Part shown: piece after piece, positions 1 to 38,262 of the stretch
Numbering within the stretch: position 1 is the stretch's first letter
Layout of the letters: every line of letters begins with the position of its first letter
Program-made: the position numbers and the translations under genes
Source: a virus
Virus record (IMG/VR): IMGVR_UViG_3300008255_000063
Coordinates: 1 to 38,262 of that record
DNA: 38,262 nucleotides
Strand: one strand, 5' to 3'
The notes under the pieces: generated by a model
What the model was told of the DNA's origin: nothing
The model's database searches: none
The model's input: only the letters and a program-made list of their open reading frames with translations

Positions 1-123
1 GCAAAATAAGCGTTAAGTAGCTCCTCTGATCCTCCTACATCCTCGAGGAGTTGATTGTATGTATCTGGCTCGGAGGTTTTAAGAGTGTCGAGAGTTGCTC
101 CATTCGCCACCAACGCTGAGATA
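1..123. repeat. Terminal direct repeat, copy 1 (identical to 38140..38262). Circular-assembly overlap.
   Basis: Base-by-base comparison shows 1..123 (gcaaaataagcgttaag...caacgctgagata) is identical to 38140..38262. The repeat lies inside a continuous minus-strand reading frame. Confidence 0.97.
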
Positions 124-764
124 TCTGTCTTAGCAGTCTCTCGGAGGTTAGTATTAAACTCATCAATCAAATCCAAACGATCCTGTGCGTTCTTTAAAAA
201 GTTAGCTCGCTCAGTCTGAAACTCAGTAGTGGATCGCATCGCTACACCAGAAAGAAGTGCATTGATTTGTGCATCTTGCTCTCGTCGTCGTGACTGGACC
301 ACTTTATCTATTTCAGTATCTACACCTTGAGCATTTTTAGTTGCAAAAGTAGATCCTCCAAGTCCAGAGTTGTTATTTAATGCTCGAGCTCGAGCCTGGA
401 GTCTTTTACCAGCTTCAAGATCTCCCTCAATAACTTGATCTGTTTGCTGTTTAATAAGATCAATTTGACCTTGAGCCATGCGTTTATTCTTTCGGAAAAT
501 ATCCTCCTCGGTTGGAGCTTTCCCTTGTTCTCCAAAAATAGCATTTGCTCGATCCTCGGCTGTAGTTCTTACAGTTCGAGGTTGCTTTGCCTTGTCCTTT
601 GAGTCATTAGTTGCGTTTGCTGAGTAGCTACTAAGAGAGTTGGTAAAAGACTGGAGACTTTCAAGGAGTCCAGATTTAGCGACAGTATCAGCCTTGCCTT
701 TACTATCAATAGTTGGGATTAACCCAGCTAGAGCTTTATTAAGTTGTGTTGTGTCGACTGGCAT
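1..764 (-). CDS. Internal virion / tail-associated protein, N-terminal part. The gene wraps across the window ends and continues at 38139 down to 37419, giving 494 aa in total.
   Basis: ATG at 764 (plus-strand cat 762..764) lies 1 nt from the stop of ORF 766..2184. The frame stays open to position 1, so no stop is reached and the ORF track omits it. The frame is continuous through the repeat into ORF 37419..38252. My translation reads ...TDISALVANGATLDTLK, which matches that ORF. Confidence 0.85.
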   Translation of the reverse strand, partial: MPVDTTQLNKALAGLIPTIDSKGKADTVAKSGLLESLQSFTNSLSSYSANATNDSKDKAKQPRTVRTTAEDRANAIFGEQGKAPTEEDIFRKNKRMAQGQIDLIKQQTDQVIEGDLEAGKRLQARARALNNNSGLGGSTFATKNAQGVDTEIDKVVQSRRREQDAQINALLSGVAMRSTTEFQTERANFLKNAQDRLDLIDEFNTNLRETAKTDISALVANGATLDTLKTSEPDTYNQLLEDVGGSEELLNAYF

Positions 765-765
765 A

Positions 766-2184
766 TTAGTAGTATTCAGTTACGATTACTATTCCGTTTG
801 ATCCGGCTGAACTATTACTGTCTCTACCACCACGAGATCCGGATCCGTATGCTCCTTGTCCACCAAAAAAAGATGTAGCTCCCATTCCTGGTATGTATCC
901 GGATCTGGCATTATCTTTACTTTCTCCATATCCAAAACCTCCCTCACCTCCGTTTATATTTATATCACCTCCGGTTGCTGTACCTCCAGCACCACCAAAG
1001 TTTGTTCCACTAAGACCTCCACCTCCTCCGGTAGATGTTGCAAAGCCTGTAAAGACAGTAGAATTGCCAGCTACTCCGTTTCCAAAACTCACTGATCCTG
1101 TACCTCCTGTTCCCACTGTGACTGTGACTGTTGATGGTAATGATGAGGCTAGGATTTTCTTTTTAAAATAGCCACCAGAGCCTCCACCAGAGCCTCCACT
1201 TTCTTCGTTAGCATTAGAGTTATTTCCACCTCCACCAGAGCCTCCACCAGCTACACCTTCCACTATAATGTACTCAAGACCAGCGTCTTTTGTCCAAGTT
1301 CCAGATGATGTAAAAGTTACAATTTCTGTCTGAGCGTGGCCGGTTATAGTTGTAGGACTAAATGTCCAGGGTAGAGTCGGAGTGCTAAGTATAAAACTTT
1401 CATCAACTAGACCTAGACCATTTGTTACTACAGACCAAAGCCCAGGATTACCCCCTGTAGAGGTCGCATATTTAGCTTGGAGCACCAAAGGGCCGGCTGA
1501 CCCGATCGCTGTACTTGAGGCCATCTCTGTCTGTGTAGCAAGCTCTACTACACCTCGAGCGGTTTCGTTAGCATCGATGACTCCAGCTCCATTAAAAGCG
1601 ACATAATCAACGTAAGCCTTGCTAGTTAAATGCTGATCACTTGAAAAAGAGGTAGTAGCTACATCAGAGGCATATCGTATTGGAGATGGGATGGTAGCTG
1701 TATCGTTTAGGATATTGGTGATTGTCACTAACTGAAAGTTAGTGATTTTTACAGAGGCTCCTCGTCGATGAGCTTTTTTATTGGCACTTATCTCAGTGGC
1801 TCCGTCCTCTACCGACACTCCTCGGATCATATCTACAATCCTGTTTGAGCTGGACGCTGTACCAATAACAAACTCTCGAGAGGCTGACCCCTCATCGATT
1901 GTAAAAGCGTACTTCTTACCAACAGTGAGATCAGTACCATCGTCGGTAGTAAAAGACACAAGCGTCATCTGAGTGTCGTTGTCTGTTAGACTCGAGGCGA
2001 GTGATGTCTCAAAGCCGGCTACAGTATTGGCGATGGTTGTCCCTAAAGATTGCTCCTCTACCATCTCAGCATTTTGGATGAGAGATACATAATCATCAGT
2101 TTGTGGAACCGTATATCCAGCCAGTGACAATATAAATATTGACGGAGCAAGTAGAAACTTTGTGATGAGAGATAAGATTTCCAT
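766..2184 (-). CDS. Tail fibre-like protein with a C-terminal glycine-rich domain and an N-terminal hydrophobic segment.
   Basis: 472-aa ORF. The C-terminal ~170 aa are Gly-rich (GGGSGGGGNN...GGSGGGSGG...GGGGGLSGTNFGGAGGTATGG...IVIVTEYY), as in the glycine-rich domains of phage minor tail/fibre proteins. The N-terminus is MEILSLITKFLLAPSIFILSLAG. Confidence 0.7.
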   Translation of the reverse strand: MEILSLITKFLLAPSIFILSLAGYTVPQTDDYVSLIQNAEMVEEQSLGTTIANTVAGFETSLASSLTDNDTQMTLVSFTTDDGTDLTVGKKYAFTIDEGSASREFVIGTASSSNRIVDMIRGVSVEDGATEISANKKAHRRGASVKITNFQLVTITNILNDTATIPSPIRYASDVATTSFSSDQHLTSKAYVDYVAFNGAGVIDANETARGVVELATQTEMASSTAIGSAGPLVLQAKYATSTGGNPGLWSVVTNGLGLVDESFILSTPTLPWTFSPTTITGHAQTEIVTFTSSGTWTKDAGLEYIIVEGVAGGGSGGGGNNSNANEESGGSGGGSGGYFKKKILASSLPSTVTVTVGTGGTGSVSFGNGVAGNSTVFTGFATSTGGGGGLSGTNFGGAGGTATGGDININGGEGGFGYGESKDNARSGYIPGMGATSFFGGQGAYGSGSRGGRDSNSSAGSNGIVIVTEYY

Positions 2185-2211
2185 AGAGTTATTATATATT
2201 AAACTTGACTT

Positions 2212-4098
2212 TTAAACCTCTGTATACTGTGGAGTGACTGACCGTCCTTTATACCGGATATCTTTCCACTCGTACTTTCCGACAGAGACATATCCTACCT
2301 TACTAGCATGGAACTTAATGCGGATCTTTTCAAACTTTTCAGTATTGATTTTAAACTCATACTTATAATCGTGGACCGTTACTCCTGTAGTACTACCTCC
2401 GATCATAGTACTACCGACTGTAGGACCTCCGATCGTTACATCATCAGCCAAGTTGACGTAGTTACCTCGACCGGAGATAGTCTTAGCCAACACAAAGTCT
2501 CCACCATCGAGCGATAGCCAGACTTGGAGCTCTTGATCTTTCATGATCTGTCCCTCGAGTAAGAGCCGGTTGACTTGCTTTACCCCTCCAGCGTCCAGAT
2601 CATCGTCGCCAGAGATCCAGTAGTTCTCAATGTTGGCCTCCTCATCAGTAAAGCCAGAGAATAAAGTAAAGACGTTGTTTGATCCAGAGTCTCCAGCTAC
2701 CAGTGTGCTGTTGTATTCATCAGAAACAGATCCTCTAAAGTCTGTAATGTCCCAGGATCCCCAAACTGTGTTATAGAAAAAGGCTCGGTTATTGATAGTC
2801 GAGTTTTTAGTACGACAATAAAGCACGTAGTAAATACCCCATTCTTTTAGGACCGCTTGATCAAAGGAGTAGTTATTAAGATTGATACGATCAGAGATCG
2901 ATGGCGATGTGGTTTTTTCTGAAAACTCAGACTGCTCCATGATCCGGATAAAAGGATCCTCCTCGGAGATAGTATCCACGTATAGTAAGCCTCTCTCAAT
3001 TTCCTCGAGAGCTCGCCAGTATGGGATACCAGTACGCTCTCTATGGACCAAGTTAGTTGCGTTCTCATCATCGGCTGATAGTGAAAGTTTCCAGGTTTTT
3101 TTTACGTGCAAACAGTAGATGTCATCAGAAATACTACCCATGTTTTGAAACTTCGCACCCCCCTCATCTTGTCTTACAGAAAAACCCTCACCAGCTAAGC
3201 GAGTGACAGATTTGTTAAAGTCCACAATCCCCTCATCGGTAGAGTCCTCTGTGTAGTAGTTGGCTGTTATGTTCTGAGTATCGGCCACGTCTGCATTAAA
3301 CTCGATACTGTACGCTCCAGTTGCATAGTTGATAGACCCTGTACCACCGGCTGAGCCTATAAGATTGCCGTTACGATCATCTCGGAACGTCTCCACTCCG
3401 TCGGTTATCCGGACGTACATACAAGTCTTTTTACCTGTGACTGTGGCAAGTGTACCAGCGTATGCACTAGTACTGCCGTCTCCGGTAGCTATAACCTCAG
3501 CCAGCACCTCCGGAAAGTCAGAGAGCTCATCCTTATCAATCCATCCTCGGTATAGTCCGTTTTCGTCAAAGCCTCCCTCAGCATCCTGTCTATTCCAAAG
3601 ATACATCGAGGCTTTTTTAATCTTAATGAGGCCACGATAAGCGTCAGACTCCAGATCGATTACTGACCCAGGGTTAGCCATCGGGATCTTGTAGATCGAA
3701 CTACGAGGACTCGAGAGGTAAAAGAAAGCTCCAGCCTGTGAGTTATACGTATCGATTGCCACATCCTCACCATCGGCACTTTCTGGCAATAGGTTAGGTG
3801 TATCAACCTCTACCCAAAGCTGACTGACATCATCAAAGTATTTTACTTTCCGTCCGTGTGTAACCATGAGGACCTCTGTCTCATCAAAGCGATCTCCTTT
3901 CTTGAGGCCGGTAATACGTCCTACTCCCTCCTCCTCATCTCCCATCAAAGCGTAGCCACCTCGGAGCTCAATCTTATCGCCTTGAGTCATCCAGTTGAGT
4001 GAGTCAGACGCTCCACCACGAGGAACAGAGTCGTCATCGATACGAGTAACGACTCCGGTATTAAAGTTTTCTATAGCGATAGGATTGAGTGTAGGCAT
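2212..4098 (-). CDS. Large tail structural protein of unassigned function, possibly a nozzle / tubular-B analogue.
   Basis: 628-aa ORF with only a 3-nt gap to the upstream 222-aa ORF. A small protein followed by a large one resembles the T7-like tubular A/B pair. This is positional inference only. Confidence 0.6.
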   Translation of the reverse strand: MPTLNPIAIENFNTGVVTRIDDDSVPRGGASDSLNWMTQGDKIELRGGYALMGDEEEGVGRITGLKKGDRFDETEVLMVTHGRKVKYFDDVSQLWVEVDTPNLLPESADGEDVAIDTYNSQAGAFFYLSSPRSSIYKIPMANPGSVIDLESDAYRGLIKIKKASMYLWNRQDAEGGFDENGLYRGWIDKDELSDFPEVLAEVIATGDGSTSAYAGTLATVTGKKTCMYVRITDGVETFRDDRNGNLIGSAGGTGSINYATGAYSIEFNADVADTQNITANYYTEDSTDEGIVDFNKSVTRLAGEGFSVRQDEGGAKFQNMGSISDDIYCLHVKKTWKLSLSADDENATNLVHRERTGIPYWRALEEIERGLLYVDTISEEDPFIRIMEQSEFSEKTTSPSISDRINLNNYSFDQAVLKEWGIYYVLYCRTKNSTINNRAFFYNTVWGSWDITDFRGSVSDEYNSTLVAGDSGSNNVFTLFSGFTDEEANIENYWISGDDDLDAGGVKQVNRLLLEGQIMKDQELQVWLSLDGGDFVLAKTISGRGNYVNLADDVTIGGPTVGSTMIGGSTTGVTVHDYKYEFKINTEKFEKIRIKFHASKVGYVSVGKYEWKDIRYKGRSVTPQYTEV

Positions 4099-4101
4099 AG
4101 T

Positions 4102-4770
4102 TTATTTACCAAGTGCTGAGCGTTGGAGCTCGTCATCCCACTTGACCATATTGCTAAAGAGTTGTCTTACATCAACTCCGTGATACTGGACCATTCGAGC
4201 ATTGATCTCGTCATAGTCAATACCTCCCTTTTGAGAAATAGCAATATCGTACGCTAGGATCATAGCGTCATCCGGAGAAAGCTCCCAAGTCCAGCCGTCG
4301 AGATCCGAGCCGTCTATAGCCGGATCTGTGGTTGTCTTGATGTAGTGGAGGTGAACCGTATATGTACGATCTACTCGACCGGTAATGCCAAACTTACTAT
4401 TTGCATAGTCAAAGTAGTGGAGGTTATTAAGATCCTTATGTGCGAGGTGAGCTCCAAAGATTGTAGGGTACGTGTACATCACGTTATCTCCGGATACTAA
4501 GATGATCGGAGTACGAGGAGATCCCTCGAGATCTCGAGGCTTTAAGACGTTGTATGGCTTTCTAAAGTTAGTCGGTAAGTCTTTAAGCGTCTCATAGGTA
4601 TCGCCTGGACCCCATGTCTTTGATGTATCTACAGTCCGGAGAGCCATCCAGGGACGAGCCCCCTCACGGACACGCTTAGCTGTCTTTAAAAGCTGAGCAT
4701 ACTTAGAGGCTCCCATGTCTCGGCCATCCAAAAGGACAGAGGTTAGTTGTTGTAGTTCTTCGCCATTCAT
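4102..4770 (-). CDS. Tail structural protein of unassigned function, possibly an adaptor / tubular-A analogue.
   Basis: 222-aa ORF. Its ATG overlaps the upstream stop as ATGA (4767..4770), and it sits immediately upstream of the 628-aa ORF. Confidence 0.55.
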   Translation of the reverse strand: MNGEELQQLTSVLLDGRDMGASKYAQLLKTAKRVREGARPWMALRTVDTSKTWGPGDTYETLKDLPTNFRKPYNVLKPRDLEGSPRTPIILVSGDNVMYTYPTIFGAHLAHKDLNNLHYFDYANSKFGITGRVDRTYTVHLHYIKTTTDPAIDGSDLDGWTWELSPDDAMILAYDIAISQKGGIDYDEINARMVQYHGVDVRQLFSNMVKWDDELQRSALGK

Positions 4771-5678
4771 GCGTATTTTTTATTAAAGAGTTCTTTAATA
4801 AAATCCAGGATTAACTTCCAGAGAGGAGTTGCTGGCTGAGTGATTGGCTCGACTTCTACGTCCTCCTCGTCCTTGATTACATGCTCGGCTGTTACGATCA
4901 CTCGGTAGCCATAGTCCATGAAGTCATAATCAGTTGCTAGGCGTTTTATATAATCTCCGTCGTGTGAGTCCAAATAGTTATCAAAAATCGTGTAGAAAGG
5001 CTCCTGGACCACTACAAACGCATGATTAGGAGTCTTGTCAGACCGTGGATAAATACCATTACTAGGCTTCGACCAAGCATACCCCCCCACATCGATGAGA
5101 TCTTCTTTCAGCAACCAGTTGTAATCTCTTTCAAGTACACGCTCGTAGTTAATTGTGAAGCGTTTTTTAAACTCAAGCCCAAGAGCTAAGAGCTCTGGAG
5201 TGATGCGAGCAATATCATGGTACTCCTCCCATGTCATTGTCTTTTCCAGTGGGAGTTTACTTTTAGGGACCATACCCATGTTATAGATAGCGTCACAAGG
5301 AGCTTTGAGAGAGTTACCGTTACGAGTTGTGCCAGAGAGAATAGCAATAAAAGCATCAGAAAAAGTGACGCCATCATCAGAAAAATAACCATTATCGATT
5401 AGCCATTGTTTGTTTTCTGGAGAGATCTTGTCATTACTAAAGAGGTAGTTAAACTTTGTCTCTAAGATATTCACCGGAGCTCGAGAGGCACAGTCCATCG
5501 TGTCATTCTTTCCTTTTTGGATCTCACCGGCTGGCAAGTATTTAAGACGTTCTGTGCTCGGCATTTCGGCTGATAAACAAACAGGTGAGGAGCTACCAAA
5601 AATCCAGTCCTCAGCACTTTGATCAGCTATTTCTTTGGCTAGATCCAGGCCGTAGTTTACTGTGGTATTTTGCTCCAT
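4767..5678 (-). CDS. Putative papain-like cysteine peptidase-fold protein.
   Basis: 303-aa ORF. It has a Gln...Cys motif (EIQKGKNDTMDCASRAP), a downstream NHAF (TPNHAFVVVQ) and then DNY. This matches the Q/C/H/N order of papain-fold enzymes, with His in an NHA(V/F) context. Confidence 0.4.
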   Translation of the reverse strand: MEQNTTVNYGLDLAKEIADQSAEDWIFGSSSPVCLSAEMPSTERLKYLPAGEIQKGKNDTMDCASRAPVNILETKFNYLFSNDKISPENKQWLIDNGYFSDDGVTFSDAFIAILSGTTRNGNSLKAPCDAIYNMGMVPKSKLPLEKTMTWEEYHDIARITPELLALGLEFKKRFTINYERVLERDYNWLLKEDLIDVGGYAWSKPSNGIYPRSDKTPNHAFVVVQEPFYTIFDNYLDSHDGDYIKRLATDYDFMDYGYRVIVTAEHVIKDEEDVEVEPITQPATPLWKLILDFIKELFNKKYA

Positions 5679-5687
5679 ATGAGTTTA

Positions 5688-5927
5688 TTAAATGTTATTA
5701 TCGCTGGACGATGCTGTCTGAGGGAGATCCTTAAAGCGGATCACTTTATTGACAACTCCATTACCATCCTGTCCAGGCTCTACTATACCTGTATATATTA
5801 GCACCTGTGCGATGTCTTCCATAGCCTTTTTTTGCTCAAGGACTTTTTGGTATAAGACAAAGTCAAGAATAAAAGTCAATCCAAAAACCATTATGATTAC
5901 TATGTAAAATAAGGATTTTTTAATCAT
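5688..5927 (-). CDS. Small membrane protein.
   Basis: 79-aa ORF with an N-terminal TM-like segment (SLFYIVIIMVFGLTFILDFVL). Its start overlaps the upstream stop as ATGA at 5924..5927. Confidence 0.6.
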   Translation of the reverse strand: MIKKSLFYIVIIMVFGLTFILDFVLYQKVLEQKKAMEDIAQVLIYTGIVEPGQDGNGVVNKVIRFKDLPQTASSSDNNI

Positions 5928-6199
5928 ATTTTTTTATCTAAATGGATCATTAACCTCTCGTGACTTTTAACTGTATCCGCCATTACCATTGAGTTTTGTT
6001 GTAGCTGATCAAGGACTTTTGTCCTTACTTCCTTTTCCACCAGCCGGATCTGATTCTCACGCTCCATCATGGCCGTCTCATGTTTCTCTGTCCTTTTGTC
6101 TAAATGCTCGAGGAACTTAATGCAAACGTAAACCAATGCAAGCACTGAGATCACTCCGATCGATAGCTGGGTAATACCCGATAGTAAAGTTGATTCCAT
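5924..6199 (-). CDS. Small membrane protein (one TM segment plus a charged helical tail).
   Basis: I place the start at the internal ATG 6199 (MESTLLSGITQLSIGVISVLALVYVCIKF...), giving 91 aa. The track start at 6358 would overlap the 3' end of ORF 6264..6914 by 95 nt. Confidence 0.55.
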   Translation of the reverse strand: MESTLLSGITQLSIGVISVLALVYVCIKFLEHLDKRTEKHETAMMERENQIRLVEKEVRTKVLDQLQQNSMVMADTVKSHERLMIHLDKKI

Positions 6200-6263
6200 A
6201 TTTAATGTTAATGACTCAATTTTAACACCATTGACACAAGTGTATACGCTCCTTATAAACAGT

Positions 6264-6914
6264 TTAGAAAGAAAAGATTGATTGAGCTGTTGATGTAGAC
6301 CCACCTCCGCCTCCGCCACTTGGAGCATCATCGTATTCGATATAGATATCAAGACCACCGTTACTTACTGTAGAACAGGCACAGGGATCGCTTGGACCAT
6401 CAGAAAAGATATCCGGATCAGACCGCACTAAACCAGAGTTGTTGGCTCGAGATACGTTCATGTTTCCAGTACCAGGATCAGACCAGTGGATACCTATCCA
6501 GTAGGGAGTACTAGTAGATACAGTGATTTGATTGGCCCCACTAAACGTATAAGACACAGCCGTTTCACTTGTACCAGTGTTAATGACAACAGTATCAGAA
6601 TAAGCTAAGAGAGCGTCTGGTGATCCGGCTGTATCGCTATATATCACAAGGCGAGTATTTGAGTTTACTGTCCCCCCATTCCACACTCGAGCTACCCCAC
6701 TTACTACTTGGCCACTTGAAGCTGGACTCGCTGAGTAGACATACTTTCTATCCACTGAGTTAGTCTGGACCGATCTATTATTGGCTGTGATACCAAAGGA
6801 AACTATAGCTCCAAGATTCTCCTCTGGCTCTATTGGAGGATTATAAGTAACCTCAGTAAAGAGTAGTACTGTAATAAAGAGGACAGCCACTATGTACTTG
6901 ATTAGTTTTCGCAT
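6264..6914 (-). CDS. Secreted or anchored beta-rich structural protein (hypothetical).
   Basis: Start taken at ATG 6914 (MRKLIKYIVAVLFITVLLF...), 1 nt after the stop of the 1059-aa ORF (6916). 216 aa with an N-terminal hydrophobic helix and a C-terminal GGGGGG tract. Confidence 0.65.
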   Translation of the reverse strand: MRKLIKYIVAVLFITVLLFTEVTYNPPIEPEENLGAIVSFGITANNRSVQTNSVDRKYVYSASPASSGQVVSGVARVWNGGTVNSNTRLVIYSDTAGSPDALLAYSDTVVINTGTSETAVSYTFSGANQITVSTSTPYWIGIHWSDPGTGNMNVSRANNSGLVRSDPDIFSDGPSDPCACSTVSNGGLDIYIEYDDAPSGGGGGGSTSTAQSIFSF

Positions 6915-6915
6915 A

Positions 6916-9900
6916 TTATTCTCGAGTCCAGTTTCCAAAGACACTGATCGTTACGTAGTTTACTGCTCCAGTAGTAGCTCCAAAGTCGATGTATTGAAGC
7001 TCTGAGGCTATGTAGGTTGCGTTTGTGATAGATCCGTCGTCAGTTGTATTGGTCGTGCCACAAGTAATATCCTCGCTCGAGTTACCACTAGCATCTTCTA
7101 TTGCTATAACCTTTGAAGTACCTCCTGTAACGTGACATTGGATCCGACTGATCGTGTAGCCATCTAGGTATGTGGCTGTTGGTAGTAGTCCTCCAGAGAT
7201 AAAGGCATCTGAGGTTGAGGCTACTGTAGTACCCCATATCCGGATATCTTTTGTAGGGATGACGTGAGGTGTAGCTCCAATAATAAGTTGATTATCTGTC
7301 GTGTCGTAAGCGATCTCTCCGGCTGAGTTGACAGTAGGGTTAGTTCCGTTTGGTATTTCCAGACTTGTAGCTCCACCAAAATCCCACTCACCTAAAAGAG
7401 TTGTGATACCTGTATTGAGCATTTCCATAAACTTAGTACCAGCGTTTGAGAACAAAGTTAAAATACTAGCTCCAGATATTCCATGTACATTTAAGTCGGA
7501 AAAAACTGAGGGAGCTGATTGTATCGTTGGCTCAACGTATTTGTCTGGATATTCATTGTCTCCTATATGCCACAGAGAAACTCGCTTTATACCCTGTCGC
7601 TCGGCTCGTTCACGTTTAATATTTAAGGCTTCACTGTCAGAGACAAAATAACTGTTTCCTCCATTTGTCCAAGTAAGCTCTCCAGACTCAGCATCTCGAG
7701 TGGCTCCAGAAAAACCAGGGACCGAACTGATAGCATCGTATGTGTATGCTGTAAAAGAATATCCACCAGTTGCTCCACCGTATCCAGAGGCCGGTATACC
7801 AATAATCAAGCGATCATGGTTACTGATTTTAGATTTTGCATAGTTGATGATTTCATCTTGCCATTTTAAAGGAGCGTTTGGTCGTCCGGCTCCATAGTCA
7901 AAGTGATAGTCGTATACTGCAATAAGTAGATAGTCTACAGGTACGTCCTCAAAGTCCTCATACTCAAGTTGATAGTAACCATCGCTGTTTGCACTATCCC
8001 ATTCATCTCCGGATCCGGATTCACAGTTAGAGCATGAGTTCCAAATAGGAGGGAGGTAGATCATAGTTTTAAGACCATATTTGTGAGCCTCGTTTGAGAG
8101 ATATCTTACATAGTTAATATAGTCAGTTGTCTCTCCAGCCGTCCACGATCCAAATCCCTCCCAGTCTAGCTCAATGCCTGTAAAGCCAGTAGAGGTTGCA
8201 AAGGCAATAAGCTCAGCCGTCATGCTTGTTACAAGTGTACTAGAGCCTGTCAGAGTGTGGATCTCTGGATCGTTACCGGACACCGTCACAAATTGCTCAG
8301 TCGAGTTATCTTTGATGATGAGTGTATTAGTAGCGTTATAACCAAAAGCACCATAACCGGCTACAGTCCGGAGATCAAGGGTTCCTATATCACCACCAGT
8401 AGCATCTACCTCATACCAAATTGGCTTGATCGTATGAAAGTTATTCGCCTCGATATCAGTATTTACATTTAAAGCATCCGGAAAAGTCCAGCCTTGAAGT
8501 GTAGATCTCCATTCTGTTGTAGTTGCTGATCCTCCAGAGCCGGATGCTGTGACACAGGTAAAAGATCCAGTATCACTGATATCCTGGAGAAAATCATTCC
8601 CAGTACAAGGAGTACCAAAAAACGATGCTAGAGTCGGAGACGTGATACTAGGCGATGTCCCAAACACAAGAGCTCCGGATCCAGTTTCTCCAGTTACAGC
8701 ACTGGCTAAGTTTGCACTCGATGGTGTACCTAAGAAAGTCGCTACTCCTGTACCGAGTCCGGATACTCCAGTCGCAATAGGGAGGCTTGTTGCATCAGAT
8801 AGGTTGAAAGCTGGAGTGGCATCAGTACCTCCAAGAGAAAGCGACACACCTCCGTACGAGACAGAGGAGTTTGCCAGCATAGCATTTGAGATAGCACTGT
8901 TATCTACAGTACAGGTCGTACCATTACAAGTAAAAGATCCAAAGTCCGAGGCTGAGAGATTATCCGGATCGATGGCATTAGCCGTGATTTGCTGAGTAGC
9001 CAAAGATAAATAATCCTCTCCAGCTAGAGTAACGGCATTGTGCATATTGGTATATGCTGTCTGCCAGTCAGTAGTTGAAGCTGTCAAAATTGGCCCATAA
9101 CCACTGTCATAAGCGATTGCTAGTGTGCCAGTAGTAGTTACTGGACTCCCTGTCACTGTAAAGCCTGTAGGGACCGTCTGAGCGACGCTAGTGACTGATC
9201 CACCGCCACCTCCGGCCGGTACAGCCCAAGTACCATCTCCTCTCCAAAAAGAAGTTGATGAGGCTCCGGTTCCACTATTAAGATTAGCTACTGCTAAGTT
9301 ACCAGTCACACCATTTGCTAGGTTGACTTGATTCCAAGATGGGTTATTGGATGTGCCTTGATTAGATAAATATCGTGTGGCGTTAGTATCTTTAGCAAGC
9401 TCAGCGATTGAGCCGGCACTTGCTCCATATAAAAGATCGCCTTGTGCTACTGCACCTCCAGCAAAGTTGTTGCCATCAAACGTACCTGTCATAGCGGATG
9501 TGAGGACCGCTAGAGTACCGGATGTTGGATAGGTGACGTTTGTGTTTCCAGTAGTAGTGAGGGTAAGACTGTGAGCTCCAGAGCGGATAAAGCTGTTGGC
9601 TCCGATTGTAAAAGTAGATGGGAGCACCGGAGTACCTGTAAATGTTGGTGAGGCTAGAGGAGCTTTGAGATCTAGTGAGGCTTGTGTAGGGATGACATAT
9701 CCAGTATCCAGTCCAAAAGCCAAAGTCCCCGATGAAGTAATCGGAGATCCTGTGATAGTTAGTCCTGTCGGTACGGTAGCGGAAACGCTCGTAACAGTGC
9801 CAGTTGCCCCTCCACCGCCTCCGGCTGGCCAAGTAGTCTCACAGGTATCTCCAGTGAGACAGATCTGAGCCACAGTGATTGTAGCGTTCCCCATCCATAC

Positions 9901-10095
9901 ATCTGAGTTAGGGATCCGAGTTACAAGAGCGTCTTGAGTTGATGAGCTTACCCACTGTGGGATCCGAGTAATTGCTCCATCACCTATCCCTAGGTTTTCC
10001 ACAGGCTGTAACTCGATAGTATCGAGAGCTAGATAAGCCCCCATCCAGCTACCTCCTACAATCAAACCAAGTAATATTGTAAATAAAGTTTTCAT
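6916..10095 (-). CDS. Tail fibre/spike with duplicated fibre repeats and a GH18-like glycoside hydrolase domain.
   Basis: 1059-aa ORF. Two copies of PAGGGGG-x-VTSV-x2-TVPTG(L/F)T(I/V)TGSP(I/V)T-x2-GTLA occur at about aa 90-140 and 290-340. The motif FTGIELDWEGF (GIELDWE encoded at 8158..8178) matches the GH18 catalytic DxxDxDxE region with D-W-E retained. A later VSLWHIGDNE resembles the GH18 beta-8 strand. Confidence 0.75.
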   Translation of the reverse strand: MKTLFTILLGLIVGGSWMGAYLALDTIELQPVENLGIGDGAITRIPQWVSSSTQDALVTRIPNSDVWMGNATITVAQICLTGDTCETTWPAGGGGGATGTVTSVSATVPTGLTITGSPITSSGTLAFGLDTGYVIPTQASLDLKAPLASPTFTGTPVLPSTFTIGANSFIRSGAHSLTLTTTGNTNVTYPTSGTLAVLTSAMTGTFDGNNFAGGAVAQGDLLYGASAGSIAELAKDTNATRYLSNQGTSNNPSWNQVNLANGVTGNLAVANLNSGTGASSTSFWRGDGTWAVPAGGGGGSVTSVAQTVPTGFTVTGSPVTTTGTLAIAYDSGYGPILTASTTDWQTAYTNMHNAVTLAGEDYLSLATQQITANAIDPDNLSASDFGSFTCNGTTCTVDNSAISNAMLANSSVSYGGVSLSLGGTDATPAFNLSDATSLPIATGVSGLGTGVATFLGTPSSANLASAVTGETGSGALVFGTSPSITSPTLASFFGTPCTGNDFLQDISDTGSFTCVTASGSGGSATTTEWRSTLQGWTFPDALNVNTDIEANNFHTIKPIWYEVDATGGDIGTLDLRTVAGYGAFGYNATNTLIIKDNSTEQFVTVSGNDPEIHTLTGSSTLVTSMTAELIAFATSTGFTGIELDWEGFGSWTAGETTDYINYVRYLSNEAHKYGLKTMIYLPPIWNSCSNCESGSGDEWDSANSDGYYQLEYEDFEDVPVDYLLIAVYDYHFDYGAGRPNAPLKWQDEIINYAKSKISNHDRLIIGIPASGYGGATGGYSFTAYTYDAISSVPGFSGATRDAESGELTWTNGGNSYFVSDSEALNIKRERAERQGIKRVSLWHIGDNEYPDKYVEPTIQSAPSVFSDLNVHGISGASILTLFSNAGTKFMEMLNTGITTLLGEWDFGGATSLEIPNGTNPTVNSAGEIAYDTTDNQLIIGATPHVIPTKDIRIWGTTVASTSDAFISGGLLPTATYLDGYTISRIQCHVTGGTSKVIAIEDASGNSSEDITCGTTNTTDDGSITNATYIASELQYIDFGATTGAVNYVTISVFGNWTRE

Positions 10096-10964
10096 TATTT
10101 TTGTATCTTATTAAACGTACTACGTAGGCGACTTGGTAGTACGCTCTTATCAAGTTTTGGCTGTGGATCTGCACCTCCAAACAATCCTCGCACCGTCATA
10201 AGGTTATCCTTTAAGAGTTGCTGAGACTGTTCTACTCGCTCCATATACCCAGGGATTTTAGCGATCTCTGCATTAAGCTCTGGCAATAGCTTTATAGCTT
10301 TGTCAATCTCAGCTTTGGAGAGATTTACATCGATTGTCCGGATGAGTTCTTGCATTACTCTAAATGACTCCTGGTACTGAGGGATCTTAATGTTATTGAT
10401 AGCAGTAACCACCGTTTGTTGAGATGCCTCAATCGCTCTGATTACTGGATCCAAGATAACCTCCTTTTGCTTTGGTATATCAATCTTAGGAAACTCTATC
10501 CGTTGTGCTGTCTGGAGTGGGACCGCTTTAATAGCCTGGACTAAAGGCTCGAGGTTAATCGCTTTTGACTTTGGAAAATCAAAGTCAAACTCGCTGAGGA
10601 CTTTTTTAAGAGCCTCACGGATATCATTTGCTGAGGGACCAGATCCCCCGACTCGCACCTCAGCCCGATCCTTTACAAGAAACGTCTGCTCCTTGCGTCC
10701 GTAGTTTGGACTCTCTTGTGTGTGTTCTGCATCAGTATAAACTTTGGTAATAATGGAGATGTAAAAGCCAAGACCCGACGTATCTGCCGGTACTTGCCAT
10801 CTTTCACTGTAACGGCCATCTCCCTTACTATCTAGATCAACTGTCGCTAACAAAGCATCCGTCCGAGCATTTCTTATCTCAGCTTGTGGGTAGTACGTTG
10901 CTCCGTCGAGAGGATCCTCGATCTGCCGTACGATAGTGAAATACTCAAAAGGATTTAGTTGCAT
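10095..10964 (-). CDS. Hypothetical structural protein.
   Basis: 289-aa ORF. Its stop overlaps the start of the fibre gene by 1 nt (TAATG), and there is a 3-nt gap to the upstream ORF. Confidence 0.65.
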   Translation of the reverse strand: MQLNPFEYFTIVRQIEDPLDGATYYPQAEIRNARTDALLATVDLDSKGDGRYSERWQVPADTSGLGFYISIITKVYTDAEHTQESPNYGRKEQTFLVKDRAEVRVGGSGPSANDIREALKKVLSEFDFDFPKSKAINLEPLVQAIKAVPLQTAQRIEFPKIDIPKQKEVILDPVIRAIEASQQTVVTAINNIKIPQYQESFRVMQELIRTIDVNLSKAEIDKAIKLLPELNAEIAKIPGYMERVEQSQQLLKDNLMTVRGLFGGADPQPKLDKSVLPSRLRSTFNKIQK

Positions 10965-10967
10965 AGT

Positions 10968-11372
10968 TTATTTTTCAGTTACGAGGACCGTAGTTGTAGC
11001 TGAGGCTCGAGCTGTAATAGTTCCAGTATACAAAGCATCGGCATCGATTGTATAAGTACTAGAGGCTGAGACTAAGATACCACTGTTTAATGTTGCATCT
11101 GTTCCTAGTGTTAGGTACACAGAGCTGGCTCCGTTGTTTGAGATAACGAGGTACTGTCTCGCTACATTTGCTGGAGCAACCTCGACTGAGGCGTTAGGGT
11201 TTACTGAGACAGAGGTTGATCGGCTGACTGACGGAAAGTCGTTCATAAATGCCGATCCTCCAAGCGATGCCTCTCCGTTTTCCTTTGGAGCGTTAAAGGC
11301 TCCGATACCTGTAAATATAGTGATTGACACTATACACAGGACCATCAATGCGTTTAAAATATTTTCTTTCAT
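10968..11372 (-). CDS. Hypothetical structural protein with an N-terminal hydrophobic segment.
   Basis: Start taken at ATG 11372 (MKENILNALMVLCIVSITIFTGIGAF...), giving 134 aa. The longer track start (11414) adds an unlikely 14 aa. Confidence 0.6.
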   Translation of the reverse strand: MKENILNALMVLCIVSITIFTGIGAFNAPKENGEASLGGSAFMNDFPSVSRSTSVSVNPNASVEVAPANVARQYLVISNNGASSVYLTLGTDATLNSGILVSASSTYTIDADALYTGTITARASATTTVLVTEK

Positions 11373-11462
11373 AATGATTTTATTATGGCCGTTACTTAAA
11401 AGCCAAGCCCTCACTCCCTAAGCATACCAGATAGAGAGGGAGGATTGGATTATTAGTAGTGA

Positions 11463-12122
11463 TTAACTAGGATCAGTACAAGTCAGTTTGGCGGATGTGA
11501 GTACTCCGCTATCAAGCAAGAGCCATTGTGAGCCAGTGGATACCATCTCGAAATAATCTCCGATATTTTCTCCATCTGTAACAAAGTTAATCTGATCCTC
11601 AGCGTCACAGTCTACGACTGCACCGGCTACGATCAAACTACCCTCAATGTTATCTCCCTCCAAAGAGTCGATCACCACGTTTCCGGTAGCCAAAGCCCCA
11701 GCAACGTGAAAACCAAAGTAAGTACCAGCCTCAGTGACAGCCGGCAACGTAATTGTCGTTATGCCATTTGTACCACTGAGTAGAAAATGAGTACCGTTCT
11801 GAGAGGCTGTAAGCGTAGTGGTTGCTGTAATAGGTGAGGTTTTATACCCACCAGATACAGTACCTACTATGTTTAGATTGCCATCAGTATCAAGAGAGGC
11901 CGTTTCCGTACCTGTCTTATCCTCTGAGGACCAGCCATCAGTAAATACTTTTTCACCTACCTGGACAAGTCCAGAAAGGCTTTCCTCTGATAATACTTCG
12001 ATCACTCGATCAACCACACTCGACTCACTTACTACTGGAGTGTCGACCTGTGACGGTACAAACAATCCAGCCAAAGCTAAGACCGCTACTAAAGCTATAA
12101 GTACATAATCAAATGTTTTCAT
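11463..12122 (-). CDS. Hypothetical structural protein with an N-terminal hydrophobic segment.
   Basis: 219-aa ORF directly downstream of the capsid gene. N-terminus MKTFDYVLIALVAVLALAGLFV. The remainder is beta-rich and rich in Thr, Gly and Val. Confidence 0.65.
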   Translation of the reverse strand: MKTFDYVLIALVAVLALAGLFVPSQVDTPVVSESSVVDRVIEVLSEESLSGLVQVGEKVFTDGWSSEDKTGTETASLDTDGNLNIVGTVSGGYKTSPITATTTLTASQNGTHFLLSGTNGITTITLPAVTEAGTYFGFHVAGALATGNVVIDSLEGDNIEGSLIVAGAVVDCDAEDQINFVTDGENIGDYFEMVSTGSQWLLLDSGVLTSAKLTCTDPS

Positions 12123-12136
12123 AGTTTAAGTGTTAT

Positions 12137-12179
12137 GAGTAAGGGAGGAGGGAGGGATTAACCTCCCACTCCTCTACTC
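12137..12179 (-). terminator. Strong GC-rich stem-loop immediately after the major capsid gene (attenuator or stabiliser type).
   Basis: gagtaagggaggagggagg (12137..12155) pairs with cctcccactcctctactc (12162..12179). I count about 16 bp with two bulges and a loop of gattaa. No clear U-run follows on the minus strand. Confidence 0.4.
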
Positions 12180-12190
12180 GCTAATAAGTC

Positions 12191-13477
12191 TTAGTTGTAA
12201 GCGTCAGTACGTACCCACACGTCGACCATCTTAACGATAGCCTCCTGGAATACTCGAGCACCCCAAGCTGACCAGGTAACAACGTCGAGTCCTACATACC
12301 CAGTACGAGGCTGAGTCATAGCACTTGGAGTCTTTTGGATCACCGCATCGATTGAGTTGGCGATACCAAAGAGACAGTGTTGTACTTGGAGAGCTGGAGT
12401 CCACACGATATCGGCTGGAGTAGCAGTCTCAGAGACTTCTACGTAGCCAAGACCAGTGGCCTTGATACCCATGTATGTAGCACCATCGGTAGCTACAACA
12501 TTTCGGAGGAGATCACGGTTAGCCTGTGTACACTCTACGTATAGAGTACCTACAGTACCAGATCCACCAACTCCATCTGCATCAAGCTCAAGTCCCTCAG
12601 AGTCGTTGTAAAACGCTACGAGAGCATCGAGAGTGAGAGCAAGTGAAGCTCCACGCTTTACGTTACCTGGAGTTGTTCCAAGTGTATCAAGGATTGTAGC
12701 GGTAACTCCGTTGATTGTGACAGTGTCACCATCTGAGAAGTTAGTAGCTACAGCCGTGAGACGACCAGACCATCCAATAGCGTTAGAGACGAAAATCTCA
12801 TAACCCATGTAACGTCCTACGTGGCCCTGGATACCGACCTTGTCTCCAAGATCAGAGTCCTTACCATCAAGAGACTCTAAGAGCATCTCGTGGACATCCG
12901 GAGAGATCACAGCCACAGCCATATCTCGCTTACTGTCTTCCTTTTTGAAGCCAGTAAACTTAGCTGAGTTGTCGATCATTATGTTATTACGTTGCAATTT
13001 CTTAGAACTCTTTGAAAAGAGCTTTCGGACGTTGCCTGTAGTAACAGTGATACCCTCTCCATCAGTACCTCCAAGATCACCAGCATCCAGCGTATTGCTG
13101 AAAGAGTCATAGTGACCGAGGATGTGTCCATCGATCTGATTAAAGATCGCTTTCGAGGCATCCATCGCATACGCTTTTTGCGTAGGCAAGTGACGTTGGA
13201 TATCATCGAGCTTTTTGATATAAAACGATGTTTCATATACTTGATCGATGACGAGCTGTTGATTGGTGTCAGTCAATGATTGACGACGGTATGATCCGTC
13301 CCCACCCATAGGCCGAGCGTACATCGCTGAGCGGTACTGTCGGTTGACCGTGTCACCTTTCTCCAGACCTTGTGCAAGGCGGTAGTTTGAAACTGCCGGA
13401 TACACAGGGATTTTGTGATGCGTTACTTGGTACACTTTGTCCCAAGTTTGTTGCATCGGAAATGTGTTCGGGTTCAT
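12191..13477 (-). CDS. Major capsid protein (putative).
   Basis: 428-aa ORF directly downstream of the acidic scaffold-like gene and downstream of portal and TerL. It is flanked by structured intergenic regions. The call rests on position and size only. Confidence 0.65.
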   Translation of the reverse strand: MNPNTFPMQQTWDKVYQVTHHKIPVYPAVSNYRLAQGLEKGDTVNRQYRSAMYARPMGGDGSYRRQSLTDTNQQLVIDQVYETSFYIKKLDDIQRHLPTQKAYAMDASKAIFNQIDGHILGHYDSFSNTLDAGDLGGTDGEGITVTTGNVRKLFSKSSKKLQRNNIMIDNSAKFTGFKKEDSKRDMAVAVISPDVHEMLLESLDGKDSDLGDKVGIQGHVGRYMGYEIFVSNAIGWSGRLTAVATNFSDGDTVTINGVTATILDTLGTTPGNVKRGASLALTLDALVAFYNDSEGLELDADGVGGSGTVGTLYVECTQANRDLLRNVVATDGATYMGIKATGLGYVEVSETATPADIVWTPALQVQHCLFGIANSIDAVIQKTPSAMTQPRTGYVGLDVVTWSAWGARVFQEAIVKMVDVWVRTDAYN

Positions 13478-13498
13478 ATAGTGTTTATATGATTAGGT

Positions 13499-13522
13499 TA
13501 ATAAGCCCTTTTGTAATGGGAC
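13499..13522. repeat. Left arm of the inverted repeat bracketing the scaffold gene.
   Basis: Plus strand reads TAATAAGCC-cttt-TGTAATGGGAC. This is the reverse complement of 14692..14718 apart from the central spacer. Confidence 0.85.
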
Positions 13523-13553
13523 TGTGACCGTATTACCCGATTGATCTAAGCTA

Positions 13554-14624
13554 CTACGCTTTGATCTTACGACCACCCCTAGAGATTTCCAGACCTGTAT
13601 CGTCGATATCATCGATGTATTCAGAGTATGCCTCTGGAGAAAGGTTACTTAAAACCTTTTCCTTTTCTGGACCATCTTTCATATCGTGAAGTGAAGTAAA
13701 GTCGTACTTGCCAGTTTTACTGTCTTTCTCAAAGCTCATTGAGGTAGCATCAGTCTTTGATGCTCCAGGCCGTCGACTACCGACTGGACCTTTTTTCGGA
13801 GGCTTTGAGTTGAGTACTTCGGTAAACTGCTTTTTCTCTTTAAAGAGAATATAATCGAGATCCTTATCGGCATAACGTGGTGTGTGTGCCATCTGATCCA
13901 TGAGCTTTTGAGCTCGAGCGATAGCACCTTTAGAGGCGTTCGGAAACTCTTTCTGGATCTCCGGTACTACCTCACCCCATTCGTTATTAAATGCCGTTGC
14001 ATCTGCCTCATCATCCGTCTTGGTTTTTAAGGCCTCAACGTGCTTAGCGATATCTTCGATACCAGTAGACTTCTTAATGAGATCTACCAAGCCTTTAGCT
14101 TGCTCTACGCTTACATCATTTTCTTCGGCCCATGTTTCGATTACATCGTCAGTTTCCTCCTTAGTCAGACCTTTAAGTTGCTGTTGCATCGCATCGATCT
14201 GGCCTTGAAGTTGTACCTTTTCCTCAGACCACTGAGCTTTTTCAGCCTTATACTTCGGGATTGGAATATACTTTTCGGTTCGGCTACGTGGGACTCTGGT
14301 GTCATCTTTCTTATCCTTACCCTTTTTATCGCTATCCTCATCGTCCTCGTCTGAGTCATCGTCCTCCTTATCGGAGTCCTCATCATCAGAGTCATCGGAG
14401 TCAGCATCCTCATCATCCTGGTCGTCATCACTGTCAGAATCATCCTCCTCATCGTCGCCTTTTTGAGAGTCATCGTCGCTCTCATCACCCTCGTCTGCAT
14501 CGTCTTGATGCTCATCCTTGTCCTTGTCTTCATCGAGATCCATGAAGTCGCCATTCATTCTTTCAACCTCTGCGAGCTCTGCATCCAGATCCGCATCGGT
14601 TTCTGGTTTATTTTTATTTACCAT
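13554..14624 (-). CDS. Scaffolding-like protein with an extreme poly-acidic tract.
   Basis: 356-aa ORF between the portal module and the capsid gene. About 80 aa are almost pure D/E/S (DEDKDKDEHQDDADEGDESDDDSQKGDDEEDDSDSDDDQDDEDADSDDSDDEDSDKEDDDSDEDDEDSD), followed by a helical, charged region. Confidence 0.6.
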   Translation of the reverse strand: MVNKNKPETDADLDAELAEVERMNGDFMDLDEDKDKDEHQDDADEGDESDDDSQKGDDEEDDSDSDDDQDDEDADSDDSDDEDSDKEDDDSDEDDEDSDKKGKDKKDDTRVPRSRTEKYIPIPKYKAEKAQWSEEKVQLQGQIDAMQQQLKGLTKEETDDVIETWAEENDVSVEQAKGLVDLIKKSTGIEDIAKHVEALKTKTDDEADATAFNNEWGEVVPEIQKEFPNASKGAIARAQKLMDQMAHTPRYADKDLDYILFKEKKQFTEVLNSKPPKKGPVGSRRPGASKTDATSMSFEKDSKTGKYDFTSLHDMKDGPEKEKVLSNLSPEAYSEYIDDIDDTGLEISRGGRKIKA

Positions 14625-14691
14625 AGATTTTAGTCATTATTTCAATCTGCCGACTAGAGCAGATAGTCTTTGATGTCGGAGTAAGAGCTCC

Positions 14692-14718
14692 GTCCCATTA
14701 CAGGAGAGAGGCTTATTA
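14692..14718. repeat. Right arm of the inverted repeat bracketing the scaffold gene.
   Basis: Plus strand reads GTCCCATTACA-ggagaga-GGCTTATTA. Its reverse complement, TAATAAGCC-tctctcc-TGTAATGGGAC, matches 13499..13522 in 9+11 nt. Confidence 0.85.
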
Positions 14719-14720
14719 CG

Positions 14721-14785
14721 GCCTCAGTGGTTGATCCCTCACTAGACGAGCGTCTGTGTTCGACCTAGAGATCCACCACTGAGGC
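14721..14785 (-). promoter_or_regulatory. Long imperfect hairpin (16-bp stem, 33-nt loop) in the 183-bp gap upstream of the scaffold gene.
   Basis: GCCTCAGTGGTTGATC (14721..14736) pairs with GATCCACCACTGAGGC (14770..14785) with one mismatch. It lies 23 nt downstream of the stop of ORF 14808..15578 on the minus strand. Confidence 0.6.
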
Positions 14786-14807
14786 AATAAAAGCCCCAGT
14801 TAGTAAC

Positions 14808-15578
14808 TTACGACAGCACAACTACACCTGGACCATCCTGTCCTGGAGTGTTTGCTACTTTCAATGCAAGAGCGTGTGCTTGCTCCTTAAACGTCTTGCC
14901 GTTGTTTTTCAAACTAAACTCGACCCGTTGTAGTTCGACACGACGATTGTCACCCTTACCAGTCTCACGACGGAAAACGGTAAACACTTGCTTGATGGTA
15001 CTGGCATCGACTGCCTTGCACTTCTTACCATTATCCTTTTCAGCATTTTGTGATGTACGCTTTGTGACAAAGCCCTCAGCCTTATCCTTGTAGCTTGATC
15101 CCTCCTCACTGTGCTTACTGTCGTAGTAAGTACGGATGAGCTGATTACCCTCTACGATCGAGATGGCATCACCTTTAATATCACCTACCTCCTCCTCAAT
15201 AGCTTCGATCTCTGCACTATCGAGAGCTGTAGGACGTGCGATATTTGGATCACCATCAAAGTCATCATCCTCTGCCTCCTCGTCTTCTTCGTCACTCTGT
15301 TCGTCAGAGCTAGACTCCTCGTCGCTTTCCTCATCACCTCCGACCGTCTCATCTTCTTCGTCAGAGTCTTCTGCTAGAGTAGCCTTTACTTCTTCGAGCA
15401 ATTCAGTAAGAGACTCTACAGTCTTTTCTTCTGGATACTCAAAATCTACTTGCTCCTCAAGCGGTTTAAGTTCTGCCATCAGAGCGTCAATCTTTTTGGT
15501 TTCTGCATCCTTTGTAGGAGCAGTCGACTTACCAGCCTTGTTAGCTGTAGTCTTTTTGGTTGTAGCTTTTTTAGCCAT
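14808..15578 (-). CDS. Hypothetical protein with a Lys-rich N-terminus and a poly-acidic tract.
   Basis: 256-aa ORF with N-terminus MAKKATTKKTTANKAGKSTAPTK, followed by EDSDEEDETVGGDEESDEESSSDEQSDEEDEEAEDDDFDGD. It sits between the portal and scaffold genes. Confidence 0.65.
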   Translation of the reverse strand: MAKKATTKKTTANKAGKSTAPTKDAETKKIDALMAELKPLEEQVDFEYPEEKTVESLTELLEEVKATLAEDSDEEDETVGGDEESDEESSSDEQSDEEDEEAEDDDFDGDPNIARPTALDSAEIEAIEEEVGDIKGDAISIVEGNQLIRTYYDSKHSEEGSSYKDKAEGFVTKRTSQNAEKDNGKKCKAVDASTIKQVFTVFRRETGKGDNRRVELQRVEFSLKNNGKTFKEQAHALALKVANTPGQDGPGVVVLS

Positions 15579-15604
15579 AAATGTAATTGCAATTAAACTT
15601 AATA

Positions 15605-15859
15605 TTAACTCCTTTTGCGTTTCACACGCTCCGGAGTGGCCCCAAATTGATGTATGTCAAAGCCACCTGTTTGCTCATCCTTACTTTTCATTTCGATGAC
15701 CATCTCGACTCGGTACTTTTCACCGATCTGCCACTTATCTATCTCCGGAAAATCGACCTCGGAGAAGTGGACAGAGGGGAGCATTTTTTTCTTTTCACTA
15801 TAAAAAGAGTACCTCTCTTGTGAGCTCTTTGGTTTTATAGTTCTTAATGTTTTTGCCAT
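15605..15859 (-). CDS. Hypothetical protein.
   Basis: 84-aa ORF on the coding strand of the head module. It fills the gap between flanking genes. Confidence 0.55.
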   Translation of the reverse strand: MAKTLRTIKPKSSQERYSFYSEKKKMLPSVHFSEVDFPEIDKWQIGEKYRVEMVIEMKSKDEQTGGFDIHQFGATPERVKRKRS

Positions 15860-15870
15860 ACTCTAATATA

Positions 15871-16239
15871 TTACTCTAGTGCTGAGGCCTCTGTGATCTT
15901 CTTATCAACAAAAGTCTCAAGATCGCTAATAATCTTTGTAGCCTGTCCTGGATCCAGACGCTCAATCCAAAACAAGTGGATCTTACGCTCATCCATCAAT
16001 CGGAGACGCTCATCATCCGTTAGCTCACGATCCCATTGGAGCATGAGGTTTATATCATCTATCTTCTTTTGCGTGGCTCTAACGAGATCCTGGACCTCCT
16101 CAATCTGAGCAATTTGAGCTTTTGCTAGGTTTCGACGGAGTTGTTTCTCTACATTGTCGATAACAGCTCTATCCTCAGATGACCGATAGAGTATCCGGAG
16201 TTCCTTTACTTTTTTCTCAATGTTTACAAAATCAGCCAT
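15871..16239 (-). CDS. Hypothetical coiled-coil protein.
   Basis: 122-aa ORF starting 1 nt after the portal stop (16241). Its composition is charged and helical. Confidence 0.6.
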   Translation of the reverse strand: MADFVNIEKKVKELRILYRSSEDRAVIDNVEKQLRRNLAKAQIAQIEEVQDLVRATQKKIDDINLMLQWDRELTDDERLRLMDERKIHLFWIERLDPGQATKIISDLETFVDKKITEASALE

Positions 16240-16240
16240 A

Positions 16241-18298
16241 TTACATTACGTTAGCCGTAGCAGTATTGCCGACACTAACGGCTGTACCCTCCGGATTACC
16301 AATAAAGTCCTGTGCTGTAGGAGCCGGCTTTGGTAATGCAAGCTCTGGTACAGCACCTCCTCCTGGAGTCTCTGGATTTTTAAACTGTGACATATTGCGA
16401 TTACGGATCATCTCTTGGACCGTACGCATCTCATTCTCAGCTACAATTTCCTCGTGAGCCATCGCATACTCGAGGAGTTTGTTTGCCATCTTTCTCTCCT
16501 TTTCTTTATTCGACATATTGAGATCAGTCGCTTTGTCGATAATACGTTGCATAAAGATCACGTTCGCTCCGTAGTTTAGACGTGGTGTCTTGCCTACCAG
16601 AATATCCTCGACCGCTTGCATAGCCTCAGAGATGAGCTCTCTTGATGTGTACGGTAGTGGAGTAAACGCCTCTTTGATTTCAGCATCAGTGTAGCCAGCG
16701 ATTGAGAGGAGCTCTCGATCTTTCCACTCTGGATTAACAGTTACCACTCCAGCCAATACCTCAGCCTTTCGCTTTTTCTCTACCTCCTTTCGCTGAAAGT
16801 CCTCAGATCCACCACGTACTCGCACAGATAACTGGCGATTTCTTTTCATATCAAAACGACTCAATGTGGTGTACTCAATACCCTCTGGACCCATGAGCTC
16901 AATAGCAATACCCTCGTCATCAAGGTGATGATCAAGGCCATAGATGTAGCGGATACCTAGCTGAGCCCATGCCTCAGTGTATGACTTGTTTCGAGTACCA
17001 ATAAACTCAGACACTTGATCGAGCTCACCAAAGAATACTCCTACTCGCTTGTCTTTATCTGAGGCTCCCTGTGAGCCTGGAGTAGATCCTGTCTTTTGTC
17101 CGGAGAAAGCATCAAGGAAACTAACGAGATCGATAGTACCCTCTAAGCCTCCGACTTGAAACTCGTAAAGGCCAGAGGCGATTGGACGGTTCCCACCTTG
17201 CGTATCTACAGGGATCAATCCGTCTGGTCGCCAGTCAGCCAGAGCCTCGACATCCTGGAACATCTCCGGATCGTACGCTCGCTGTCCTCGGTTTTTCTTT
17301 TCTCGGTTGTACATCACCTGGTTAAGTAGGCGGTTGATGTACTTAGCTACCGGCTTAGCATCGTCACACGGAGCTTTTGAGAGCATGTTGTATCGATCCT
17401 CGTGAGTATGCCAGACGACGTATGGATATAGATCTGTACCAAAGATCTCTTTGAGTGGCTCAATACGCAACCACATACTAGTCTTTTCATCAAAGAGGAC
17501 GTAGTATCGCTTACCTCCAAAAGTGGTGTACCACTCAATCAGCTTTTTAGTTTGCTGTCCGACGTAGTTGTGGTTAGTAGGATCTAGCATCAGAGAGCGA
17601 CGACGACTCATCTCAGCCTCTTGCTCGACAGCATTGTCTTTATATTCGCTTTCGCTTGAGCCTTGTATCAAAGCCTTGACTTGCTCCTCATCAAAATATT
17701 TTTCCTTTGCTCCAGCCTCGATCTCCTCAATCGTCATAAAGACTCCCTCCTCTCCACAAAAAAGATGATCCTCTAAGTGACCACCACCGTTAGGCTCAAA
17801 GTGCCACTCATAAATATCCTTAGTATCAAAGTGTGCCTGGTATCGAGCCTCCTTTGTATCCGGATCCATTGGTGAGTCAGCCCATTGTTTGTAGATACCA
17901 AGTCCAGAGAACACAGCTAAACGCTTACACTCACGATCGATGCGAGCCCATTGTTTAATCGGATCAGCACTCTCAATCTCAAAAGCTGAGGTGATCATCT
18001 CCGCTATCTTAAAGTCAGCCTCGTGATTGCCACCAAAGTCTAGTGTCGGAGGGTTATCGATCTTGGATACATAGTGCTCCACAAAGCCGGACATAAAAGG
18101 AAAACACTCGTTAAATGGACTAGCGAGTGAGGCTTTTACTTTACCGAGATAGAGATCTTCTGACTCCTGGATCTCAGCCAGTCGACCACGTTTATAGTCT
18201 CGACTTGTTTGGAGTTGCTTTATACATTGATGGACAATACGCTCATTAAGAGTTTTCTCTTTTTCTCCAGCGAGCATTTGTGTATTTTGATCGGCCAT
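16241..18298 (-). CDS. Portal protein (putative).
   Basis: 685-aa ORF immediately downstream of TerL. Its size and position are typical of portals, but I did not recognise a diagnostic motif. Confidence 0.7.
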   Translation of the reverse strand: MADQNTQMLAGEKEKTLNERIVHQCIKQLQTSRDYKRGRLAEIQESEDLYLGKVKASLASPFNECFPFMSGFVEHYVSKIDNPPTLDFGGNHEADFKIAEMITSAFEIESADPIKQWARIDRECKRLAVFSGLGIYKQWADSPMDPDTKEARYQAHFDTKDIYEWHFEPNGGGHLEDHLFCGEEGVFMTIEEIEAGAKEKYFDEEQVKALIQGSSESEYKDNAVEQEAEMSRRRSLMLDPTNHNYVGQQTKKLIEWYTTFGGKRYYVLFDEKTSMWLRIEPLKEIFGTDLYPYVVWHTHEDRYNMLSKAPCDDAKPVAKYINRLLNQVMYNREKKNRGQRAYDPEMFQDVEALADWRPDGLIPVDTQGGNRPIASGLYEFQVGGLEGTIDLVSFLDAFSGQKTGSTPGSQGASDKDKRVGVFFGELDQVSEFIGTRNKSYTEAWAQLGIRYIYGLDHHLDDEGIAIELMGPEGIEYTTLSRFDMKRNRQLSVRVRGGSEDFQRKEVEKKRKAEVLAGVVTVNPEWKDRELLSIAGYTDAEIKEAFTPLPYTSRELISEAMQAVEDILVGKTPRLNYGANVIFMQRIIDKATDLNMSNKEKERKMANKLLEYAMAHEEIVAENEMRTVQEMIRNRNMSQFKNPETPGGGAVPELALPKPAPTAQDFIGNPEGTAVSVGNTATANVM

Positions 18299-18343
18299 AT
18301 ATAAATTGACGAGTTATTAAAAGTATAGCATACGCTAAATCCA

Positions 18344-20014
18344 TCAAGCCATATTGTACTCACCCGCTTTCAGTGGAGATTTGTACTTTGTCTTATCTTT
18401 CTCTTTCATTACACGAGCGTATTTGCGTCCCTCCCATGCGAGCATAGCAGACATAAGCAAGTCAAAGTGCTTAGTCATCCCCTCCTGTTTATGTATTATA
18501 TGCACATCCTTGTTTTTAAAGTTGTACATTTCCTTGAGGATGTTGATATCTAGGATCTCCAGCTCTCCGGACTCTACCGCCTCAAAGAAGTTAGAGACGA
18601 TATCCGGCTTAGATCCAGTGGTAGTTTTAAAGCCATACTCCTCAGTCTTTCGCTTAGAGGTTTTGTTTTTAACCTGGCGAGTGTACATATTGAAATACTC
18701 CAGATCTACCAGCTTAGCTACAGTAGCGTATCCGGTAAGGTTGATTTCCGGTACTCCAAAAGCCTCACCATACTCCAGACCCCACTTAGCACAGACATGG
18801 CCGTGATCAGATGGCTTGGTTTCGTTATTGTCGTAGGTAAGGACCGTACGTGCTGGACGTGTAGAAAAGTCGATAGTTGTGAGAGTGTTGGAGTCGCCAC
18901 CAATACCCTCGGCCGTGTCAGCTCCCCAGGCGTAGCGATGGGATGGCTTATACTCTCGCCAGATGCGAGCACCACCCACAACCTTTTTAGGCACGATGTT
19001 TTTAGCCTCGAGCTCCTCAATGAGTCCCTTGATGATCTCACGATCTCCGTAGTAGTCTCCGGATGCTCCAGGGTTATTAAGCATCTCAGTCTCAAAGACA
19101 GAGTTACCAAGCTCCTCACGCTTAGCCTCGAGACTTACTTTTGATTTAGAGATAGGCACATTTGCATTATACGCTATGGCCTCAGCGTTTGTCTTGGTGT
19201 ATTTACCTGGCCAAGTGAGTGATCCTCCCTTAGTCATTACAGGGATAAATCGTACTCGAGCGTTTGAGAGAGCATAGAGTCCCTTAGATCCGGTTGCTGA
19301 GTCTCCGTTAATGATGTATTCGATCACTCCGTCGTCTGTAATGTAGTTACCGAGGTAGAGGATAGATCCGTTTGGACCAAGTCCAGAGCGTACCTCGTCA
19401 ACGTGAGAGCGGATCTTGTAGGTAAAAGCGTAAGAGTCTTTTGTTTTATTGGTTTCGATGTCGTCGAAAATGAAAAAGTCCGGACGATCTGATCCGTGTA
19501 CTCGTCCTCTAGCTGACTCCTGTGTAGAGTAAGCCTCAACTCGGATACCATTCTCAGTCACAAAGCGTCCGATCTTTTTAGGTTTTTTACCAGCCAGCTC
19601 GCTGTCTCCTTTCTCCTGGTAAAACAAGTGGCCATAGTCGGCGATCAATCTCTGGTTAGTCTGGAGCTCAGTCACCACGTCATAAAGAGCTGACTCCGAG
19701 TTGTCGCCATCAAATGAGTCCCAGTTTATAAACTTCTTTTTCTCGTGACAGATGTACCAGAGTACCAGCATCTTAGCGTATGAGGTTTTGGCTGACTCTC
19801 GAAACGTGATCCAGGCTGATTGCTTAATGGTGAGATCAGCTAGATCTTGAGCGTCCTGTACAAAGTCCCAGTGAAAAGGAGCAAGTGGATATTTAAAATA
19901 GTGTGGAAAATAGTAGAGGCAAAAGTAGATAAACTTTCTATCAAAAATATAGTGACGCTGAGCAAGCGTACCTCTAAAGAGTAGCTCCTTAATGGCTGGA
20001 TTAAGTTTTTTCAT
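18344..20014 (-). CDS. terL: Terminase large subunit.
   Basis: 556-aa ORF. It has a Walker A-like FRESAKTS, a Walker B-like PDFFIFDDIE, and a C-terminal nuclease-sized domain. An HNH gene lies just upstream and the portal just downstream. Confidence 0.85.
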   Translation of the reverse strand: MKKLNPAIKELLFRGTLAQRHYIFDRKFIYFCLYYFPHYFKYPLAPFHWDFVQDAQDLADLTIKQSAWITFRESAKTSYAKMLVLWYICHEKKKFINWDSFDGDNSESALYDVVTELQTNQRLIADYGHLFYQEKGDSELAGKKPKKIGRFVTENGIRVEAYSTQESARGRVHGSDRPDFFIFDDIETNKTKDSYAFTYKIRSHVDEVRSGLGPNGSILYLGNYITDDGVIEYIINGDSATGSKGLYALSNARVRFIPVMTKGGSLTWPGKYTKTNAEAIAYNANVPISKSKVSLEAKREELGNSVFETEMLNNPGASGDYYGDREIIKGLIEELEAKNIVPKKVVGGARIWREYKPSHRYAWGADTAEGIGGDSNTLTTIDFSTRPARTVLTYDNNETKPSDHGHVCAKWGLEYGEAFGVPEINLTGYATVAKLVDLEYFNMYTRQVKNKTSKRKTEEYGFKTTTGSKPDIVSNFFEAVESGELEILDINILKEMYNFKNKDVHIIHKQEGMTKHFDLLMSAMLAWEGRKYARVMKEKDKTKYKSPLKAGEYNMA

Positions 20015-20037
20015 AGTATCCCAAAGACCGGCTGATC

Positions 20038-20166
20038 CTATCCTTCACAGCTTACACAAGTGCTGTCATCCGGACCTTTGTGTATACGTGGCTTTGGCTT
20101 AGGCCCTGGTAGTGGCTCTGGTAAATCAAAAGCATCGACCGCTTTCTCATCTGTTTGTTTTTCCAT
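20038..20166 (-). CDS. Small hypothetical protein (42 aa), below the ORF-track cutoff.
   Basis: My translation from ATG 20166 to TAG 20038..20040 reads MEKQTDEKAVDAFDLPEPLPGPKPKPRIHKGPDDSTCVSCEG. It fills the otherwise empty 182-nt gap between HNH and terL. Confidence 0.4.
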   Translation of the reverse strand: MEKQTDEKAVDAFDLPEPLPGPKPKPRIHKGPDDSTCVSCEG

Positions 20167-20196
20167 AAAACACATAAAACAATTATAGCAAAGTAT

Positions 20197-20598
20197 TTAC
20201 TTATTTTTCTTTAACTCTCGCCAGCCTTTGAGATTACATCTATCAGAACAATATTTTTTCTTTGGTAAAGATATTTTTTTGAAGCATACTTGGCAAACTA
20301 AACCCTCTACTTGCTGGAGTTTTGCATCTGCATCTCTATGATGTTTGGAGCATAGCCATATAACTTGCAACGGTTTTGTATAATCTTCGTGATGAGCCTC
20401 TATACGCCCTTTACAATCTTCATTATTTAAATTGCAAGGTTGTTTTAACAGTAGTCCAGATTTAAGTGCCAAAGTTACCTTATTTCTAGCATCCAATTTA
20501 ATCTTACTCCTCACTCTATTTTTATAGACTCTAAAATATTCCCTACGTTTTAAAGATCTTTTTCTAGCTTTTTCTCCCCACGTTTCTTTATAAGGCAT
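20197..20598 (-). CDS. HNH endonuclease.
   Basis: The motif CKGRIEAHHEDYTKPLQVIWLCSKHHRDADAKL is typical of the phage HNH (C...HH...C..H) fold. Start taken at ATG 20598 (MPYKETW...), because the track start at 20646 would read through the terminator hairpin at 20614..20640. Confidence 0.8.
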   Translation of the reverse strand: MPYKETWGEKARKRSLKRREYFRVYKNRVRSKIKLDARNKVTLALKSGLLLKQPCNLNNEDCKGRIEAHHEDYTKPLQVIWLCSKHHRDADAKLQQVEGLVCQVCFKKISLPKKKYCSDRCNLKGWRELKKNK

Positions 20599-20610
20599 AG
20601 TCAGAATAAT

Positions 20611-20643
20611 AAAGGGAGGTGGAGTATTTGTCCACCTCCCTTT
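20611..20643 (-). terminator. Rho-independent (bidirectional-looking) terminator.
   Basis: aaaGGGAGGTGGAgtatttgTCCACCTCCCttt. A perfect 10-bp stem (20614..20623 with 20631..20640) is flanked by A and T runs. It lies just after the stop of ORF 20650..20844. Confidence 0.8.
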
Positions 20644-20649
20644 CATCCC

Positions 20650-20844
20650 TCAGCGTGGATTGCACTTCGGACAGTAGCAGTAGCCAAGTCTGTTGCAAGG
20701 CTTTATGTAGTCCGTCGGCTCCGGCTGTGGTTGTATCGGTAGCGAGAGATCGAACGAGTATTGCTCATTCTCACGCACCAGTTGATCCAGTGGTTTCGGT
20801 TGCGGAACATTGTCCATCATCTCCTCCTGTGTTGGCTGATCCAT
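20650..20844 (-). CDS. Hypothetical protein with a Cys-rich C-terminus.
   Basis: Start taken at ATG 20844 (MDQPTQEEMMDNV...), which is preceded by AAGGAG 10 nt upstream. The product is 64 aa and ends in CNRLGYCYCPKCNPR. The track start at 20874 is a GTG. Confidence 0.5.
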   Translation of the reverse strand: MDQPTQEEMMDNVPQPKPLDQLVRENEQYSFDLSLPIQPQPEPTDYIKPCNRLGYCYCPKCNPR

Positions 20845-20986
20845 AATCAGTGTACTCCTTACAGACTGTGACACTGTGGATATCCATGTGCATAACTTTA
20901 AATCGCCTAGAGAGTAAGTGGTTTACAAAGTCCGGTACTTTCTTAGGATCCTCCGGTAGGTTAAACTCCAGGCAATATTTAGTCAT
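20771..20986 (-). CDS. Hypothetical protein; its 3' end overlaps the next ORF.
   Basis: 71-aa ORF starting 1 nt after the methyltransferase stop. The first ~45 aa look protein-like. The C-terminal tail (GSANTGGDDGQCSATETTGSTGA) overlaps ORF 20650..20844 in another frame. Confidence 0.4.
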   Translation of the reverse strand: MTKYCLEFNLPEDPKKVPDFVNHLLSRRFKVMHMDIHSVTVCKEYTDYGSANTGGDDGQCSATETTGSTGA

Positions 20987-20987
20987 G

Positions 20988-21695
20988 TTATTTAACTAGA
21001 TCTAGGATAGCACCTATACGATTATAAAAGTGCAAGGACCACTGATCAGCCATCGCCTCAGCAATACCGCTATATGTTTTACTCCTCAGTAAAGCTCGAT
21101 CTTTTGAGGGACCTAGTTTATTTTGACCACTTGCTGTTTGATTTTTCCAGAGTGGTATCATCGGCCGGATCTCACCACAACATCCATACTTACCATGATC
21201 CTCCGGTACTAACTCACCACAGATACATCGATATTCTTTAAATTGAGCGATCTCTACCCAGTGGATGAGCGGTAAGTTTTTTAACCAAAGACACGTCGCT
21301 TTACTTTCCGGATGGCCAAACATATAAGGCTGGAGGATCTGATCTGGTTTACTTATCCTGGATGATATACAGCTCACTGGATTTTCTATAGCGATCATCT
21401 CAATAGGAGCATCCATCAAAGTTTGCACAAACTCTAAAGCCTCCTCAGTTTTCTGAGCTCTCCCAGGCACTCGATTGTTCCAGTGAAGCCCACTCACTGA
21501 TAGATATGTGCAAGGAGGATGAGCGATCATAAGATCCCAATTATTGGAAAGAAACTTAGTAACATCACCCTGGATATGCCACTCCGGATGTCCTCCACTA
21601 CAAGGGAGCAGATCGCAAGAATAAGCCTCGTGGCCAAGAGCTCTAAATGCTTTGCATATTGTCTGTGACTCCTCACATGCTACTAAAACTTTCAT
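20988..21695 (-). CDS. DNA (cytosine-5) methyltransferase-like protein.
   Basis: Start taken at ATG 21695 (MKVLVACEESQ...), giving 235 aa. It has MIAHPPCTYLSVSG (a PC motif IV-like catalytic Cys) and IAIENPV (an ENV motif VI-like). A canonical FxGxG AdoMet motif is not evident. Confidence 0.55.
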   Translation of the reverse strand: MKVLVACEESQTICKAFRALGHEAYSCDLLPCSGGHPEWHIQGDVTKFLSNNWDLMIAHPPCTYLSVSGLHWNNRVPGRAQKTEEALEFVQTLMDAPIEMIAIENPVSCISSRISKPDQILQPYMFGHPESKATCLWLKNLPLIHWVEIAQFKEYRCICGELVPEDHGKYGCCGEIRPMIPLWKNQTASGQNKLGPSKDRALLRSKTYSGIAEAMADQWSLHFYNRIGAILDLVK

Positions 21696-21696
21696 A

Positions 21697-21813
21697 TCAA
21701 ATATGCTTAACGTGATCACCACTACAGGCCTGGCGATGTCTCATAATACCAAGCGAGTGATAGTATTTTTTATCTCTGGTACACCACCAGGAGTAGGATC
21801 CTTTTCTAGCCAT
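21697..21813 (-). CDS. Small Cys/His-containing protein (38 aa), below the ORF-track cutoff.
   Basis: My translation reads MARKGSYSWWCTRDKKYYHSLGIMRHRQACSGDHVKHI. Its stop TGA lies 1 nt before the MTase ATG (tgatATG), so it packs tightly. Confidence 0.4.
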   Translation of the reverse strand: MARKGSYSWWCTRDKKYYHSLGIMRHRQACSGDHVKHI

Positions 21814-21817
21814 TTTT

Positions 21818-21997
21818 TTATTTTTTCTCATAGCAGTATGTTACCCCACAACTACACAACAAACACATCTCATTTTTTGCATCCGTCGTCACCTCTGTTG
21901 ATTGAATAGGACAGCCAATACACCAATGCCAGATCTTTTTAAGCCGGCTATATGGATGAGGATCGTATTCTTTCCCTTTAAAAAACCAATATGCCAT
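21818..21997 (-). CDS. Small Cys-rich (zinc-ribbon-like) protein (59 aa), below the ORF-track cutoff.
   Basis: My translation reads MAYWFFKGKEYDPHPYSRLKKIWHWCIGCPIQSTEVTTDAKNEMCLLCSCGVTYCYEKK. The ATG at 21997 lies 2 nt after the stop of ORF 22000..22653. It contains CxxC plus CxxCxC motifs. Confidence 0.45.
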   Translation of the reverse strand: MAYWFFKGKEYDPHPYSRLKKIWHWCIGCPIQSTEVTTDAKNEMCLLCSCGVTYCYEKK

Positions 21998-21999
21998 AG

Positions 22000-22653
22000 C
22001 TAAATAAGGTTAGGAGTGGCAAAGTCATTACTAAACTGAGCCCACTCGATCTTGTTATAATCCCTCACATCAGCTCTATAGTCCTCCTGGACCGCATCAC
22101 GACGTTCTAGAGCGGTTGCCATACGTTCATTGTATCCGGAGAATAAATCGCCTAGAGTGGTCGTTTTACGCTTACCATTGTCATCCTCACGAGAGACTAG
22201 CTCGCCTCTGAATACTTTTACCTCACAAGGTACGGCCTCACCTCTTAGAGCTTTCCATCCCCAGTTAGTGACGAGCCAATAGCCAGAGTTCTTTTTGCTC
22301 GGAGGTTGCTGGAGATAGTTGAGGTACTTACAAATTGTCGTACGATGCCGGATAGCGTCTGTAGTAGCAAGGGTAGGGACGTGGATCATGTTGGCCTCGG
22401 TAAACGGTACACCCTTGCGGATATTCTCACGGACAGCCTCAGCTACTTTCTTGAGGAGGATGGCACTAAATACATCAGCGTTGTATACAGTCATCTCCAT
22501 AGAGGCCCCACAGTTAGCACAGCACTCTTTTTTAAAGAGCTCTGGATGATTGACTGTTAGTGTCGCTTTAACGTGACCATAGTCCAAGCCATAGGCATTA
22601 ACGATAGTCTGGATAAAAGCGGAGATCTGTGGTTTTTTATATTCTGTTTTCAT
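22000..22653 (-). CDS. Hypothetical protein.
   Basis: 217-aa ORF. Its ATG is preceded by the conserved AAGTAATTGGGATACA motif. It contains CCANCG. Confidence 0.65.
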   Translation of the reverse strand: MKTEYKKPQISAFIQTIVNAYGLDYGHVKATLTVNHPELFKKECCANCGASMEMTVYNADVFSAILLKKVAEAVRENIRKGVPFTEANMIHVPTLATTDAIRHRTTICKYLNYLQQPPSKKNSGYWLVTNWGWKALRGEAVPCEVKVFRGELVSREDDNGKRKTTTLGDLFSGYNERMATALERRDAVQEDYRADVRDYNKIEWAQFSNDFATPNLI

Positions 22654-22670
22654 AGATGTATCCCAATTAC

Positions 22671-22883
22671 TTAATAAACTGTTGACTCGTCGTCCTCCTC
22701 CTCGATCTCAGTTACTACTCCAAACTCCTCGTGTGCTTGGTTGATCTCGTGGAGTCGGTATACCTTTTCCTCTCCGATAAAGCGTATACCCAAAAGGCTG
22801 GCTCCAAAGTAGTCAGCCATCCAGAGAGCGTTACGCATCTTGTGCTTTAGAGGATGAAAGGTTAGTTTTTGAAAGTCTGTCAT
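22671..22883 (-). CDS. Hypothetical protein.
   Basis: 70-aa ORF with a 4-nt overlap with the upstream ORF and an acidic C-terminus. Confidence 0.55.
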   Translation of the reverse strand: MTDFQKLTFHPLKHKMRNALWMADYFGASLLGIRFIGEEKVYRLHEINQAHEEFGVVTEIEEEDDESTVY

Positions 22884-23134
22884 AGGCCTAGTTCTTTTTT
22901 AATATGCTCCATCGCTTTTATCCATCCCTCCTCGTACCCATCACAATGAGAGTTATGTAACCGGAGAGAGTCCATTGTGATACCTGGCTGAGTCTTTCTC
23001 AATGACTTGAGAGCGTATTCTGTCTCTGCAATTCTCATCTTGTGTCCGGTTACTGCAACAGCTTTAATGAGTCTAGCGATAGTGACTGTTGTAGGTTTCT
23101 TTTTGACTACCTTTAAATCGTTTAGCTTGCTCAT
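22880..23134 (-). CDS. Hypothetical protein.
   Basis: 84-aa ORF with 4-nt start/stop overlaps on both sides. Confidence 0.55.
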   Translation of the reverse strand: MSKLNDLKVVKKKPTTVTIARLIKAVAVTGHKMRIAETEYALKSLRKTQPGITMDSLRLHNSHCDGYEEGWIKAMEHIKKELGL

Positions 23135-23349
23135 TTTGTACGTGAAAGATTAGCTTTGATAATAACGTCCAAGTGGTACATCTTGGCTGGACCATGAGGA
23201 GTATCGACCGTCTCAAAATCAAAGCCCTTGAGCATACGAGAGACAGATCCCTTATTGGTTACAGCTATACCATCACGAGTCTTTAAGAGGCCACGTCTGG
23301 CGATCTCTCCGAGGCTGAGTTGTCGTCTTTTTTTAATAGGAGTTTTCAT
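23131..23349 (-). CDS. Hypothetical small basic protein, possibly DNA-binding.
   Basis: 72-aa ORF. The segment LSLGEIARRGLL is HTH-like, and the ORF packs tightly. The function is a guess. Confidence 0.5.
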   Translation of the reverse strand: MKTPIKKRRQLSLGEIARRGLLKTRDGIAVTNKGSVSRMLKGFDFETVDTPHGPAKMYHLDVIIKANLSRTK

Positions 23350-23351
23350 AT

Positions 23352-23765
23352 TTATAAAGTCATTAAACGATTAAGTACATCCTCTGGCGTGTGGCCGTCC
23401 CACTCCGGAGCCGTCTCATAGTTCTTAGCAAAGCTCGTCTGATCCCACAGTGAGAGAGGTAGATGATAGGTTATCTGTTTACCAGGCTCCTCTCCGATCC
23501 CTAGAATAAACATCCCCTCAAACATCGTGCCATCGCTGTGAGACTTAGATCTCCATACAGGGATAGCACAGAGCTCGTCGTGAGTAGTCATTGTCTTGCA
23601 TAATGCAATATACAAGAGCTGTCGATGATCGTAAAGCTCGTCCATAGTGTGATATCCGTCTGACACTACCATCTCATCAAGACCCTCAGCGATTAGTATT
23701 GTATTACCACCGTTACACATCACTCCTAGCGGTTTTGATGATTGAGTTATAGTATATGTTTTCAT
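23352..23765 (-). CDS. Hypothetical protein (WDGH-type C-terminal motif).
   Basis: 137-aa ORF. The SDGYHTMDELYDHR and APEWDGHTPEDVLNRL motifs recall, from memory, a phage family annotated as 'WDGH domain' with unknown function. Confidence 0.55.
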   Translation of the reverse strand: MKTYTITQSSKPLGVMCNGGNTILIAEGLDEMVVSDGYHTMDELYDHRQLLYIALCKTMTTHDELCAIPVWRSKSHSDGTMFEGMFILGIGEEPGKQITYHLPLSLWDQTSFAKNYETAPEWDGHTPEDVLNRLMTL

Positions 23766-23767
23766 AG

Positions 23768-24379
23768 CTATTGAGTTATTTTCTTATAAAGCTCGTACGT
23801 CATCGCCACATCTCCGAGAGCACGATGGAGTGTGACAGCACTCGTATCTATCTTGTGCTCGGAGCAACTCAGACCAAGATTAAAGTGGATACCCTGGATG
23901 CGAGCACTCATCACCCTACCAGCAAAATCAAGATAGCTCTCGCCATACTTAGGGATCATCTTGAGTTTCTTAGCCTTACAATGTACAGCCGTATCGTATG
24001 CCTTAGAGCGGATGATGTCCTCAGTCATCTTTTTGATCTCGTCAGTGTGATTATAGAGATCTGTGGCATAGGCCATAAGAAAAGGGATGTCGAACTTGAG
24101 GCCGTTGTGAGTGATGTTCTTAGGAGCATTGATGAGTAGATCCATAAACTCAGAGAGACACTCAAGAGGATCTCGACCCTCCTTAGCTATGAGCTCGTTT
24201 GTGATCCCATTGATGGCTGTGATCTCCGGAGAGATCTCGACCTTGTTATCCAGTATCCAGTTGCGTTGCTCTATCTCCTCGCCACGTACTATAAAAGCTC
24301 CTATCTCTAGGATCTTAGACTGAGGAGCGACAAAGCCGTTAGCCTCCAAGTCCCAAATAATGATATCGATATTGCTCAT
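23768..24379 (-). CDS. DnaQ-like (DEDDh) 3'-5' exonuclease.
   Basis: 203-aa ORF with Exo I IIIWDLEANGF, Exo II ITHNGLKFDIPFL and Exo III HRALGDVAMTYELY. Confidence 0.85.
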   Translation of the reverse strand: MSNIDIIIWDLEANGFVAPQSKILEIGAFIVRGEEIEQRNWILDNKVEISPEITAINGITNELIAKEGRDPLECLSEFMDLLINAPKNITHNGLKFDIPFLMAYATDLYNHTDEIKKMTEDIIRSKAYDTAVHCKAKKLKMIPKYGESYLDFAGRVMSARIQGIHFNLGLSCSEHKIDTSAVTLHRALGDVAMTYELYKKITQ

Positions 24380-24381
24380 GC

Positions 24382-24549
24382 TTAATAGTTTAAATGTGGT
24401 GAGTTTGAATAATCCTCCGGCTCTACTTCGTGATCTAGGTTGTTGAGCTCTCTGAGCCTCTCCTCCTCACTTAATCGATCGTGTGGTGATTGGTAGCCCT
24501 TTGGCTTTGGTGTAAAGCGAGGTACTGGATCATTATCAAACAGTCCCAT
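24382..24549 (-). CDS. Small hypothetical protein (55 aa), below the ORF-track cutoff.
   Basis: My translation reads MGLFDNDPVPRFTPKPKGYQSPHDRLSEEERLRELNNLDHEVEPEDYSNSPHLNY. The ATG at 24549 overlaps the upstream ORF end by 14 nt. The stop at 24382 lies 2 nt before the exonuclease ATG (24379). It fills a 156-nt gap. Confidence 0.5.
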   Translation of the reverse strand: MGLFDNDPVPRFTPKPKGYQSPHDRLSEEERLRELNNLDHEVEPEDYSNSPHLNY

Positions 24550-24850
24550 GATCGATTGGTTTAAGCGGACTCATAAACTCGACTACAGCATTGTCCATCC
24601 ACTCGATTTTGTAGAGCTTAAACTCTACTCTTTCGGATCCATCCATCGAGTCACTGTTTGTATACTCGATCTCTAAGCGATAGCCTCTGTCGTGTAATTG
24701 CTTTCTAAAGTGTTGAGCGGTTGCAACATCTTTAACCATGTCGACTCGGATACCGTTTTTTTCTAAAAACTGGATACATGCTTGATCTAATGCTCGAGCT
24801 CTCTCCTCACTAATGCGAGAGGCGATCTCTGTGATATCTATACCTGTCAT
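24536..24850 (-). CDS. Hypothetical protein.
   Basis: 104-aa ORF starting 2 nt after the upstream stop. Confidence 0.6.
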   Translation of the reverse strand: MTGIDITEIASRISEERARALDQACIQFLEKNGIRVDMVKDVATAQHFRKQLHDRGYRLEIEYTNSDSMDGSERVEFKLYKIEWMDNAVVEFMSPLKPIDHGTV

Positions 24851-24852
24851 AT

Positions 24853-25143
24853 TTAAAATAACTTATTAAATAACAACTCAATCTCATCGTGCCATCGAGT
24901 TTTATCGATAGATATCCCCTCACCATCTTGATTAACAATCCAATACTTTCCCTCAGTGCTTGACTCGGTAATGGTTATTTTTCCCATATTCATTACTTCA
25001 CTCCCTAACTCTGTAAAGATTTTTTTAAGGCCCTGGATGTAGGTAACCATATTAGCCATATCAGCATCCTCTATATCGTATCCACCTATAATGCTTTTTA
25101 TAGCATCAGTGATTACTATCCTCTCGTGATCTAGTGAGCTCAT
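24853..25143 (-). CDS. Hypothetical protein.
   Basis: Start taken at ATG 25143 (MSSLDHERIV...), giving 96 aa. This forms an ATGA overlap with the stop of ORF 25140..25352. The track start at 25197 would overlap that ORF by 58 nt. Confidence 0.55.
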   Translation of the reverse strand: MSSLDHERIVITDAIKSIIGGYDIEDADMANMVTYIQGLKKIFTELGSEVMNMGKITITESSTEGKYWIVNQDGEGISIDKTRWHDEIELLFNKLF

Positions 25144-25352
25144 AAAAGATTGATAGCTAACAGCACTAATAAAATGATGATCGTGTTTACTTTCCACCAG
25201 TCGAGCTGAGGGTAGTCTGAAAACTCAGAGCGTCGGCAAGTGTCGCAATACTCTTTCTTAGTACCCCAGGGTACGATCGAGCCGGTACACAAAGGATCTG
25301 GACATCGATCCAGGTAGTAGACAGCCAGTGAGTGTTTGATTTTATTGATCAT
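25140..25352 (-). CDS. Small zinc-ribbon-like protein with a C-terminal TM segment.
   Basis: 70-aa ORF with CPDPLC...CDTC followed by WWKVNTIIILLVLLAINLL. There are ATGA overlaps at both ends. Confidence 0.55.
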   Translation of the reverse strand: MINKIKHSLAVYYLDRCPDPLCTGSIVPWGTKKEYCDTCRRSEFSDYPQLDWWKVNTIIILLVLLAINLL

Positions 25353-25510
25353 AGGAGTGTTTGATTGCGTTGCTTGATGTAGATCTCTCGACCGATCTTA
25401 CCGTTAGACCAAGATCTATTGCGACTATATCCGATAATGATCGGGCCAATGATAAGCTGGATTAAGTGGAGGCCACCACCTTTAACCCTCCGGAAGTAAA
25501 CAAACTTCAT
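25349..25510 (-). CDS. Small hydrophobic protein (53 aa), below the ORF-track cutoff.
   Basis: My translation reads MKFVYFRRVKGGGLHLIQLIIGPIIIGYSRNRSWSNGKIGREIYIKQRNQTLL. ATGA start/stop overlaps occur with both neighbours (25507..25510 and 25349..25352). It fills a 154-nt gap. Confidence 0.55.
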   Translation of the reverse strand: MKFVYFRRVKGGGLHLIQLIIGPIIIGYSRNRSWSNGKIGREIYIKQRNQTLL

Positions 25511-26226
25511 AGTATCTCCAGGATATCGCTCATAACTCGATCAGCTCCTCGTCGACCATTTTGAGTAAGCTGTCGGACCCAGGCTCCACGAGTAGGACTC
25601 CACTTGAAAGCGTTGCGACGGAGGATGGAGCGGATCTCATCCTCTGGCTTGCCCTCAAAGATAAAGTGGATCCGATTGTCCTCTTTATCCTCTCGCATGG
25701 TGTAGAGATCAGTCACTACATCCGGACGGAGTGTCATCGACTCTTTACTCTTGAGCTCATCGATGCGTCGCTCTACTCGCTTGATGTTGGCGTTTGAGTT
25801 GCTGAGCATCCAAGTAGGACAAGGCTTTTCTGTATTCTTTCGACGTGACTCAGCGTTCATTGAGAGCATGGTGTCGTGTTTCTTTTTAAGCTGACCGAGT
25901 TGGACTGTGAGCTTTAAGACAGCATCCGGATCATCTGAGCTGATACCACCAGTACCGACCGCCTCAGCTCGCTGTTGAAAGAGGCTCGCTTTCTTTGAGA
26001 GATCAAAGGATTTGCCGATCTTATTAACAGCTCGTCGTCGGTATGCGATGTCTGAGCGGTATGAGTAATGATCTGGCATAACCGGCTGGCCAAAAGGTAT
26101 AGCTTTTAGAGCTGTCATCCCCTCGTCGTGGACTCGAGTCGCCTCGATACTGAGAGTTTCAGACTTAGCGAGAAGTCGCTCCTTTTTGTTCTGTTGCTTT
26201 TGCTCGTAGATGTTTAATGTTTGCAT
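25507..26226 (-). CDS. DUF3560-like protein.
   Basis: 239-aa ORF with an N-terminal coiled coil. The FGQPVMPDHYSYRSDIAYRRR segment and a C-terminal IHFIFEGKPEDEIRSILRRNAFKWSPTRGAWVRQ segment resemble, from memory, the DUF3560 architecture. Its ATG is preceded by the TGGGATAC motif. Confidence 0.5.
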   Translation of the reverse strand: MQTLNIYEQKQQNKKERLLAKSETLSIEATRVHDEGMTALKAIPFGQPVMPDHYSYRSDIAYRRRAVNKIGKSFDLSKKASLFQQRAEAVGTGGISSDDPDAVLKLTVQLGQLKKKHDTMLSMNAESRRKNTEKPCPTWMLSNSNANIKRVERRIDELKSKESMTLRPDVVTDLYTMREDKEDNRIHFIFEGKPEDEIRSILRRNAFKWSPTRGAWVRQLTQNGRRGADRVMSDILEIL

Positions 26227-26260
26227 ATTGTGTATCCCAATTACTTTTAATCTTTATTTA

Positions 26261-26289
26261 AATATAGCACACACTCGCAACCGTTGCAA
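26261..26289 (-). promoter_or_regulatory. Sigma-70-like promoter overlapping a CAACCGTTGCA near-palindrome.
   Basis: The minus strand reads TTGCAA-cggttgcgagtgtgtgc-TATATT, with a 17-nt spacer. The -10 lies 35 nt upstream of ATG 26226. Confidence 0.6.
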
Positions 26290-26291
26290 CT

Positions 26292-26324
26292 AAAAAGCCT
26301 GTGGAAATTGTCCACAGGCTTTTT
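26292..26324 (-). terminator. Rho-independent bidirectional terminator.
   Basis: aaaaAGCCTGTGGAaattgTCCACAGGCTtttt. A perfect 10-bp stem (26296..26305 with 26311..26320) is flanked by A and T runs. It lies 12 nt after the stop of ORF 26336..26689. Confidence 0.85.
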
Positions 26325-26335
26325 ATTAAAGGTTT

Positions 26336-26689
26336 TTATCGGAGGTATCTGACTCCGTAGGCATCGAGAGCTGAGGCTCCGTCATCTGGATCGTTGATGT
26401 TGCCTCGGACTCCTTTCGCTGGAGCGTTCCAGCCAGCCGGCTTGAGGATGTTACCAGTCGCACGTTCTACAAATGAGTGGACTGATCGTTGGCCAAAAGT
26501 GGTAACAATGATTTTCCAGTTCTTAGGACCCTCAGTTACTTCTACCTTTGGATATGCTGTTGGGCTATCCTTGTATGTCTCAGCAACTCGTTGCTTTACT
26601 ACCTCCTCATATCGATTGATCGGATTGACCAGATCACTACCTGTGTACCAACTTGGGAGAGTGACCGTGTTTTGTGTTGTTGTATTCAT
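26336..26689 (-). CDS. Hypothetical protein.
   Basis: 117-aa monocistronic-looking unit between promoter 26722..26750 and terminator 26292..26324. Confidence 0.65.
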   Translation of the reverse strand: MNTTTQNTVTLPSWYTGSDLVNPINRYEEVVKQRVAETYKDSPTAYPKVEVTEGPKNWKIIVTTFGQRSVHSFVERATGNILKPAGWNAPAKGVRGNINDPDDGASALDAYGVRYLR

Positions 26690-26721
26690 GGTGTAATGGC
26701 TTACTTGATTAACGTACCTAC

Positions 26722-26750
26722 ATCATAGCTTATTTATGCAACCGTTGCAA
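26722..26750 (-). promoter_or_regulatory. Sigma-70-like promoter overlapping a CAACCGTTGCA near-palindrome.
   Basis: The minus strand reads TTGCAA-cggttgcataaataagc-TATGAT, with a 17-nt spacer. The -10 lies 33 nt upstream of ATG 26689. Confidence 0.6.
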
Positions 26751-26781
26751 GTATTAGTTATACACAGAATATCCACAGCCT

Positions 26782-27387
26782 TTAATCATCGTCCTCATCA
26801 GCTCCAAAAATCTCATCCAGGATCTCAGCCTCCTCCGGAGTAACGTGATGATGAGTGTGCTTGTCGAGCTTAAACTTCTTGATAATACGGCCTTTCTTTA
26901 CGTCATAGTGTTTGATCGCTTGCATCTTAGTTTTTAGATCAGCGTTTTGTATGAGTAAGAAAGCGTGTTGCTTGTCTACAAACGCATCATTTAAATCTCC
27001 CACCTCCATTACATGATTTATATAGGCCAAAATCTGAGCAGTTTTAAGCAATCTATAAGAAGCGTTAGAGGCTACATCATAGGCTCCAGGGATCTTTAAA
27101 TTAACATTAAACGCTTTAATATAAGCTCGGACACCGTTTCCAAAAAACTCTTGATCAGATGCAAATAACTCACAAAAAAACTTTTCCTGTGGAGAGAGAT
27201 CATCAAAGTTATACTCCTCGGTGTACTGACCTCGAGCAATAAGTGTCTGGATCTTTTCAGTAATATCTTTTTTTTTCCTAGATCCTCTGATTATTTTTTT
27301 AGGTGGTTCCTTATTATCTTTAAGCTCTGGTTTTTTAAGGACCAGCTTTTTTTTAAGTTTCAGTTTTGGTTTGGTAGCCGTTGGCAT
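26782..27387 (-). CDS. Terminase small subunit-like (Terminase_2-type HTH) DNA-binding protein.
   Basis: Start taken at ATG 27387 (MPTATKPKLKLKKK...), giving 201 aa. A Lys-rich N-terminus is followed by EKFFCELFASDQEFFGNGVRAYIKAF...ASNASYRLLKTAQILAYI, which resembles the TerS N-terminal HTH signature. Confidence 0.5.
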   Translation of the reverse strand: MPTATKPKLKLKKKLVLKKPELKDNKEPPKKIIRGSRKKKDITEKIQTLIARGQYTEEYNFDDLSPQEKFFCELFASDQEFFGNGVRAYIKAFNVNLKIPGAYDVASNASYRLLKTAQILAYINHVMEVGDLNDAFVDKQHAFLLIQNADLKTKMQAIKHYDVKKGRIIKKFKLDKHTHHHVTPEEAEILDEIFGADEDDD

Positions 27388-27391
27388 AGGT

Positions 27392-27694
27392 TTAAGTGAC
27401 AGTGATCTGGACCACATCAACTAATTGAGATCCTACCACTACAGATAAGATTACACTATCCTTTGTAACTTTTGTCGAGCGTTTTACCTCCATCCCATAA
27501 ATACGCTGGACCGCATAGTGATTTTGTGTCGTCATATTGAGCGAGCTGAAAGCGACGGATCGCATCAGACTCATATCGTTATGCTTAATCACTGTCGGAC
27601 GGACCGCATACTTACCTTGTATAAAATCCACACACTGAGAAATAGCATCAATGAGCAGATGTCCTTTGGCTAGTTTTACTTTATGTAGTTCCAT
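27392..27694 (-). CDS. Hypothetical protein.
   Basis: 100-aa ORF, the first gene downstream of structured element A. Confidence 0.6.
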   Translation of the reverse strand: MELHKVKLAKGHLLIDAISQCVDFIQGKYAVRPTVIKHNDMSLMRSVAFSSLNMTTQNHYAVQRIYGMEVKRSTKVTKDSVILSVVVGSQLVDVVQITVT

Positions 27695-27722
27695 AAATAT
27701 TTTTCTTAAATGTGATCACCTT

Positions 27723-27827
27723 TCGACAGCTCTAGTCCCAGCCTCCCCACCTTTCTGTAAAGGCGACAGAGGGAGGTTACTAGCTTGTGGTGGAGTAGAG
27801 CTGTCGAGAGTGGACCACCCACTCTCT
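27723..27827 (-). ncRNA. Structured intergenic element A (candidate cis-regulatory RNA).
   Basis: It lies in the 137-nt gap 27695..27831. A 12-bp stem TCGACAGCTCTA (27723..27734) pairs with TAGAGCTGTCGA (27796..27807) and encloses 61 nt with nested CCTCCC/GGGAGG and CCTTT/AAAGG pairings. An adjacent 8-bp hairpin pairs GAGAGTGG (27806..27813) with CCACTCTC (27819..27826). It shares GGACCACC(C)ACTCTCT with element B. Confidence 0.5.
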
Positions 27828-27831
27828 GATA

Positions 27832-28050
27832 TTAGCCCTTATCGTCGTCAGCATCCGGTAATGCTGGCTGGATCGACTGTACTCCGAGCTCGATCATCTC
27901 CTTGAGATTTTCGACAACCTCCTGGATCTTACTAGGATCCTCTCCGTGTACGAGCTCCACCTTAATCTCTAAGGTGTGGATCGTCTCATTGTTGTCTGTG
28001 ACCTTGCTCTTGGCATTTACGCCTTTGAGTATTCCGTTTAGTCTGACCAT
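27832..28050 (-). CDS. Hypothetical protein.
   Basis: Start taken at ATG 28050 (MVRLNGILKG...), giving 72 aa. It overlaps the upstream stop by 13 nt. The track start at 28071 is also possible. Confidence 0.55.
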   Translation of the reverse strand: MVRLNGILKGVNAKSKVTDNNETIHTLEIKVELVHGEDPSKIQEVVENLKEMIELGVQSIQPALPDADDDKG

Positions 28051-28286
28051 GTAACCGCTTTGACAGCCCACATCTGAGCTGACTGTGCCTCAGTGATAGC
28101 GACAGAGCAGAGTCTTTTTACTTCCGGAGATTCTGACTTCTTACGCATATCATCAAGACGATCGATCACTTTGGCATAGGCTGTTTTGAGGATAAATACT
28201 TCCTCATTTTGACCAGGATTAAAAGCGAGTCCTACCGCTTTCTCACCAAAAGTCAGCTCCCTATCCCTTTTTGTATTTCCATCCAT
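28038..28286 (-). CDS. Small helical protein and candidate anti-defence sponge (Acb2/Tad1-hairpin-like; unverified).
   Basis: 82-aa ORF with VGLAFNPGQNEEVFILKTAYAKVIDRL followed by RLCSVAITEAQSAQMWAVKAVT. From memory, this FNP(S/G)...A(I/L)T..E.A.MWAVKA signature belongs to a widespread small phage family. Confidence 0.6.
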   Translation of the reverse strand: MDGNTKRDRELTFGEKAVGLAFNPGQNEEVFILKTAYAKVIDRLDDMRKKSESPEVKRLCSVAITEAQSAQMWAVKAVTWSD

Positions 28287-28318
28287 AATCGATACTTTAA
28301 CTAATAATCCCAGTTAAA

Positions 28319-28410
28319 CACTGGAGGGAGAGTAGTGATGTAAGCCATTACTTTAACCGGAGGACCTGTCGGCCAGACCCCTTATCCGGACCACCACTCT
28401 CTCGCCAGTG
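28319..28410 (-). ncRNA. Structured intergenic element B (candidate cis-regulatory RNA), related to element A.
   Basis: It lies in the 176-nt gap 28287..28462. A long-range stem pairs CACTGG-agg-GAGAGTAGTG (28319..28337) with CACCACTCTC-tcg-CCAGTG (28392..28410). An inner CCGGA/TCCGG stem is enclosed. GGACCACCACTCTCT lies at 28388..28402. Confidence 0.5.
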
Positions 28411-28462
28411 TATTACTGACGGAGCTGTGAGGCCTCCTGTAGCGATTCTACGTGCTTAAACG

Positions 28463-29050
28463 CTAGATATGCCATAAAGCCATCTGTTCTTGTGGTTTGC
28501 CATATACGGAGTCCGGCTCTACTTGTTCTAGAGGAGGTAGCTCAAACGCTGACTTGTAGCTTTCGCTTTCTGTCTTAGTAAGCTCAAGCTGAGGGTATCG
28601 ACCAGACACTATGAGTAGTGCCTCCCTCCTACACATCGCCATACGAGCGAGGATATCCTTTCGGAGTTGCTCGTGGTTTTTTACGATCTTTTGATTTTCC
28701 ATCTGAGTGTTAGCAGATCCAGTCTTCATTCGAGGCCGGTAGTACTCGAGAGTAATATCAGTCTCCTGGAGAGCTGTCTGGAACTTCCTCCACTTCTGAT
28801 CAATCGATCGGAGCATCTCCTCGCTTGTATGTCCGAGAGCTATCTTGCTACTTGTGTCCTCAATAGGCTCGAGGTTTTCAAAGATGCAGATATTACCCTC
28901 CTTAAACATACTCCCAGGGTTCATGTGTACTCCATGCTCAGCGAGACGGATTGTCCGGAGACATTCGTTAATCTCTTTTTGCTGGCTCATCTTAAAGATG
29001 TGGATCTTGATCCCTTTCCTTTCTGGTACTTGCTGTGCTGTGTCGTTCAT
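28463..29050 (-). CDS. Hypothetical protein.
   Basis: 195-aa ORF starting 2 nt after the upstream stop. Confidence 0.65.
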   Translation of the reverse strand: MNDTAQQVPERKGIKIHIFKMSQQKEINECLRTIRLAEHGVHMNPGSMFKEGNICIFENLEPIEDTSSKIALGHTSEEMLRSIDQKWRKFQTALQETDITLEYYRPRMKTGSANTQMENQKIVKNHEQLRKDILARMAMCRREALLIVSGRYPQLELTKTESESYKSAFELPPLEQVEPDSVYGKPQEQMALWHI

Positions 29051-29052
29051 AA

Positions 29053-29331
29053 CTATTTTAAGAACTTAACCCGATCACTAAAACTGTGCTCGAGTACTGC
29101 TAGTAATACTGCTCCCATGAAGTACTCTCCCTCGTGTAAGATTTGATCCATCTTACCCTGGAGATCCTCCATTGAGCCGGCCATCACATTGATGGTGCGA
29201 TGCTCTCCAATGTCCTCGTACTGTGGAGGCTTTTCTGGATCCTCCTCGTCGTTTTCTACAATCCCGATATAGAGAGTGTAGACCTTTGGCTTTGTGTAGT
29301 CCAGAGGGTTAAATGTTTTTTGTTCATCCAT
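29053..29331 (-). CDS. Hypothetical protein.
   Basis: 92-aa ORF starting 3 nt after the KH gene stop. Confidence 0.6.
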   Translation of the reverse strand: MDEQKTFNPLDYTKPKVYTLYIGIVENDEEDPEKPPQYEDIGEHRTINVMAGSMEDLQGKMDQILHEGEYFMGAVLLAVLEHSFSDRVKFLK

Positions 29332-29334
29332 AAG

Positions 29335-29613
29335 CTACTTGGTTTTATATTCTGGAACATCCAACACGAGAGATGCTCTCATGTCGTTACGCTTTCCAAC
29401 TCCGGCTAGTAATGCTCGGAGAGACTTGATTGTCGTCCCTCCTTTCCCTATCAGTGATCCAGCATCAATGTCGGACGGCTTTACTGTAAACAGTACGCCT
29501 CGTGCATCAATACTAGGACGGACTGAGAGTTTCTCCGGCTCGTCGAGTAGAGGCTTGATAGTTGATACTATCCAGTCTCGTACGAGCTCGATCTTTCGTC
29601 TCTGATCTTCCAT
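29335..29613 (-). CDS. KH-domain RNA-binding protein (YlqC/UPF0109-like).
   Basis: Start taken at ATG 29613 (MEDQRRKIELVRDWIVSTIKPLLDEPEKLSV...), giving 92 aa. The GxxG loop in SLIGKGGTTIKSLRALL and the overall length and layout match the small bacterial KH proteins. The 169-aa track version reads through a terminator and promoter region from a GTG. Confidence 0.75.
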   Translation of the reverse strand: MEDQRRKIELVRDWIVSTIKPLLDEPEKLSVRPSIDARGVLFTVKPSDIDAGSLIGKGGTTIKSLRALLAGVGKRNDMRASLVLDVPEYKTK

Positions 29614-29644
29614 AGCGATTAAGTTAAATAATAAAGCTGACAGC

Positions 29645-29674
29645 AAAAAGGCCCTCAGCCGAGGAGCCCTTTTA
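29645..29674 (-). terminator. Terminator-like hairpin in the leader of the early operon (attenuator candidate).
   Basis: The minus strand reads GGCTCCTC-ggct-GAGGGCC-TTTTT. The stem is 7 bp with one bulged A (50..56 with 61..68). It is flanked by aaaaa on one side and tttt on the other, and lies 32 nt upstream of the KH ATG. Confidence 0.55.
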
Positions 29675-29780
29675 CTATACCAGCATATGCTCTCTCTCCA
29701 CAGAGAGCAAAAAATGTACCAGATACGGCCAACGTAAGAGTCATGTTCAAACTCAAAACATTTTTTGTAAAAAATTGCAT
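29655..29780 (-). CDS. Leader peptide / small hydrophobic ORF (41 aa) ending inside the attenuator hairpin.
   Basis: My codon-by-codon translation reads MQFFTKNVLSLNMTLTLAVSGTFFALCGERAYAGIVKGLLG. The ATG at 29780 lies 3 nt after a TGGGATAC motif. The stop TGA (29655..29657) spans the loop/3'-arm junction of hairpin 29650..29668. Confidence 0.45.
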   Translation of the reverse strand: MQFFTKNVLSLNMTLTLAVSGTFFALCGERAYAGIVKGLLG

Positions 29781-29821
29781 ACCGTATCCCATACCCCAAC
29801 AGTATATACCCAGCTCTATAC

Positions 29822-29876
29822 ACAACGGTTGCACTTATCCCCACTTTTTGTTAATGTAGTAATGCAACCGTTGCAG
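29822..29876. promoter_or_regulatory. Divergent control region with two oppositely oriented copies of the CAACCGTTG near-palindrome.
   Basis: ACAACGGTTGCA lies at 29822..29833 and TGCAACCGTTGCAG at 29863..29876, with centres 42 bp apart. The minus-strand reading of the second is CTGCAA-N17-TAACAA. A possible plus-strand promoter is TTGCAC (29829..29834)-N17-TAATGT (29852..29857). Confidence 0.5.
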
Positions 29877-29928
29877 ATAGTGTATACTAGAGCTTGGAGG
29901 TAAACATTAAAAACCTAACCTCCAAACT

Positions 29929-30513
29929 ATGAAATCTGATAAACATAAAGTAGCAACGATCATTTTAATCGTTAAAGTTCTGACCTTATTACTAGCTATA
30001 AGCCTTGATGGTGGCGATCCAGTACACTACGTAGCCTCTCCGGAGATCTACACGTTTACACAACACGCTGAGGCTTCAACCGAGGCGACCATGTCTGATG
30101 AGGAGCTCTGTGGACTGGATGCTATCGTTTGCGAAAATGAGGAGCCGGTAGAGAAAGCCTTAAAAGAGATCCCTCACAAGACAGCTAAGACGGCTGAGTT
30201 GATCAAGTACCTATACGACTATGCTGAGGGTACTGATGTAAATCCAGAAATTGTCTCACGTACGATTTATTGTGAGTCTATGTGGTACAACATCAAATCT
30301 GGTTACTTCAATGAGCAAGGTATCCAGGAGGAGTCTTATGGCCTCTCTCAAATCCACTTACCAAACCACCCTCACATTACTAAAGAACAGGCTTTGGACC
30401 CTTACTTTGCTCTCCGGTTTATTGTCGATCGATGGCACGATGTCAAATGGTACGGCTACGATCGAGAGCGAGAAGTATGCACCAACTCAATCAAAGGCTA
30501 CTGGATCGATTAA
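29929..30513 (+). CDS. Membrane-anchored lytic transglycosylase (SLT-like).
   Basis: 194-aa ORF with an N-terminal TM segment (VATIILIVKVLTLLLAISL). The segment YCESMWYNIKSGYFNEQGIQEESYGLSQIH matches the SLT catalytic ES ... GL(M/S)QI pattern. Confidence 0.7.
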   Translation: MKSDKHKVATIILIVKVLTLLLAISLDGGDPVHYVASPEIYTFTQHAEASTEATMSDEELCGLDAIVCENEEPVEKALKEIPHKTAKTAELIKYLYDYAEGTDVNPEIVSRTIYCESMWYNIKSGYFNEQGIQEESYGLSQIHLPNHPHITKEQALDPYFALRFIVDRWHDVKWYGYDREREVCTNSIKGYWID

Positions 30514-30536
30514 CAAAATCTAATGGGATACACACT

Positions 30537-31079
30537 ATGAAAAGTAAAAAAAACACTATACCGCTAAAGCTCAGAGATGAGTTATCTAAGGATCAAGAGT
30601 ACGAGTACTGCTGTATAACCGGCAAGCGGAGTACTCCGGAGGATCCTATTGAGTGGCATCATAACTTAAAGTTTGCTGGCTCAAACGTCCAGGAGCGATT
30701 TTGTATCTTGCCTATTCTACAGTCAATCCACTTTAAAGCCGATAACATCAAAGTCAGAGAGACGCTGGATCGAGCGATGATCTATCGTGATACCGAGAAT
30801 AAGCTCTTTGATCCAATGGGATATGGTAAAGCGGTAAACTGGAGACAGCGAGAGATCTACCTCAACTCTATACACGGACCATACACTCCTCCAGTACCGG
30901 AGCCAAAGTCAGCGACTCGTGCTCTACCGGAAAAGAAAGAGGGATCCGGAGTTGAGCTAACTAAGCAAGAGTGGGCCATTATCTACAGCGTAAAGCGGAA
31001 ATTGGAGGAGGCACACCCTGGCCACCCTTTCTCAGCTCGTGAGGTTTTGTCGCACGTTATACACAGTTTTGAGGACTAA
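30537..31079 (+). CDS. Hypothetical protein with an HNH/DUF968-like Cys/His motif.
   Basis: Start taken at ATG 30537 (MKSKKNTIPLK...), giving 180 aa. It is preceded by TGGGATACACACT. The motif is CCITGKRSTPEDPIEWHHNLKFAGSNVQERFCILPILQSIH. The nuclease assignment is weak. Confidence 0.6.
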   Translation: MKSKKNTIPLKLRDELSKDQEYEYCCITGKRSTPEDPIEWHHNLKFAGSNVQERFCILPILQSIHFKADNIKVRETLDRAMIYRDTENKLFDPMGYGKAVNWRQREIYLNSIHGPYTPPVPEPKSATRALPEKKEGSGVELTKQEWAIIYSVKRKLEEAHPGHPFSAREVLSHVIHSFED

Positions 31080-31142
31080 ATCAGATTTTTCCGGATGTTC
31101 TATCTTTTTTCTTTTTTTAGTCCTTATTATTACTATTAGCCC

Positions 31143-31339
31143 TGTGGATACTGTGGAAAAATTAAAAATCTCTTTATTTTTAAGTATTATTCCGCTCCTT
31201 TCTACTGTGAATTAAAACTTCATTAAGTGTTCATTAAGCTGTGTATAGGGACTCTCTCTGAGTTATCCCCAAAATTGTCCACAGGCTACCAACATCCTGT
31301 CCGGATCTTGTACGTCATCTTATACGCTCACTATCCACA
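31143..31339. other. Cluster of DnaA-box-like 9-mers next to AT-rich tracts (candidate replication origin).
   Basis: The boxes are TGTGGATAC (31143..31151, rc GTATCCACA), TGTGGAAAA (31152..31160, rc TTTTCCACA), TTATCCCCA (31263..31271), TTGTCCACA (31275..31283) and CTATCCACA (31331..31339). Each is 8/9 to TTATCCACA. AT-rich runs lie at 31081..31140 and 31157..31195. Confidence 0.5.
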
Positions 31340-31364
31340 GGATATACACACCCTCGAAACAAAG

Positions 31365-31392
31365 AAAAAGCCGGACAAAAGTCCGGCTTTTT
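31365..31392. terminator. Bidirectional rho-independent terminator between the convergent modules.
   Basis: AAAAAGCCGGAC-aaaa-GTCCGGCTTTTT is perfectly symmetric. It lies between the plus-strand gene ending at 31079 and the minus-strand holin ending at 31437. Confidence 0.9.
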
Positions 31393-31436
31393 CTGTAGTT
31401 TCGTATTGGGATACACACTACCGTCGGTACTTACTT

Positions 31437-31670
31437 TTAAGGACCGTACCGACGACCTCCTAATGGTTTAACGTCACCTTTCATGTAACGGATGATGTAG
31501 CCTACAGCATTGATCGCTAGAGTCACCACAAGGATGATAGTAGTGATTGCTTGAGCTACTGAGTCTGGTGTAAGACCATACTTAGTAAGATCTACACCAA
31601 ACAGCATAACGAGGGTAAACACCATACCGATCTGGCGGAGGAGTTGTTCTCGTGAAAAGTTTTCAAACAT
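31437..31670 (-). CDS. Holin (putative).
   Basis: 77-aa ORF with two hydrophobic segments (IGMVFTLVMLFGV and AITTIILVVTLAINAVGYII) and a basic C-terminus. It lies immediately downstream of the amidase gene. Confidence 0.6.
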   Translation of the reverse strand: MFENFSREQLLRQIGMVFTLVMLFGVDLTKYGLTPDSVAQAITTIILVVTLAINAVGYIIRYMKGDVKPLGGRRYGP

Positions 31671-31674
31671 ACGA

Positions 31675-32382
31675 TTATTTTAAATGAATAAAACCGACAC
31701 AGGCATGATCGCCTTGACCCCCAAACAGAGGAGGCGGTACGATCACTCCCTTTAATTGAGTCTTGAGTCTTTGGAGCTGTAGGTAGAGCTCCACAATCCT
31801 TTTTAAGAGAGCGATCTTCATGCTGAGTTCAGCATCTACAGTCGGATACTTTTTCTCAGCGAGTAGATCCTGGATCCACTTGTTACTAAGTGATGTGCCG
31901 TAGCAGTCAGTCTGTTGATAGATACGATGAGGACCAGTGCGAGCGATGGCAAAATTGAGCGTAGTTCCAGGGACTACGACCACATCCTTGTAGTCTTTTG
32001 CGATCAGCTTACTGAGGTAACGAGCGATATCAGCCTCGATCTCTGGAGTCATAGGATCTACGCTCCGGCCGGTTGCTGGATCTCGCATGTAGTTACCAAT
32101 GATACAGACTGAGAAAGTATCAAAGTTATGGCCTACTTGTGCCATCGTCTCCTCTCCTAGAGCTCGACATTGTGTAAAGGTACGAGTCTTTGGATCATAG
32201 ATCACGTTGTAGCCAGCCCACCGGATAGACTCATTAAGGATATACATTGATGGATTGTAATCATTCCATCGCTGTCGATGGTATTGACTGATCTGTTGTG
32301 GAGTTAAATGCAACGACGACGCATAAGGATCGTTAGCAATACCTCCGGCATGGTGGACCGCTATCTTAGTTAGTGTTCTCAT
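31675..32382 (-). CDS. N-acetylmuramoyl-L-alanine amidase (amidase_2/PGRP-type endolysin).
   Basis: Start taken at ATG 32382 (MRTLTKIAVHHAGG...), giving 235 aa. The elements IAVHHAG, GYNVIYD, VGHNFDTFSVCIIGNY and GPHRIYQQTDCYG follow the amidase_2 zinc-ligand and substrate pattern. The track start at 32433 is a TTG. Confidence 0.8.
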   Translation of the reverse strand: MRTLTKIAVHHAGGIANDPYASSLHLTPQQISQYHRQRWNDYNPSMYILNESIRWAGYNVIYDPKTRTFTQCRALGEETMAQVGHNFDTFSVCIIGNYMRDPATGRSVDPMTPEIEADIARYLSKLIAKDYKDVVVVPGTTLNFAIARTGPHRIYQQTDCYGTSLSNKWIQDLLAEKKYPTVDAELSMKIALLKRIVELYLQLQRLKTQLKGVIVPPPLFGGQGDHACVGFIHLK

Positions 32383-32469
32383 ATTTTTGTGCTCGAGCGT
32401 CGTCTGAGTCCTTACAAGAGGCCCATATAACAACTAACACGATGATTATCCCAATAACAAATGTCATAA

Positions 32470-35400
32470 CTATAGTGTAGGTAATTGTGGGAGTTTTGGC
32501 AAGCTGTTTGCTGGGAGAGCTGGGAGCTGAGGGAGTTTTGGTACTGAGCTCTCTGGAGTCTCCTCATCCCCCTCAAAGAGTCCGTTATCGAACTGACCAA
32601 ACACTTTTGGAGAGATTGTTTTCTTGAGCTTAGTAATACCACGATTCTTACCCTCATCCTCTCCGGACTTGATGATATCCATCTTAGGGTTTAAGAAACC
32701 GTCCTCAAAAGAAACGATGTCAGTTAGACCCTTAATGATATCGGCTAGGAAAGCATTAAAGCGAGCCTGTGAGGTAAACAGGTTAGGATCCATCGCTCCG
32801 ACCATTGTGAGAGCATCCTGGTAGCCTTTAACGACTAATTGCTCAGCAAAGCTCCTGTCCTTTTTATCTTGTAGAGAGCGAGCGTAGCCACCGACCACGA
32901 GTGAGATAGTACCAGCCAATAGAGCTGATCGGAGGAGCTCTCTAGTTTCCTTACGCTTGAGTGTGGCCTTGAGTCCCTCTTTACGAGCGACGTTCTGGAC
33001 CGTCTTTAGGTTATCGATAGTTGTCGACATGATCGGGACCGCCCAGGTACGATACTGAGTAAAGACTTTTCCAAGTGCTGTCTTACCCATCACTGACTCA
33101 GCTCCCTCTACTACTCGGTAGCGACCCATCTCTTTACGGAGTTCTGCTAGACGTTTTGATGTGATGATACCTGTCTTAAACTCTTGCTTTGTAAGGGATC
33201 CTAGCAAGTGTTGAGCGTTAGCTGTACGTGCTCCCTCAGCAAACAAAGCAAACATTCCTGTCATAAGTTTATCTCCTGGATCACTAGCTTGGTTACGCAT
33301 TTTTGTCAGCGTACTCTCTCCGATGAAAGACTCATTCTGACGGAGGATCTCTTGTCCTCGCTTAGTGAGCATACGGCCAGATCCGAGTGACATCTTACGA
33401 GCTCCGAGGCCTATAAAGGTAGATGATTGCTCACCTAAGAAAGAGGCAACTCCGACCGGCACACTAAAGCCCAAGTCGATAATACGAGTAAGAGCTACAC
33501 CGGAGCGGAGTACCCAGTCGACACGACCTCCAGGCTTTACAATCGTCTCAGCTACACGTCCCTTTTTAGTGTTGAGCCACTTCTTTGTAAACTTTTTAAG
33601 GGATCGATCGAGCTCTAGGCCACGCTCAGAATACACTCGAGGCGATAACGCATGAGCATAGATATCAATCTTAGGGACCAGGCTGTCGAGTGCCACCTTA
33701 CGTTCAAAGGTAGTAAAGTAGATCTCTACAGCTTTAGCGACGTTCTGTGTCGGGACCATGCCTCCGGTACGTTGCATAGAGAATTGGAAAAACTTTTCCA
33801 GAGGGAGGATCTCTCCGGTATCGCCATCAAGGATATTGAGATAAGCCTCATCTTGTTTGTACTGATCAAAGCTCTCTTTAAATGCTTTGATAAGACCGTC
33901 GTCTTTCCAAGTTTCAAGGAAACCACGTCGGATATGAGTGATGTAATCCGATCGGTACTTTTTTAATACTTGCATCTGGACCAGGTAGTCTCGAGCTTGC
34001 TCGTATAGATTTTTAATATATTGGCCGGCTTCGATCTCCTCGGCTGTCATTTCATCAGCCAGTTTAGACTTACCAAGAGCATCAGACTCGAGCCACTGGA
34101 AAATCTTTTTATCTGTAGGGATAAACTTATCGAGGAAACCTCGCTTTGTAGACTTGCGAGCCTTACTCATCAATACATCAAGTCGCTCTCGGATCTTAAT
34201 CACGTTCTCTCCAGCCTCAATAAAGGCTCGATTCTTTTCAGTGACCATCACATCATAAAATGGATTCTGTCTAGCTAGAGCTGAGTCATATCGATACTCA
34301 TCCATTTCCTTGTAAGCGACGTTACCAATAGATCCAGGCTCGACTCCAGCATCCTTAGCCAGACTCTCAAGAGCCTCACGGATCGTCCGGATGTCTGCTA
34401 TGTCTGTATGTTTTACAGTTTGGATCTGTCGCTTGGTGAGAAACTCATCACCTAGTTTAAAGTTCTCAAGTACATCGATCATCTCGACGATTTGCTTTTC
34501 TGTCATCTGCTCCATGCTAGGGTAGCCCATCGCTTGAAACATATTTTCAGTCTTTTTAAAGTCACGCTCAAAGATGAGAGACTTGAGTTCTACACGACGC
34601 TCAATAGCTCTAAAGGTTGCCTCTCCCTCAATCTGGATTTTATCCATGTAGGCTTTCCACTGATCGTCGGTATAGAGACGAGGATCCTGGAAACGTGTTC
34701 GCTTGAGGATTCGATTCCACTCGTGCTGTGAGAAATGGAAAAAATCTCGGACGTTTGCGAGCTCTTTTTGTCGTGAAACACCCTCAGCCTTAATCTCAGC
34801 TTTGAGTGCCTCAAGGATTTTCTTAGTATCTCGGTAGTCTTGAGTACGGCTTTGGACCTCCTCGATCATCTCAGCTAGTCGCTCACGTTGTTTCACGTAT
34901 AACCTAAACTCCTCTCGAGCCATCTCTGTAGACTCAAAACCTAGATCTCCAGCGATCTCATCGCCTTGTGTAGCCCACTTTGATTTACCAATACCAGTTA
35001 CCTCTCCAAGAGAGCCGACATTTTCTCCGACTTTAGGAGCATACTTTGCTAGTTGCTTAGCTGGATTTGCATCGATGGCATCCTTAGCAAACTCTATCTC
35101 GAGTTTTTTATATTCCAACTCCTCTGCTTTCGACAAAGTAGTACCACCCTTTTTATCGAGTAGTGCTGTCCTGGCCTTTCGAGCGATCTCAGTAGGAGAG
35201 AGAGCTGTGGCATCATCGTCAGCTTGCTTAGCTATTTTTGCTTTAGTGGCCTTGTAGTACTCCTCAGCACTAGCAAATCCCTTGCTTTTTACAGTGGCCT
35301 CAAGAGCCTCACGAGTAATACCAGTCTTGTTAAAGAAATGGTTAAAGGATGTAGACTGAGCTACTTGATCCTGGAGTTTATTGTTTACCCTACGGCTTCG

Positions 35401-37413
35401 AGTATTTCCTCCATCCCCTCTCGAAACGCTTGCTGTCCTTTCTCGTACGCTGGACCGGATGTCGGAGTCGGGTTTTTTGGCCACGCTCTTTGTGGTCGCT
35501 TTTTCGGATCGGAGAGACTCCTCTCGTCGGGTTTTTGATTTGCGGATTTGTTTTTCAGTGAGTTTAGCATTTTCGTTTGTGCTTAAATACTTATAAAGAT
35601 TTTCCTTATTATACCTCAATTTGTCAACCGTTGCAATAATCTCATCCGGATCTGTAATAATCCTCATTCGATCAGTTCCGAGGTCGGCTTTGTTTCTTAC
35701 TAAGCGAGTATCTGAAAGATTTATTTTATAGCCATCATCTGCTAGTTTTTTTATAGTATTAACAAAGCCTACATGCTTATCTATAAACACTTTCAATGGT
35801 ACGTCTCTACCAGTTCGTATTGCTCTTGATTGAGCCCACTTCCAAGCTCTAGCTATGTCTGGCAAGATTGCATCAATTTCGATAGATTTACCAAACTCCT
35901 CTACCTGTTTTAGTTTAGCTATCGCACTATCGTAGTCTGCCATTACACCATCTACAATGATTCCTTTTACATCATCGTTAGTCTCTAGTTTTTTAAGGAC
36001 TGTTTCGCTTTTCCCAGATCCAGATCCACCGGCTAAAAACCGGACTGTATCATTCTTATCCTCCTTGAGAGCCTTAGCAAACGCATCCTTTGCAAGTTGT
36101 GAGAAAGTCTCGTGATCTTTAGGATCAGTCATACCGGCCACTTTTTTGAGAGCGTCCGGATCAATCACTATATTACCCTTGCCGTTATCAAAGACTTTTA
36201 GAGCGTCATCGACGGCCTTTACAGTATCTCCCTTTGTAACCGCCTCTTTAAAGGCCACAGGATCAACTTTAGGAGCGTCTGATACTACCTTTGATACTTC
36301 TGTCGCATCGGGACCTTTAACAGCGTCATCGAGGATTTTGGCTATGCTGAGCTCATTCTGTGACTGAGCTATCTTAGGAGCGATCTCCTCGGCCACCTCC
36401 TCGCTGATGCCTAGATTTTTAAGGACTGGAGTAATGTCTTTTACATCATCATAGTTTTTAAGTGTCGCTAAGATAGGACCTTTAGCGATTTTTGTAGTCC
36501 CAAAAAATATAGGAGCATCAAGGACAGCAAAAGCATCCTCGAGTAAGTTCGTGACTCGGAGTGCTGATTTCTCCTCTTTTGAAAGCTCGGCTCCGGTATC
36601 TGCCAGTTGATCTACGTTGTTACCCTCCTGGCCTGGAGCTTTAGGAACTGTTTTAACAGCATTGTTTTTTACGTCCTGGATAGCTTTATCAAGTAGCTCT
36701 CGCTCGGTTAAATCTGGAAAACTCTCGGCTAGTTTGTCGTAGCGAGTCATTACTTGCTCACCTACTTCGGCATCAGTAGGATCCATTTTCTTTTGGAAAC
36801 CCTCAAACAGAAAACCAAGTACTCCCTTTTCGACAATCGTCTGAGGGATAGAGCCTGGAGTGTAGAGACTATTGGATGGACCTTGTGGACCAGTACCAGT
36901 AAGAAACTTACCCACGAGTGGGATCTTACTTAATGACTGTCTGGCTTTTTGTACTAAATCCTCCTGGCCTTGTCCGAGTGTTACCCCTTGATCGATATCA
37001 GCTTGTGATTTTTGCTGATTGTATTGAGATTTTTCAGCGTCAGTAAGATCTGCAAAAGTCTTTGGCTTTTCAGTCGGAACTATTGGAGCCGGCTGTACGT
37101 TACTCGAGGGAGTGGATGTCTTAGTCTGGCTAGATGCTATAGCTGGAGTGGATGTAGGGATATCAATACCAAACTTTACGTTAGATGCCGGTTTACTCAT
37201 CAATCGCTCCTGGATTGAGGGACCAATAAAAGGTTTTAAATTGAGAGCTTTTCCGACGCTAGACTTTGACGTATTAGTATTCCCTCCTCGCTGAGATACC
37301 GGCACATAACCCCCACTAGTGGATTTCGTAGTGATGGTTGCTGGAGCCTTTGGAGATCCGGACTGTACGGCTTGCTCCGCTTTTTTCTTTCTCTCTGAGA
37401 CGGGTACATACAT
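32470..37413 (-). CDS. Giant virion protein (polyvalent / ejected-core or tape-measure-like) with an embedded zeta-toxin-like P-loop kinase domain.
   Basis: 1647-aa ORF. A Walker A motif, FLAGGSGSGKSE (AGGSGSGKS encoded at 36007..36033), sits in a ~170-aa zeta/AAA_33-like module at about aa 430-600. The middle is long and helical. The C-terminal third has hydrophobic helices (VALTRIIDLGFSVPVGVASFLG, LMTGMFALFAEGA, LLRSALLAGTISLVVGGYA). The C-terminus has a tandem PKLPQLP. Confidence 0.85.
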   Translation of the reverse strand: MYVPVSERKKKAEQAVQSGSPKAPATITTKSTSGGYVPVSQRGGNTNTSKSSVGKALNLKPFIGPSIQERLMSKPASNVKFGIDIPTSTPAIASSQTKTSTPSSNVQPAPIVPTEKPKTFADLTDAEKSQYNQQKSQADIDQGVTLGQGQEDLVQKARQSLSKIPLVGKFLTGTGPQGPSNSLYTPGSIPQTIVEKGVLGFLFEGFQKKMDPTDAEVGEQVMTRYDKLAESFPDLTERELLDKAIQDVKNNAVKTVPKAPGQEGNNVDQLADTGAELSKEEKSALRVTNLLEDAFAVLDAPIFFGTTKIAKGPILATLKNYDDVKDITPVLKNLGISEEVAEEIAPKIAQSQNELSIAKILDDAVKGPDATEVSKVVSDAPKVDPVAFKEAVTKGDTVKAVDDALKVFDNGKGNIVIDPDALKKVAGMTDPKDHETFSQLAKDAFAKALKEDKNDTVRFLAGGSGSGKSETVLKKLETNDDVKGIIVDGVMADYDSAIAKLKQVEEFGKSIEIDAILPDIARAWKWAQSRAIRTGRDVPLKVFIDKHVGFVNTIKKLADDGYKINLSDTRLVRNKADLGTDRMRIITDPDEIIATVDKLRYNKENLYKYLSTNENAKLTEKQIRKSKTRREESLRSEKATTKSVAKKPDSDIRSSVRERTASVSRGDGGNTRSRRVNNKLQDQVAQSTSFNHFFNKTGITREALEATVKSKGFASAEEYYKATKAKIAKQADDDATALSPTEIARKARTALLDKKGGTTLSKAEELEYKKLEIEFAKDAIDANPAKQLAKYAPKVGENVGSLGEVTGIGKSKWATQGDEIAGDLGFESTEMAREEFRLYVKQRERLAEMIEEVQSRTQDYRDTKKILEALKAEIKAEGVSRQKELANVRDFFHFSQHEWNRILKRTRFQDPRLYTDDQWKAYMDKIQIEGEATFRAIERRVELKSLIFERDFKKTENMFQAMGYPSMEQMTEKQIVEMIDVLENFKLGDEFLTKRQIQTVKHTDIADIRTIREALESLAKDAGVEPGSIGNVAYKEMDEYRYDSALARQNPFYDVMVTEKNRAFIEAGENVIKIRERLDVLMSKARKSTKRGFLDKFIPTDKKIFQWLESDALGKSKLADEMTAEEIEAGQYIKNLYEQARDYLVQMQVLKKYRSDYITHIRRGFLETWKDDGLIKAFKESFDQYKQDEAYLNILDGDTGEILPLEKFFQFSMQRTGGMVPTQNVAKAVEIYFTTFERKVALDSLVPKIDIYAHALSPRVYSERGLELDRSLKKFTKKWLNTKKGRVAETIVKPGGRVDWVLRSGVALTRIIDLGFSVPVGVASFLGEQSSTFIGLGARKMSLGSGRMLTKRGQEILRQNESFIGESTLTKMRNQASDPGDKLMTGMFALFAEGARTANAQHLLGSLTKQEFKTGIITSKRLAELRKEMGRYRVVEGAESVMGKTALGKVFTQYRTWAVPIMSTTIDNLKTVQNVARKEGLKATLKRKETRELLRSALLAGTISLVVGGYARSLQDKKDRSFAEQLVVKGYQDALTMVGAMDPNLFTSQARFNAFLADIIKGLTDIVSFEDGFLNPKMDIIKSGEDEGKNRGITKLKKTISPKVFGQFDNGLFEGDEETPESSVPKLPQLPALPANSLPKLPQLPTL
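35608..35636 (-). promoter_or_regulatory. Consensus sigma-70-like promoter plus CAACCGTTGCA motif inside the giant gene.
   Basis: The minus strand reads TTGCAA (35631..35636)-cggttgacaaattgagg-TATAAT (35608..35613), with a 17-nt spacer. The architecture matches the intergenic promoters at 26261..26289 and 26722..26750. Confidence 0.5.
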
Positions 37414-37418
37414 AGCTT

Positions 37419-38262
37419 TTATTTTTTCTTAGCATCTTCTTCGGCTTTTTTCTGTTGAGCCTTTTGAGCATCTAGGATCTCTTTACGGATCTGCTCATCG
37501 GTTAAACCAAGAGCTTTGTAGCTTTCGACAAACTGCATAATCTGATCGACTGTTTGCTTAGGACTTGGAGCTGTAGTTTCAGTACCACCAAAACCTAAGA
37601 AACCACCAGTCTTAGTAGTAGCTCCTGGAGTGTCATCATCTGGATTTGTGATACCTAGAAACTTAGCTACTCCCCCTCGATCAAGTGATGTATCCTCCTC
37701 CTCTTTTTTAATGGCTCTCCGGACTATTGCTTGTTGCTGATCATCAAGGCCTTTAAGTGCCTCATCGAGTCCATACTCGTTAATATCGGACTGGAGACTT
37801 TTAACATCACCACCGCTAAACCCTCCGGCTATTAGTTCCTCCTTGCCGGTTGTATCAAAAGAAAAGATTTGTTTTTCTGTGCCACTTCCTCCAGCACTTC
37901 CAAACTGTCCTACAGATCCGTAGATCTTTAGTTGTGATGGATCAGTAAGTACATCGGGACCAAACACAAGTTGGCCGGAGGCTGTTTTAGTAATGAGTTT
38001 AAGGCCATCAGTTCGATAGTCCTCTCCAAGATCAAACTCTTGCTTACGTTGTTGTCCGGTTATAGGATCCTGGATCACTTGTACAAATCGTCCGTTTACA
38101 TTGGACTCATAAAGTACTTGATCAGCCGGCACAGAGCTTGCAAAATAAGCGTTAAGTAGCTCCTCTGATCCTCCTACATCCTCGAGGAGTTGATTGTATG
38201 TATCTGGCTCGGAGGTTTTAAGAGTGTCGAGAGTTGCTCCATTCGCCACCAACGCTGAGATA
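37419..38262 (-). CDS. Internal virion / tail-associated protein, C-terminal part of the gene that starts at 764.
   Basis: The frame is open to the window end. The track 'start' at 38252 is an in-frame TTG inside the 123-bp repeat. The product ends with Gly-rich linkers and a Lys/Glu-rich tail (QKAQQKKAEEDAKKK). Confidence 0.85.
   Translation of the reverse strand, partial: ISALVANGATLDTLKTSEPDTYNQLLEDVGGSEELLNAYFASSVPADQVLYESNVNGRFVQVIQDPITGQQRKQEFDLGEDYRTDGLKLITKTASGQLVFGPDVLTDPSQLKIYGSVGQFGSAGGSGTEKQIFSFDTTGKEELIAGGFSGGDVKSLQSDINEYGLDEALKGLDDQQQAIVRRAIKKEEEDTSLDRGGVAKFLGITNPDDDTPGATTKTGGFLGFGGTETTAPSPKQTVDQIMQFVESYKALGLTDEQIRKEILDAQKAQQKKAEEDAKKK
38140..38262. repeat. Terminal direct repeat, copy 2 (identical to 1..123).
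   Basis: Exact 123-nt identity with the window start. Confidence 0.97.

Follow-up and report, generated by a model that had tools for sequence, protein, structure and literature searches.

Several genes of the viral genome IMGVR_UViG_3300008255_000063 carry the same word, TGGGATAC, at the place where a Shine-Dalgarno (SD) sequence would be expected, which raises the question of what this word (hereafter the box) does there. An earlier note had suggested a non-SD initiation element, a site for an RNA-binding protein such as the phage KH protein, or a processing site. We analysed the whole stretch of 38,262 nt (the window) together with six relatives whose terL is 75-97% identical, giving seven genomes in all. 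The box is almost certainly an RNA-level element at translation-initiation regions, and it resembles the target box of a small antisense RNA hairpin more than it does a stand-in for a ribosome-binding site.

Abundance and placement of the box

Exact TGGGATAC was found seven times on the two strands of the window against 0.97 copies expected, a number reached in none of 100 dinucleotide shuffles, and the word is kept in relatives, so the repeat noted earlier is real. Six of the seven copies fall in the non-coding part, which makes up 7.7% of the window (P about 1e-6). Five end 1-5 nt upstream of an ATG on the same strand, and at least four end 1-5 nt from an annotated same-strand start (P about 3e-9). 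As a class, one-mismatch variants were not enriched in the window (27 versus 24.8). The coordinates and contexts originally given for the copies were all confirmed, as were the 16-mer shared by 22657..22672 and 26231..26246, the 13-mer shared by 30524..30536 and 31407..31419, and the description of the motif as sense-oriented, adjoining start codons and not AGGAGG-like. The copy at 3022 is likewise present, on the + strand and antisense within CDS 2212..4098; it is best read as a chance occurrence without a conserved counterpart.

If the box were a non-canonical ribosome-binding site, its GGGA core would act as a weak SD sequence, or the box would pair with another rRNA segment of an unusual host. 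The placement is compatible with this, since at the main sites 5-9 nt separate the GGG core from the ATG, the box favours genes placed after promoters or gaps over coupled genes, and the genome is otherwise without SD sequences. However, the box is present at only 5-7 of about 48 genes, and most window genes lack both an SD sequence and the box, their upstream regions being A/T-rich. Pairing of the box with the canonical anti-SD is weak, at about -4 kcal/mol versus -27.6 kcal/mol for the true extended SD in two relatives; a perfect 13-nt AAAGGAGGTGATC in relatives points to a canonical anti-SD in the host. Such pairing also leaves the conserved ATAC part unexplained, and the spacing of variants extends up to 8-18 nt. 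Further, no conserved start codon accompanies the two most conserved copies, one in the early leader and one in the hairpin described below, a feature that a pure ribosome-binding role leaves unexplained. Nor would pairing with a host rRNA predict that a one-base insertion variant of the box changes across the genome in step with the hairpin copy, as it does. We consider a ribosome-binding site, and with it the initiation element proposed earlier, to be distinctly improbable as the whole explanation.

A complementary hairpin at the late 3' end

The copy at 31407..31419 (+) was described in the earlier note as an orphan. It does lack an ATG, but it is not without a partner, being the complement of an anti-box on the late (-) strand. 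The anti-box, GUGUAUCCCAAUAC, is formed by the loop (AUCCCA) and the 5' arm (GUGU) of a proposed regulator hairpin, hp2 (31393..31422, - strand; GGUAGU-GUGU-[AUCCCA]-AUAC-gaa-ACUAC), and is exactly complementary to the box plus the flanks it usually has. The hairpin was obtained with CCC in its loop in all six genomes folded, and in the seventh (L234) its sequence is identical to that of the window; RNAalifold places AUCCCA in the hexaloop. Its stems vary between genomes yet stay paired (GUAG/CUAC, GGAA/UUCC, GAGUG/CACUC).

Three predicted stem-loops would end the late (-) transcript (window 31455..31356). The first, hp1 (31421..31455, - strand), spans the stop codon of the last late gene (31437..31670), lies directly 5' of hp2, and is predicted at this position in six of six genomes folded, with differing sequences. 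The second is hp2, and the third is a bidirectional intrinsic terminator (31356..31394, - strand) found in a terminator scan, with an A-run, a GCCGGAC/GUCCGGC stem and a U-run, and conserved in the seven genomes with compensatory stem changes. In 7/7 genomes hp2 is located between the last late gene and this terminator, and the box complement is on the late strand 15-19 nt upstream of it. Since hp2 folds about equally well on both strands, the fold does not pick the strand; the hairpin is inside the late transcript, and beyond the terminator for the opposite (+) strand. A reverse complement in a hairpin loop beside the late terminator points to antisense RNA control.

Complementarity of the boxes to hp2 reaches past the 8-mer, on either side depending on the site. 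It is longest in the window at the HNH-like ORF 30537..31079, where the box in the initiation region (30524..30537, + strand, -acact-ATG) is perfectly complementary over 14 nt, through the A of the ATG (-25.7 kcal/mol). This site is present in L110/L228, L229 (with 16 nt) and L234, and absent in L115, L226 and L227. Upstream of the DUF3560/primase-like gene 25507..26226, ATTGGGATACACA (26229..26241, - strand, 8-mer at 26232, -acaat-ATG) is complementary over 13 nt (-22.3 kcal/mol) and is kept in L001, L110 and L229; the predicted start of the promoter TTGCAA-17-TGcTATATT is about 15 nt upstream of it. The box of ORF 22000..22653, ATTGGGATACA (22657..22667, - strand, 8-mer at 22658, -atct-ATG), gives 11 nt (-21.0 kcal/mol), and is kept in L001 despite a differing N-terminus of the downstream gene. 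The weaker amidase box, TATTGGGATA, between the 1647-aa gene and the amidase gene on the - strand, gives 10 nt (-18.1 kcal/mol); it is conserved in four genomes and stands upstream of the amidase in L228, L229 and L115. At terL, TTGGGATAC (20016..20024, - strand) is separated from the ATG by a single t and is complementary over 9 nt (-15.3 kcal/mol); L001, L110 and L115 retain it, and in L112 and L113 it is degenerate. A duplex energy of -18 kcal/mol or better was obtained for four initiation regions, which 2/300 shuffled regulators matched, and one of -20 kcal/mol or better for three, which 0/300 matched. The core pairing at terL and at the leader is short (8-9 nt), which counts against the antisense reading.

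Both weak relatives of the box mentioned in the earlier note exist, with their positions corrected to 32446..32455 for the amidase box and 28305..28312 (- strand) for TGGGATTA. The latter, 18 nt upstream of the Acb2/Tad1-like gene 28038..28286, is kept in L001 and spelled like the variant of the L113 type; its membership in the set is doubtful.

The arrangement around the HNH-like gene might suggest that the copies are a functionless relic of recombination or cassette insertion, for instance 13-bp direct repeats around an HNH-like cassette (30524..31419). Identical 13-mers flank the HNH-like gene, ori region and terminator, and the box at 22658 is the exact point where the window and L001 cease to be homologous. 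Against this, the hairpin and leader copies are kept where the flanks cannot be aligned and in genomes that have no copy at the HNH site, the variants change in concert, and the context of the hairpin copy is structured. This explanation, already disfavoured, is hardly credible.

The early leader and changes shared between genomes

The early leftward leader RNA carries the box at its 5' end (GUAUGGGAUACGG, 29782..29794, - strand; 8-mer at 29784, -ggt-ATG), 9-11 nt past the -10 sequence TATATACT (29801..29808). Here TATGGGAT is invariant in the seven genomes and the ATG that follows is not conserved. The 41-codon leader ORF once assigned to this ATG is likewise not conserved, the ATG being AAG in L110 and absent in L112, L113, L115 and L229. 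RNAalifold pairs the box with an internal complement of the leader (CCGUAUCUGGUAC, 29716..29728, - strand) in a helix, P1, in which 85.7% of cells are paired versus 23-50% after shifting the partners by 1-3 columns, and in which three pairs show double changes. The leader ends in a terminator-like hairpin, or attenuator (29640..29672, - strand), found in six genomes with compensatory changes, before the KH (PF13083) gene (29335..29613), which is the first gene past the box-bearing leader in every clade genome.

This layout would suit autoregulation by the KH protein through leader and attenuator, and the box could more generally be the RNA site of a trans-acting protein controlling translation or attenuation, the hairpin copy being a further site or a decoy. 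Candidates are the KhpA-like KH protein, whose gene directly follows the leader, some other protein of the phage, and a host factor such as a CsrA-type GGA binder. The box is sense-oriented and adjoins start codons, its GGA is sometimes placed in weak hairpin loops, and its variants shift in concert within one genome, all of which a protein operator would accommodate. However, the hairpin copy is outside the + transcript, past its terminator, and its late-strand sense is not the one that a factor reading UGGGAUAC would need. A single KH domain recognises about 4 nt, and the sites correspond to different stretches of a single longer sequence, a pattern more in keeping with base pairing than with a fixed protein motif. 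KH genes are also found at this position in distant relatives lacking the box, the leader and hp2. We regard a protein operator as unlikely.

The promoters bear on another reading, in which the box is a DNA-level element, either promoter-proximal at the start site or bound by a regulator such as one associated with the DnaA-box and GCAACCGTTGC sites nearby. At the early leftward promoter and the late promoters of L112 and L115 the box lies 8-11 nt past the -10 hexamer, at the transcription start, the hairpin copy has a cluster of DnaA boxes about 50 nt away, and there is a loose resemblance between the box and TGTGGATAA. The terL box of L112 and L115, 8-10 nt past an extended -10, makes up nearly the entire predicted 5' UTR of 10-13 nt, which would equally suit a ribosome-binding site. 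The distance from a -10-like hexamer is not constant, however, being 0-5 nt at the hairpin copy, 9-11 at the leader and about 22 at 26232, and no usable hexamer is found at 22658 and 30524. Taking the box itself as a -10 would put the terL start inside the ORF. Nor would a DNA element account for the strict sense orientation and tight coupling to the ATG, the compensatory stems flanking the hairpin copy, or the insertion variant GGGATTAC, which is unlike a DnaA box. It is very unlikely that the box acts in this way.

In the six relatives the early leader, terL, the DUF3560 gene and the amidase retain the box while the flanks diverge; its retention at orthologous sites does not extend to relatives of about 50% identity or lower. 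Target sets vary between genomes. In L113/L226 the loop reads GUAAUCCC (loop region CUUGUAAUCCCAC) and the boxes are of the GGGATTAC type, with GGGATTACAA, GTGGGATTA and, in the leader, TGGGATTA as the intergenic copies; GGGATAC was not found in 18.5 kb. In L112/L227 the loop is GUGUAAUCCCAAAU and a GGGATTACAC box lies 3 nt upstream of an ATG, while the leader and terL boxes of L112 need a bulge to match the loop of that same genome. Loop and boxes thus co-vary, with the variant loop seen in only two of the seven genomes. Such co-variation is also expected if one factor reads the same word everywhere.

Known systems and a proposed antisense control

The c4 RNA of phages P1 and P7 has loops that pair with short boxes at a ribosome-binding site and co-vary between both phages (PMC12197685, citing Citron and Schuster 1990). 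The element proposed here would share with c4 a phage RNA with short complementary hairpin-loop sequences that targets a ribosome-binding region of the phage's own mRNA (in c4, the icd/ant ribosome-binding site), a regulator derived from a longer transcript, and matched differences of regulator and targets between related phages (PMC12197685). Unlike c4, which lies upstream of its target in a single operon, the regulator here would sit by the terminator at the 3' end of the late operon and have 5-7 dispersed targets on both strands, and the analysis identified no module for lysogeny or immunity. The window matches no Rfam family at any position, and the element has no sequence or structure homology to c4. 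In phage P4, the CI RNA with its seqA, seqB and seqC boxes confers immunity by premature transcription termination (Deho, Ghisotti and colleagues). The likeness to P4 is limited to the early leader, where box, internal complement and attenuator resemble an early-operon leader with short, mutually complementary boxes followed by a terminator. RNA-RNA pairing in or with the P4 leader controls downstream expression, whereas here pairing is predicted, and most boxes stand at start codons rather than in a leader.

Bacterial small RNAs of the CpxQ/SroC type, derived from 3' UTRs, carry a seed, either single-stranded or in a loop, a few nucleotides upstream of the Rho-independent terminator of their own mRNA and have several trans targets, usually at initiation regions. 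The loop seed near its own terminator and the several proposed trans targets are similar here, except that the targets are the phage's own genes and the host may lack Hfq. With the T4 RegA/RegB operators and the CsrA/RsmA GGA sites, too, a single trans-acting factor recognises short RNA words that overlap the initiation regions of some genes; homologues of RegA, RegB and CsrA were not found among the proteins scanned, and nothing in those systems corresponds to the complementary hairpin copy. With an SD sequence the box shares a purine- and G-rich sense word a few nucleotides upstream of start codons, but it differs in serving a minority of genes, in its weak canonical anti-SD complementarity, and in having conserved positions outside that pairing and conserved copies without a start codon.

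Based on these sequence comparisons, we propose that TGGGATAC is the target box of a phage-encoded, 3'-end-anchored antisense RNA that regulates selected first cistrons, a specific proposal to which we give roughly an even chance. The regulator would be the 3' end of the late (-) strand transcript carrying hp2, made and stable either as part of the late mRNA or as a processed fragment of about 70-100 nt. In vivo it would pair with the 5' end of the early leader RNA and, just upstream of the start codons, with boxes of mostly first cistrons that need de novo ribosome recruitment, namely the HNH-like ORF, the DUF3560/primase-like gene, ORF 22000, terL and the amidase. At the initiation regions pairing would involve 8-15 nt at -15 to -26 kcal/mol and span -1 to about -15, in one case including the AU of the AUG. 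The G-rich core may double as a weak SD-like contact in this SD-poor genome, in which case the C-rich loop of hp2 would compete with the ribosome. Since terL and the amidase are late genes, a simple logic in which late transcription shuts off early genes is incomplete. The expected effect is repression rather than activation, with the initiation region occluded and the message possibly decaying as late transcripts build up, and the antisense hairpin at the end of the late genes probably controls the translation of the box genes.

Distribution and conservation of the box

The earlier note had pointed to a word repeated just before start codons, and an exhaustive scan of both strands of the window bore out its enrichment: the 8-mer TGGGATAC (the box, with the core spelling GGGATAC) was found in seven copies against 0.97 expected, and no shuffled sequence reached seven. 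The contexts of the copies were exactly as that note had written them. Five are followed, 1-5 nt past their end, by a same-strand ATG (at 20016, 22658, 26232 and 29784 on the minus strand and at 30524 on the plus strand), one at 31407 (+) is without an ATG, and one at 3022 (+) lies antisense inside a CDS. Non-coding sequence makes up 7.7% of the window, in which 48 genes were called, yet it holds six of the seven copies (P ~1e-6), and for at least four copies an annotated start follows after 1-5 nt (P ~3e-9). One-mismatch variants of the box showed no enrichment as a class (27 against 24.8 expected), and both maximal-order Markov k-mer enrichment and upstream-7-mer enrichment were too crude for ranking the motif. 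Other words are also over-represented in the window: CCCTCAGC is present on the two strands in 12 copies where 0.84 are expected, most of them within coding sequence (for example at 3575, 10630, 15073, 20647, 29652 and 34781), with one copy in the leader attenuator stem, and TCCGGA is ~3.5-fold over-represented, with ~53 sites.

The window appears to be the whole phage genome, of ~38 kb. Nearly all genes lie on the minus (late) strand, clearly coding plus-strand sequence being confined to 29929..31079, and most have A/T-rich upstream regions without an AGGAGG-like word. The box precedes terL, a DUF3560/primase-like gene, a 217-aa ORF of unknown type, an HNH-like ORF and a 'leader ORF' of 41 codons ahead of a KhpA-type KH protein. 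Further early genes encode an Acb2/Tad1-like anti-defence protein (28038..28286, minus strand; Pfam E = 1.4e-9), a DEDD exonuclease, a WDGH protein and a DNA methyltransferase; an additional Tad2-like anti-defence protein is encoded at 1903..2415 of the relative L113. A candidate seventh site, ATTGGGATcttATG at ~21534..21541, considered as a new methyltransferase start, was dropped because the PHROG match spans the longer ORF. The 1647-aa protein of 32470..37413 (minus strand) is possibly a large virion-associated multi-domain protein; its homologues in relatives give weak Zeta_toxin-like Pfam matches, and the distant ones also LPD38.

Relatives were collected through terL homologues at 97, 91, 76, 75 and 75% identity, which led to contigs of 37-39 kb, through amidase homologues, which gave the lysis/ori/early parts of these genomes and one new genome, and through a DNA pattern search, which recovered the corresponding part of the 97% relative. 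The clade with the box system comprises seven known genomes. A relative of 85-90% DNA identity keeps the box at orthologous sites even where the flanks or the downstream gene differ. That the copies are a recombination relic is scarcely credible, since the box is conserved in genomes whose flanks cannot be aligned. Before terL it reads TTGGGATACtATG in the window and L001, AGGGATACactATG in L110, aaaGGGATACcATG in L115, TGGGATCactATG in L112 and GAGATACactcgatATG in L113. The terL box of L112 and L115 lies 8-10 nt after an extended -10 (TGcTATAGT, TGcTACAAT), itself preceded by a terminator, so that it would form almost the entire predicted terL 5' UTR. In the window, L001 and L110, a 42-aa CxxC ORF (MEKQTDEK...CVSCEG; 20038..20166, minus strand) lies between terL and the late promoter, an extended -10 TGCTATAAT at 20182..20190 (minus strand); L112 and L115 are without this ORF, and there the late promoter directly adjoins the box and terL. 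The target set is not the same from genome to genome, and the copies at 4831 and 9655 of L113 were left uncounted, as they fall inside homologous coding sequence.

The box word was absent from ~45 terL relatives at ~50% identity and from three amidase relatives at 46-48%, which makes the system specific to a narrow clade. No additional close members came from metagenome scans with the amidase, IMG/VR searches for AAGTAATTGGGATACA and for TATATACT-N8-12-TATGGGAT gave matches almost all of which arise by chance, and one look-alike (L164/L186) was rejected as an unrelated high-GC phage. There are weak hints of a patescibacterial host: more distant terL and amidase relatives come from MAGs that carry the labels Candidatus Shapirobacteria and Gracilibacteria, or from 0.1-µm groundwater fractions, and the wider phage family (L116, L238-L248 and the P0044 cluster), with the same MAG labels and 0.1-µm groundwater filtrates, likewise hints at Patescibacteria (CPR). 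A literature search on Shine-Dalgarno (SD) use in Patescibacteria found nothing useful.

Shine-Dalgarno and promoter readings

The earlier note had offered the box as an initiation element in the SD position, and this proposal fared poorly on pairing and on reach. An SD would match the CCUCC core of the 16S rRNA 3' tail over 4-5 nt or more, which the box does not. Against GGAUCACCUCCUUUCU, a canonical tail assumed on the strength of the perfect extended SD in L112 and L115, the best duplexes of the box regions come to -4.1 to -4.4 kcal/mol (GGGA:UCCU, with one G-U pair), compared with -27.6 kcal/mol for AAAGGAGGUGAUC of L115 against the same anti-SD. Where an SD would stand before most genes at 5-10 nt, the box is present before 5-7 of ~48 genes, the 8-mer ending 1-5 nt short of the ATG, a distance that reaches 8-18 nt in variants. 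The perfect extended SD AAAGGAGGTGATC found elsewhere in L112 and L115 suggests that the host anti-SD is canonical; this 13-nt word stands before the gene preceding terL (L112 ~9560..9585, L115 ~9600..9625) in genomes that are otherwise SD-less. In the window, SD-like words (AAAGGTGATC, AAAGGAG and GAGAGGT) occur 18-34 nt upstream of the ATGs of the genes at 27392..27694, 14808..15578 and 5688..5927, beyond ordinary SD spacing.

The conserved promoters of the clade are of extended -10 types, for example TGcTATAAT and TATATACT. A Bacteroidota-type promoter (TAnnTTTG with a -7 element) was rejected because the TA lies at no fixed distance from the box, and a -10 or T4-late-like promoter of leaderless mRNAs was discarded because the 1-5 nt spacing would place the terL start inside the ORF. 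Any DNA-level promoter or operator function of the box is very improbable, given its inconsistent distances to -10 hexamers and the presence of compensatory stems.

A complement of the box beside the late terminator

The ATG-less 'orphan' at 31407, read on the late strand, is the complement of the box and, compared at the same place in the relatives, lies in a hairpin (hp2, 31393..31422, minus strand). The elements follow one another in an order common to all the genomes: the last late gene (holin-like, 31437..31670 in the window) closes with its stop codon, and then come a hairpin directly 5' of hp2 (hp1, 31421..31455, minus strand), hp2, an A-run, a terminator stem and a U-run. The anti-box stands downstream of this stop codon and 15-19 nt upstream of the late-strand terminator in 7/7 genomes. 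Since the terminator is bidirectional, hp2 falls within the late transcript but past the terminator for plus-strand transcripts; folding energy alone gives no choice of strand.

RNAalifold on the seven sequences places AUCCCA in the hexaloop of hp2. Six genomes were folded, the seventh (L234) being included by sequence identity with the window, from which its terminator stem differs. With the loop in parentheses, the window hairpin is GUAGU-GUGU-(AUCCCA)-AUAC-gaa-ACUAC; L228 and L229 have the window loop on an outer stem GUAG/CUAC with shorter spacers, L115 has GAGUG-(UAUCCCAAAU)-CACUC, L227 has GUAG-UGUA-(AUCCCAAA)-UAUA-c-CUAC and L226 has GGAA-c-UUGU-(AAUCCC)-ACAA-UUCC. Some 330 nt of non-coding sequence separate the late terminator from the end of the HNH-like gene, and DnaA-box-like 9-mers are clustered there at 31143..31339 (TGTGGATAC, TGTGGAAAA, TGTGGATAG, TGTGGACAA and TGGGGATAA). 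At the same place L226-L229 and L115 have the conserved TTTTAATTCACAGTA and TTTTTAATTTTTCCACAGTATCCACAG, together with arrays of TGTGGATAA or TGTGCATAAC; the cluster is probably the replication origin.

Loop and box change together across the seven genomes, two of which have a variant loop. In one of these (L113/L226, two parts of one genome), GGGATAC is absent throughout 18.5 kb; the leader starts with TGGGATTAAC, one intergenic box, GGGATTACAA, has an ATG 8 nt further on and another, GTGGGATTA, has one after 13 nt, and hp2, CUUGUAAUCCCAC, is the complement of the genome's own variant box, flanks included, a loop region GUAAUCCC going with GGGATTAC-type boxes. In the other, L112/L227, hp2 contains GUGUAAUCCCAAAU, and a GGGATTACAC box lies 3 nt ahead of an ATG; the case is partial in that the leader and terL boxes of this genome match their own loop only with a one-base bulge. 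The remaining five genomes have GUGUAUCCCAA in hp2 and GGGATAC(AC) boxes.

Complementarity of the boxes to hp2, computed in silico, spans 8-16 nt across genomes. In the window it extends to 14 nt at the HNH-like ORF, up to the A of its ATG (-25.7 kcal/mol), 13 nt at the DUF3560 gene (-22.3), 11 nt at ORF 22000 (-21.0), 10 nt upstream of the amidase (-18.1), 9 nt at terL (-15.3) and 8 nt at the leader, the core pairing at several boxes being only 8-9 nt; for comparison, 48 initiation regions have a median of -8.4 kcal/mol. None of 300 shuffled regulators gave three regions at or below -20 kcal/mol and two of 300 gave four at or below -18, in a test that depends on the original motif finding and is not separate from it. 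The boxes match different sub-windows of one longer sequence, a pattern typical of seed pairing.

The box may also be a weak SD whose G-run is a ribosome contact for which the loop competes. This would suit the spacing and the short terL leaders of L112 and L115, but it fails on the ATG-less copies, the conserved ATAC and the concerted change in the variants. The weak-SD and antisense readings are mutually compatible.

Known systems offer several points of comparison. The c4 RNA of P1/P7 pairs loop-exposed anti-sequences with ribosome-binding-site targets, and its two phages show matched differences (PMC12197685). Like this mechanistic class, the present system has, in silico, anti-sequences in a hairpin loop (AUCCCA and variants, in the six genomes folded) and boxes 1-5 nt from ATGs, together with matched regulator and target changes between related phages (two variant genomes, of which L112/L227 is partial). 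The Rfam C4 family itself is not represented: no Rfam family among the models of the library used reached its gathering score anywhere in the window, and the hp2/box system is therefore not a member of a described family. As in 3'-UTR-derived, terminator-anchored sRNAs, the anti-box seed lies just upstream of the late mRNA's intrinsic terminator on the transcribed strand, in all seven genomes. The proposed late-3'-end regulator also resembles P4 CI RNA.

The early leader and the proposed antisense circuit

Alignment of the early divergent region revealed as invariant two copies of GCAACCGTTG, a DnaA-box-like 9-mer, the -10 TATATACT, TATGGGAT(AC) 9-11 nt past the -10, and TTTTTTAC and CTCTACGTTG; these are followed by a terminator-like hairpin with compensatory changes and then the KH gene. 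The 'leader ORF' of the earlier note is not conserved in this comparison. Only the window and L001 have an ATG after the leader box; L110 has AAG there, the codon is missing in L112, L113, L115 and L229, and for this reason the ORF is probably no gene. The leader (29640..29795, minus strand) is instead probably a non-coding RNA of ~125 nt that begins with the box.

Its 5' box (GUAUGGGAUACGG) pairs in the RNAalifold model with an internal complement (CCGUAUCUGGUAC, 29716..29728) to form a helix, P1, with 85.7% of cells paired against 23-50% when the partners are slid. Covariation is modest, with three pairs showing double changes, and L115 breaks the pairing or fits it poorly; P1 is plausible, not proven. 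Local hairpins sequestering every box were rejected as a general device, a strong downstream complement being found only in the leader. If P1 forms, the early leader, with its complementary boxes and the conserved attenuator hairpin after them, may be comparable with P4 CI RNA leader control, a link between P1 and termination being only putative. Further invariant blocks, UUUUUUAC and CUCUACGUUG, lie between the 5' box and the internal complement, and the 3' end is an attenuator-like terminator ahead of the KH gene, without an Rfam match; the leader may itself be a structured cis-regulatory RNA. A search of the leader region against Rfam gave only noise at E up to 10, and no tRNAs were found in the window.

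In 6/6 genomes the rightward early promoter (29864..29931, plus strand) has TATACT and, after 7 nt, GGAGGT, which is invariant and stands where the transcript is predicted to begin. In the window this SD-like word lies ~28 nt from the start codon at 29929 and can pair with ACCTCC just ahead of that ATG. A near-palindrome, GCAACCGTTGC, is strongly over-represented (29864..29874, 29822..29832, 26738..26748 and 26277..26287; its 10-mer core AACCGTTGCA occurs five times against 0.02 expected), overlaps the -35 (TTGCAA) in three or four early promoters, each with a DnaA-box-like 9-mer just upstream (29843, 26777/26766 and 26316), and looks like the operator of a regulator.

The position of the KH gene and the sense orientation of the box would suit a binding site for the KH protein, which the earlier note had named among the possible roles, or for another protein factor. 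All genomes of the clade have both gene and box, but KH genes persist in L230-L232, which are without box, leader and hp2, and a protein operator leaves the conserved complement on the late strand unexplained; we regard this explanation as unlikely.

It is likely, in our judgement, that the box is an RNA-level regulatory word and not a general ribosome-binding site. Antisense control of the box-bearing initiation regions by hp2 is the simplest account of box and hp2 together, and we hold this specific mechanism to be evenly poised between right and wrong. In this account the late operon ends in a structured element (hp1-hp2-terminator) whose C-rich loop would pair with the G-rich box where translation of selected genes, mostly first cistrons, is initiated, and also with the box that opens the early leader RNA. 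By default, occlusion of the initiation region would lead to repression; we infer the sign of this effect, and likewise any processing of the late 3' end and any part that the attenuator and the internal helix of the leader may play.

A wider proposal, which we consider doubtful, is a genome-wide, RNA-only post-transcriptional regulon run from the late-operon 3' end of a small phage, possibly of ultra-small Patescibacteria, in which the C-rich loop mimics an anti-SD, titrates the G-rich boxes and also pairs with the leader 5' end. The boxes would then be the only ribosome-recruiting words of cistrons initiated de novo in a genome that otherwise has no SD; temporal control would take in early, replication, packaging and lysis genes, and regulator and boxes would co-evolve as a lineage-specific code.

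For annotation, the antisense reading would, if correct, be a warning that words repeated before starts in SD-poor genomes need not be ribosome-binding sites; here, the 'leader ORF' is probably a non-coding RNA. The 6-nt loop and 8-nt box make a compact pair for testing, with natural compensatory variants. If correct, it would also mean that a lytic-looking 38-kb phage from an uncultivated lineage has an antisense RNA circuit that acts in trans on several targets, found purely from sequence. It would supply a phage case in which the 3' UTR of the late operon anchors a regulator, and would carry phage RNA control of the c4/CI/sar type beyond the single immunity operon, to a dispersed regulon with terminase, replication and lysis genes among its members.

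Follow-up and report, generated by a model that had tools for sequence, protein, structure and literature searches.

Two long gaps between genes in the early operon of an uncultured phage of ~38 kb are conserved structured RNAs, folded on the sense strand of the operon. Neither fold matches an Rfam family, and the two RNA motifs are previously undescribed. They lie at positions 27695-27831 (gap A) and 28287-28462 (gap B) of the window, by which we mean the whole stretch of 38,262 nucleotides analyzed here, and are read on its minus strand. Both motifs are supported by covariation and come from an uncultured phage family without a close cultured relative, where they frame the only recognizable anti-defense gene of the early region. 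The elements most likely act in cis, within the mRNA. Our preferred reading, a tentative one that builds on predicted folds, is that they are RNase III-type processing and stability signals that would cut the early mRNA into segments, as in phage T7.

Two intergenic gaps encode conserved RNA structures

The genes and reading frames around the gaps are as follows.

27392 to 27694, minus strand: 100-aa gene, function unassigned, directly downstream of A
27832 to 28050, minus strand: 72-aa gene, function unassigned, sharing 13 nt with the end of the Acb2-like gene
28038 to 28286, minus strand: 82-aa gene with an Acb2/Tad1 hairpin domain (Pfam PF24729), directly downstream of B
28413 to 28475, minus strand: remnant of a small ORF, 20 codons (MAYLAFKHVESLQEASQLRQ, then stop), read from the window and the relatives' sequences
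29335 to 29613, minus strand: KhpA-like KH-domain protein, 92 aa (Pfam PF13083, E = 1e-12), first gene of the operon

A first-pass annotation, made from the letters alone, had singled out both gaps as structured, with long stems. Their coordinates and sequence agree with that description, and both fold better than shuffled sequences: gap A reaches a minimum free energy (MFE) of -51 kcal/mol (z = -3.8, 0/200 shuffles as good), and gap B, with z = -2.4 for the entire gap, has a 121-nt core at z = -4.1, again with none of 200 shuffles as good.

We compared the gaps across the retrieved relatives whose contigs span them, metagenomic phage contigs of ~37-39 kb that represent eight lineages for A and nine for B; among the read sets behind the relatives are SRR6053076, SRR33375164, SRR33038067 and ERZ23498651. 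Gene order and both elements are kept in every one of these (n = 8 lineages for A, n = 9 for B); neighboring proteins fall to as little as 44% identity among them, and the nucleotide identity of the elements is that of the flanking coding DNA. In the helices of A, 90% of cells are paired and 15 pairs have changed on both sides, as against 93% and 13 pairs in B; neither result was reached in any of 500 shuffles, and slid controls were 35-48% paired. The conservation and compensatory changes in relatives by which the annotation had asked to be judged are thus present in both gaps. Since G·U is commoner than A·C (13 vs 5 in A, 34 vs 6 in B), the strand that folds is the sense RNA of the operon.

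Searching the whole window against Rfam 15 gave no match at the gathering score, a relaxed search of 27300-28900 returned chance-level matches only (E >= 0.79), and the relatives L042, L044 and L045 had none at E <= 1. No tRNA or tmRNA was detected by ARAGORN.

The two elements have a common layout: first a hairpin located at or shortly past the stop of the upstream frame, then a long closing helix whose tip varies. Alternatively, this helix can be lengthened by the hairpins on either side of it, giving an irregular rod predicted at roughly 23-35 bp. For both elements the downstream start codons and A/U-rich leaders are unpaired, which fits elements that do not work by hiding a start site. An A/U-rich leader that lacks a Shine-Dalgarno sequence lies upstream of many genes in this phage.

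Further gaps of 92-109 nt, downstream on the same strand, carry a sigma-70-like promoter and a strong terminator, so the 'operon' is not one uninterrupted unit. The clear terminators of the phage are at 26290-26325 and 29652-29665, and the next strong terminator downstream has its own promoter directly after it.

Anatomy of element A

In transcript order, element A consists of these parts.

27806 to 27826, minus strand: hairpin P1, GAGAGUGG / loop GUGGU / CCACUCUC, 8 bp in the centroid structure
27725 to 27805, minus strand: closing helix P2 (27796-27805 pairs with 27725-27734) and the 61-nt inner domain that it encloses
27712 to 27724, minus strand: segment s3, GAAAGGUGAUCAC, which largely repeats the 5' arm of P1
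27695 to 27711, minus strand: A/U-rich unstructured leader, AUUUAAGAAAAAUAUUU, preceding the AUG of the 100-aa gene and unpaired in all folds

P1 is found in 8/8 lineages and begins 5 nt past the stop codon of the 72-aa gene in the window (4-9 nt across lineages). Its sixth pair covaries, appearing as U-A, A-U, G-C and C-G, and its other positions are nearly invariant. Adjoining it, the 10-12-bp stem of P2 has changed on both sides at 7/8 pairs, with 98% of cells paired. The inner domain contains a conserved loop, ACCACAAGCUAGUAA (27777-27791), and a hairpin at 27742-27776 made of CCUCCC/GGGAGG and CGCCUUU/AAAGGUG. The relative L009 lacks this apical domain, which is therefore dispensable, leaving the helices as the part under selection. 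A 38-codon ORF inside A was rejected as coding because it is not conserved and its region is missing in L009.

Pairing of segment s3 with the loop and 3' arm of P1 is possible and is predicted to lengthen P2 to a rod of ~23 bp. The window, L008, L009 and L011 adopt it in their MFE folds, and the energy difference between the two states ranges from -5.1 to +7.6 kcal/mol across lineages. Pairing of s3 is kept in 80% of cells, compared with 38-50% in slid controls, and its covariation is not significant.

Anatomy of element B

The first ~50 nt of gap B are the ORF remnant and lie outside element B, whose parts are the following.

28403 to 28421, minus strand: hairpin P0, CGUCAG / UAAUACA / CUGGCG, a 7-bp helix with the small-ORF stop UAA in its loop
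28328 to 28401, minus strand: main domain, closed by P1, in which GAGAGUGGUGGU (28390-28401) pairs with AUCACUACUCUC (28328-28339)
28309 to 28325, minus strand: hairpin P4, UCCAGU / GUUUA / ACUGGG, followed by the U-rich tail AUUAUUAGUU

P0 has two-sided changes at three pairs and one-sided changes only at three more, with 94% of cells paired. In P1, 97% of cells are paired and two-sided changes occur at 5/11 pairs; it encloses CCGGA/UCCGG with a variable hairpin (28357-28389) and a conserved single strand, UUAAAGUAAUGGCUUAC (28340-28356). P4 and its tail were scored as a weak terminator-like site: the stem is 5-6 bp, the U-rich tail is interrupted, and the whole is far weaker than the clear terminators of the phage. 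A covariance model of the element (R2) recovers it in 9/9 lineages at 89-156 bits.

The P4 region is mostly the reverse complement of the P0 region, and the two can pair with each other. Such pairing persists in 71% of cells (slid controls, 34-42%); four pairs show two-sided changes, a level reached in 21/500 shuffles, and the covariation is not significant. For the window, L009, L011 and L042, the rod predicted to result, 25-35 bp long, comes out as the MFE fold, with folding z scores of -4.1 (window), -6.5 (L009) and -7.6 (L011).

The elements look more like leaders than like the boundaries of a cassette

The annotation had treated the gaps as two related elements that bracket a discrete two-gene cassette. 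The shared sequence on which it based the relationship is real in the window: GGACCACCCACTCTCT occupies 27812-27827 of the plus strand and recurs at 28388-28402 minus one base, and this 15/16-mer is the best local alignment of A with B, equalled in 4/3000 shuffles. Both gaps also hold 27-nt imperfect inverted repeats, 81% complementary, with spacings of 53 and 54 nt. The relationship beyond this stretch is weakly supported, however, because the covariance models miss each other (at E <= 10, R1 matches A only and R2 matches B only), and the motif is the top A-B match in the closer lineages only, not in L009 or L011.

The cassette is not supported. Gene content between A and B is the same, and in the same place, in every relative, so nothing speaks for a mobile cassette; in L045 the 72-aa gene is mostly gone and element A is retained. 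Each element looks more like the leader of the gene that follows it than like a cassette boundary.

Several forms of contact between A and B, or additional copies, were considered and rejected. For a third copy, the window shows no enrichment of AGTGGTGGNNC (8 found vs 5.1 expected). Loop kissing between AAGCUA in A and UGGCUU in B was judged to be at chance level: a rough estimate puts the odds of such a match at ~0.3, B of L011 lacks UGGCUU, and L009 lacks the A domain yet keeps the motif in B. Pairing in trans through GAGAG/CUCUC was discarded since there is no co-variation between the elements.

Searches for further copies suggest that the elements are confined to one small phage family. 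Two exact stretches of the elements matched one known relative only in a scan of IMG/VR, and the hairpin pattern GAGAGNGGTGGTCCNCTCTC, searched in viral, metagenome and genome collections, gave non-family matches that were all unrelated. None has the neighboring proteins encoded alongside, and one, for example, is a bidirectional terminator of an AT-rich phage. A protein-based metagenome scan made no finds, and a scan and homology search with the KH protein added no new lineage.

An Acb2-like gene lies between the elements

The 82-aa product matches PF24729 at E = 1.4e-9 (38.5 bits, cut-off 27) and has no sequence match in the PDB; by this domain assignment it is probably an Acb2/Tad1-like sponge of the anti-CBASS/anti-Thoeris kind. 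Its gene is unusually divergent in L012, at 71% nucleotide identity compared with 84% and 94% in the flanks. The Acb2-like genes of EcP1, Pmp11, DSL-LC05 and zth2-2 are without the elements. In EcP1 the gene also overlaps a small downstream gene by 13 nt, and that small gene was rejected as a homologue of the 72-aa gene because the proteins are not homologous. We regard the 13-nt overlap as a side effect of conservation at the C-terminus of Acb2. The 72-aa protein itself is identical in four contig types.

Upstream of B, the 20-codon frame is what remains of a 54-aa ORF that is intact in relatives (the ORF was called in L004) and whose product looks membrane-spanning. This small ORF, truncated in the window, has no counterpart in L011 or L042; in L042 the first hairpin of element B starts at most ~8 nt after the upstream stop. 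The KH protein, encoded in all relatives, has PDB sequence matches to KhpA (7xqc, E = 1e-4) and to the KH region of an archaeal NusA (2cxc, E = 1.4e-4), making it a candidate RNA-binding partner of the elements.

Processing and stability signals as a tentative function

Three suggestions accompanied the annotation: nut/put-type antitermination sites, processing signals and decoy-like RNAs. Processing signals are the best anatomical fit, given the predicted 25-35-bp rod-like helices, and the nut/put options fare poorly (see below). The rod that each element is predicted to be able to form is long (~23-35 bp), irregular and double-stranded, and varies at its tip; an RNase III-type, double-strand-specific endonuclease cuts substrates of this type. 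Cuts at B and A would free the Acb2-like and 72-aa genes as a dicistronic mRNA. Once the RNA is cut, each end so formed could be capped by a local hairpin (P1 for A, P0 and P4 for B) that folds anew and might protect the upstream product at its 3' end, and the downstream product at its 5' end, from exonucleases; P0 and P1 are the local hairpins that covariation supports. A sponge-type anti-defense protein is, on general grounds, needed in large amounts, and such segmentation would let it be expressed independently of its neighbors. Cleavage, the enzyme responsible and any effect on stability or expression are what we infer from the folds.

The closest parallel is the set of T7 sites R0.3, R0.5, R1, R1.1 and R1.3, which, like the elements here as predicted, are irregular double-stranded hairpins between genes of an early polycistronic mRNA, several to an operon, partially alike in sequence, with the downstream start sites free. 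The products of the T7 early RNase III sites are mono- and dicistronic mRNAs (PMC4858673). Elements A and B likewise occupy gene junctions of a polycistronic phage mRNA, in sense orientation, and their predicted helices (~23 bp in A, 25-35 bp in B) exceed the ~20 bp, or about two turns, of a T7-type signal. The likeness is one of predicted folds and not of sequence or model-level homology to the T7 sites; the elements are also longer (110-125 nt vs ~60 nt), have branched variable tips and, unlike the T7 sites, are flanked by covariation-supported local hairpins that compete with the rod.

Four observations count against processing. The long-range pairings that form the rods do not covary significantly, though their pairing potential is kept (80% in A, 71% in B). 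In some lineages (L012, L045) the MFE fold consists of the local hairpins and not the rod. P1 of A is nearly invariant and there are conserved single-stranded motifs, which suggests recognition of specific sequences, something that RNase III on its own would not need. Nor would RNase III alone give a reason for the elements to start at stop codons. If the elements are processing signals, T7-style segmentation of early mRNA would extend to an unrelated phage group, and it would suggest how the phage boosts a sponge protein. Each element is in any case a well-defined target of ~115 nt, with natural compensatory variants at hand for in vitro work.

Alternative readings

The elements could instead be translation-coupled conformational switches of an attenuator-like kind, a reading we consider possible but doubtful. 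A ribosome finishing the upstream ORF would melt P1 of A or P0 of B, the first hairpins, and the strand so freed would pair with the segment 3' of the domain and change the fold, altering translation, decay or, in B, transcriptional read-through into the downstream gene via the weak P4. In favor of this, the first hairpins lie 4-9 nt past the stop in A and have the stop in the P0 loop in B; the local hairpins covary, and the long-range pairings that compete with them are kept. In A, s3 nearly repeats the 5' arm of P1, and the two states differ by the -5.1 to +7.6 kcal/mol given above. In B we observe the layout of trp-leader attenuators, four segments with 1:2, 2:3 and 3:4 pairings, a U-rich tail after 3:4 and an upstream ORF ending in or near segments 1-2. 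Against this, covariation in 2:3 is weak and the alternative pairings as a group lack significant covariation; both states leave the AUG and leader downstream unpaired, so that no translational output is obvious; and P4 falls far short of the phage's real terminators in strength. B further differs from a trp leader in the ~75-nt structured domain between segments 2 and 3, its weak 3:4 hairpin and an upstream ORF that is not conserved, being truncated in the window and absent from two lineages, while A has neither a 3:4 hairpin nor a terminator.

The elements could also be binding sites for a sequence-specific RNA-binding protein, either the KhpA-like KH protein of the phage or a partner from the host, with the complex serving as a translational operator or a nut/put-like antitermination signal; we judge this unlikely. 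GAGAG-N-GGUGGUCC-N-CUCUC is nearly invariant in A in all lineages as the neighboring helices drift, a similar GAGAGURGUGGKCC opens the main helix of B in most lineages, and AAGCUAG in A and GUAAUGGCUUAC in B are conserved single strands. The operon also begins with a KH-protein gene, kept in all relatives, whose product resembles KhpA and the NusA KH region. The common motif nevertheless fades in L009 and L011, and invariance could equally come from nucleotides that have two alternative pairing partners.

The antitermination variant meets more specific objections. The nut site of phage lambda consists of boxA (CGCUCUUA-like) and then a short boxB hairpin, and the put site of HK022 of two stem-loops just downstream of an early promoter, which act on later terminators. 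Paired, related RNA structures within early phage transcripts, probably acting in cis in our case, are common to these systems and to the gaps, and the operon here starts with the gene for the KH protein, which resembles the KH region of a NusA. Neither gap, however, contains a boxA-like sequence (GCTCTTWA), no boxB-like short hairpin is evident, and a promoter scan of the operon strand found no promoter-like site inside either gap, such as put sites would need nearby. The only strong downstream terminator here immediately precedes its own promoter, so antitermination would be unneeded.

We think it quite improbable that A and B are stand-alone functional RNAs, whether stable non-coding RNAs or decoys released from the mRNA, or that B is a riboswitch for the Acb2-like gene. 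B has the look of such an RNA in its several stems, conserved unpaired nucleotides, platform-like alternative pairing and position directly upstream of one gene; neither element is in Rfam, and the neighboring gene belongs to an anti-defense family. Yet the operon strand of the gaps offers no promoter-like site and one weak terminator-like hairpin, the inner domain of A can be lost, the elements occur in one small phage family, and Acb2-like genes of other phages do without them; the available sequences are also so few and so alike that they define no binding pocket. A more specific version, in which B would sense the KH protein or a cyclic-nucleotide signal of host CBASS or Thoeris and tune the Acb2-like sponge, or in which excised A and B would be anti-defense decoys, is allowed by the multi-stem junction, conserved unpaired nucleotides, competing-helix 'platform' and lack of a known RNA family, and strikes us as far-fetched. 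Either switches or sensors of protein or ligand would represent rare RNA-level control of an anti-defense gene.

Action at the level of DNA, as single-strand initiation sites, origin-like hairpins or recombination sites of a swappable cassette, is very improbable: inverted repeats do flank the two-gene unit, the divergence of the L012 Acb2-like gene hints at allele exchange between conserved non-coding anchors and L008 has acquired a third structured module at the same junction, but the gene pair stays in place in all relatives, the hairpin motif occurs in no other related context in three large collections, and pairs up to ~100 nt apart with many sense-strand G·U fit a transcript better than duplex DNA. 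The PeSL (promoter-early stem-loop) repeats of T4 flank swappable gene cassettes, and these and integron attC sites resemble the elements in that structured non-coding repeats flank small accessory genes; A and B differ from them in enclosing constant genes, having no promoter-like site, not being detectable copies of one another and carrying the G·U pairs indicative of RNA structure.

Two other candidates were set aside. A phage RNA polymerase promoter at GAGAG was rejected, as the upstream sequences of A and B are unrelated and no RNA polymerase gene was found. A hammerhead core was rejected too: CUGACGA occurs in L012 only, and the other lineages have CUGGCGA.

Two structured gaps beside a putative anti-defence gene

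The window (38,262 bases, 44.5% G+C) appears to be the complete genome of an uncultured tailed phage; near-identical contigs of 38.2-38.3 kb are present in public assemblies, and its large terminase shares only ~25-30% identity with those of the closest cultured phages. Most of its genes lie on the minus strand, and the genes scanned included no recognisable RNA polymerase or DNA polymerase. In the majority, Shine-Dalgarno sequences are absent and A/U-rich leaders are found instead, often carrying TTTAATAA or CATTTAA ~10-15 nt before the ATG and in a few cases TTGGGATAC; this leader type may help in narrowing down the host. The region of interest reads as follows, in gene order.

29335-29613, minus: KhpA-like KH protein, heading the gene order
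between the KH gene and the 195-aa gene, minus: 92-aa protein
28463-29050, minus: 195-aa protein
28287-28462, minus: gap B, between the 195-aa and Acb2/Tad1-domain genes
28038-28286, minus: 82-aa Acb2/Tad1-domain protein (Pfam PF24729, E = 1.4e-9)
27832-28050, minus: 72-aa protein
27695-27831, minus: gap A, between the 72-aa and 100-aa genes
27392-27694, minus: 100-aa protein
downstream of the 100-aa gene, minus: small-terminase-like protein, then DUF7717 and DUF3560 proteins

Since the 82-aa product carries the Acb2/Tad1 hairpin domain, it is likely a cyclic-nucleotide sponge, putatively directed against CBASS or Thoeris; a sequence search of the PDB returned no match for it. Homologues occur in phages EcP1, Pasteurella Pmp11, DSL-LC05 and zth2-2 and in ~146 Flavobacterium phage records, and Acb2-like genes of other phages are not accompanied by elements A or B, the folds inside the two gaps. 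In Enterobacter phage EcP1 (HQ641380.1 ~9463-9705; L046 1112-1354, minus strand of the locus), an intrinsic terminator and then a ~170-nt element lie 3' of the Acb2-like gene and a small overlapping gene. This element has a ~21-bp long-range closing stem (MFE -84.7 kcal/mol, z = -5.5) and matched nothing in Rfam, nor our covariance models of A (R1) and B (R2).

All sequence features that the first-pass annotation had described for the two gaps are present. The common minus-strand motif AGAGAGTGG(G)TGGTCC, at 27812-27827 and 28388-28402, is the top local alignment between them (equalled in 4/3000 shuffles), and in each gap imperfect inverted repeats of 27 nt stand 53-54 nt apart. Gap A has a predicted fold of -51 kcal/mol (z = -3.8, 0/200 shuffles) with an 8-bp hairpin, GAGAGUGG/CCACUCUC, plus a 10-12 bp stem enclosing a 61-nt domain; the fold of gap B reaches -58 kcal/mol (z = -2.4), and its 121-nt core gives z = -4.1. 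The absence of promoters held, none sigma-70-like being found within the gaps on the operon strand, but the claimed absence of a U-tailed terminator needs correcting: a U-rich tail follows the last hairpin of B, and together they form a weak terminator-like site.

Conservation and covariation in relatives

The GenBank phage collection held no match to the region beyond the Acb2-like gene itself. Relatives were obtained through protein searches with the flanking genes and look-up of the encoding contigs, which are metagenomic phage contigs of ~37-39 kb whose 195-aa proteins are 97% down to 44% identical to ours. Eight distinct lineages yielded element A and nine yielded B. All relatives share one gene order and every contig spanning the gaps keeps both elements, so the gene pair, which had been taken for a discrete cassette, is not a variable one; each element stays tied to its junction and to the following gene. 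Lineage L045 has mostly lost the 72-aa gene (a short frame-disrupted remnant lies at 396-470), with element A and the downstream gene intact, and L009 has lost the inner domain of A, keeping only its two helices. The L012 Acb2-like gene (4857-5093) does not overlap the next gene and shows 71% nucleotide identity to 28038-28286, versus 84% in B and 94% in the next gene on its flanks, which may reflect replacement of the allele or a fast-evolving anti-defence gene. L008 carries an extra ~125-nt structured module (5296-5435) between its 69-aa gene and element A, in which a closing helix of 15 bp surrounds three small hairpins (z = -6.6) and which resembles no other sequence fetched.

Nucleotide conservation of the elements equals that of the flanking coding DNA. 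RNAalifold on MAFFT alignments gave 28 pairs in A (15 compensatory) and 29 in B (13 compensatory). R1 and R2 were built from these alignments, and matches were re-aligned to the models before pairs were counted; the resulting figures, from few sequences (effective number 1.8-2.65), are biased towards structure by that fitting. In A, 90.3% of cells were paired and 15 pairs had changed on both sides (0/500 shuffles), against 36-48% and 2-8 pairs in slid controls; in B the values were 93.4% and 13 pairs (0/500), against 35-47% and 2-5 pairs. Compensatory changes are also evident in the raw sequences: in A, for instance, the closing helix appears as GACAGCUCUA/UAGAGCUGUC, ACAGGAGCCA/UGGUCCUGU, CCUGUAUCG/CGAUACAGG or GGAAGCUCC/GGAGCUUCC, depending on the lineage. 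G·U pairs are commoner than A·C mismatches (13 versus 5 in A, 34 versus 6 in B), which identifies the folding strand as the sense strand of the operon, that is, mRNA. The prediction of conservation with compensatory change in relatives has thus survived for both elements, and the finding of conserved structured gaps is real. A and B are very probably selected cis-acting RNA structures.

Anatomy of the two elements

Element A (27712-27826) starts 5 nt past the stop codon of the 72-aa gene. Its hairpin P1 is near-invariant, GAGAG-N-GG UGGU CC-N'-CUCUC, with N and N' covarying, and its closing helix P2 varies freely in sequence with full compensation. The dispensable inner domain bears a conserved AAGCUAG loop, and an unpaired A/U-rich leader separates A from the downstream AUG. 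A copy of the 5' arm of P1 recurs as segment s3, (C)GAGAG..GAUCAC, which is predicted to be able to replace that arm, lengthening P2 to a ~23-bp rod, or long irregular helix. This pairing is retained in 80% of cells, its covariation is not significant, and the two states lie -5.1 to +7.6 kcal/mol apart across lineages.

Element B (28309-28421) comprises a hairpin P0 whose loop contains the stop codon of a small upstream ORF, a main helix P1 (GAGAGUGGUGGU/AUCACUACUCUC) enclosing inner helices and the conserved single strand UUAAAGUAAUGGCUUAC, and a hairpin P4 followed by the U-rich tail. The P0 and P4 regions are largely reverse complements of each other (14/19 positions pair in the window by hand count, and 15/19 in L011, whose B sequence is very different), so the whole of B can form one 25-35 bp rod. 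Across lineages this pairing holds in 71% of cells, against 34-42% when slid, with 4 compensatory pairs; the MFE structure takes this rod form in the window, L009 (z = -6.5), L011 (z = -7.6) and L042, while L012 favours three separate hairpins. In relatives the upstream ORF encodes 54 aa (intact in L004, 2477-2641) and extends from within the end of the 195-aa gene to a stop codon in the P0 loop; its product looks membrane-spanning (MENLHKRIRKVARDLKDIALIVAVVAFLWLFDGLMTHLASMHVKSLQEAPQLRQ). Only a 20-codon remnant is left in the window (28413-28475, minus), and it makes up the first ~50 nt of gap B at the 5' side, a correction to the initial description of that gap.

A possible role in mRNA processing

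What has been selected, then, are mRNA helices lying exactly between cistrons, capable of forming rods and leaving downstream start sites open. The RNase III sites of the T7 early precursor, which are cut co-transcriptionally to give mono- and dicistronic mRNAs (PMC4858673), share this design of intercistronic, long irregular double-stranded rods with open downstream starts. By this analogy we tentatively propose, as the likeliest of the mechanisms considered, that A and B are RNase III-type processing and stability signals. Conservation, strand, covariation and rod potential are established, whereas cutting, the enzyme responsible and any consequence for expression are inferred. Cutting of both rods would release the Acb2-like and 72-aa segment as its own mRNA, and the local hairpins, of which P0 and P1 are supported by covariation and P4 is conserved, could then re-form at the freshly cut ends and shield them. 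An anti-defence protein of the sponge type would in this way be expressed independently, perhaps at a high level. Such a scheme would explain why local hairpins and long-range complementarity are retained alike.

A translation-coupled switch or attenuator, which we consider unlikely, would account for the placement at stop codons and for the competing pairings, but it would have no visible output, because both states leave the start sites open and the sole terminator-like hairpin is weak. The system would be of high interest only if B proves to be a sensor controlling the anti-defence gene. Recognition by the KH protein, or by a partner from the host, would fit the invariant hairpin sequence and conserved loops; we rate it improbable. 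Nut-type sites, another early suggestion, find no boxA-like sequence in either gap. We give little credence to a stand-alone RNA, decoy or riboswitch, and least of all to a DNA-level role as recombination anchors or a single-strand initiation site, for which the divergent L012 allele and the L008 module are the only hints.

Two narrowly distributed RNA motifs

The elements matched nothing in Rfam, and no tRNA-like genes were found. R1 detects A throughout the lineages (88-153 bits) with no other hits; R2 detects B (89-156 bits) and gives weak antisense self-matches because of the symmetry of B. The description of A and B as related stands for their common motif in the window but not for cross-detection, as R1 does not find B and R2 does not find A. 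The motif ranks first among A-B matches in the window, L004, L008 and L012 and in neither L009 nor L011, and the two elements are at most weakly related. Neither model found a third copy in the window, and the hairpin motif elsewhere gave only chance occurrences in unrelated contexts. A and B are two new, narrowly distributed RNA motifs, for which a role of a known kind is most likely.

Other regulatory and structured sites

The palindrome TGCAACNGTTGCA lies at 26737-26749, 26276-26288, 29863-29875 and 29821-29833; a fifth site with 2 mismatches (35623-35635) falls within the gene for a 1647-aa protein (32470-37413, minus), conserved in relatives, in which a Zeta-toxin (kinase-like) domain at residues 485-561 is the only recognisable one. 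Allowing up to 2 mismatches, 5 sites were found versus 1.06 expected (0/100 shuffles). The palindrome overlaps the -35 box of sigma-70-like promoters at 26750 (TTGCAA-17-TATGAT) and 26289 (TTGCAA-17-TATATT), and probably acts as operator for a repressor or activator of the phage. A strong intrinsic terminator of canonical form, bidirectional in appearance (26290-26325, minus; AAAAAGCCUGUGGACAAUUUCCACAGGCUUUUU), separates the DUF7717 and DUF3560 genes and is directly followed by a promoter, so the presumed early operon is split into several units. Strong structure also marks two gaps among the structural genes, with a hairpin of ~30 bp in one (14625-14807, minus; MFE -68 kcal/mol, z = -5.3) and a G/C-rich one of 16 bp in the other, directly after the major head gene (12123-12190, minus; z = -4.9). 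Both may be additional processing or stability sites. The leader of the KH gene contains two hairpins, one terminator-like and ending in a U5 tail, ~40 nt 5' of the start codon (29652-29665, minus), and one with CUCUC/GAGAG pairing, GCUCUCU GUGG AGAGAGAGC (29688-29709, minus), an arrangement that suggests regulated read-through into the operon.

Follow-up and report, generated by a model that had tools for sequence, protein, structure and literature searches.

The divergent control region and its first gene

The window (the whole stretch of DNA analysed, 38,262 nt) is a phage genome of about 38 kb in which nearly all genes lie on the minus strand; among them are small-terminase-like, primase, exonuclease, methyltransferase, HNH, large terminase (terL), capsid, tail and endolysin genes. 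Its sole divergent control region is 29614..29928; to its left, from 29613, runs a KH-domain gene, and to its right, from 29929, a unit of two genes. The leftward operon opens with the KH gene and anti-defence genes (Acb2/Tad1-like); some 36 kb of operon lie behind its leader. The features that matter here are as follows (P1, P2 and P3 are helices of the leader RNA; the arms of P1 are defined by folds, covariance alignment and duplex energy).

29863..29875, palindrome TGCAAC-C-GTTGCA (TGCAACCGTTGCA), operator-like, which overlaps the -35 region on the divergent gene's side and is kept in relatives
29821..29833, imperfect second copy of the palindrome, with the conserved CTGTGGATAA in front
29801..29808, minus strand, invariant -10-like box TATATACT (TATATA / TATACT), identified by sequence conservation
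29782..29794, minus strand, 5' arm of P1, GUAUGGGAUACGG
29784..29793, minus strand, invariant motif TATGGGATAC, the core of that arm, which holds the AUG 29792..29790
29655..29792, minus strand, mini-ORF from the invariant AUG, 45 codons and TGA
29767..29774, minus strand, conserved unpaired motif UUUUUUAC
29738..29754, minus strand, P2 hairpin (GAGUU, loop UGAACAU, GACUC), with 89.7% of alignment cells paired and one double-change pair
29730..29740, minus strand, conserved unpaired motif CUCU(U)ACGUUG (CUCUACGUUG; CUCUUACGUUG)
29716..29728, minus strand, 3' arm of P1, CCGUAUCUGGUAC
29688..29709, minus strand, P3, an 8-bp hairpin of the window and its closest relatives
29645..29674, minus strand, intrinsic-terminator-like hairpin followed by U5; the extended stem, about 29641..29680, is symmetric through an upstream A-tract
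29335..29613, minus strand, gene for a KhpA-like type II KH protein of 92 aa, the first gene after the leader
20611..20643, second strong intergenic terminator, separating the replication module from HNH and terL (the early/late boundary)

No close cultured relative of this phage was found: its terL, of a family with more than 600 members, shares no more than 31% identity with any entry of the phage collection, a nucleotide search of that collection returned only a weak 222-bp match to Enterobacter phage EcP1, elsewhere in the window, and a profile search of 185,579 genomes for relatives of the endolysin, made for host inference, gave none. A scan for tRNA and tmRNA was likewise empty. Not one gene in the window is preceded by a Shine-Dalgarno (SD) sequence; AT-rich regions precede the start codons instead, so that SD-independent initiation is the norm for this phage.

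The product of the first gene is a KH protein. A reading made earlier from the sequence alone (the sequence-only reading) had taken it for a 92-aa protein of this kind with the loop IGKGG, and had proposed a profile search as a check; the assignment passed, with a match to PF13083 (the KhpA/KhpB KH family of Pfam) over residues 15-82 of 92 at E 1.1e-12 and 48.1 bits, above the curated cut-off of 32.1. All 18 homologues carry PF13083, and the GxxG loop, G56-K-G-G59, is invariant or nearly so. The AlphaFold2 model is confident (pLDDT 91; H2-22 E30-36 E39-45 H48-55 H57-75 E80-84) and has the type II topology, alpha-beta-beta-alpha-alpha-beta, with the GxxG between the two central helices. Foldseek searches with the model recover the KH domain of ribosomal protein uS3, KhpB and NusA; by sequence, the nearest solved structure is KhpA (7xqc), with the NusA KH domains next.

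Cultured phages hardly ever encode such a protein. PHROG has no family for it, tblastn against 50,697 phage records gave a single weak match, and the best match in cultured collections is 33% identical; cellular relatives stand low in the alignments obtained. The earlier remark that stand-alone KH proteins are uncommon in phages thus holds for the collections searched. A collection of 5.8 billion proteins yielded 17 relatives. Seven of these (60-95% identity) keep the same gene order, on contigs of 37-39 kb or on short fragments; a distant group, at 38-44% identity, sits on other phage contigs of 35-38 kb beside ParB/methylase and Cpn10 genes, and there the leader described below is absent. 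In all nine leader-bearing loci the KH gene comes first.

Candidate promoter and fold of the leader

Nine distinct leader sequences were compared: the window, L001, L002, L003 (=L004), L005, L006, L008, L009 (=L010) and L015, in which the KH protein ranges from 97% down to 60% identity to that of the window. Common to all nine, in order, are CTGTGGATAA with the palindrome; the TATA(T)ACT box, 16-17 nt on; and TATGGGAT(A/T), a further 8-10 nt on. Eight of the nine continue with UUUUUUAC, the P2 hairpin, CUCU(U)ACGUUG and a segment complementary to the TATGGGAUAC region; after these a strong hairpin ends in a U-rich tail, and about 35 nt of AT-rich sequence lead to the ATG of the KH gene. The exception, L006, is a natural deletion in which everything from P2 to the terminator is gone, the 3' arm of P1 included.

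Transcription probably starts at about 29793-29800, to judge from the position of the -10-like box, which lies 8-10 nt upstream of an invariant ATG; the distance from AACCGTT to the box is 16-17 nt in all nine sequences. The sequence-only reading had put the promoter at 29848..29876, where no -10 is conserved in relatives; the TATA(T)ACT box is the better candidate. A scan with the sigma-70 consensus passes neither of the two, and no good -35 lies at canonical spacing from the box. With the box at 29801..29808 the leader would be about 180 nt long, not about 230 as proposed; 5' UTRs at the other promoters of the window are about 26-34 nt. The operator copy reported between promoter and gene is present (29821..29833), and the other elements listed with it also lie where they had been placed. 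The core of the palindrome is enriched: five copies of GCAACNGTTGC stand in the window where 0.54 would be expected, a count reached by 0 of 100 shuffles. Two core copies lie inside sigma-70-like promoters, TTGCAA-N17-TATATT (26261..26289) and TTGCAA-N17-TATGAT (26722..26750), and relatives carry TTGCAA-N18-TATAAT at the equivalent place.

The RNA that would issue from this promoter is structured. The 251-nt leader folds with z = -4.2, and none of 200 shuffles folds as well. Its central element is P1, a long-range helix in which TATGGGAT (the TATGGGAUAC region) pairs with a segment about 65 nt downstream and so sequesters a start codon. Separate minimum-free-energy folds of all eight sequences that retain both arms find it; in the window the duplex has -16.3 kcal/mol, compared with -5.4 +/- 2.1 for shuffled arms, and every P1 duplex is far more stable than its shuffled counterparts. 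With the four closest sequences as its basis, a covariance model recovers the three distant ones (L015, L008 and L009), at E values that run from 6e-8 through 3e-6 to 3.5e-4; L005, with an inserted hairpin, scores 10 bits and was handled by hand. The alignment was based on this model since one made by MAFFT only (for RNAalifold) misplaced the 3' arm in distant lineages. In this model-fitted alignment, which favours structure somewhat, 90% of P1 and P2 cells are paired, against 30-55% with the partners slid, there are four double-change pairs, and the covariation score is reached by 2 of 500 shuffles. Roughly one in five paired cells is G-U, and with the covariance model the reverse strand reaches 15 bits where the KH sense scores 95; because of both, the fold is assigned to the KH-sense RNA.

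Neither P1 nor the two invariant unpaired motifs, UUUUUUAC and CUCUACGUUG, had been listed in the sequence-only reading, and they make the leader a structured RNA, beyond a device of peptide and terminator. The 8-bp hairpin that was listed (29688..29695 with 29702..29709) exists, and covaries, in the window, L001 and L002; L003, L005, L008, L009 and L015 lack it. Pairing of UUUUUUAC with the A-tract of the terminator was considered and proved, by inspection, inconsistent across lineages.

Rfam has nothing at gathering score for the whole window, and nothing better than E about 1 for 29500-30000 under permissive settings. A search of the window and of 93 kb of loci with the covariance model gives no further convincing match, hence no second copy. 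Scans with DNA patterns gave nothing in genome contigs, only the already known contig among viral contigs, and four chance matches in metagenome contigs, none of them matched by the covariance model.

The predicted terminator and the open frame before it

The GC-rich hairpin and U5 recognized earlier at 29645..29674 are there, and the structure is conserved where its sequence is not. In the window the terminator duplex has -18.8 kcal/mol, against -6.1 +/- 2.2 with shuffled arms; eight homologues have a hairpin of -19 to -29 kcal/mol at the same place, made from five unrelated stem sequences, and in 7 of 11 consensus pairs both partners have changed in a compensatory way. The stem is followed by U4-U5 in the window clade (the window, L001 and L002) and in L003; L005, L008, L009 and L015 have U3 and then AU-rich sequence. 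No pairing between P1 arms and terminator arms is conserved (there is some in L009 and marginal pairing in L008 and L005); a trans-acting agent must therefore decide whether the terminator folds. A classical riboswitch was rejected on similar grounds: P1 and the predicted terminator neither overlap nor compete, and the leader belongs to no Rfam class. A switch of the trp type was also set aside: there is no conserved antiterminator cross-pairing, there are no runs of control codons, and the peptide is not conserved.

The candidate for that agent suggested by the sequence-only reading was a ribosome translating a 41-aa ORF, 29655..29780. The ORF is present, its ATG 3 nt after TGGGATAC, but its start is not conserved: among the seven relatives that keep the leader, six (L002, L003, L005, L008, L009 and L015) have AAG at 29780 or no counterpart. 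The exact version, with its start at 29780, is refuted by the condition which that reading had itself set, for relatives lose the start and keep the hairpin. What is invariant in all nine sequences is an ATG 12 nt farther upstream, 29792, inside TATGGGAT, which opens the same frame.

In the eight sequences (five lineages) that have a terminator, the frame from AUG 29792 continues without a stop for 24-52 codons, up to that terminator; the deleted L006 keeps just an 8-codon frame. The first stop is never more than 7 nt ahead of the terminator stem and at the latest comes just past it (-7 to +54 nt from the start of the stem). The TGA at the junction of loop and 3' arm (29655..29657), which had been given a critical role, is found there in the window clade; in the other lineages the stop is at the stem's 5' base, 7 nt short of the stem, or past it. 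All the observed positions are compatible with a ribosome that occludes the terminator stem. Openness survives frame-shifting indels, which leave UUUUUUAC in two frames and CUCUACGUUG in three; the peptides are unrelated beyond MGY and have no regulatory codon runs. That is, nucleotides and openness of the frame are conserved in the mini-ORF, and the protein is not. The joint chance of an open frame in five lineages is 1.4e-4 from dinucleotide shuffles, or about 3e-4 to 1e-3 from the other two frames (open in 4 of 16 cases); both figures are optimistic, as the criterion was set after the data had been seen and the lineages share ancestry.

The leader peptide has no ribosome-binding site of the SD kind. 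AUG 29792 lies at most about 8 nt from the predicted transcription start and, with no SD upstream of it, initiation would have to be leaderless or near-leaderless; SD-less initiation near a 5' end is plausible in a phage without SD sequences. The surroundings of this AUG are G-rich, unlike the AT-rich regions before the real genes. Moreover, the invariance of TATGGGAT may not be purely conservation of a start codon, because the 5' arm of P1 is one copy of a motif, TGGGATA(C), that occurs before five other starts: copies stand 2-6 nt before those at 26226 (primase), 22653, 20014 (terL) and (+)30537, and one near the endolysin start. Several copies are conserved in relatives.

Possible ways past the terminator

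One way to understand the leader is as a conserved transcription-attenuation leader for the KH operon (29614..29800), in which read-through is coupled to a ribosome on the near-leaderless mini-ORF. This is the reading to which we incline, with rather less than even confidence. Transcription would start a few nucleotides upstream of AUG 29792, and ribosomes would load as on a leaderless or near-leaderless mRNA; the 45-codon frame, whatever peptide it might encode, runs up to or into the terminator in every lineage; a ribosome keeping pace with RNA polymerase would cover the 5' arm of the terminator and allow read-through into the KH gene. Should no ribosome arrive in time, P1 would lock the AUG as soon as polymerase, about 65 nt further on, had transcribed the 3' arm of the helix; the terminator would then fold, and a short RNA of about 150 nt would be released. 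P1 would thus be a lock, leaving ribosomes only a brief interval, just after the 5' end emerges, in which to initiate. In this corrected form (AUG 29792, with a conserved terminator) the translation-coupled attenuator of the sequence-only reading is supported, with another start codon, a shorter leader and a conserved RNA fold in addition; start site, translation, termination and coupling are all predicted from sequence comparison.

Such coupling explains why the AUG is invariant, why its frame stays open and stops where it does, and why L006 has lost that frame. It sits less well with the short U-tracts of L005, L008, L009 and L015 and with the G-rich context of the AUG, and it does not by itself explain the two invariant unpaired motifs, which may be pause sites or a factor-binding site. 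These motifs point to sequence-specific recognition, beyond what a pure ribosome-coupling device needs.

A second perspective takes that recognition as primary. P1, P2 and the unpaired motifs would be a loading site in the nascent RNA, like lambda nut, HK022 put or conAn, by which a host factor, RNA polymerase itself or the KH protein would carry transcription past the leader terminator and later ones; the open frame would be incidental. We consider this antitermination somewhat unlikely, though a serious competitor. It would make sense of single-stranded motifs that are invariant within a covarying scaffold and are read in different frames; of an RNA-binding protein as the first gene in nine of nine leader-bearing loci; of a KH fold that also matches the NusA KH domains; and of the second strong terminator, 20611..20643, which has counterparts in L020 (9945-9966) and L021 (7410-7435). 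CUCU(U)ACG resembles boxA (CGCUCUUA) over 5-7 nt, a lead only. Precedents exist: putL is about 70 nt long, has two stems and runs from about +3 (PMC9378689), and the present element likewise begins a few nucleotides from the predicted start; conAn couples RNA with protein, in a bipartite processive system that heads long operons (PMC8191782). Against this stands the frame, whose openness in five lineages would have to be a coincidence of about 1e-4 to 1e-3. The distant KH homologues, moreover, occur in other phages without the leader; the RNA element has no second copy in the window or loci, and no Rfam match; and what ties the KH protein to the leader RNA is adjacency alone. A bolder version joins the two into an antitermination module of a new type: P1-P2 with UUUUUUAC and CUCUACGUUG would recruit the NusA-like KH protein to the polymerase, which would then resist the leader terminator and that at the early/late boundary, and the KH protein might also read TGGGATAC before the primase, terL and endolysin starts. 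We regard it as improbable, the least likely of the antitermination schemes; were it true, the timing of the whole 38-kb genome would rest with a single small RNA-binding protein.

The short RNA might also be an end in itself: a stand-alone sRNA of about 150 nt, with a paired 5' end and a terminator at its 3' end, that would act in trans, perhaps with the KH protein as chaperone, the KH operon being expressed only through leaky read-through. A P1 that closes the 5' end and a 3' terminator stem are typical of stable sRNAs, KhpA and KhpB have been described as sRNA-associated RNA-binding proteins, and the 3' arm of P1 is complementary to TGGGATAC, which sits just before several start codons. That complementarity is only about 7 bp in the window and intramolecular P1 would win; a trans-acting seed in this arm was set aside for its scant complementarity. 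Read-through would be needed anyway, as seven genes follow the leader terminator before the next palindrome promoter (about 26750) and have no other evident promoter, and L006 does without most of the RNA. This possibility, which we rate distinctly below antitermination by a factor and barely above the joint module, ranks third after ribosome coupling and factor-dependent passage; the three are not mutually exclusive. A released attenuator RNA can itself be an sRNA, as reported for rnTrpL (PMC6614838).

Two further proposals carry very little weight. The original form of the attenuator, with a 41-aa peptide made from ATG 29780, TGGGATAC as its ribosome-binding signal and a stop at the junction as the critical point, draws on the ATG that follows TGGGATAC by 3 nt in the window and L001, at a spacing within the 2-6 nt seen at five other genes; the loss of that ATG in six of seven relatives, while P1 and the terminator persist, and the wandering of the stop relative to the stem leave it highly improbable. 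No more credible is a DNA-level element, or no function at all, with folds incidental to protein-binding sites in a divergent control region. Operator-like palindromes do mark this divergent promoter region, and a copy of TGGGATA(C) also lies on the other strand at a non-coding site, (+)31407, after a bidirectional terminator; yet three separate helices show compensatory changes and strand-specific G-U pairs, and the reverse strand fares as poorly with the covariance model as given above.

The leader would be a new regulatory RNA family and a first functional context for phage KH proteins. The timing of phage gene expression by antitermination or attenuation is understood from a handful of models (lambda N and Q, HK022 put, P4 and a few others), and ribosome-coupled attenuators are, to our knowledge, essentially confined to cellular biosynthetic operons. 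The natural variants at hand (the L006 deletion, the differing stop positions and the compensatory stems) make the leader directly testable.

The nearest known relatives of its parts can be set out in turn. KhpA (YlqC) and KhpB, whose class features are RNA binding and, for KhpA, a heterodimer with KhpB/Jag, resemble the phage protein in a PF13083 score above the Pfam cut-off, in the GxxG, in type II topology and in a length of about 90 aa; they differ in their neighbourhood, rpsP-rimM-trmD, whereas ours is phage-encoded and opens a phage operon. With lambda N/nut, put and conAn the likeness is one of position and architecture only: a structured RNA close to the promoter, in front of a very long operon within which further terminators lie, and, as for lambda N, a small RNA-binding protein as the first gene. 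There is no sequence or Rfam similarity to these systems; in place of an arginine-rich peptide or ConAn1 there is a KH domain; and here the first terminator precedes the protein gene, the antitermination being putative.

The attenuators of trp, his and leu share with the leader a short ORF and a terminator in a long 5' UTR, and differ in their regulatory codon runs and conserved 2:3 antiterminator, where the phage peptide varies freely. Leader peptides occur in 5' UTRs of Corynebacterium as well (PMC3890552).

The closest parallel, if the ribosome-coupled reading is right, would be pyrBI of E. coli. That operon has a leader attenuator with ribosome-coupled read-through. The phage leader differs from it in lacking an SD, in an AUG at most about 8 nt from the predicted start and sequestered by a long-range helix, in two invariant unpaired motifs, in its phage setting with no known link to UTP, and in being known from sequence alone. 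Alike in both are a leader frame that runs into a terminator between promoter and first gene, a U-rich tract upstream of that terminator, independence of amino-acid control codons, and a hairpin that a closely following ribosome would block. The leader RNA is a new motif of a known general kind, terminator-based leader control, in the unusual setting of a small family of uncultured phages.

Promoters and terminators of the KH operon

Within the leftward operon that opens with the KH gene, three further predicted transcription signals are present:

26261..26289, minus strand, internal sigma-70-like promoter
26722..26750, minus strand, internal sigma-70-like promoter
20611..20643, minus strand, strong intergenic 13-bp hairpin terminator, between the replication/methylase module and HNH-terL

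Both promoters place their -35 (TTGCAA) within the palindrome TTGCAAC(G/C)GTTGCA, and the counterparts in relatives read TTGCAA-N18-TATAAT (L020 4200, L021 3630); at the KH promoter itself, the distance from palindrome to -10 is 2-3 nt greater than at these two. The terminator likewise has counterparts, at L020 9945-9966, immediately upstream of terL, and at L021 7410-7435. The HNH gene probably does not start at its annotated ATG (20646); the ATG at ~20598 fits better.

A natural variant of the leader ahead of the KH gene is found in a related locus whose KH protein is 70% identical (L006 1..171). The promoter, TATGGGATA and TTTTTAC are still present. Missing are the 3' arm of the long-range helix P1, the hairpin P2 and the terminator, and a perfect TATAAT stands 15 nt upstream of the KH ATG. 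More distant KH homologues (38-44% identity) occur in another set of phage contigs, 35-38 kb long (L011-L014), downstream of ParB_N/N6_N4 methylase genes and adjoining a Cpn10 (GroES-like) gene; these too have a conserved 5' region, but a different one.

Signals at translation starts

No Shine-Dalgarno sequence precedes any gene in the whole window; the upstream regions are AT-rich, often with TTTAATAA. A second recurrent element is TGGGATA(C), frequently in the extended form TAAT-TGGGATAC-AC:

26239, 22665, 20023 and 32453, minus strand, TGGGATA(C) copies
30524 and 31407, plus strand, TGGGATA(C) copies

At four genes (the primase gene, ORF 22653, terL and the second gene on the plus strand) the motif lies 2-6 nt upstream of the start codon; another copy is near the endolysin start, and a further one comes after the bidirectional terminator. 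Of the ten copies in the window, seven lie between genes in the sense orientation. The motif could serve in translation, in protein binding or in processing.

The divergent, rightward unit has features of its own:

29891..29928, plus strand, 5' UTR hairpin of the divergent gene, TTGGAGGT ... ACCTCCAA
30432..31079, plus strand, second plus-strand gene

The hairpin, which sequesters a GGAGG ~30 nt upstream of the ATG, is kept with a wobble change in two related loci (L002 and L003); in more distant relatives GGAGG alone is conserved. The second gene probably starts at ATG 30537 rather than at 30432; TGGGATACACACT stands ahead of this ATG, and the resulting product of ~180 aa matches relatives' versions in length.

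Relatives, a 1647-aa ORF and candidate anti-defence genes

No close cultured relative of the phage was found, nor any relative of its endolysin among 185,579 genomes searched. Two further minus-strand genes deserve mention:

32470..37413, minus strand, 1647-aa ORF
28038..28286, minus strand, 82-aa protein matching the Acb2/Tad1 hairpin domain (PF24729, E 1.4e-9)

Homologues of the 1647-aa ORF in relatives have a Zeta-toxin-like Pfam match (PF06414); the product of this ORF may belong to the virion or be injected. The 82-aa protein, encoded in one operon with the KH gene, is by its domain match a candidate anti-CBASS/anti-Thoeris sponge; the related locus L009 additionally encodes a Tad2-like gene (4429-4695).

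Follow-up and report, generated by a model that had tools for sequence, protein, structure and literature searches.

A predicted ng_zeta1-type zeta-toxin-family kinase in the exchangeable slot of a giant late protein from an uncultured phage

Phage proteins that are packaged or ejected and carry enzyme domains include T7 gp16 (transglycosylase), N4 vRNAP and P1 DarB; PMC5512222 cites some of these. AvrRxo1, a type III effector of Xanthomonas with plant or bacterial targets, is an NAD kinase making 3'-NADP, and the general-base aspartate of classical zeta is D67. The zeta toxin ng_zeta1 of Neisseria gonorrhoeae is a topologically rewired UDP-MurNAc/UDP-GlcNAc 4'-kinase, in which D56 is the base, K59 makes contact with the sugar substituent, R175 and R181 bind the substrate phosphates and K59 and N75 read UNAM, N75 at its carboxyethyl group (Rocker et al., 2018; PMC5923241). 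Zeta-toxin-like kinases have also been reported in polyvalent proteins, with weakening of the wall at DNA entry as the proposed role, and the zeta-like domain was placed there in conjugative-element proteins and MuF fusions (Iyer, Burroughs, Anand, de Souza and Aravind, 2017; PMC5512222). The idea of zeta kinases in polyvalent proteins is therefore already known, and these domains appear so far to have had no experimental test.

We analysed the 38,262-nucleotide IMG/VR record IMGVR_UViG_3300008255_000063 (the window), a circular phage assembly of 38,139 bp with a 123-nt terminal overlap, which encodes TerL, MCP and tail genes. Its minus strand carries a 1647-aa ORF, and an identical protein was called on Logan contig SRR6053076_29900. 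The layout of this giant protein was as follows.

32470-37413, minus strand: polyvalent late protein, 1647 aa (ORF list and translation)
37033-37413, minus strand: aa 1-127, S/T/P/G-rich N-terminus, probably disordered (composition and motif scan)
36298-37032, minus strand: aa 128-372, conserved scaffold module A (BLASTP blocks)
35266-36297, minus strand: aa 373-716, hypervariable effector slot between modules A and B (BLASTP blocks)
35530-36207, minus strand: aa 403-628, ng_zeta1-type zeta-toxin-family P-loop kinase domain of about 226 aa (Pfam, PDB profile, AF2, Foldseek)
35266-35529, minus strand: aa 629-716, basic low-complexity linker C-terminal to the kinase (composition by block, sequence)
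32590-35265, minus strand: aa 717-1608, conserved all-alpha scaffold module B (homologue comparison and AF2)
33436-33492, minus strand: hydrophobic segment 1, aa 1308-1326 (Kyte-Doolittle score 1.46, 19-residue window)
32872-32937, minus strand: hydrophobic segment 2, aa 1493-1514 (Kyte-Doolittle score 1.47)
32473-32544, minus strand: C-terminal period-3 tail, aa 1624-1647, VPKLPQLPALPANSLPKLPQLPTL (sequence)

The zeta domain was the sole recognisable domain of the giant. A preceding sequence-only reading had placed a GGSGSGKS-containing kinase at about aa 430-600, and translation of the minus strand at 35613-36123 did give its peptide inside the single 1647-aa ORF. The domain itself was real, but its extent was about aa 403-628, and the bound at 36123 had cut off the block with D420. 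The C-terminal hydrophobic segments and PKLPQLP repeat described in that reading were also present. Triplet tails of the LPx or L[DEN]x kind similar to this one ended many scaffold homologues, and by a strict count 22 of 78 had at least six of eight hydrophobic residues in phase with the C-terminal residue. At the other end of the giant, the motif YVPVSxR was duplicated (aa 2 and 36) and was kept in the homologues P0002 and P0005.

The Pfam family Zeta_toxin (PF06414; gathering cut-off 22.3 bits) matched the isolated domain with E = 3e-12 and 46.8 bits, and the whole protein with 38.2 bits. It was the only family found there by the Pfam scan, and AAA_33, which had been suggested together with the zeta toxins, gave no match. 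When a profile of 36 domain sequences was searched against PDB sequences, ng_zeta1 (6EPH) was found with E = 2.6e-19 and its residues 50-227 aligned collinearly with the kinase domain, while PezT (E = 1.2e-3) and zeta (E = 0.6) matched weakly. The AF2 model of the kinase domain had a pLDDT of 93.9 and a pTM of 0.89. Foldseek with this model returned ng_zeta1 (6EPG/6EPH/6EPI) as the best match (E = 9e-9, TM 0.71), followed by zeta (1GVN), AvrRxo1 (4Z8Q) and PezT (2P5T), and the first 17 PDB matches belonged to these four proteins without exception. Both searches placed the P-loop in the zeta-toxin family, not with packaging or chaperone ATPases.

The classical UNAG-3'-kinases zeta and PezT (1GVN, 3Q8X, 2P5T) share PF06414, the fold and the types of catalytic residue with the phage domain. 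However, their Asp strand follows the P-loop, whereas here it precedes it, and their TM scores were 0.38-0.48. In the AF2 model the Asp-bearing strand (model residues 12-15) came before the P-loop strand (54-59). Because D420 comes 48 residues before K468, ng_zeta1 aligns collinearly and the modelled strands have this order, the domain is, on sequence and model, a zeta-toxin-family kinase of the topologically rewired ng_zeta1 subclass and not a canonical zeta/PezT kinase. [quoted passage not shown]

We located the catalytic positions by alignment and counted residue conservation over 154 members of the kinase family.

36145-36156, minus strand: D420-K423 in VIDPDALKK, predicted base Asp and substrate-contacting Lys, upstream of the P-loop (alignment to ng_zeta1 D56/K59); the D420 codon is at 36154-36156
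36007-36030, minus strand: Walker A or P-loop, G462-G-S-G-S-G-K468-S469 (sequence; K468 aligns to ng_zeta1 K115)
35950-35952, minus strand: D488, acidic end of the strand GIIVDG, Walker-B-like position (alignment)
35806-35826, minus strand: R530 and R536, lid arginines (aligned to ng_zeta1 R175 and R181)
35704-35775, minus strand: H547 and D568-x-R570, subfamily-specific near-invariant residues (conservation)

K468 and R530 were invariant, and D420 (99%), D488 (97%), K423 (90%) and R536 (84%) were conserved in most members. The catalytic aspartate and arginines, whose verification had been proposed, were thus found aligned to D56, R175 and R181 of ng_zeta1 and conserved, and D488 aligned to the Glu of LLFEG in ng_zeta1 and to position ~98 of the Zeta_toxin model. 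Since D420, K423, K468, D488, R530 and R536 are conserved, the kinase is apparently active, and purifying selection on the catalytic residues is evident from the family alignment. The best match of the phage domain in sequence and fold is ng_zeta1, with which it shares the rewired order, the catalytic Asp preceding the P-loop, and five residues. In contrast to ng_zeta1, to which it is about 19% identical, it has the additional residues H547 (97%), D568 (95%) and R570 (88%), where ng_zeta1 has Q, G and N, and N75 is not conserved in it. A preference for UNAM is unsupported because D430, which is flanked by an indel of 9 residues, takes the place of N75 in the alignment.

We compared the giant with homologues on both sides of the slot. 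P0005, P0006, P0008 and P0016 matched it by BLASTP on both flanks and not inside the slot, and had the module A blocks in common at 45-54% identity. P0003 was 52-82% identical to the query in the scaffold modules and just 26% in the zeta domain. Conversely, P0021 and P0022 had the kinase alone in common with the query (43% and 26% identity), and their scaffolds were unrelated by hhalign. Among the 78 scaffold proteins sampled, module B was present in 76 and module A in 19. Neither module matched a Pfam, PHROG or NCBIfam family. The AF2 model of module B was all-helical and of low confidence (pLDDT 62), and with this weak query Foldseek found no PDB fold match.

Other scaffold homologues carried ART-PolyVal, PBECR3/5, N6_N4_Mtase or GNAT in the slot. 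P0210 had a GH108 lysozyme with PG_binding_3, P0223 had LPD1 with a DarB-like SNF2 and a methylase, and many had a slot without any recognisable domain. The Pfam entries found on scaffold homologues were PF18760, PF18812, PF18814, PF18765, PF18796, PF01555, PF00583, PF05838 and PF00176. The sequence comparisons make it well supported that the slot is a swappable effector cassette site between conserved modules. The giant shares with the polyvalent proteins its size, its multi-domain build on a phage or mobile element and its exchangeable effectors, and the hallmark families ART-PolyVal, LPD38, LPD1 and PBECR3/5 occur in its homologues (PMC5512222). In contrast to those proteins, the carrier here is an undescribed module A/B scaffold of uncultured phages of roughly 35-45 kb, and no MuF domain was detected. 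The polyvalent architecture first proposed from the sequence was borne out by these other effectors on the same scaffold and by the same kinase on unrelated giant scaffolds, and the giant is a well-supported case of the 2017 idea.

The kinase subfamily was large: at 50% identity it made up at least 4000 clusters, and the number of cluster representatives with E <= 1e-3 was 4050. The matching proteins were at least 1000 aa long in 116 of the 147 top kinase matches, and kinase-bearing giants on unrelated scaffolds also carried LPD38, ART-PolyVal, PBECR5 and a DNA methylase. Integrated copies of the scaffold were found in contigs whose assignment was to Patescibacteria and to Smithellaceae. The family search also exposed an annotation error in GenBank MW202577.1, where a homologous domain is labelled 'thymidylate kinase'.

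The genes around the giant lie on the same strand.

37419-38139 (3' part) and 1-764 (5' part), minus strand: upstream 494-aa gene across the circular junction, rebuilt over the 123-nt overlap
31675-32433, minus strand: downstream 252-aa endolysin-like ORF (phrog_1493 endolysin, E = 7.7e-6)
31363-31394, minus strand: strong intrinsic-terminator-like hairpin with a 14-bp stem and a T-run

The order of the main genes was TerL, MCP, a GH18-like tail protein, an SU10-adaptor-like protein, Gly_rich_2, the 494-aa protein, the giant, the endolysin-like protein and the terminator. The ATG of the 494-aa gene (764-762) directly follows the stop of the gene for the 472-aa Gly_rich_2 protein, and the same 494-aa gene was called on contig L006. 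The hairpin closes the minus-strand late operon, which ends with the giant, the 252-aa and a 77-aa gene. Two further contigs, L002 and L004, had the giant gene at the same position. We found no epsilon-like antitoxin gene. Whereas ng_zeta1 is the toxin of a bicistronic TA operon, the kinase here is internal to a 1647-aa phage ORF with neighbours that encode 494-aa and 252-aa proteins, so we rejected an epsilon/zeta TA module, for which a bicistronic operon with a small antitoxin gene was lacking. A T7-like genome, with which the sequence-only reading had compared the gene position, would have a single-subunit RNAP, a family A DNAP and the gene order tail tube, core, fibre. It was also rejected, since TerL shared no more than 27% identity with any phage in GenBank (the nearest being Mu-like and Bacteroides phages) and no polymerase family was found among the ORFs scanned. 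The giant had no PHROG, Pfam or tblastn match to T7 gp14-gp16, and Foldseek with the weak module B model (pLDDT 62) found none. It is like T7 gp16, N4 vRNAP and P1 DarB in that it is a large late protein encoded near tail genes, with homologues that carry a lysozyme (P0210) or a DarB-like set (P0223).

We give about even credence to the reading that the giant is a polyvalent protein with a two-module scaffold and an ng_zeta1-type kinase in its slot, which is packaged, ejected and likely directed at a peptidoglycan precursor. Since the full catalytic set is kept, the slot kinase would most likely move the ATP gamma-phosphate onto a small-molecule hydroxyl. By homology the best candidate substrate would be UDP-MurNAc or UDP-GlcNAc at the 4'-OH, as for ng_zeta1. 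The phosphorylated UDP-sugars would be dead-end metabolites that starve MurA/MurC and so weaken the wall. We infer that the giant is packaged in the virion and reaches the next host along with the DNA, in line with the proposal for polyvalent proteins, because its gene comes last among the large genes of the late structural operon, after tail- and fibre-like genes; the virion or ejected label rests on this gene position. Against the choice of substrate, the near-invariant H547, D568 and R570 may hint at another one. Against injection, the few enzyme copies delivered may be too few to drain the UDP-sugar pool quickly.

The same residues bear on an unlikely alternative, with the same architecture and delivery, in which the kinase serves counter-defence or host takeover and acts on a non-peptidoglycan substrate such as NAD+ or a nucleotide-derived immune signal. 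Together with the non-conserved N75, these residues set the domain apart from ng_zeta1, and AvrRxo1, a zeta-fold kinase that is itself injected into its target cell, is among the structural neighbours. The partner domains also aim mostly at nucleic acids, NAD or defence (ART-PolyVal, PBECR, methylases, SNF2). However, the nearest characterised relative by far is a UDP-sugar kinase, with a TM of 0.71 against 0.47-0.49 for AvrRxo1, which has the canonical block order and no sequence match (ng_zeta1, E = 2.6e-19). Moreover, the Lys in contact with the sugar substituent is conserved (K59 in ng_zeta1, K423 here).

We regard as rather improbable a model without ejection, in which the kinase works late in the producing cell and blocks the supply of peptidoglycan precursors to aid or time lysis. 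It would then resemble single-gene lysis proteins, which inhibit MurA, MraY or MurJ and of which one, Q-beta A2, is also a virion protein. In favour of this model, the giant gene immediately precedes the endolysin-like gene in the late operon, synthesis late in infection would yield many more enzyme copies than injection, and expression of ng_zeta1 alone lyses E. coli within about 30 minutes (PMC5923241). However, homologues with the same scaffold hold non-lytic effectors in the slot (ART, methylase, nucleases), and such a set suits a platform for entry-phase effectors more than a device for lysis; many have no recognisable slot domain.

We consider it very improbable that the kinase acts on a polynucleotide or DNA of phage or host, in the manner of PNK or 5-hmdU DNA kinases. 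Mammalian PNKP kinase domains did match the profile in the P-loop region (E = 1.6e-4), and PNKs and phage 5-hmdU DNA kinases were weaker fold matches (TM about 0.4). However, these matches were partial and far weaker than ng_zeta1, the Asp block before the P-loop was common to ng_zeta1 only among the solved structures found, and no hypermodification genes were present among the ORFs scanned. There is equally little to recommend the tape-measure or purely structural protein with a decayed, inactive P-loop passenger that the length, helicity and hydrophobic segments of the giant might suggest, since every catalytic residue is conserved with purifying selection evident, no tape-measure family matched, the gene lies after the fibre-like and before the endolysin-like gene and not between tail-chaperone and distal-tail genes, and an SU10_adaptor domain of podovirus type is found in a relative of the 222-aa ORF of the window; the tape-measure option of the sequence-only reading was rejected.

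For the packaged and ejected polyvalent kinase, delivery or activity during infection would mean a phage enzyme that poisons cell-wall precursors or another small-molecule pool. A broader reading, which we regard as rather improbable, joins three proposals: that rewired kinases are mainly at home in giant phage and mobile-element proteins, that the module A/B scaffold is an injection platform, and that the kinases form a new anti-defence class. If this were true, ng_zeta1-type kinases would not be mainly TA toxins of pathogenic proteobacteria, phages of uncultured bacteria would inject one exchangeable enzyme per lineage via the scaffold, and the substrate of kinases marked by H547, D568 and R570 would be neither UNAG nor UNAM but, for example, NAD+ or an immune signalling nucleotide. 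The known range of the rewired ng_zeta1 subclass now extends beyond a few TA loci of proteobacteria and takes in thousands of giant proteins from metagenomes. Because the slot of one scaffold is either empty or filled by a kinase, an ADP-ribosyltransferase, a nuclease, a methylase or a lysozyme, the family provides natural matched controls with which the polyvalent-protein hypothesis can be tested.

The peptide quoted in the sequence-only reading, including the Walker A motif GGSGSGKS, was an exact minus-strand translation of window positions 35613-36123, and the ORF list and translation placed it inside a single ORF of 1647 aa (32470-37413, minus strand). The identical protein is also called on a Logan contig of 38,169 nt, which was assembled independently. 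The interval proposed for the domain lay inside the kinase and was too narrow, leaving the catalytic Asp (36154-36156) outside; the true extent was:

35530-36207, minus strand: kinase domain, aa 403-628

Against Pfam Zeta_toxin (PF06414) the isolated domain scored 46.8 bits and the whole protein 38.2 bits, both above the gathering score of 22.3 bits, which bore out the zeta-toxin part of the initial assignment; AAA_33, named alongside it, had no Pfam match in the kinase domain. Neither the giant protein nor the kinase was assigned to a family by PHROGs or NCBIfam. A single-sequence search of the PDB returned the gonococcal 'Zeta_1 toxin' as its sole match (E=3.4e-4). An exhaustive profile search taking in 1.84 billion cluster representatives recovered 4050 relatives at E<=1e-3, 1917 of them at E<=1e-10, and a 36-sequence profile assembled from these relatives matched this toxin, ng_zeta1 (6EPH), over residues 50-227 with E=2.6e-19. 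The other PDB matches of the profile were weaker (PNKP kinase domains about 1e-4, PezT 1e-3, classical zeta 0.6). The same alignment gave a confident AlphaFold2 model of aa 403-628 (pLDDT 93.9, pTM 0.89), for which Foldseek against the PDB placed six ng_zeta1 chains on top (E down to 9e-9, TM 0.70-0.72), followed by zeta (1GVN/3Q8X), AvrRxo1 (4Z8Q-V) and PezT (2P5T), with polynucleotide and nucleotide kinases only later. The domain thus belongs to the zeta-toxin family by all sequence and structure criteria. A different NTPase class was looked for by profile and Foldseek and did not appear; both kinds of search matched kinases with a catalytic Asp, and the idea of a packaging or chaperone ATPase was dropped for that reason. 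BFVD also held several entries named 'Zeta toxin domain containing protein [uncultured Caudovirales phage]', of 480-1114 aa.

The gonococcal toxin is a 'topologically rewired' zeta toxin with two sequence blocks swapped and Asp56 before the P-loop Lys115; its substrates UDP-MurNAc, UDP-GlcNAc and UDP-Glc receive the phosphate at the 4'-OH, K59 and N75 read the carboxyethyl group of UNAM, and phosphates are bound by R175 and R181 (Rocker et al., 2018; PMC5923241). The profile alignment showed that the window protein was collinear with ng_zeta1, and the catalytic Asp and Arg residues expected of a zeta kinase were recovered:

D420 (in VIDPD), window 36154-36156: ng_zeta1 D56, catalytic base
K423: ng_zeta1 K59, reads sugar substituent
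D430: ng_zeta1 N75, alignment uncertain because of an adjoining 9-residue indel
K468: ng_zeta1 K115, P-loop
D488: Glu of ng_zeta1 'LLFEG', Walker-B-like position
R530: ng_zeta1 R175, binds phosphates
R536: ng_zeta1 R181, binds phosphates

The kinase looks catalytically competent, a prediction based on the retention of the aligned active-site residues in 84-100% of 154 relatives and on the strand order of the AlphaFold2 model (Asp strand at model residues 12-15, P-loop strand at 54-59), which agrees with the rewired order. In its likely working ng_zeta1 is the nearest known system, the rewired topology being common to both. However, ng_zeta1 has an OB-fold domain after its core that the window kinase lacks, no antitoxin gene was present here, so that the domain does not qualify as a toxin-antitoxin system, and H547, D568 and R570, nearly invariant in the phage/giant-protein subfamily, are Q, G and N in ng_zeta1. 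Because of these differences the substrate cannot be read off from homology. Our best guess would be a UDP-sugar peptidoglycan precursor, since such sugars are used by the nearest characterised homologue and K423 is conserved; the apparent lack of conservation at N75 and the three subfamily-specific residues weaken it. Counter-defence through a non-peptidoglycan small molecule, by an AvrRxo1-like NAD kinase (AvrRxo1 being among the Foldseek matches) or a signalling-nucleotide kinase, is the strongest competitor to the UDP-sugar guess, though an improbable one.

The carrier protein was divided by BLASTP block structure and composition as follows:

aa 1-127 (window 37033-37413, minus strand): disordered N-terminus with two YVPVSxR motifs
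aa 128-372: module A, conserved
aa 373-716: variable slot, with the kinase at aa 403-628 followed by a basic low-complexity linker
aa 717-1608: module B, conserved, predicted all-helical
aa 1308-1326 and 1493-1514: hydrophobic segments within module B
aa 1624-1647 (window 32473-32544, minus strand): period-3 tail VPKLPQLPALPANSLPKLPQLPTL

The hydrophobic segments and tandem tail noticed at first sight were recovered in this layout, and long helical regions were predicted in it. The YVPVSxR copies lay at aa 2-8 and 36-42 (MYVPVSER... GGYVPVSQR), and the motif was also kept in two homologous giant proteins, P0002 and P0005. C-terminal triplets similar to those of the tail, (L/F)P-x or L-[D/E/N]-x and mostly with Leu last, occurred in many of 78 scaffold homologues (for example LDKLDKLEKLEKLDQLETL; also P0002, P0007-P0018, P0173-P0194 and others). 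By a strict count, 22 of the 78 had 6 or more of 8 hydrophobic residues in phase with the C-terminal residue. The period-3 tail is conserved and might be a packaging or anchoring signal.

Modules A and B had no match in Pfam, PHROGs, NCBIfam or GenBank phages. AlphaFold2 predicted module B (aa 701-1647) as all-helical with low confidence (pLDDT 62, pTM 0.39), and no PDB structure matched this model in Foldseek below E=0.2; a match to 'cyanophage A4 pre-ejectosome' (E=1.7, TM 0.06) was noise. Whole-protein tblastn against 50,697 GenBank phages returned only the metagenomic MW202577.1, in the kinase region only; a commoner member of the kinase subfamily found none among GenBank phages, and PLSDB plasmids gave one weak zeta-family match. 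The MW202577.1 gene (L001 6051-8687; protein UOF78922.1), from a metagenomic siphovirus record, is an 878-aa CDS labelled 'thymidylate kinase'. Its Zeta_toxin domain lies C-terminally in the large protein (aa 735-816, Pfam E=1.5e-7), and the label is probably a misannotation.

Homologue searches recovered about 76 giant proteins with module B (949-4464 aa, plus two fragments of about 600 aa), mostly from 35-57 kb contigs. The ng_zeta1-type kinase was present in 9 of the 76, including the query, and in all 9 preceded the core block of module B by 230-270 aa. In most of the 76 the variable part held nothing recognisable; elsewhere it contained:

ART-PolyVal
PBECR3 and PBECR5 nucleases
Pol-beta-type nucleotidyltransferase
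N6/N4 methylase
GNAT
GH108 lysozyme with PG_binding_3
LPD1, SNF2 and methylase as a set

The kinase therefore occupies an exchangeable slot of a conserved scaffold. Compared with the query, P0005 showed 45-60% identity across modules A and B and unrelated sequence in the slot, and P0003 was 52-82% identical in the scaffold modules and only 26% in the zeta domain. The P0005 insert that replaces the kinase (aa ~331-622) carries an 'LRDGHHRV' motif reminiscent of ParB/sulfiredoxin-type proteins, a reading that found no support in Pfam or the PDB sequence search. In P0016, an ART-PolyVal-like domain inside module B (aa 1035-1150; 22.5 bits against a Pfam cut-off of 31.2) suggests a second insertion site. 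The kinase also travelled on other scaffolds: those of P0021 (kinase 43% identical) and P0022 (26%) were unrelated to module B by BLAST or hhalign, and hhalign of the scaffold profile against the P0021 scaffold found no relationship, yet P0021 lay at the same genomic position as the query. Among 147 newly returned best kinase hits, 116 had lengths of 1000 aa or more (median 1696, maximum 5453), and a 27-protein sample of kinase carriers contained LPD38, ART-PolyVal, PBECR5, DNA methylase and DUF3990. Exchange of this kind defines the 'polyvalent proteins' described by Iyer et al. (2017; PMC5512222), and by the criteria open to computation the whole giant protein agrees with them, as the sequence-only reading had proposed.

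The window carries the same 123 nt at both ends (1-123 = 38140-38262, exact direct repeat), so the assembly closes into a circle and the genome measures 38,139 bp. The late genes were all on the minus strand, in this order:

18344-20014, minus strand: TerL
minus strand: 685-aa ORF
12191-13477, minus strand: MCP
6916-10095, minus strand: 1059-aa tail protein with GH18-like domain
minus strand: 222-aa ORF, homologous to a protein with SU10_adaptor (26% identity, E=2e-15)
minus strand: 628-aa ORF
minus strand: 472-aa Gly_rich_2 protein
764..1 joined to 38139..37419, minus strand: 494-aa protein crossing the junction, missed by linear ORF calling
32470-37413, minus strand: giant ORF
minus strand: 252-aa endolysin-like ORF
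minus strand: 77-aa ORF
31363-31394, minus strand: strong terminator-like hairpin, 14-bp stem and T-run

Within the late structural operon no further large gene follows the giant one, and its scaffold stands at the operon's end; the same order was found at two other loci, L002 and L004. The hairpin, where the minus-strand late operon meets plus-strand ORFs at 29929-31463, is probably a bidirectional terminator. Pfam placed the GH18-like (chitinase-type) glycoside hydrolase domain at aa 611-779 of the tail protein (E=1.2e-7), and the protein may be a virion-borne depolymerase. A T7-like setting had been envisaged. It was abandoned: TerL had at most 27% identity to any GenBank phage (nearest Mu-like and Bacteroides phages), and the scanned ORFs of the early region yielded nothing beyond an RNase_T exonuclease, DUF3560 and a KH domain, with no polymerases among the ORFs scanned. 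The tape-measure alternative likewise fell, on gene order and the lack of family matches.

Scaffold relatives in GTDB genomes came from MAGs of Patescibacteria, Saccharibacteria, Parcubacteria, Smithella, Smithellaceae, Omnitrophota, Bacteroidales and others, mostly on contigs of phage size that had been placed in bins of several phyla; one Smithellaceae relative lay within a 5.2-Mb chromosome (L017, OY821638.1, 452-460 kb). Another module B homologue (L004/L009) lay on a 113-kb Patescibacteria-group MAG contig (JAWVHA010000482.1 / JAZKAB010000009.1), with a phage integrase and host restriction-modification genes a few kb downstream. Since these homologues sit inside long bacterial contigs, one of them with an integrase nearby, some clade members may be temperate, infecting Patescibacteria and Smithellaceae.

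From the gene position, the polyvalent precedent and the homologues with lysozyme or DarB-like sets, we infer that the giant protein would be packaged and enter the next host with the DNA. Its effect there would be wall weakening, as proposed for zeta-like kinases in polyvalent proteins to aid DNA entry (PMC5512222), or host shut-off. A lysis aid acting late in the producing cell, comparable to lysis proteins that inhibit MurA, MraY or MurJ, is somewhat less probable again than counter-defence; the endolysin-like ORF is the next gene. A nucleic-acid kinase is very unlikely, PNKP domains matching far more weakly than ng_zeta1. It is equally unlikely that the protein is structural or a tape measure and the kinase an inactive passenger, a reading that both the conserved residues and the gene order contradict.

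The polyvalent concept and zeta-like kinases within such proteins have already been published (PMC5512222), and Pfam flags the kinase automatically. The finding, while real, coherent and open to experiment, will not surprise specialists in phage-host conflict. What is new is the placing of the kinase in the rewired ng_zeta1 subclass, the extent of this subclass among giant metagenomic proteins and, in a clade of uncultured phages about 35-45 kb in size, a scaffold of modules A and B around a hypervariable slot that had no earlier description.
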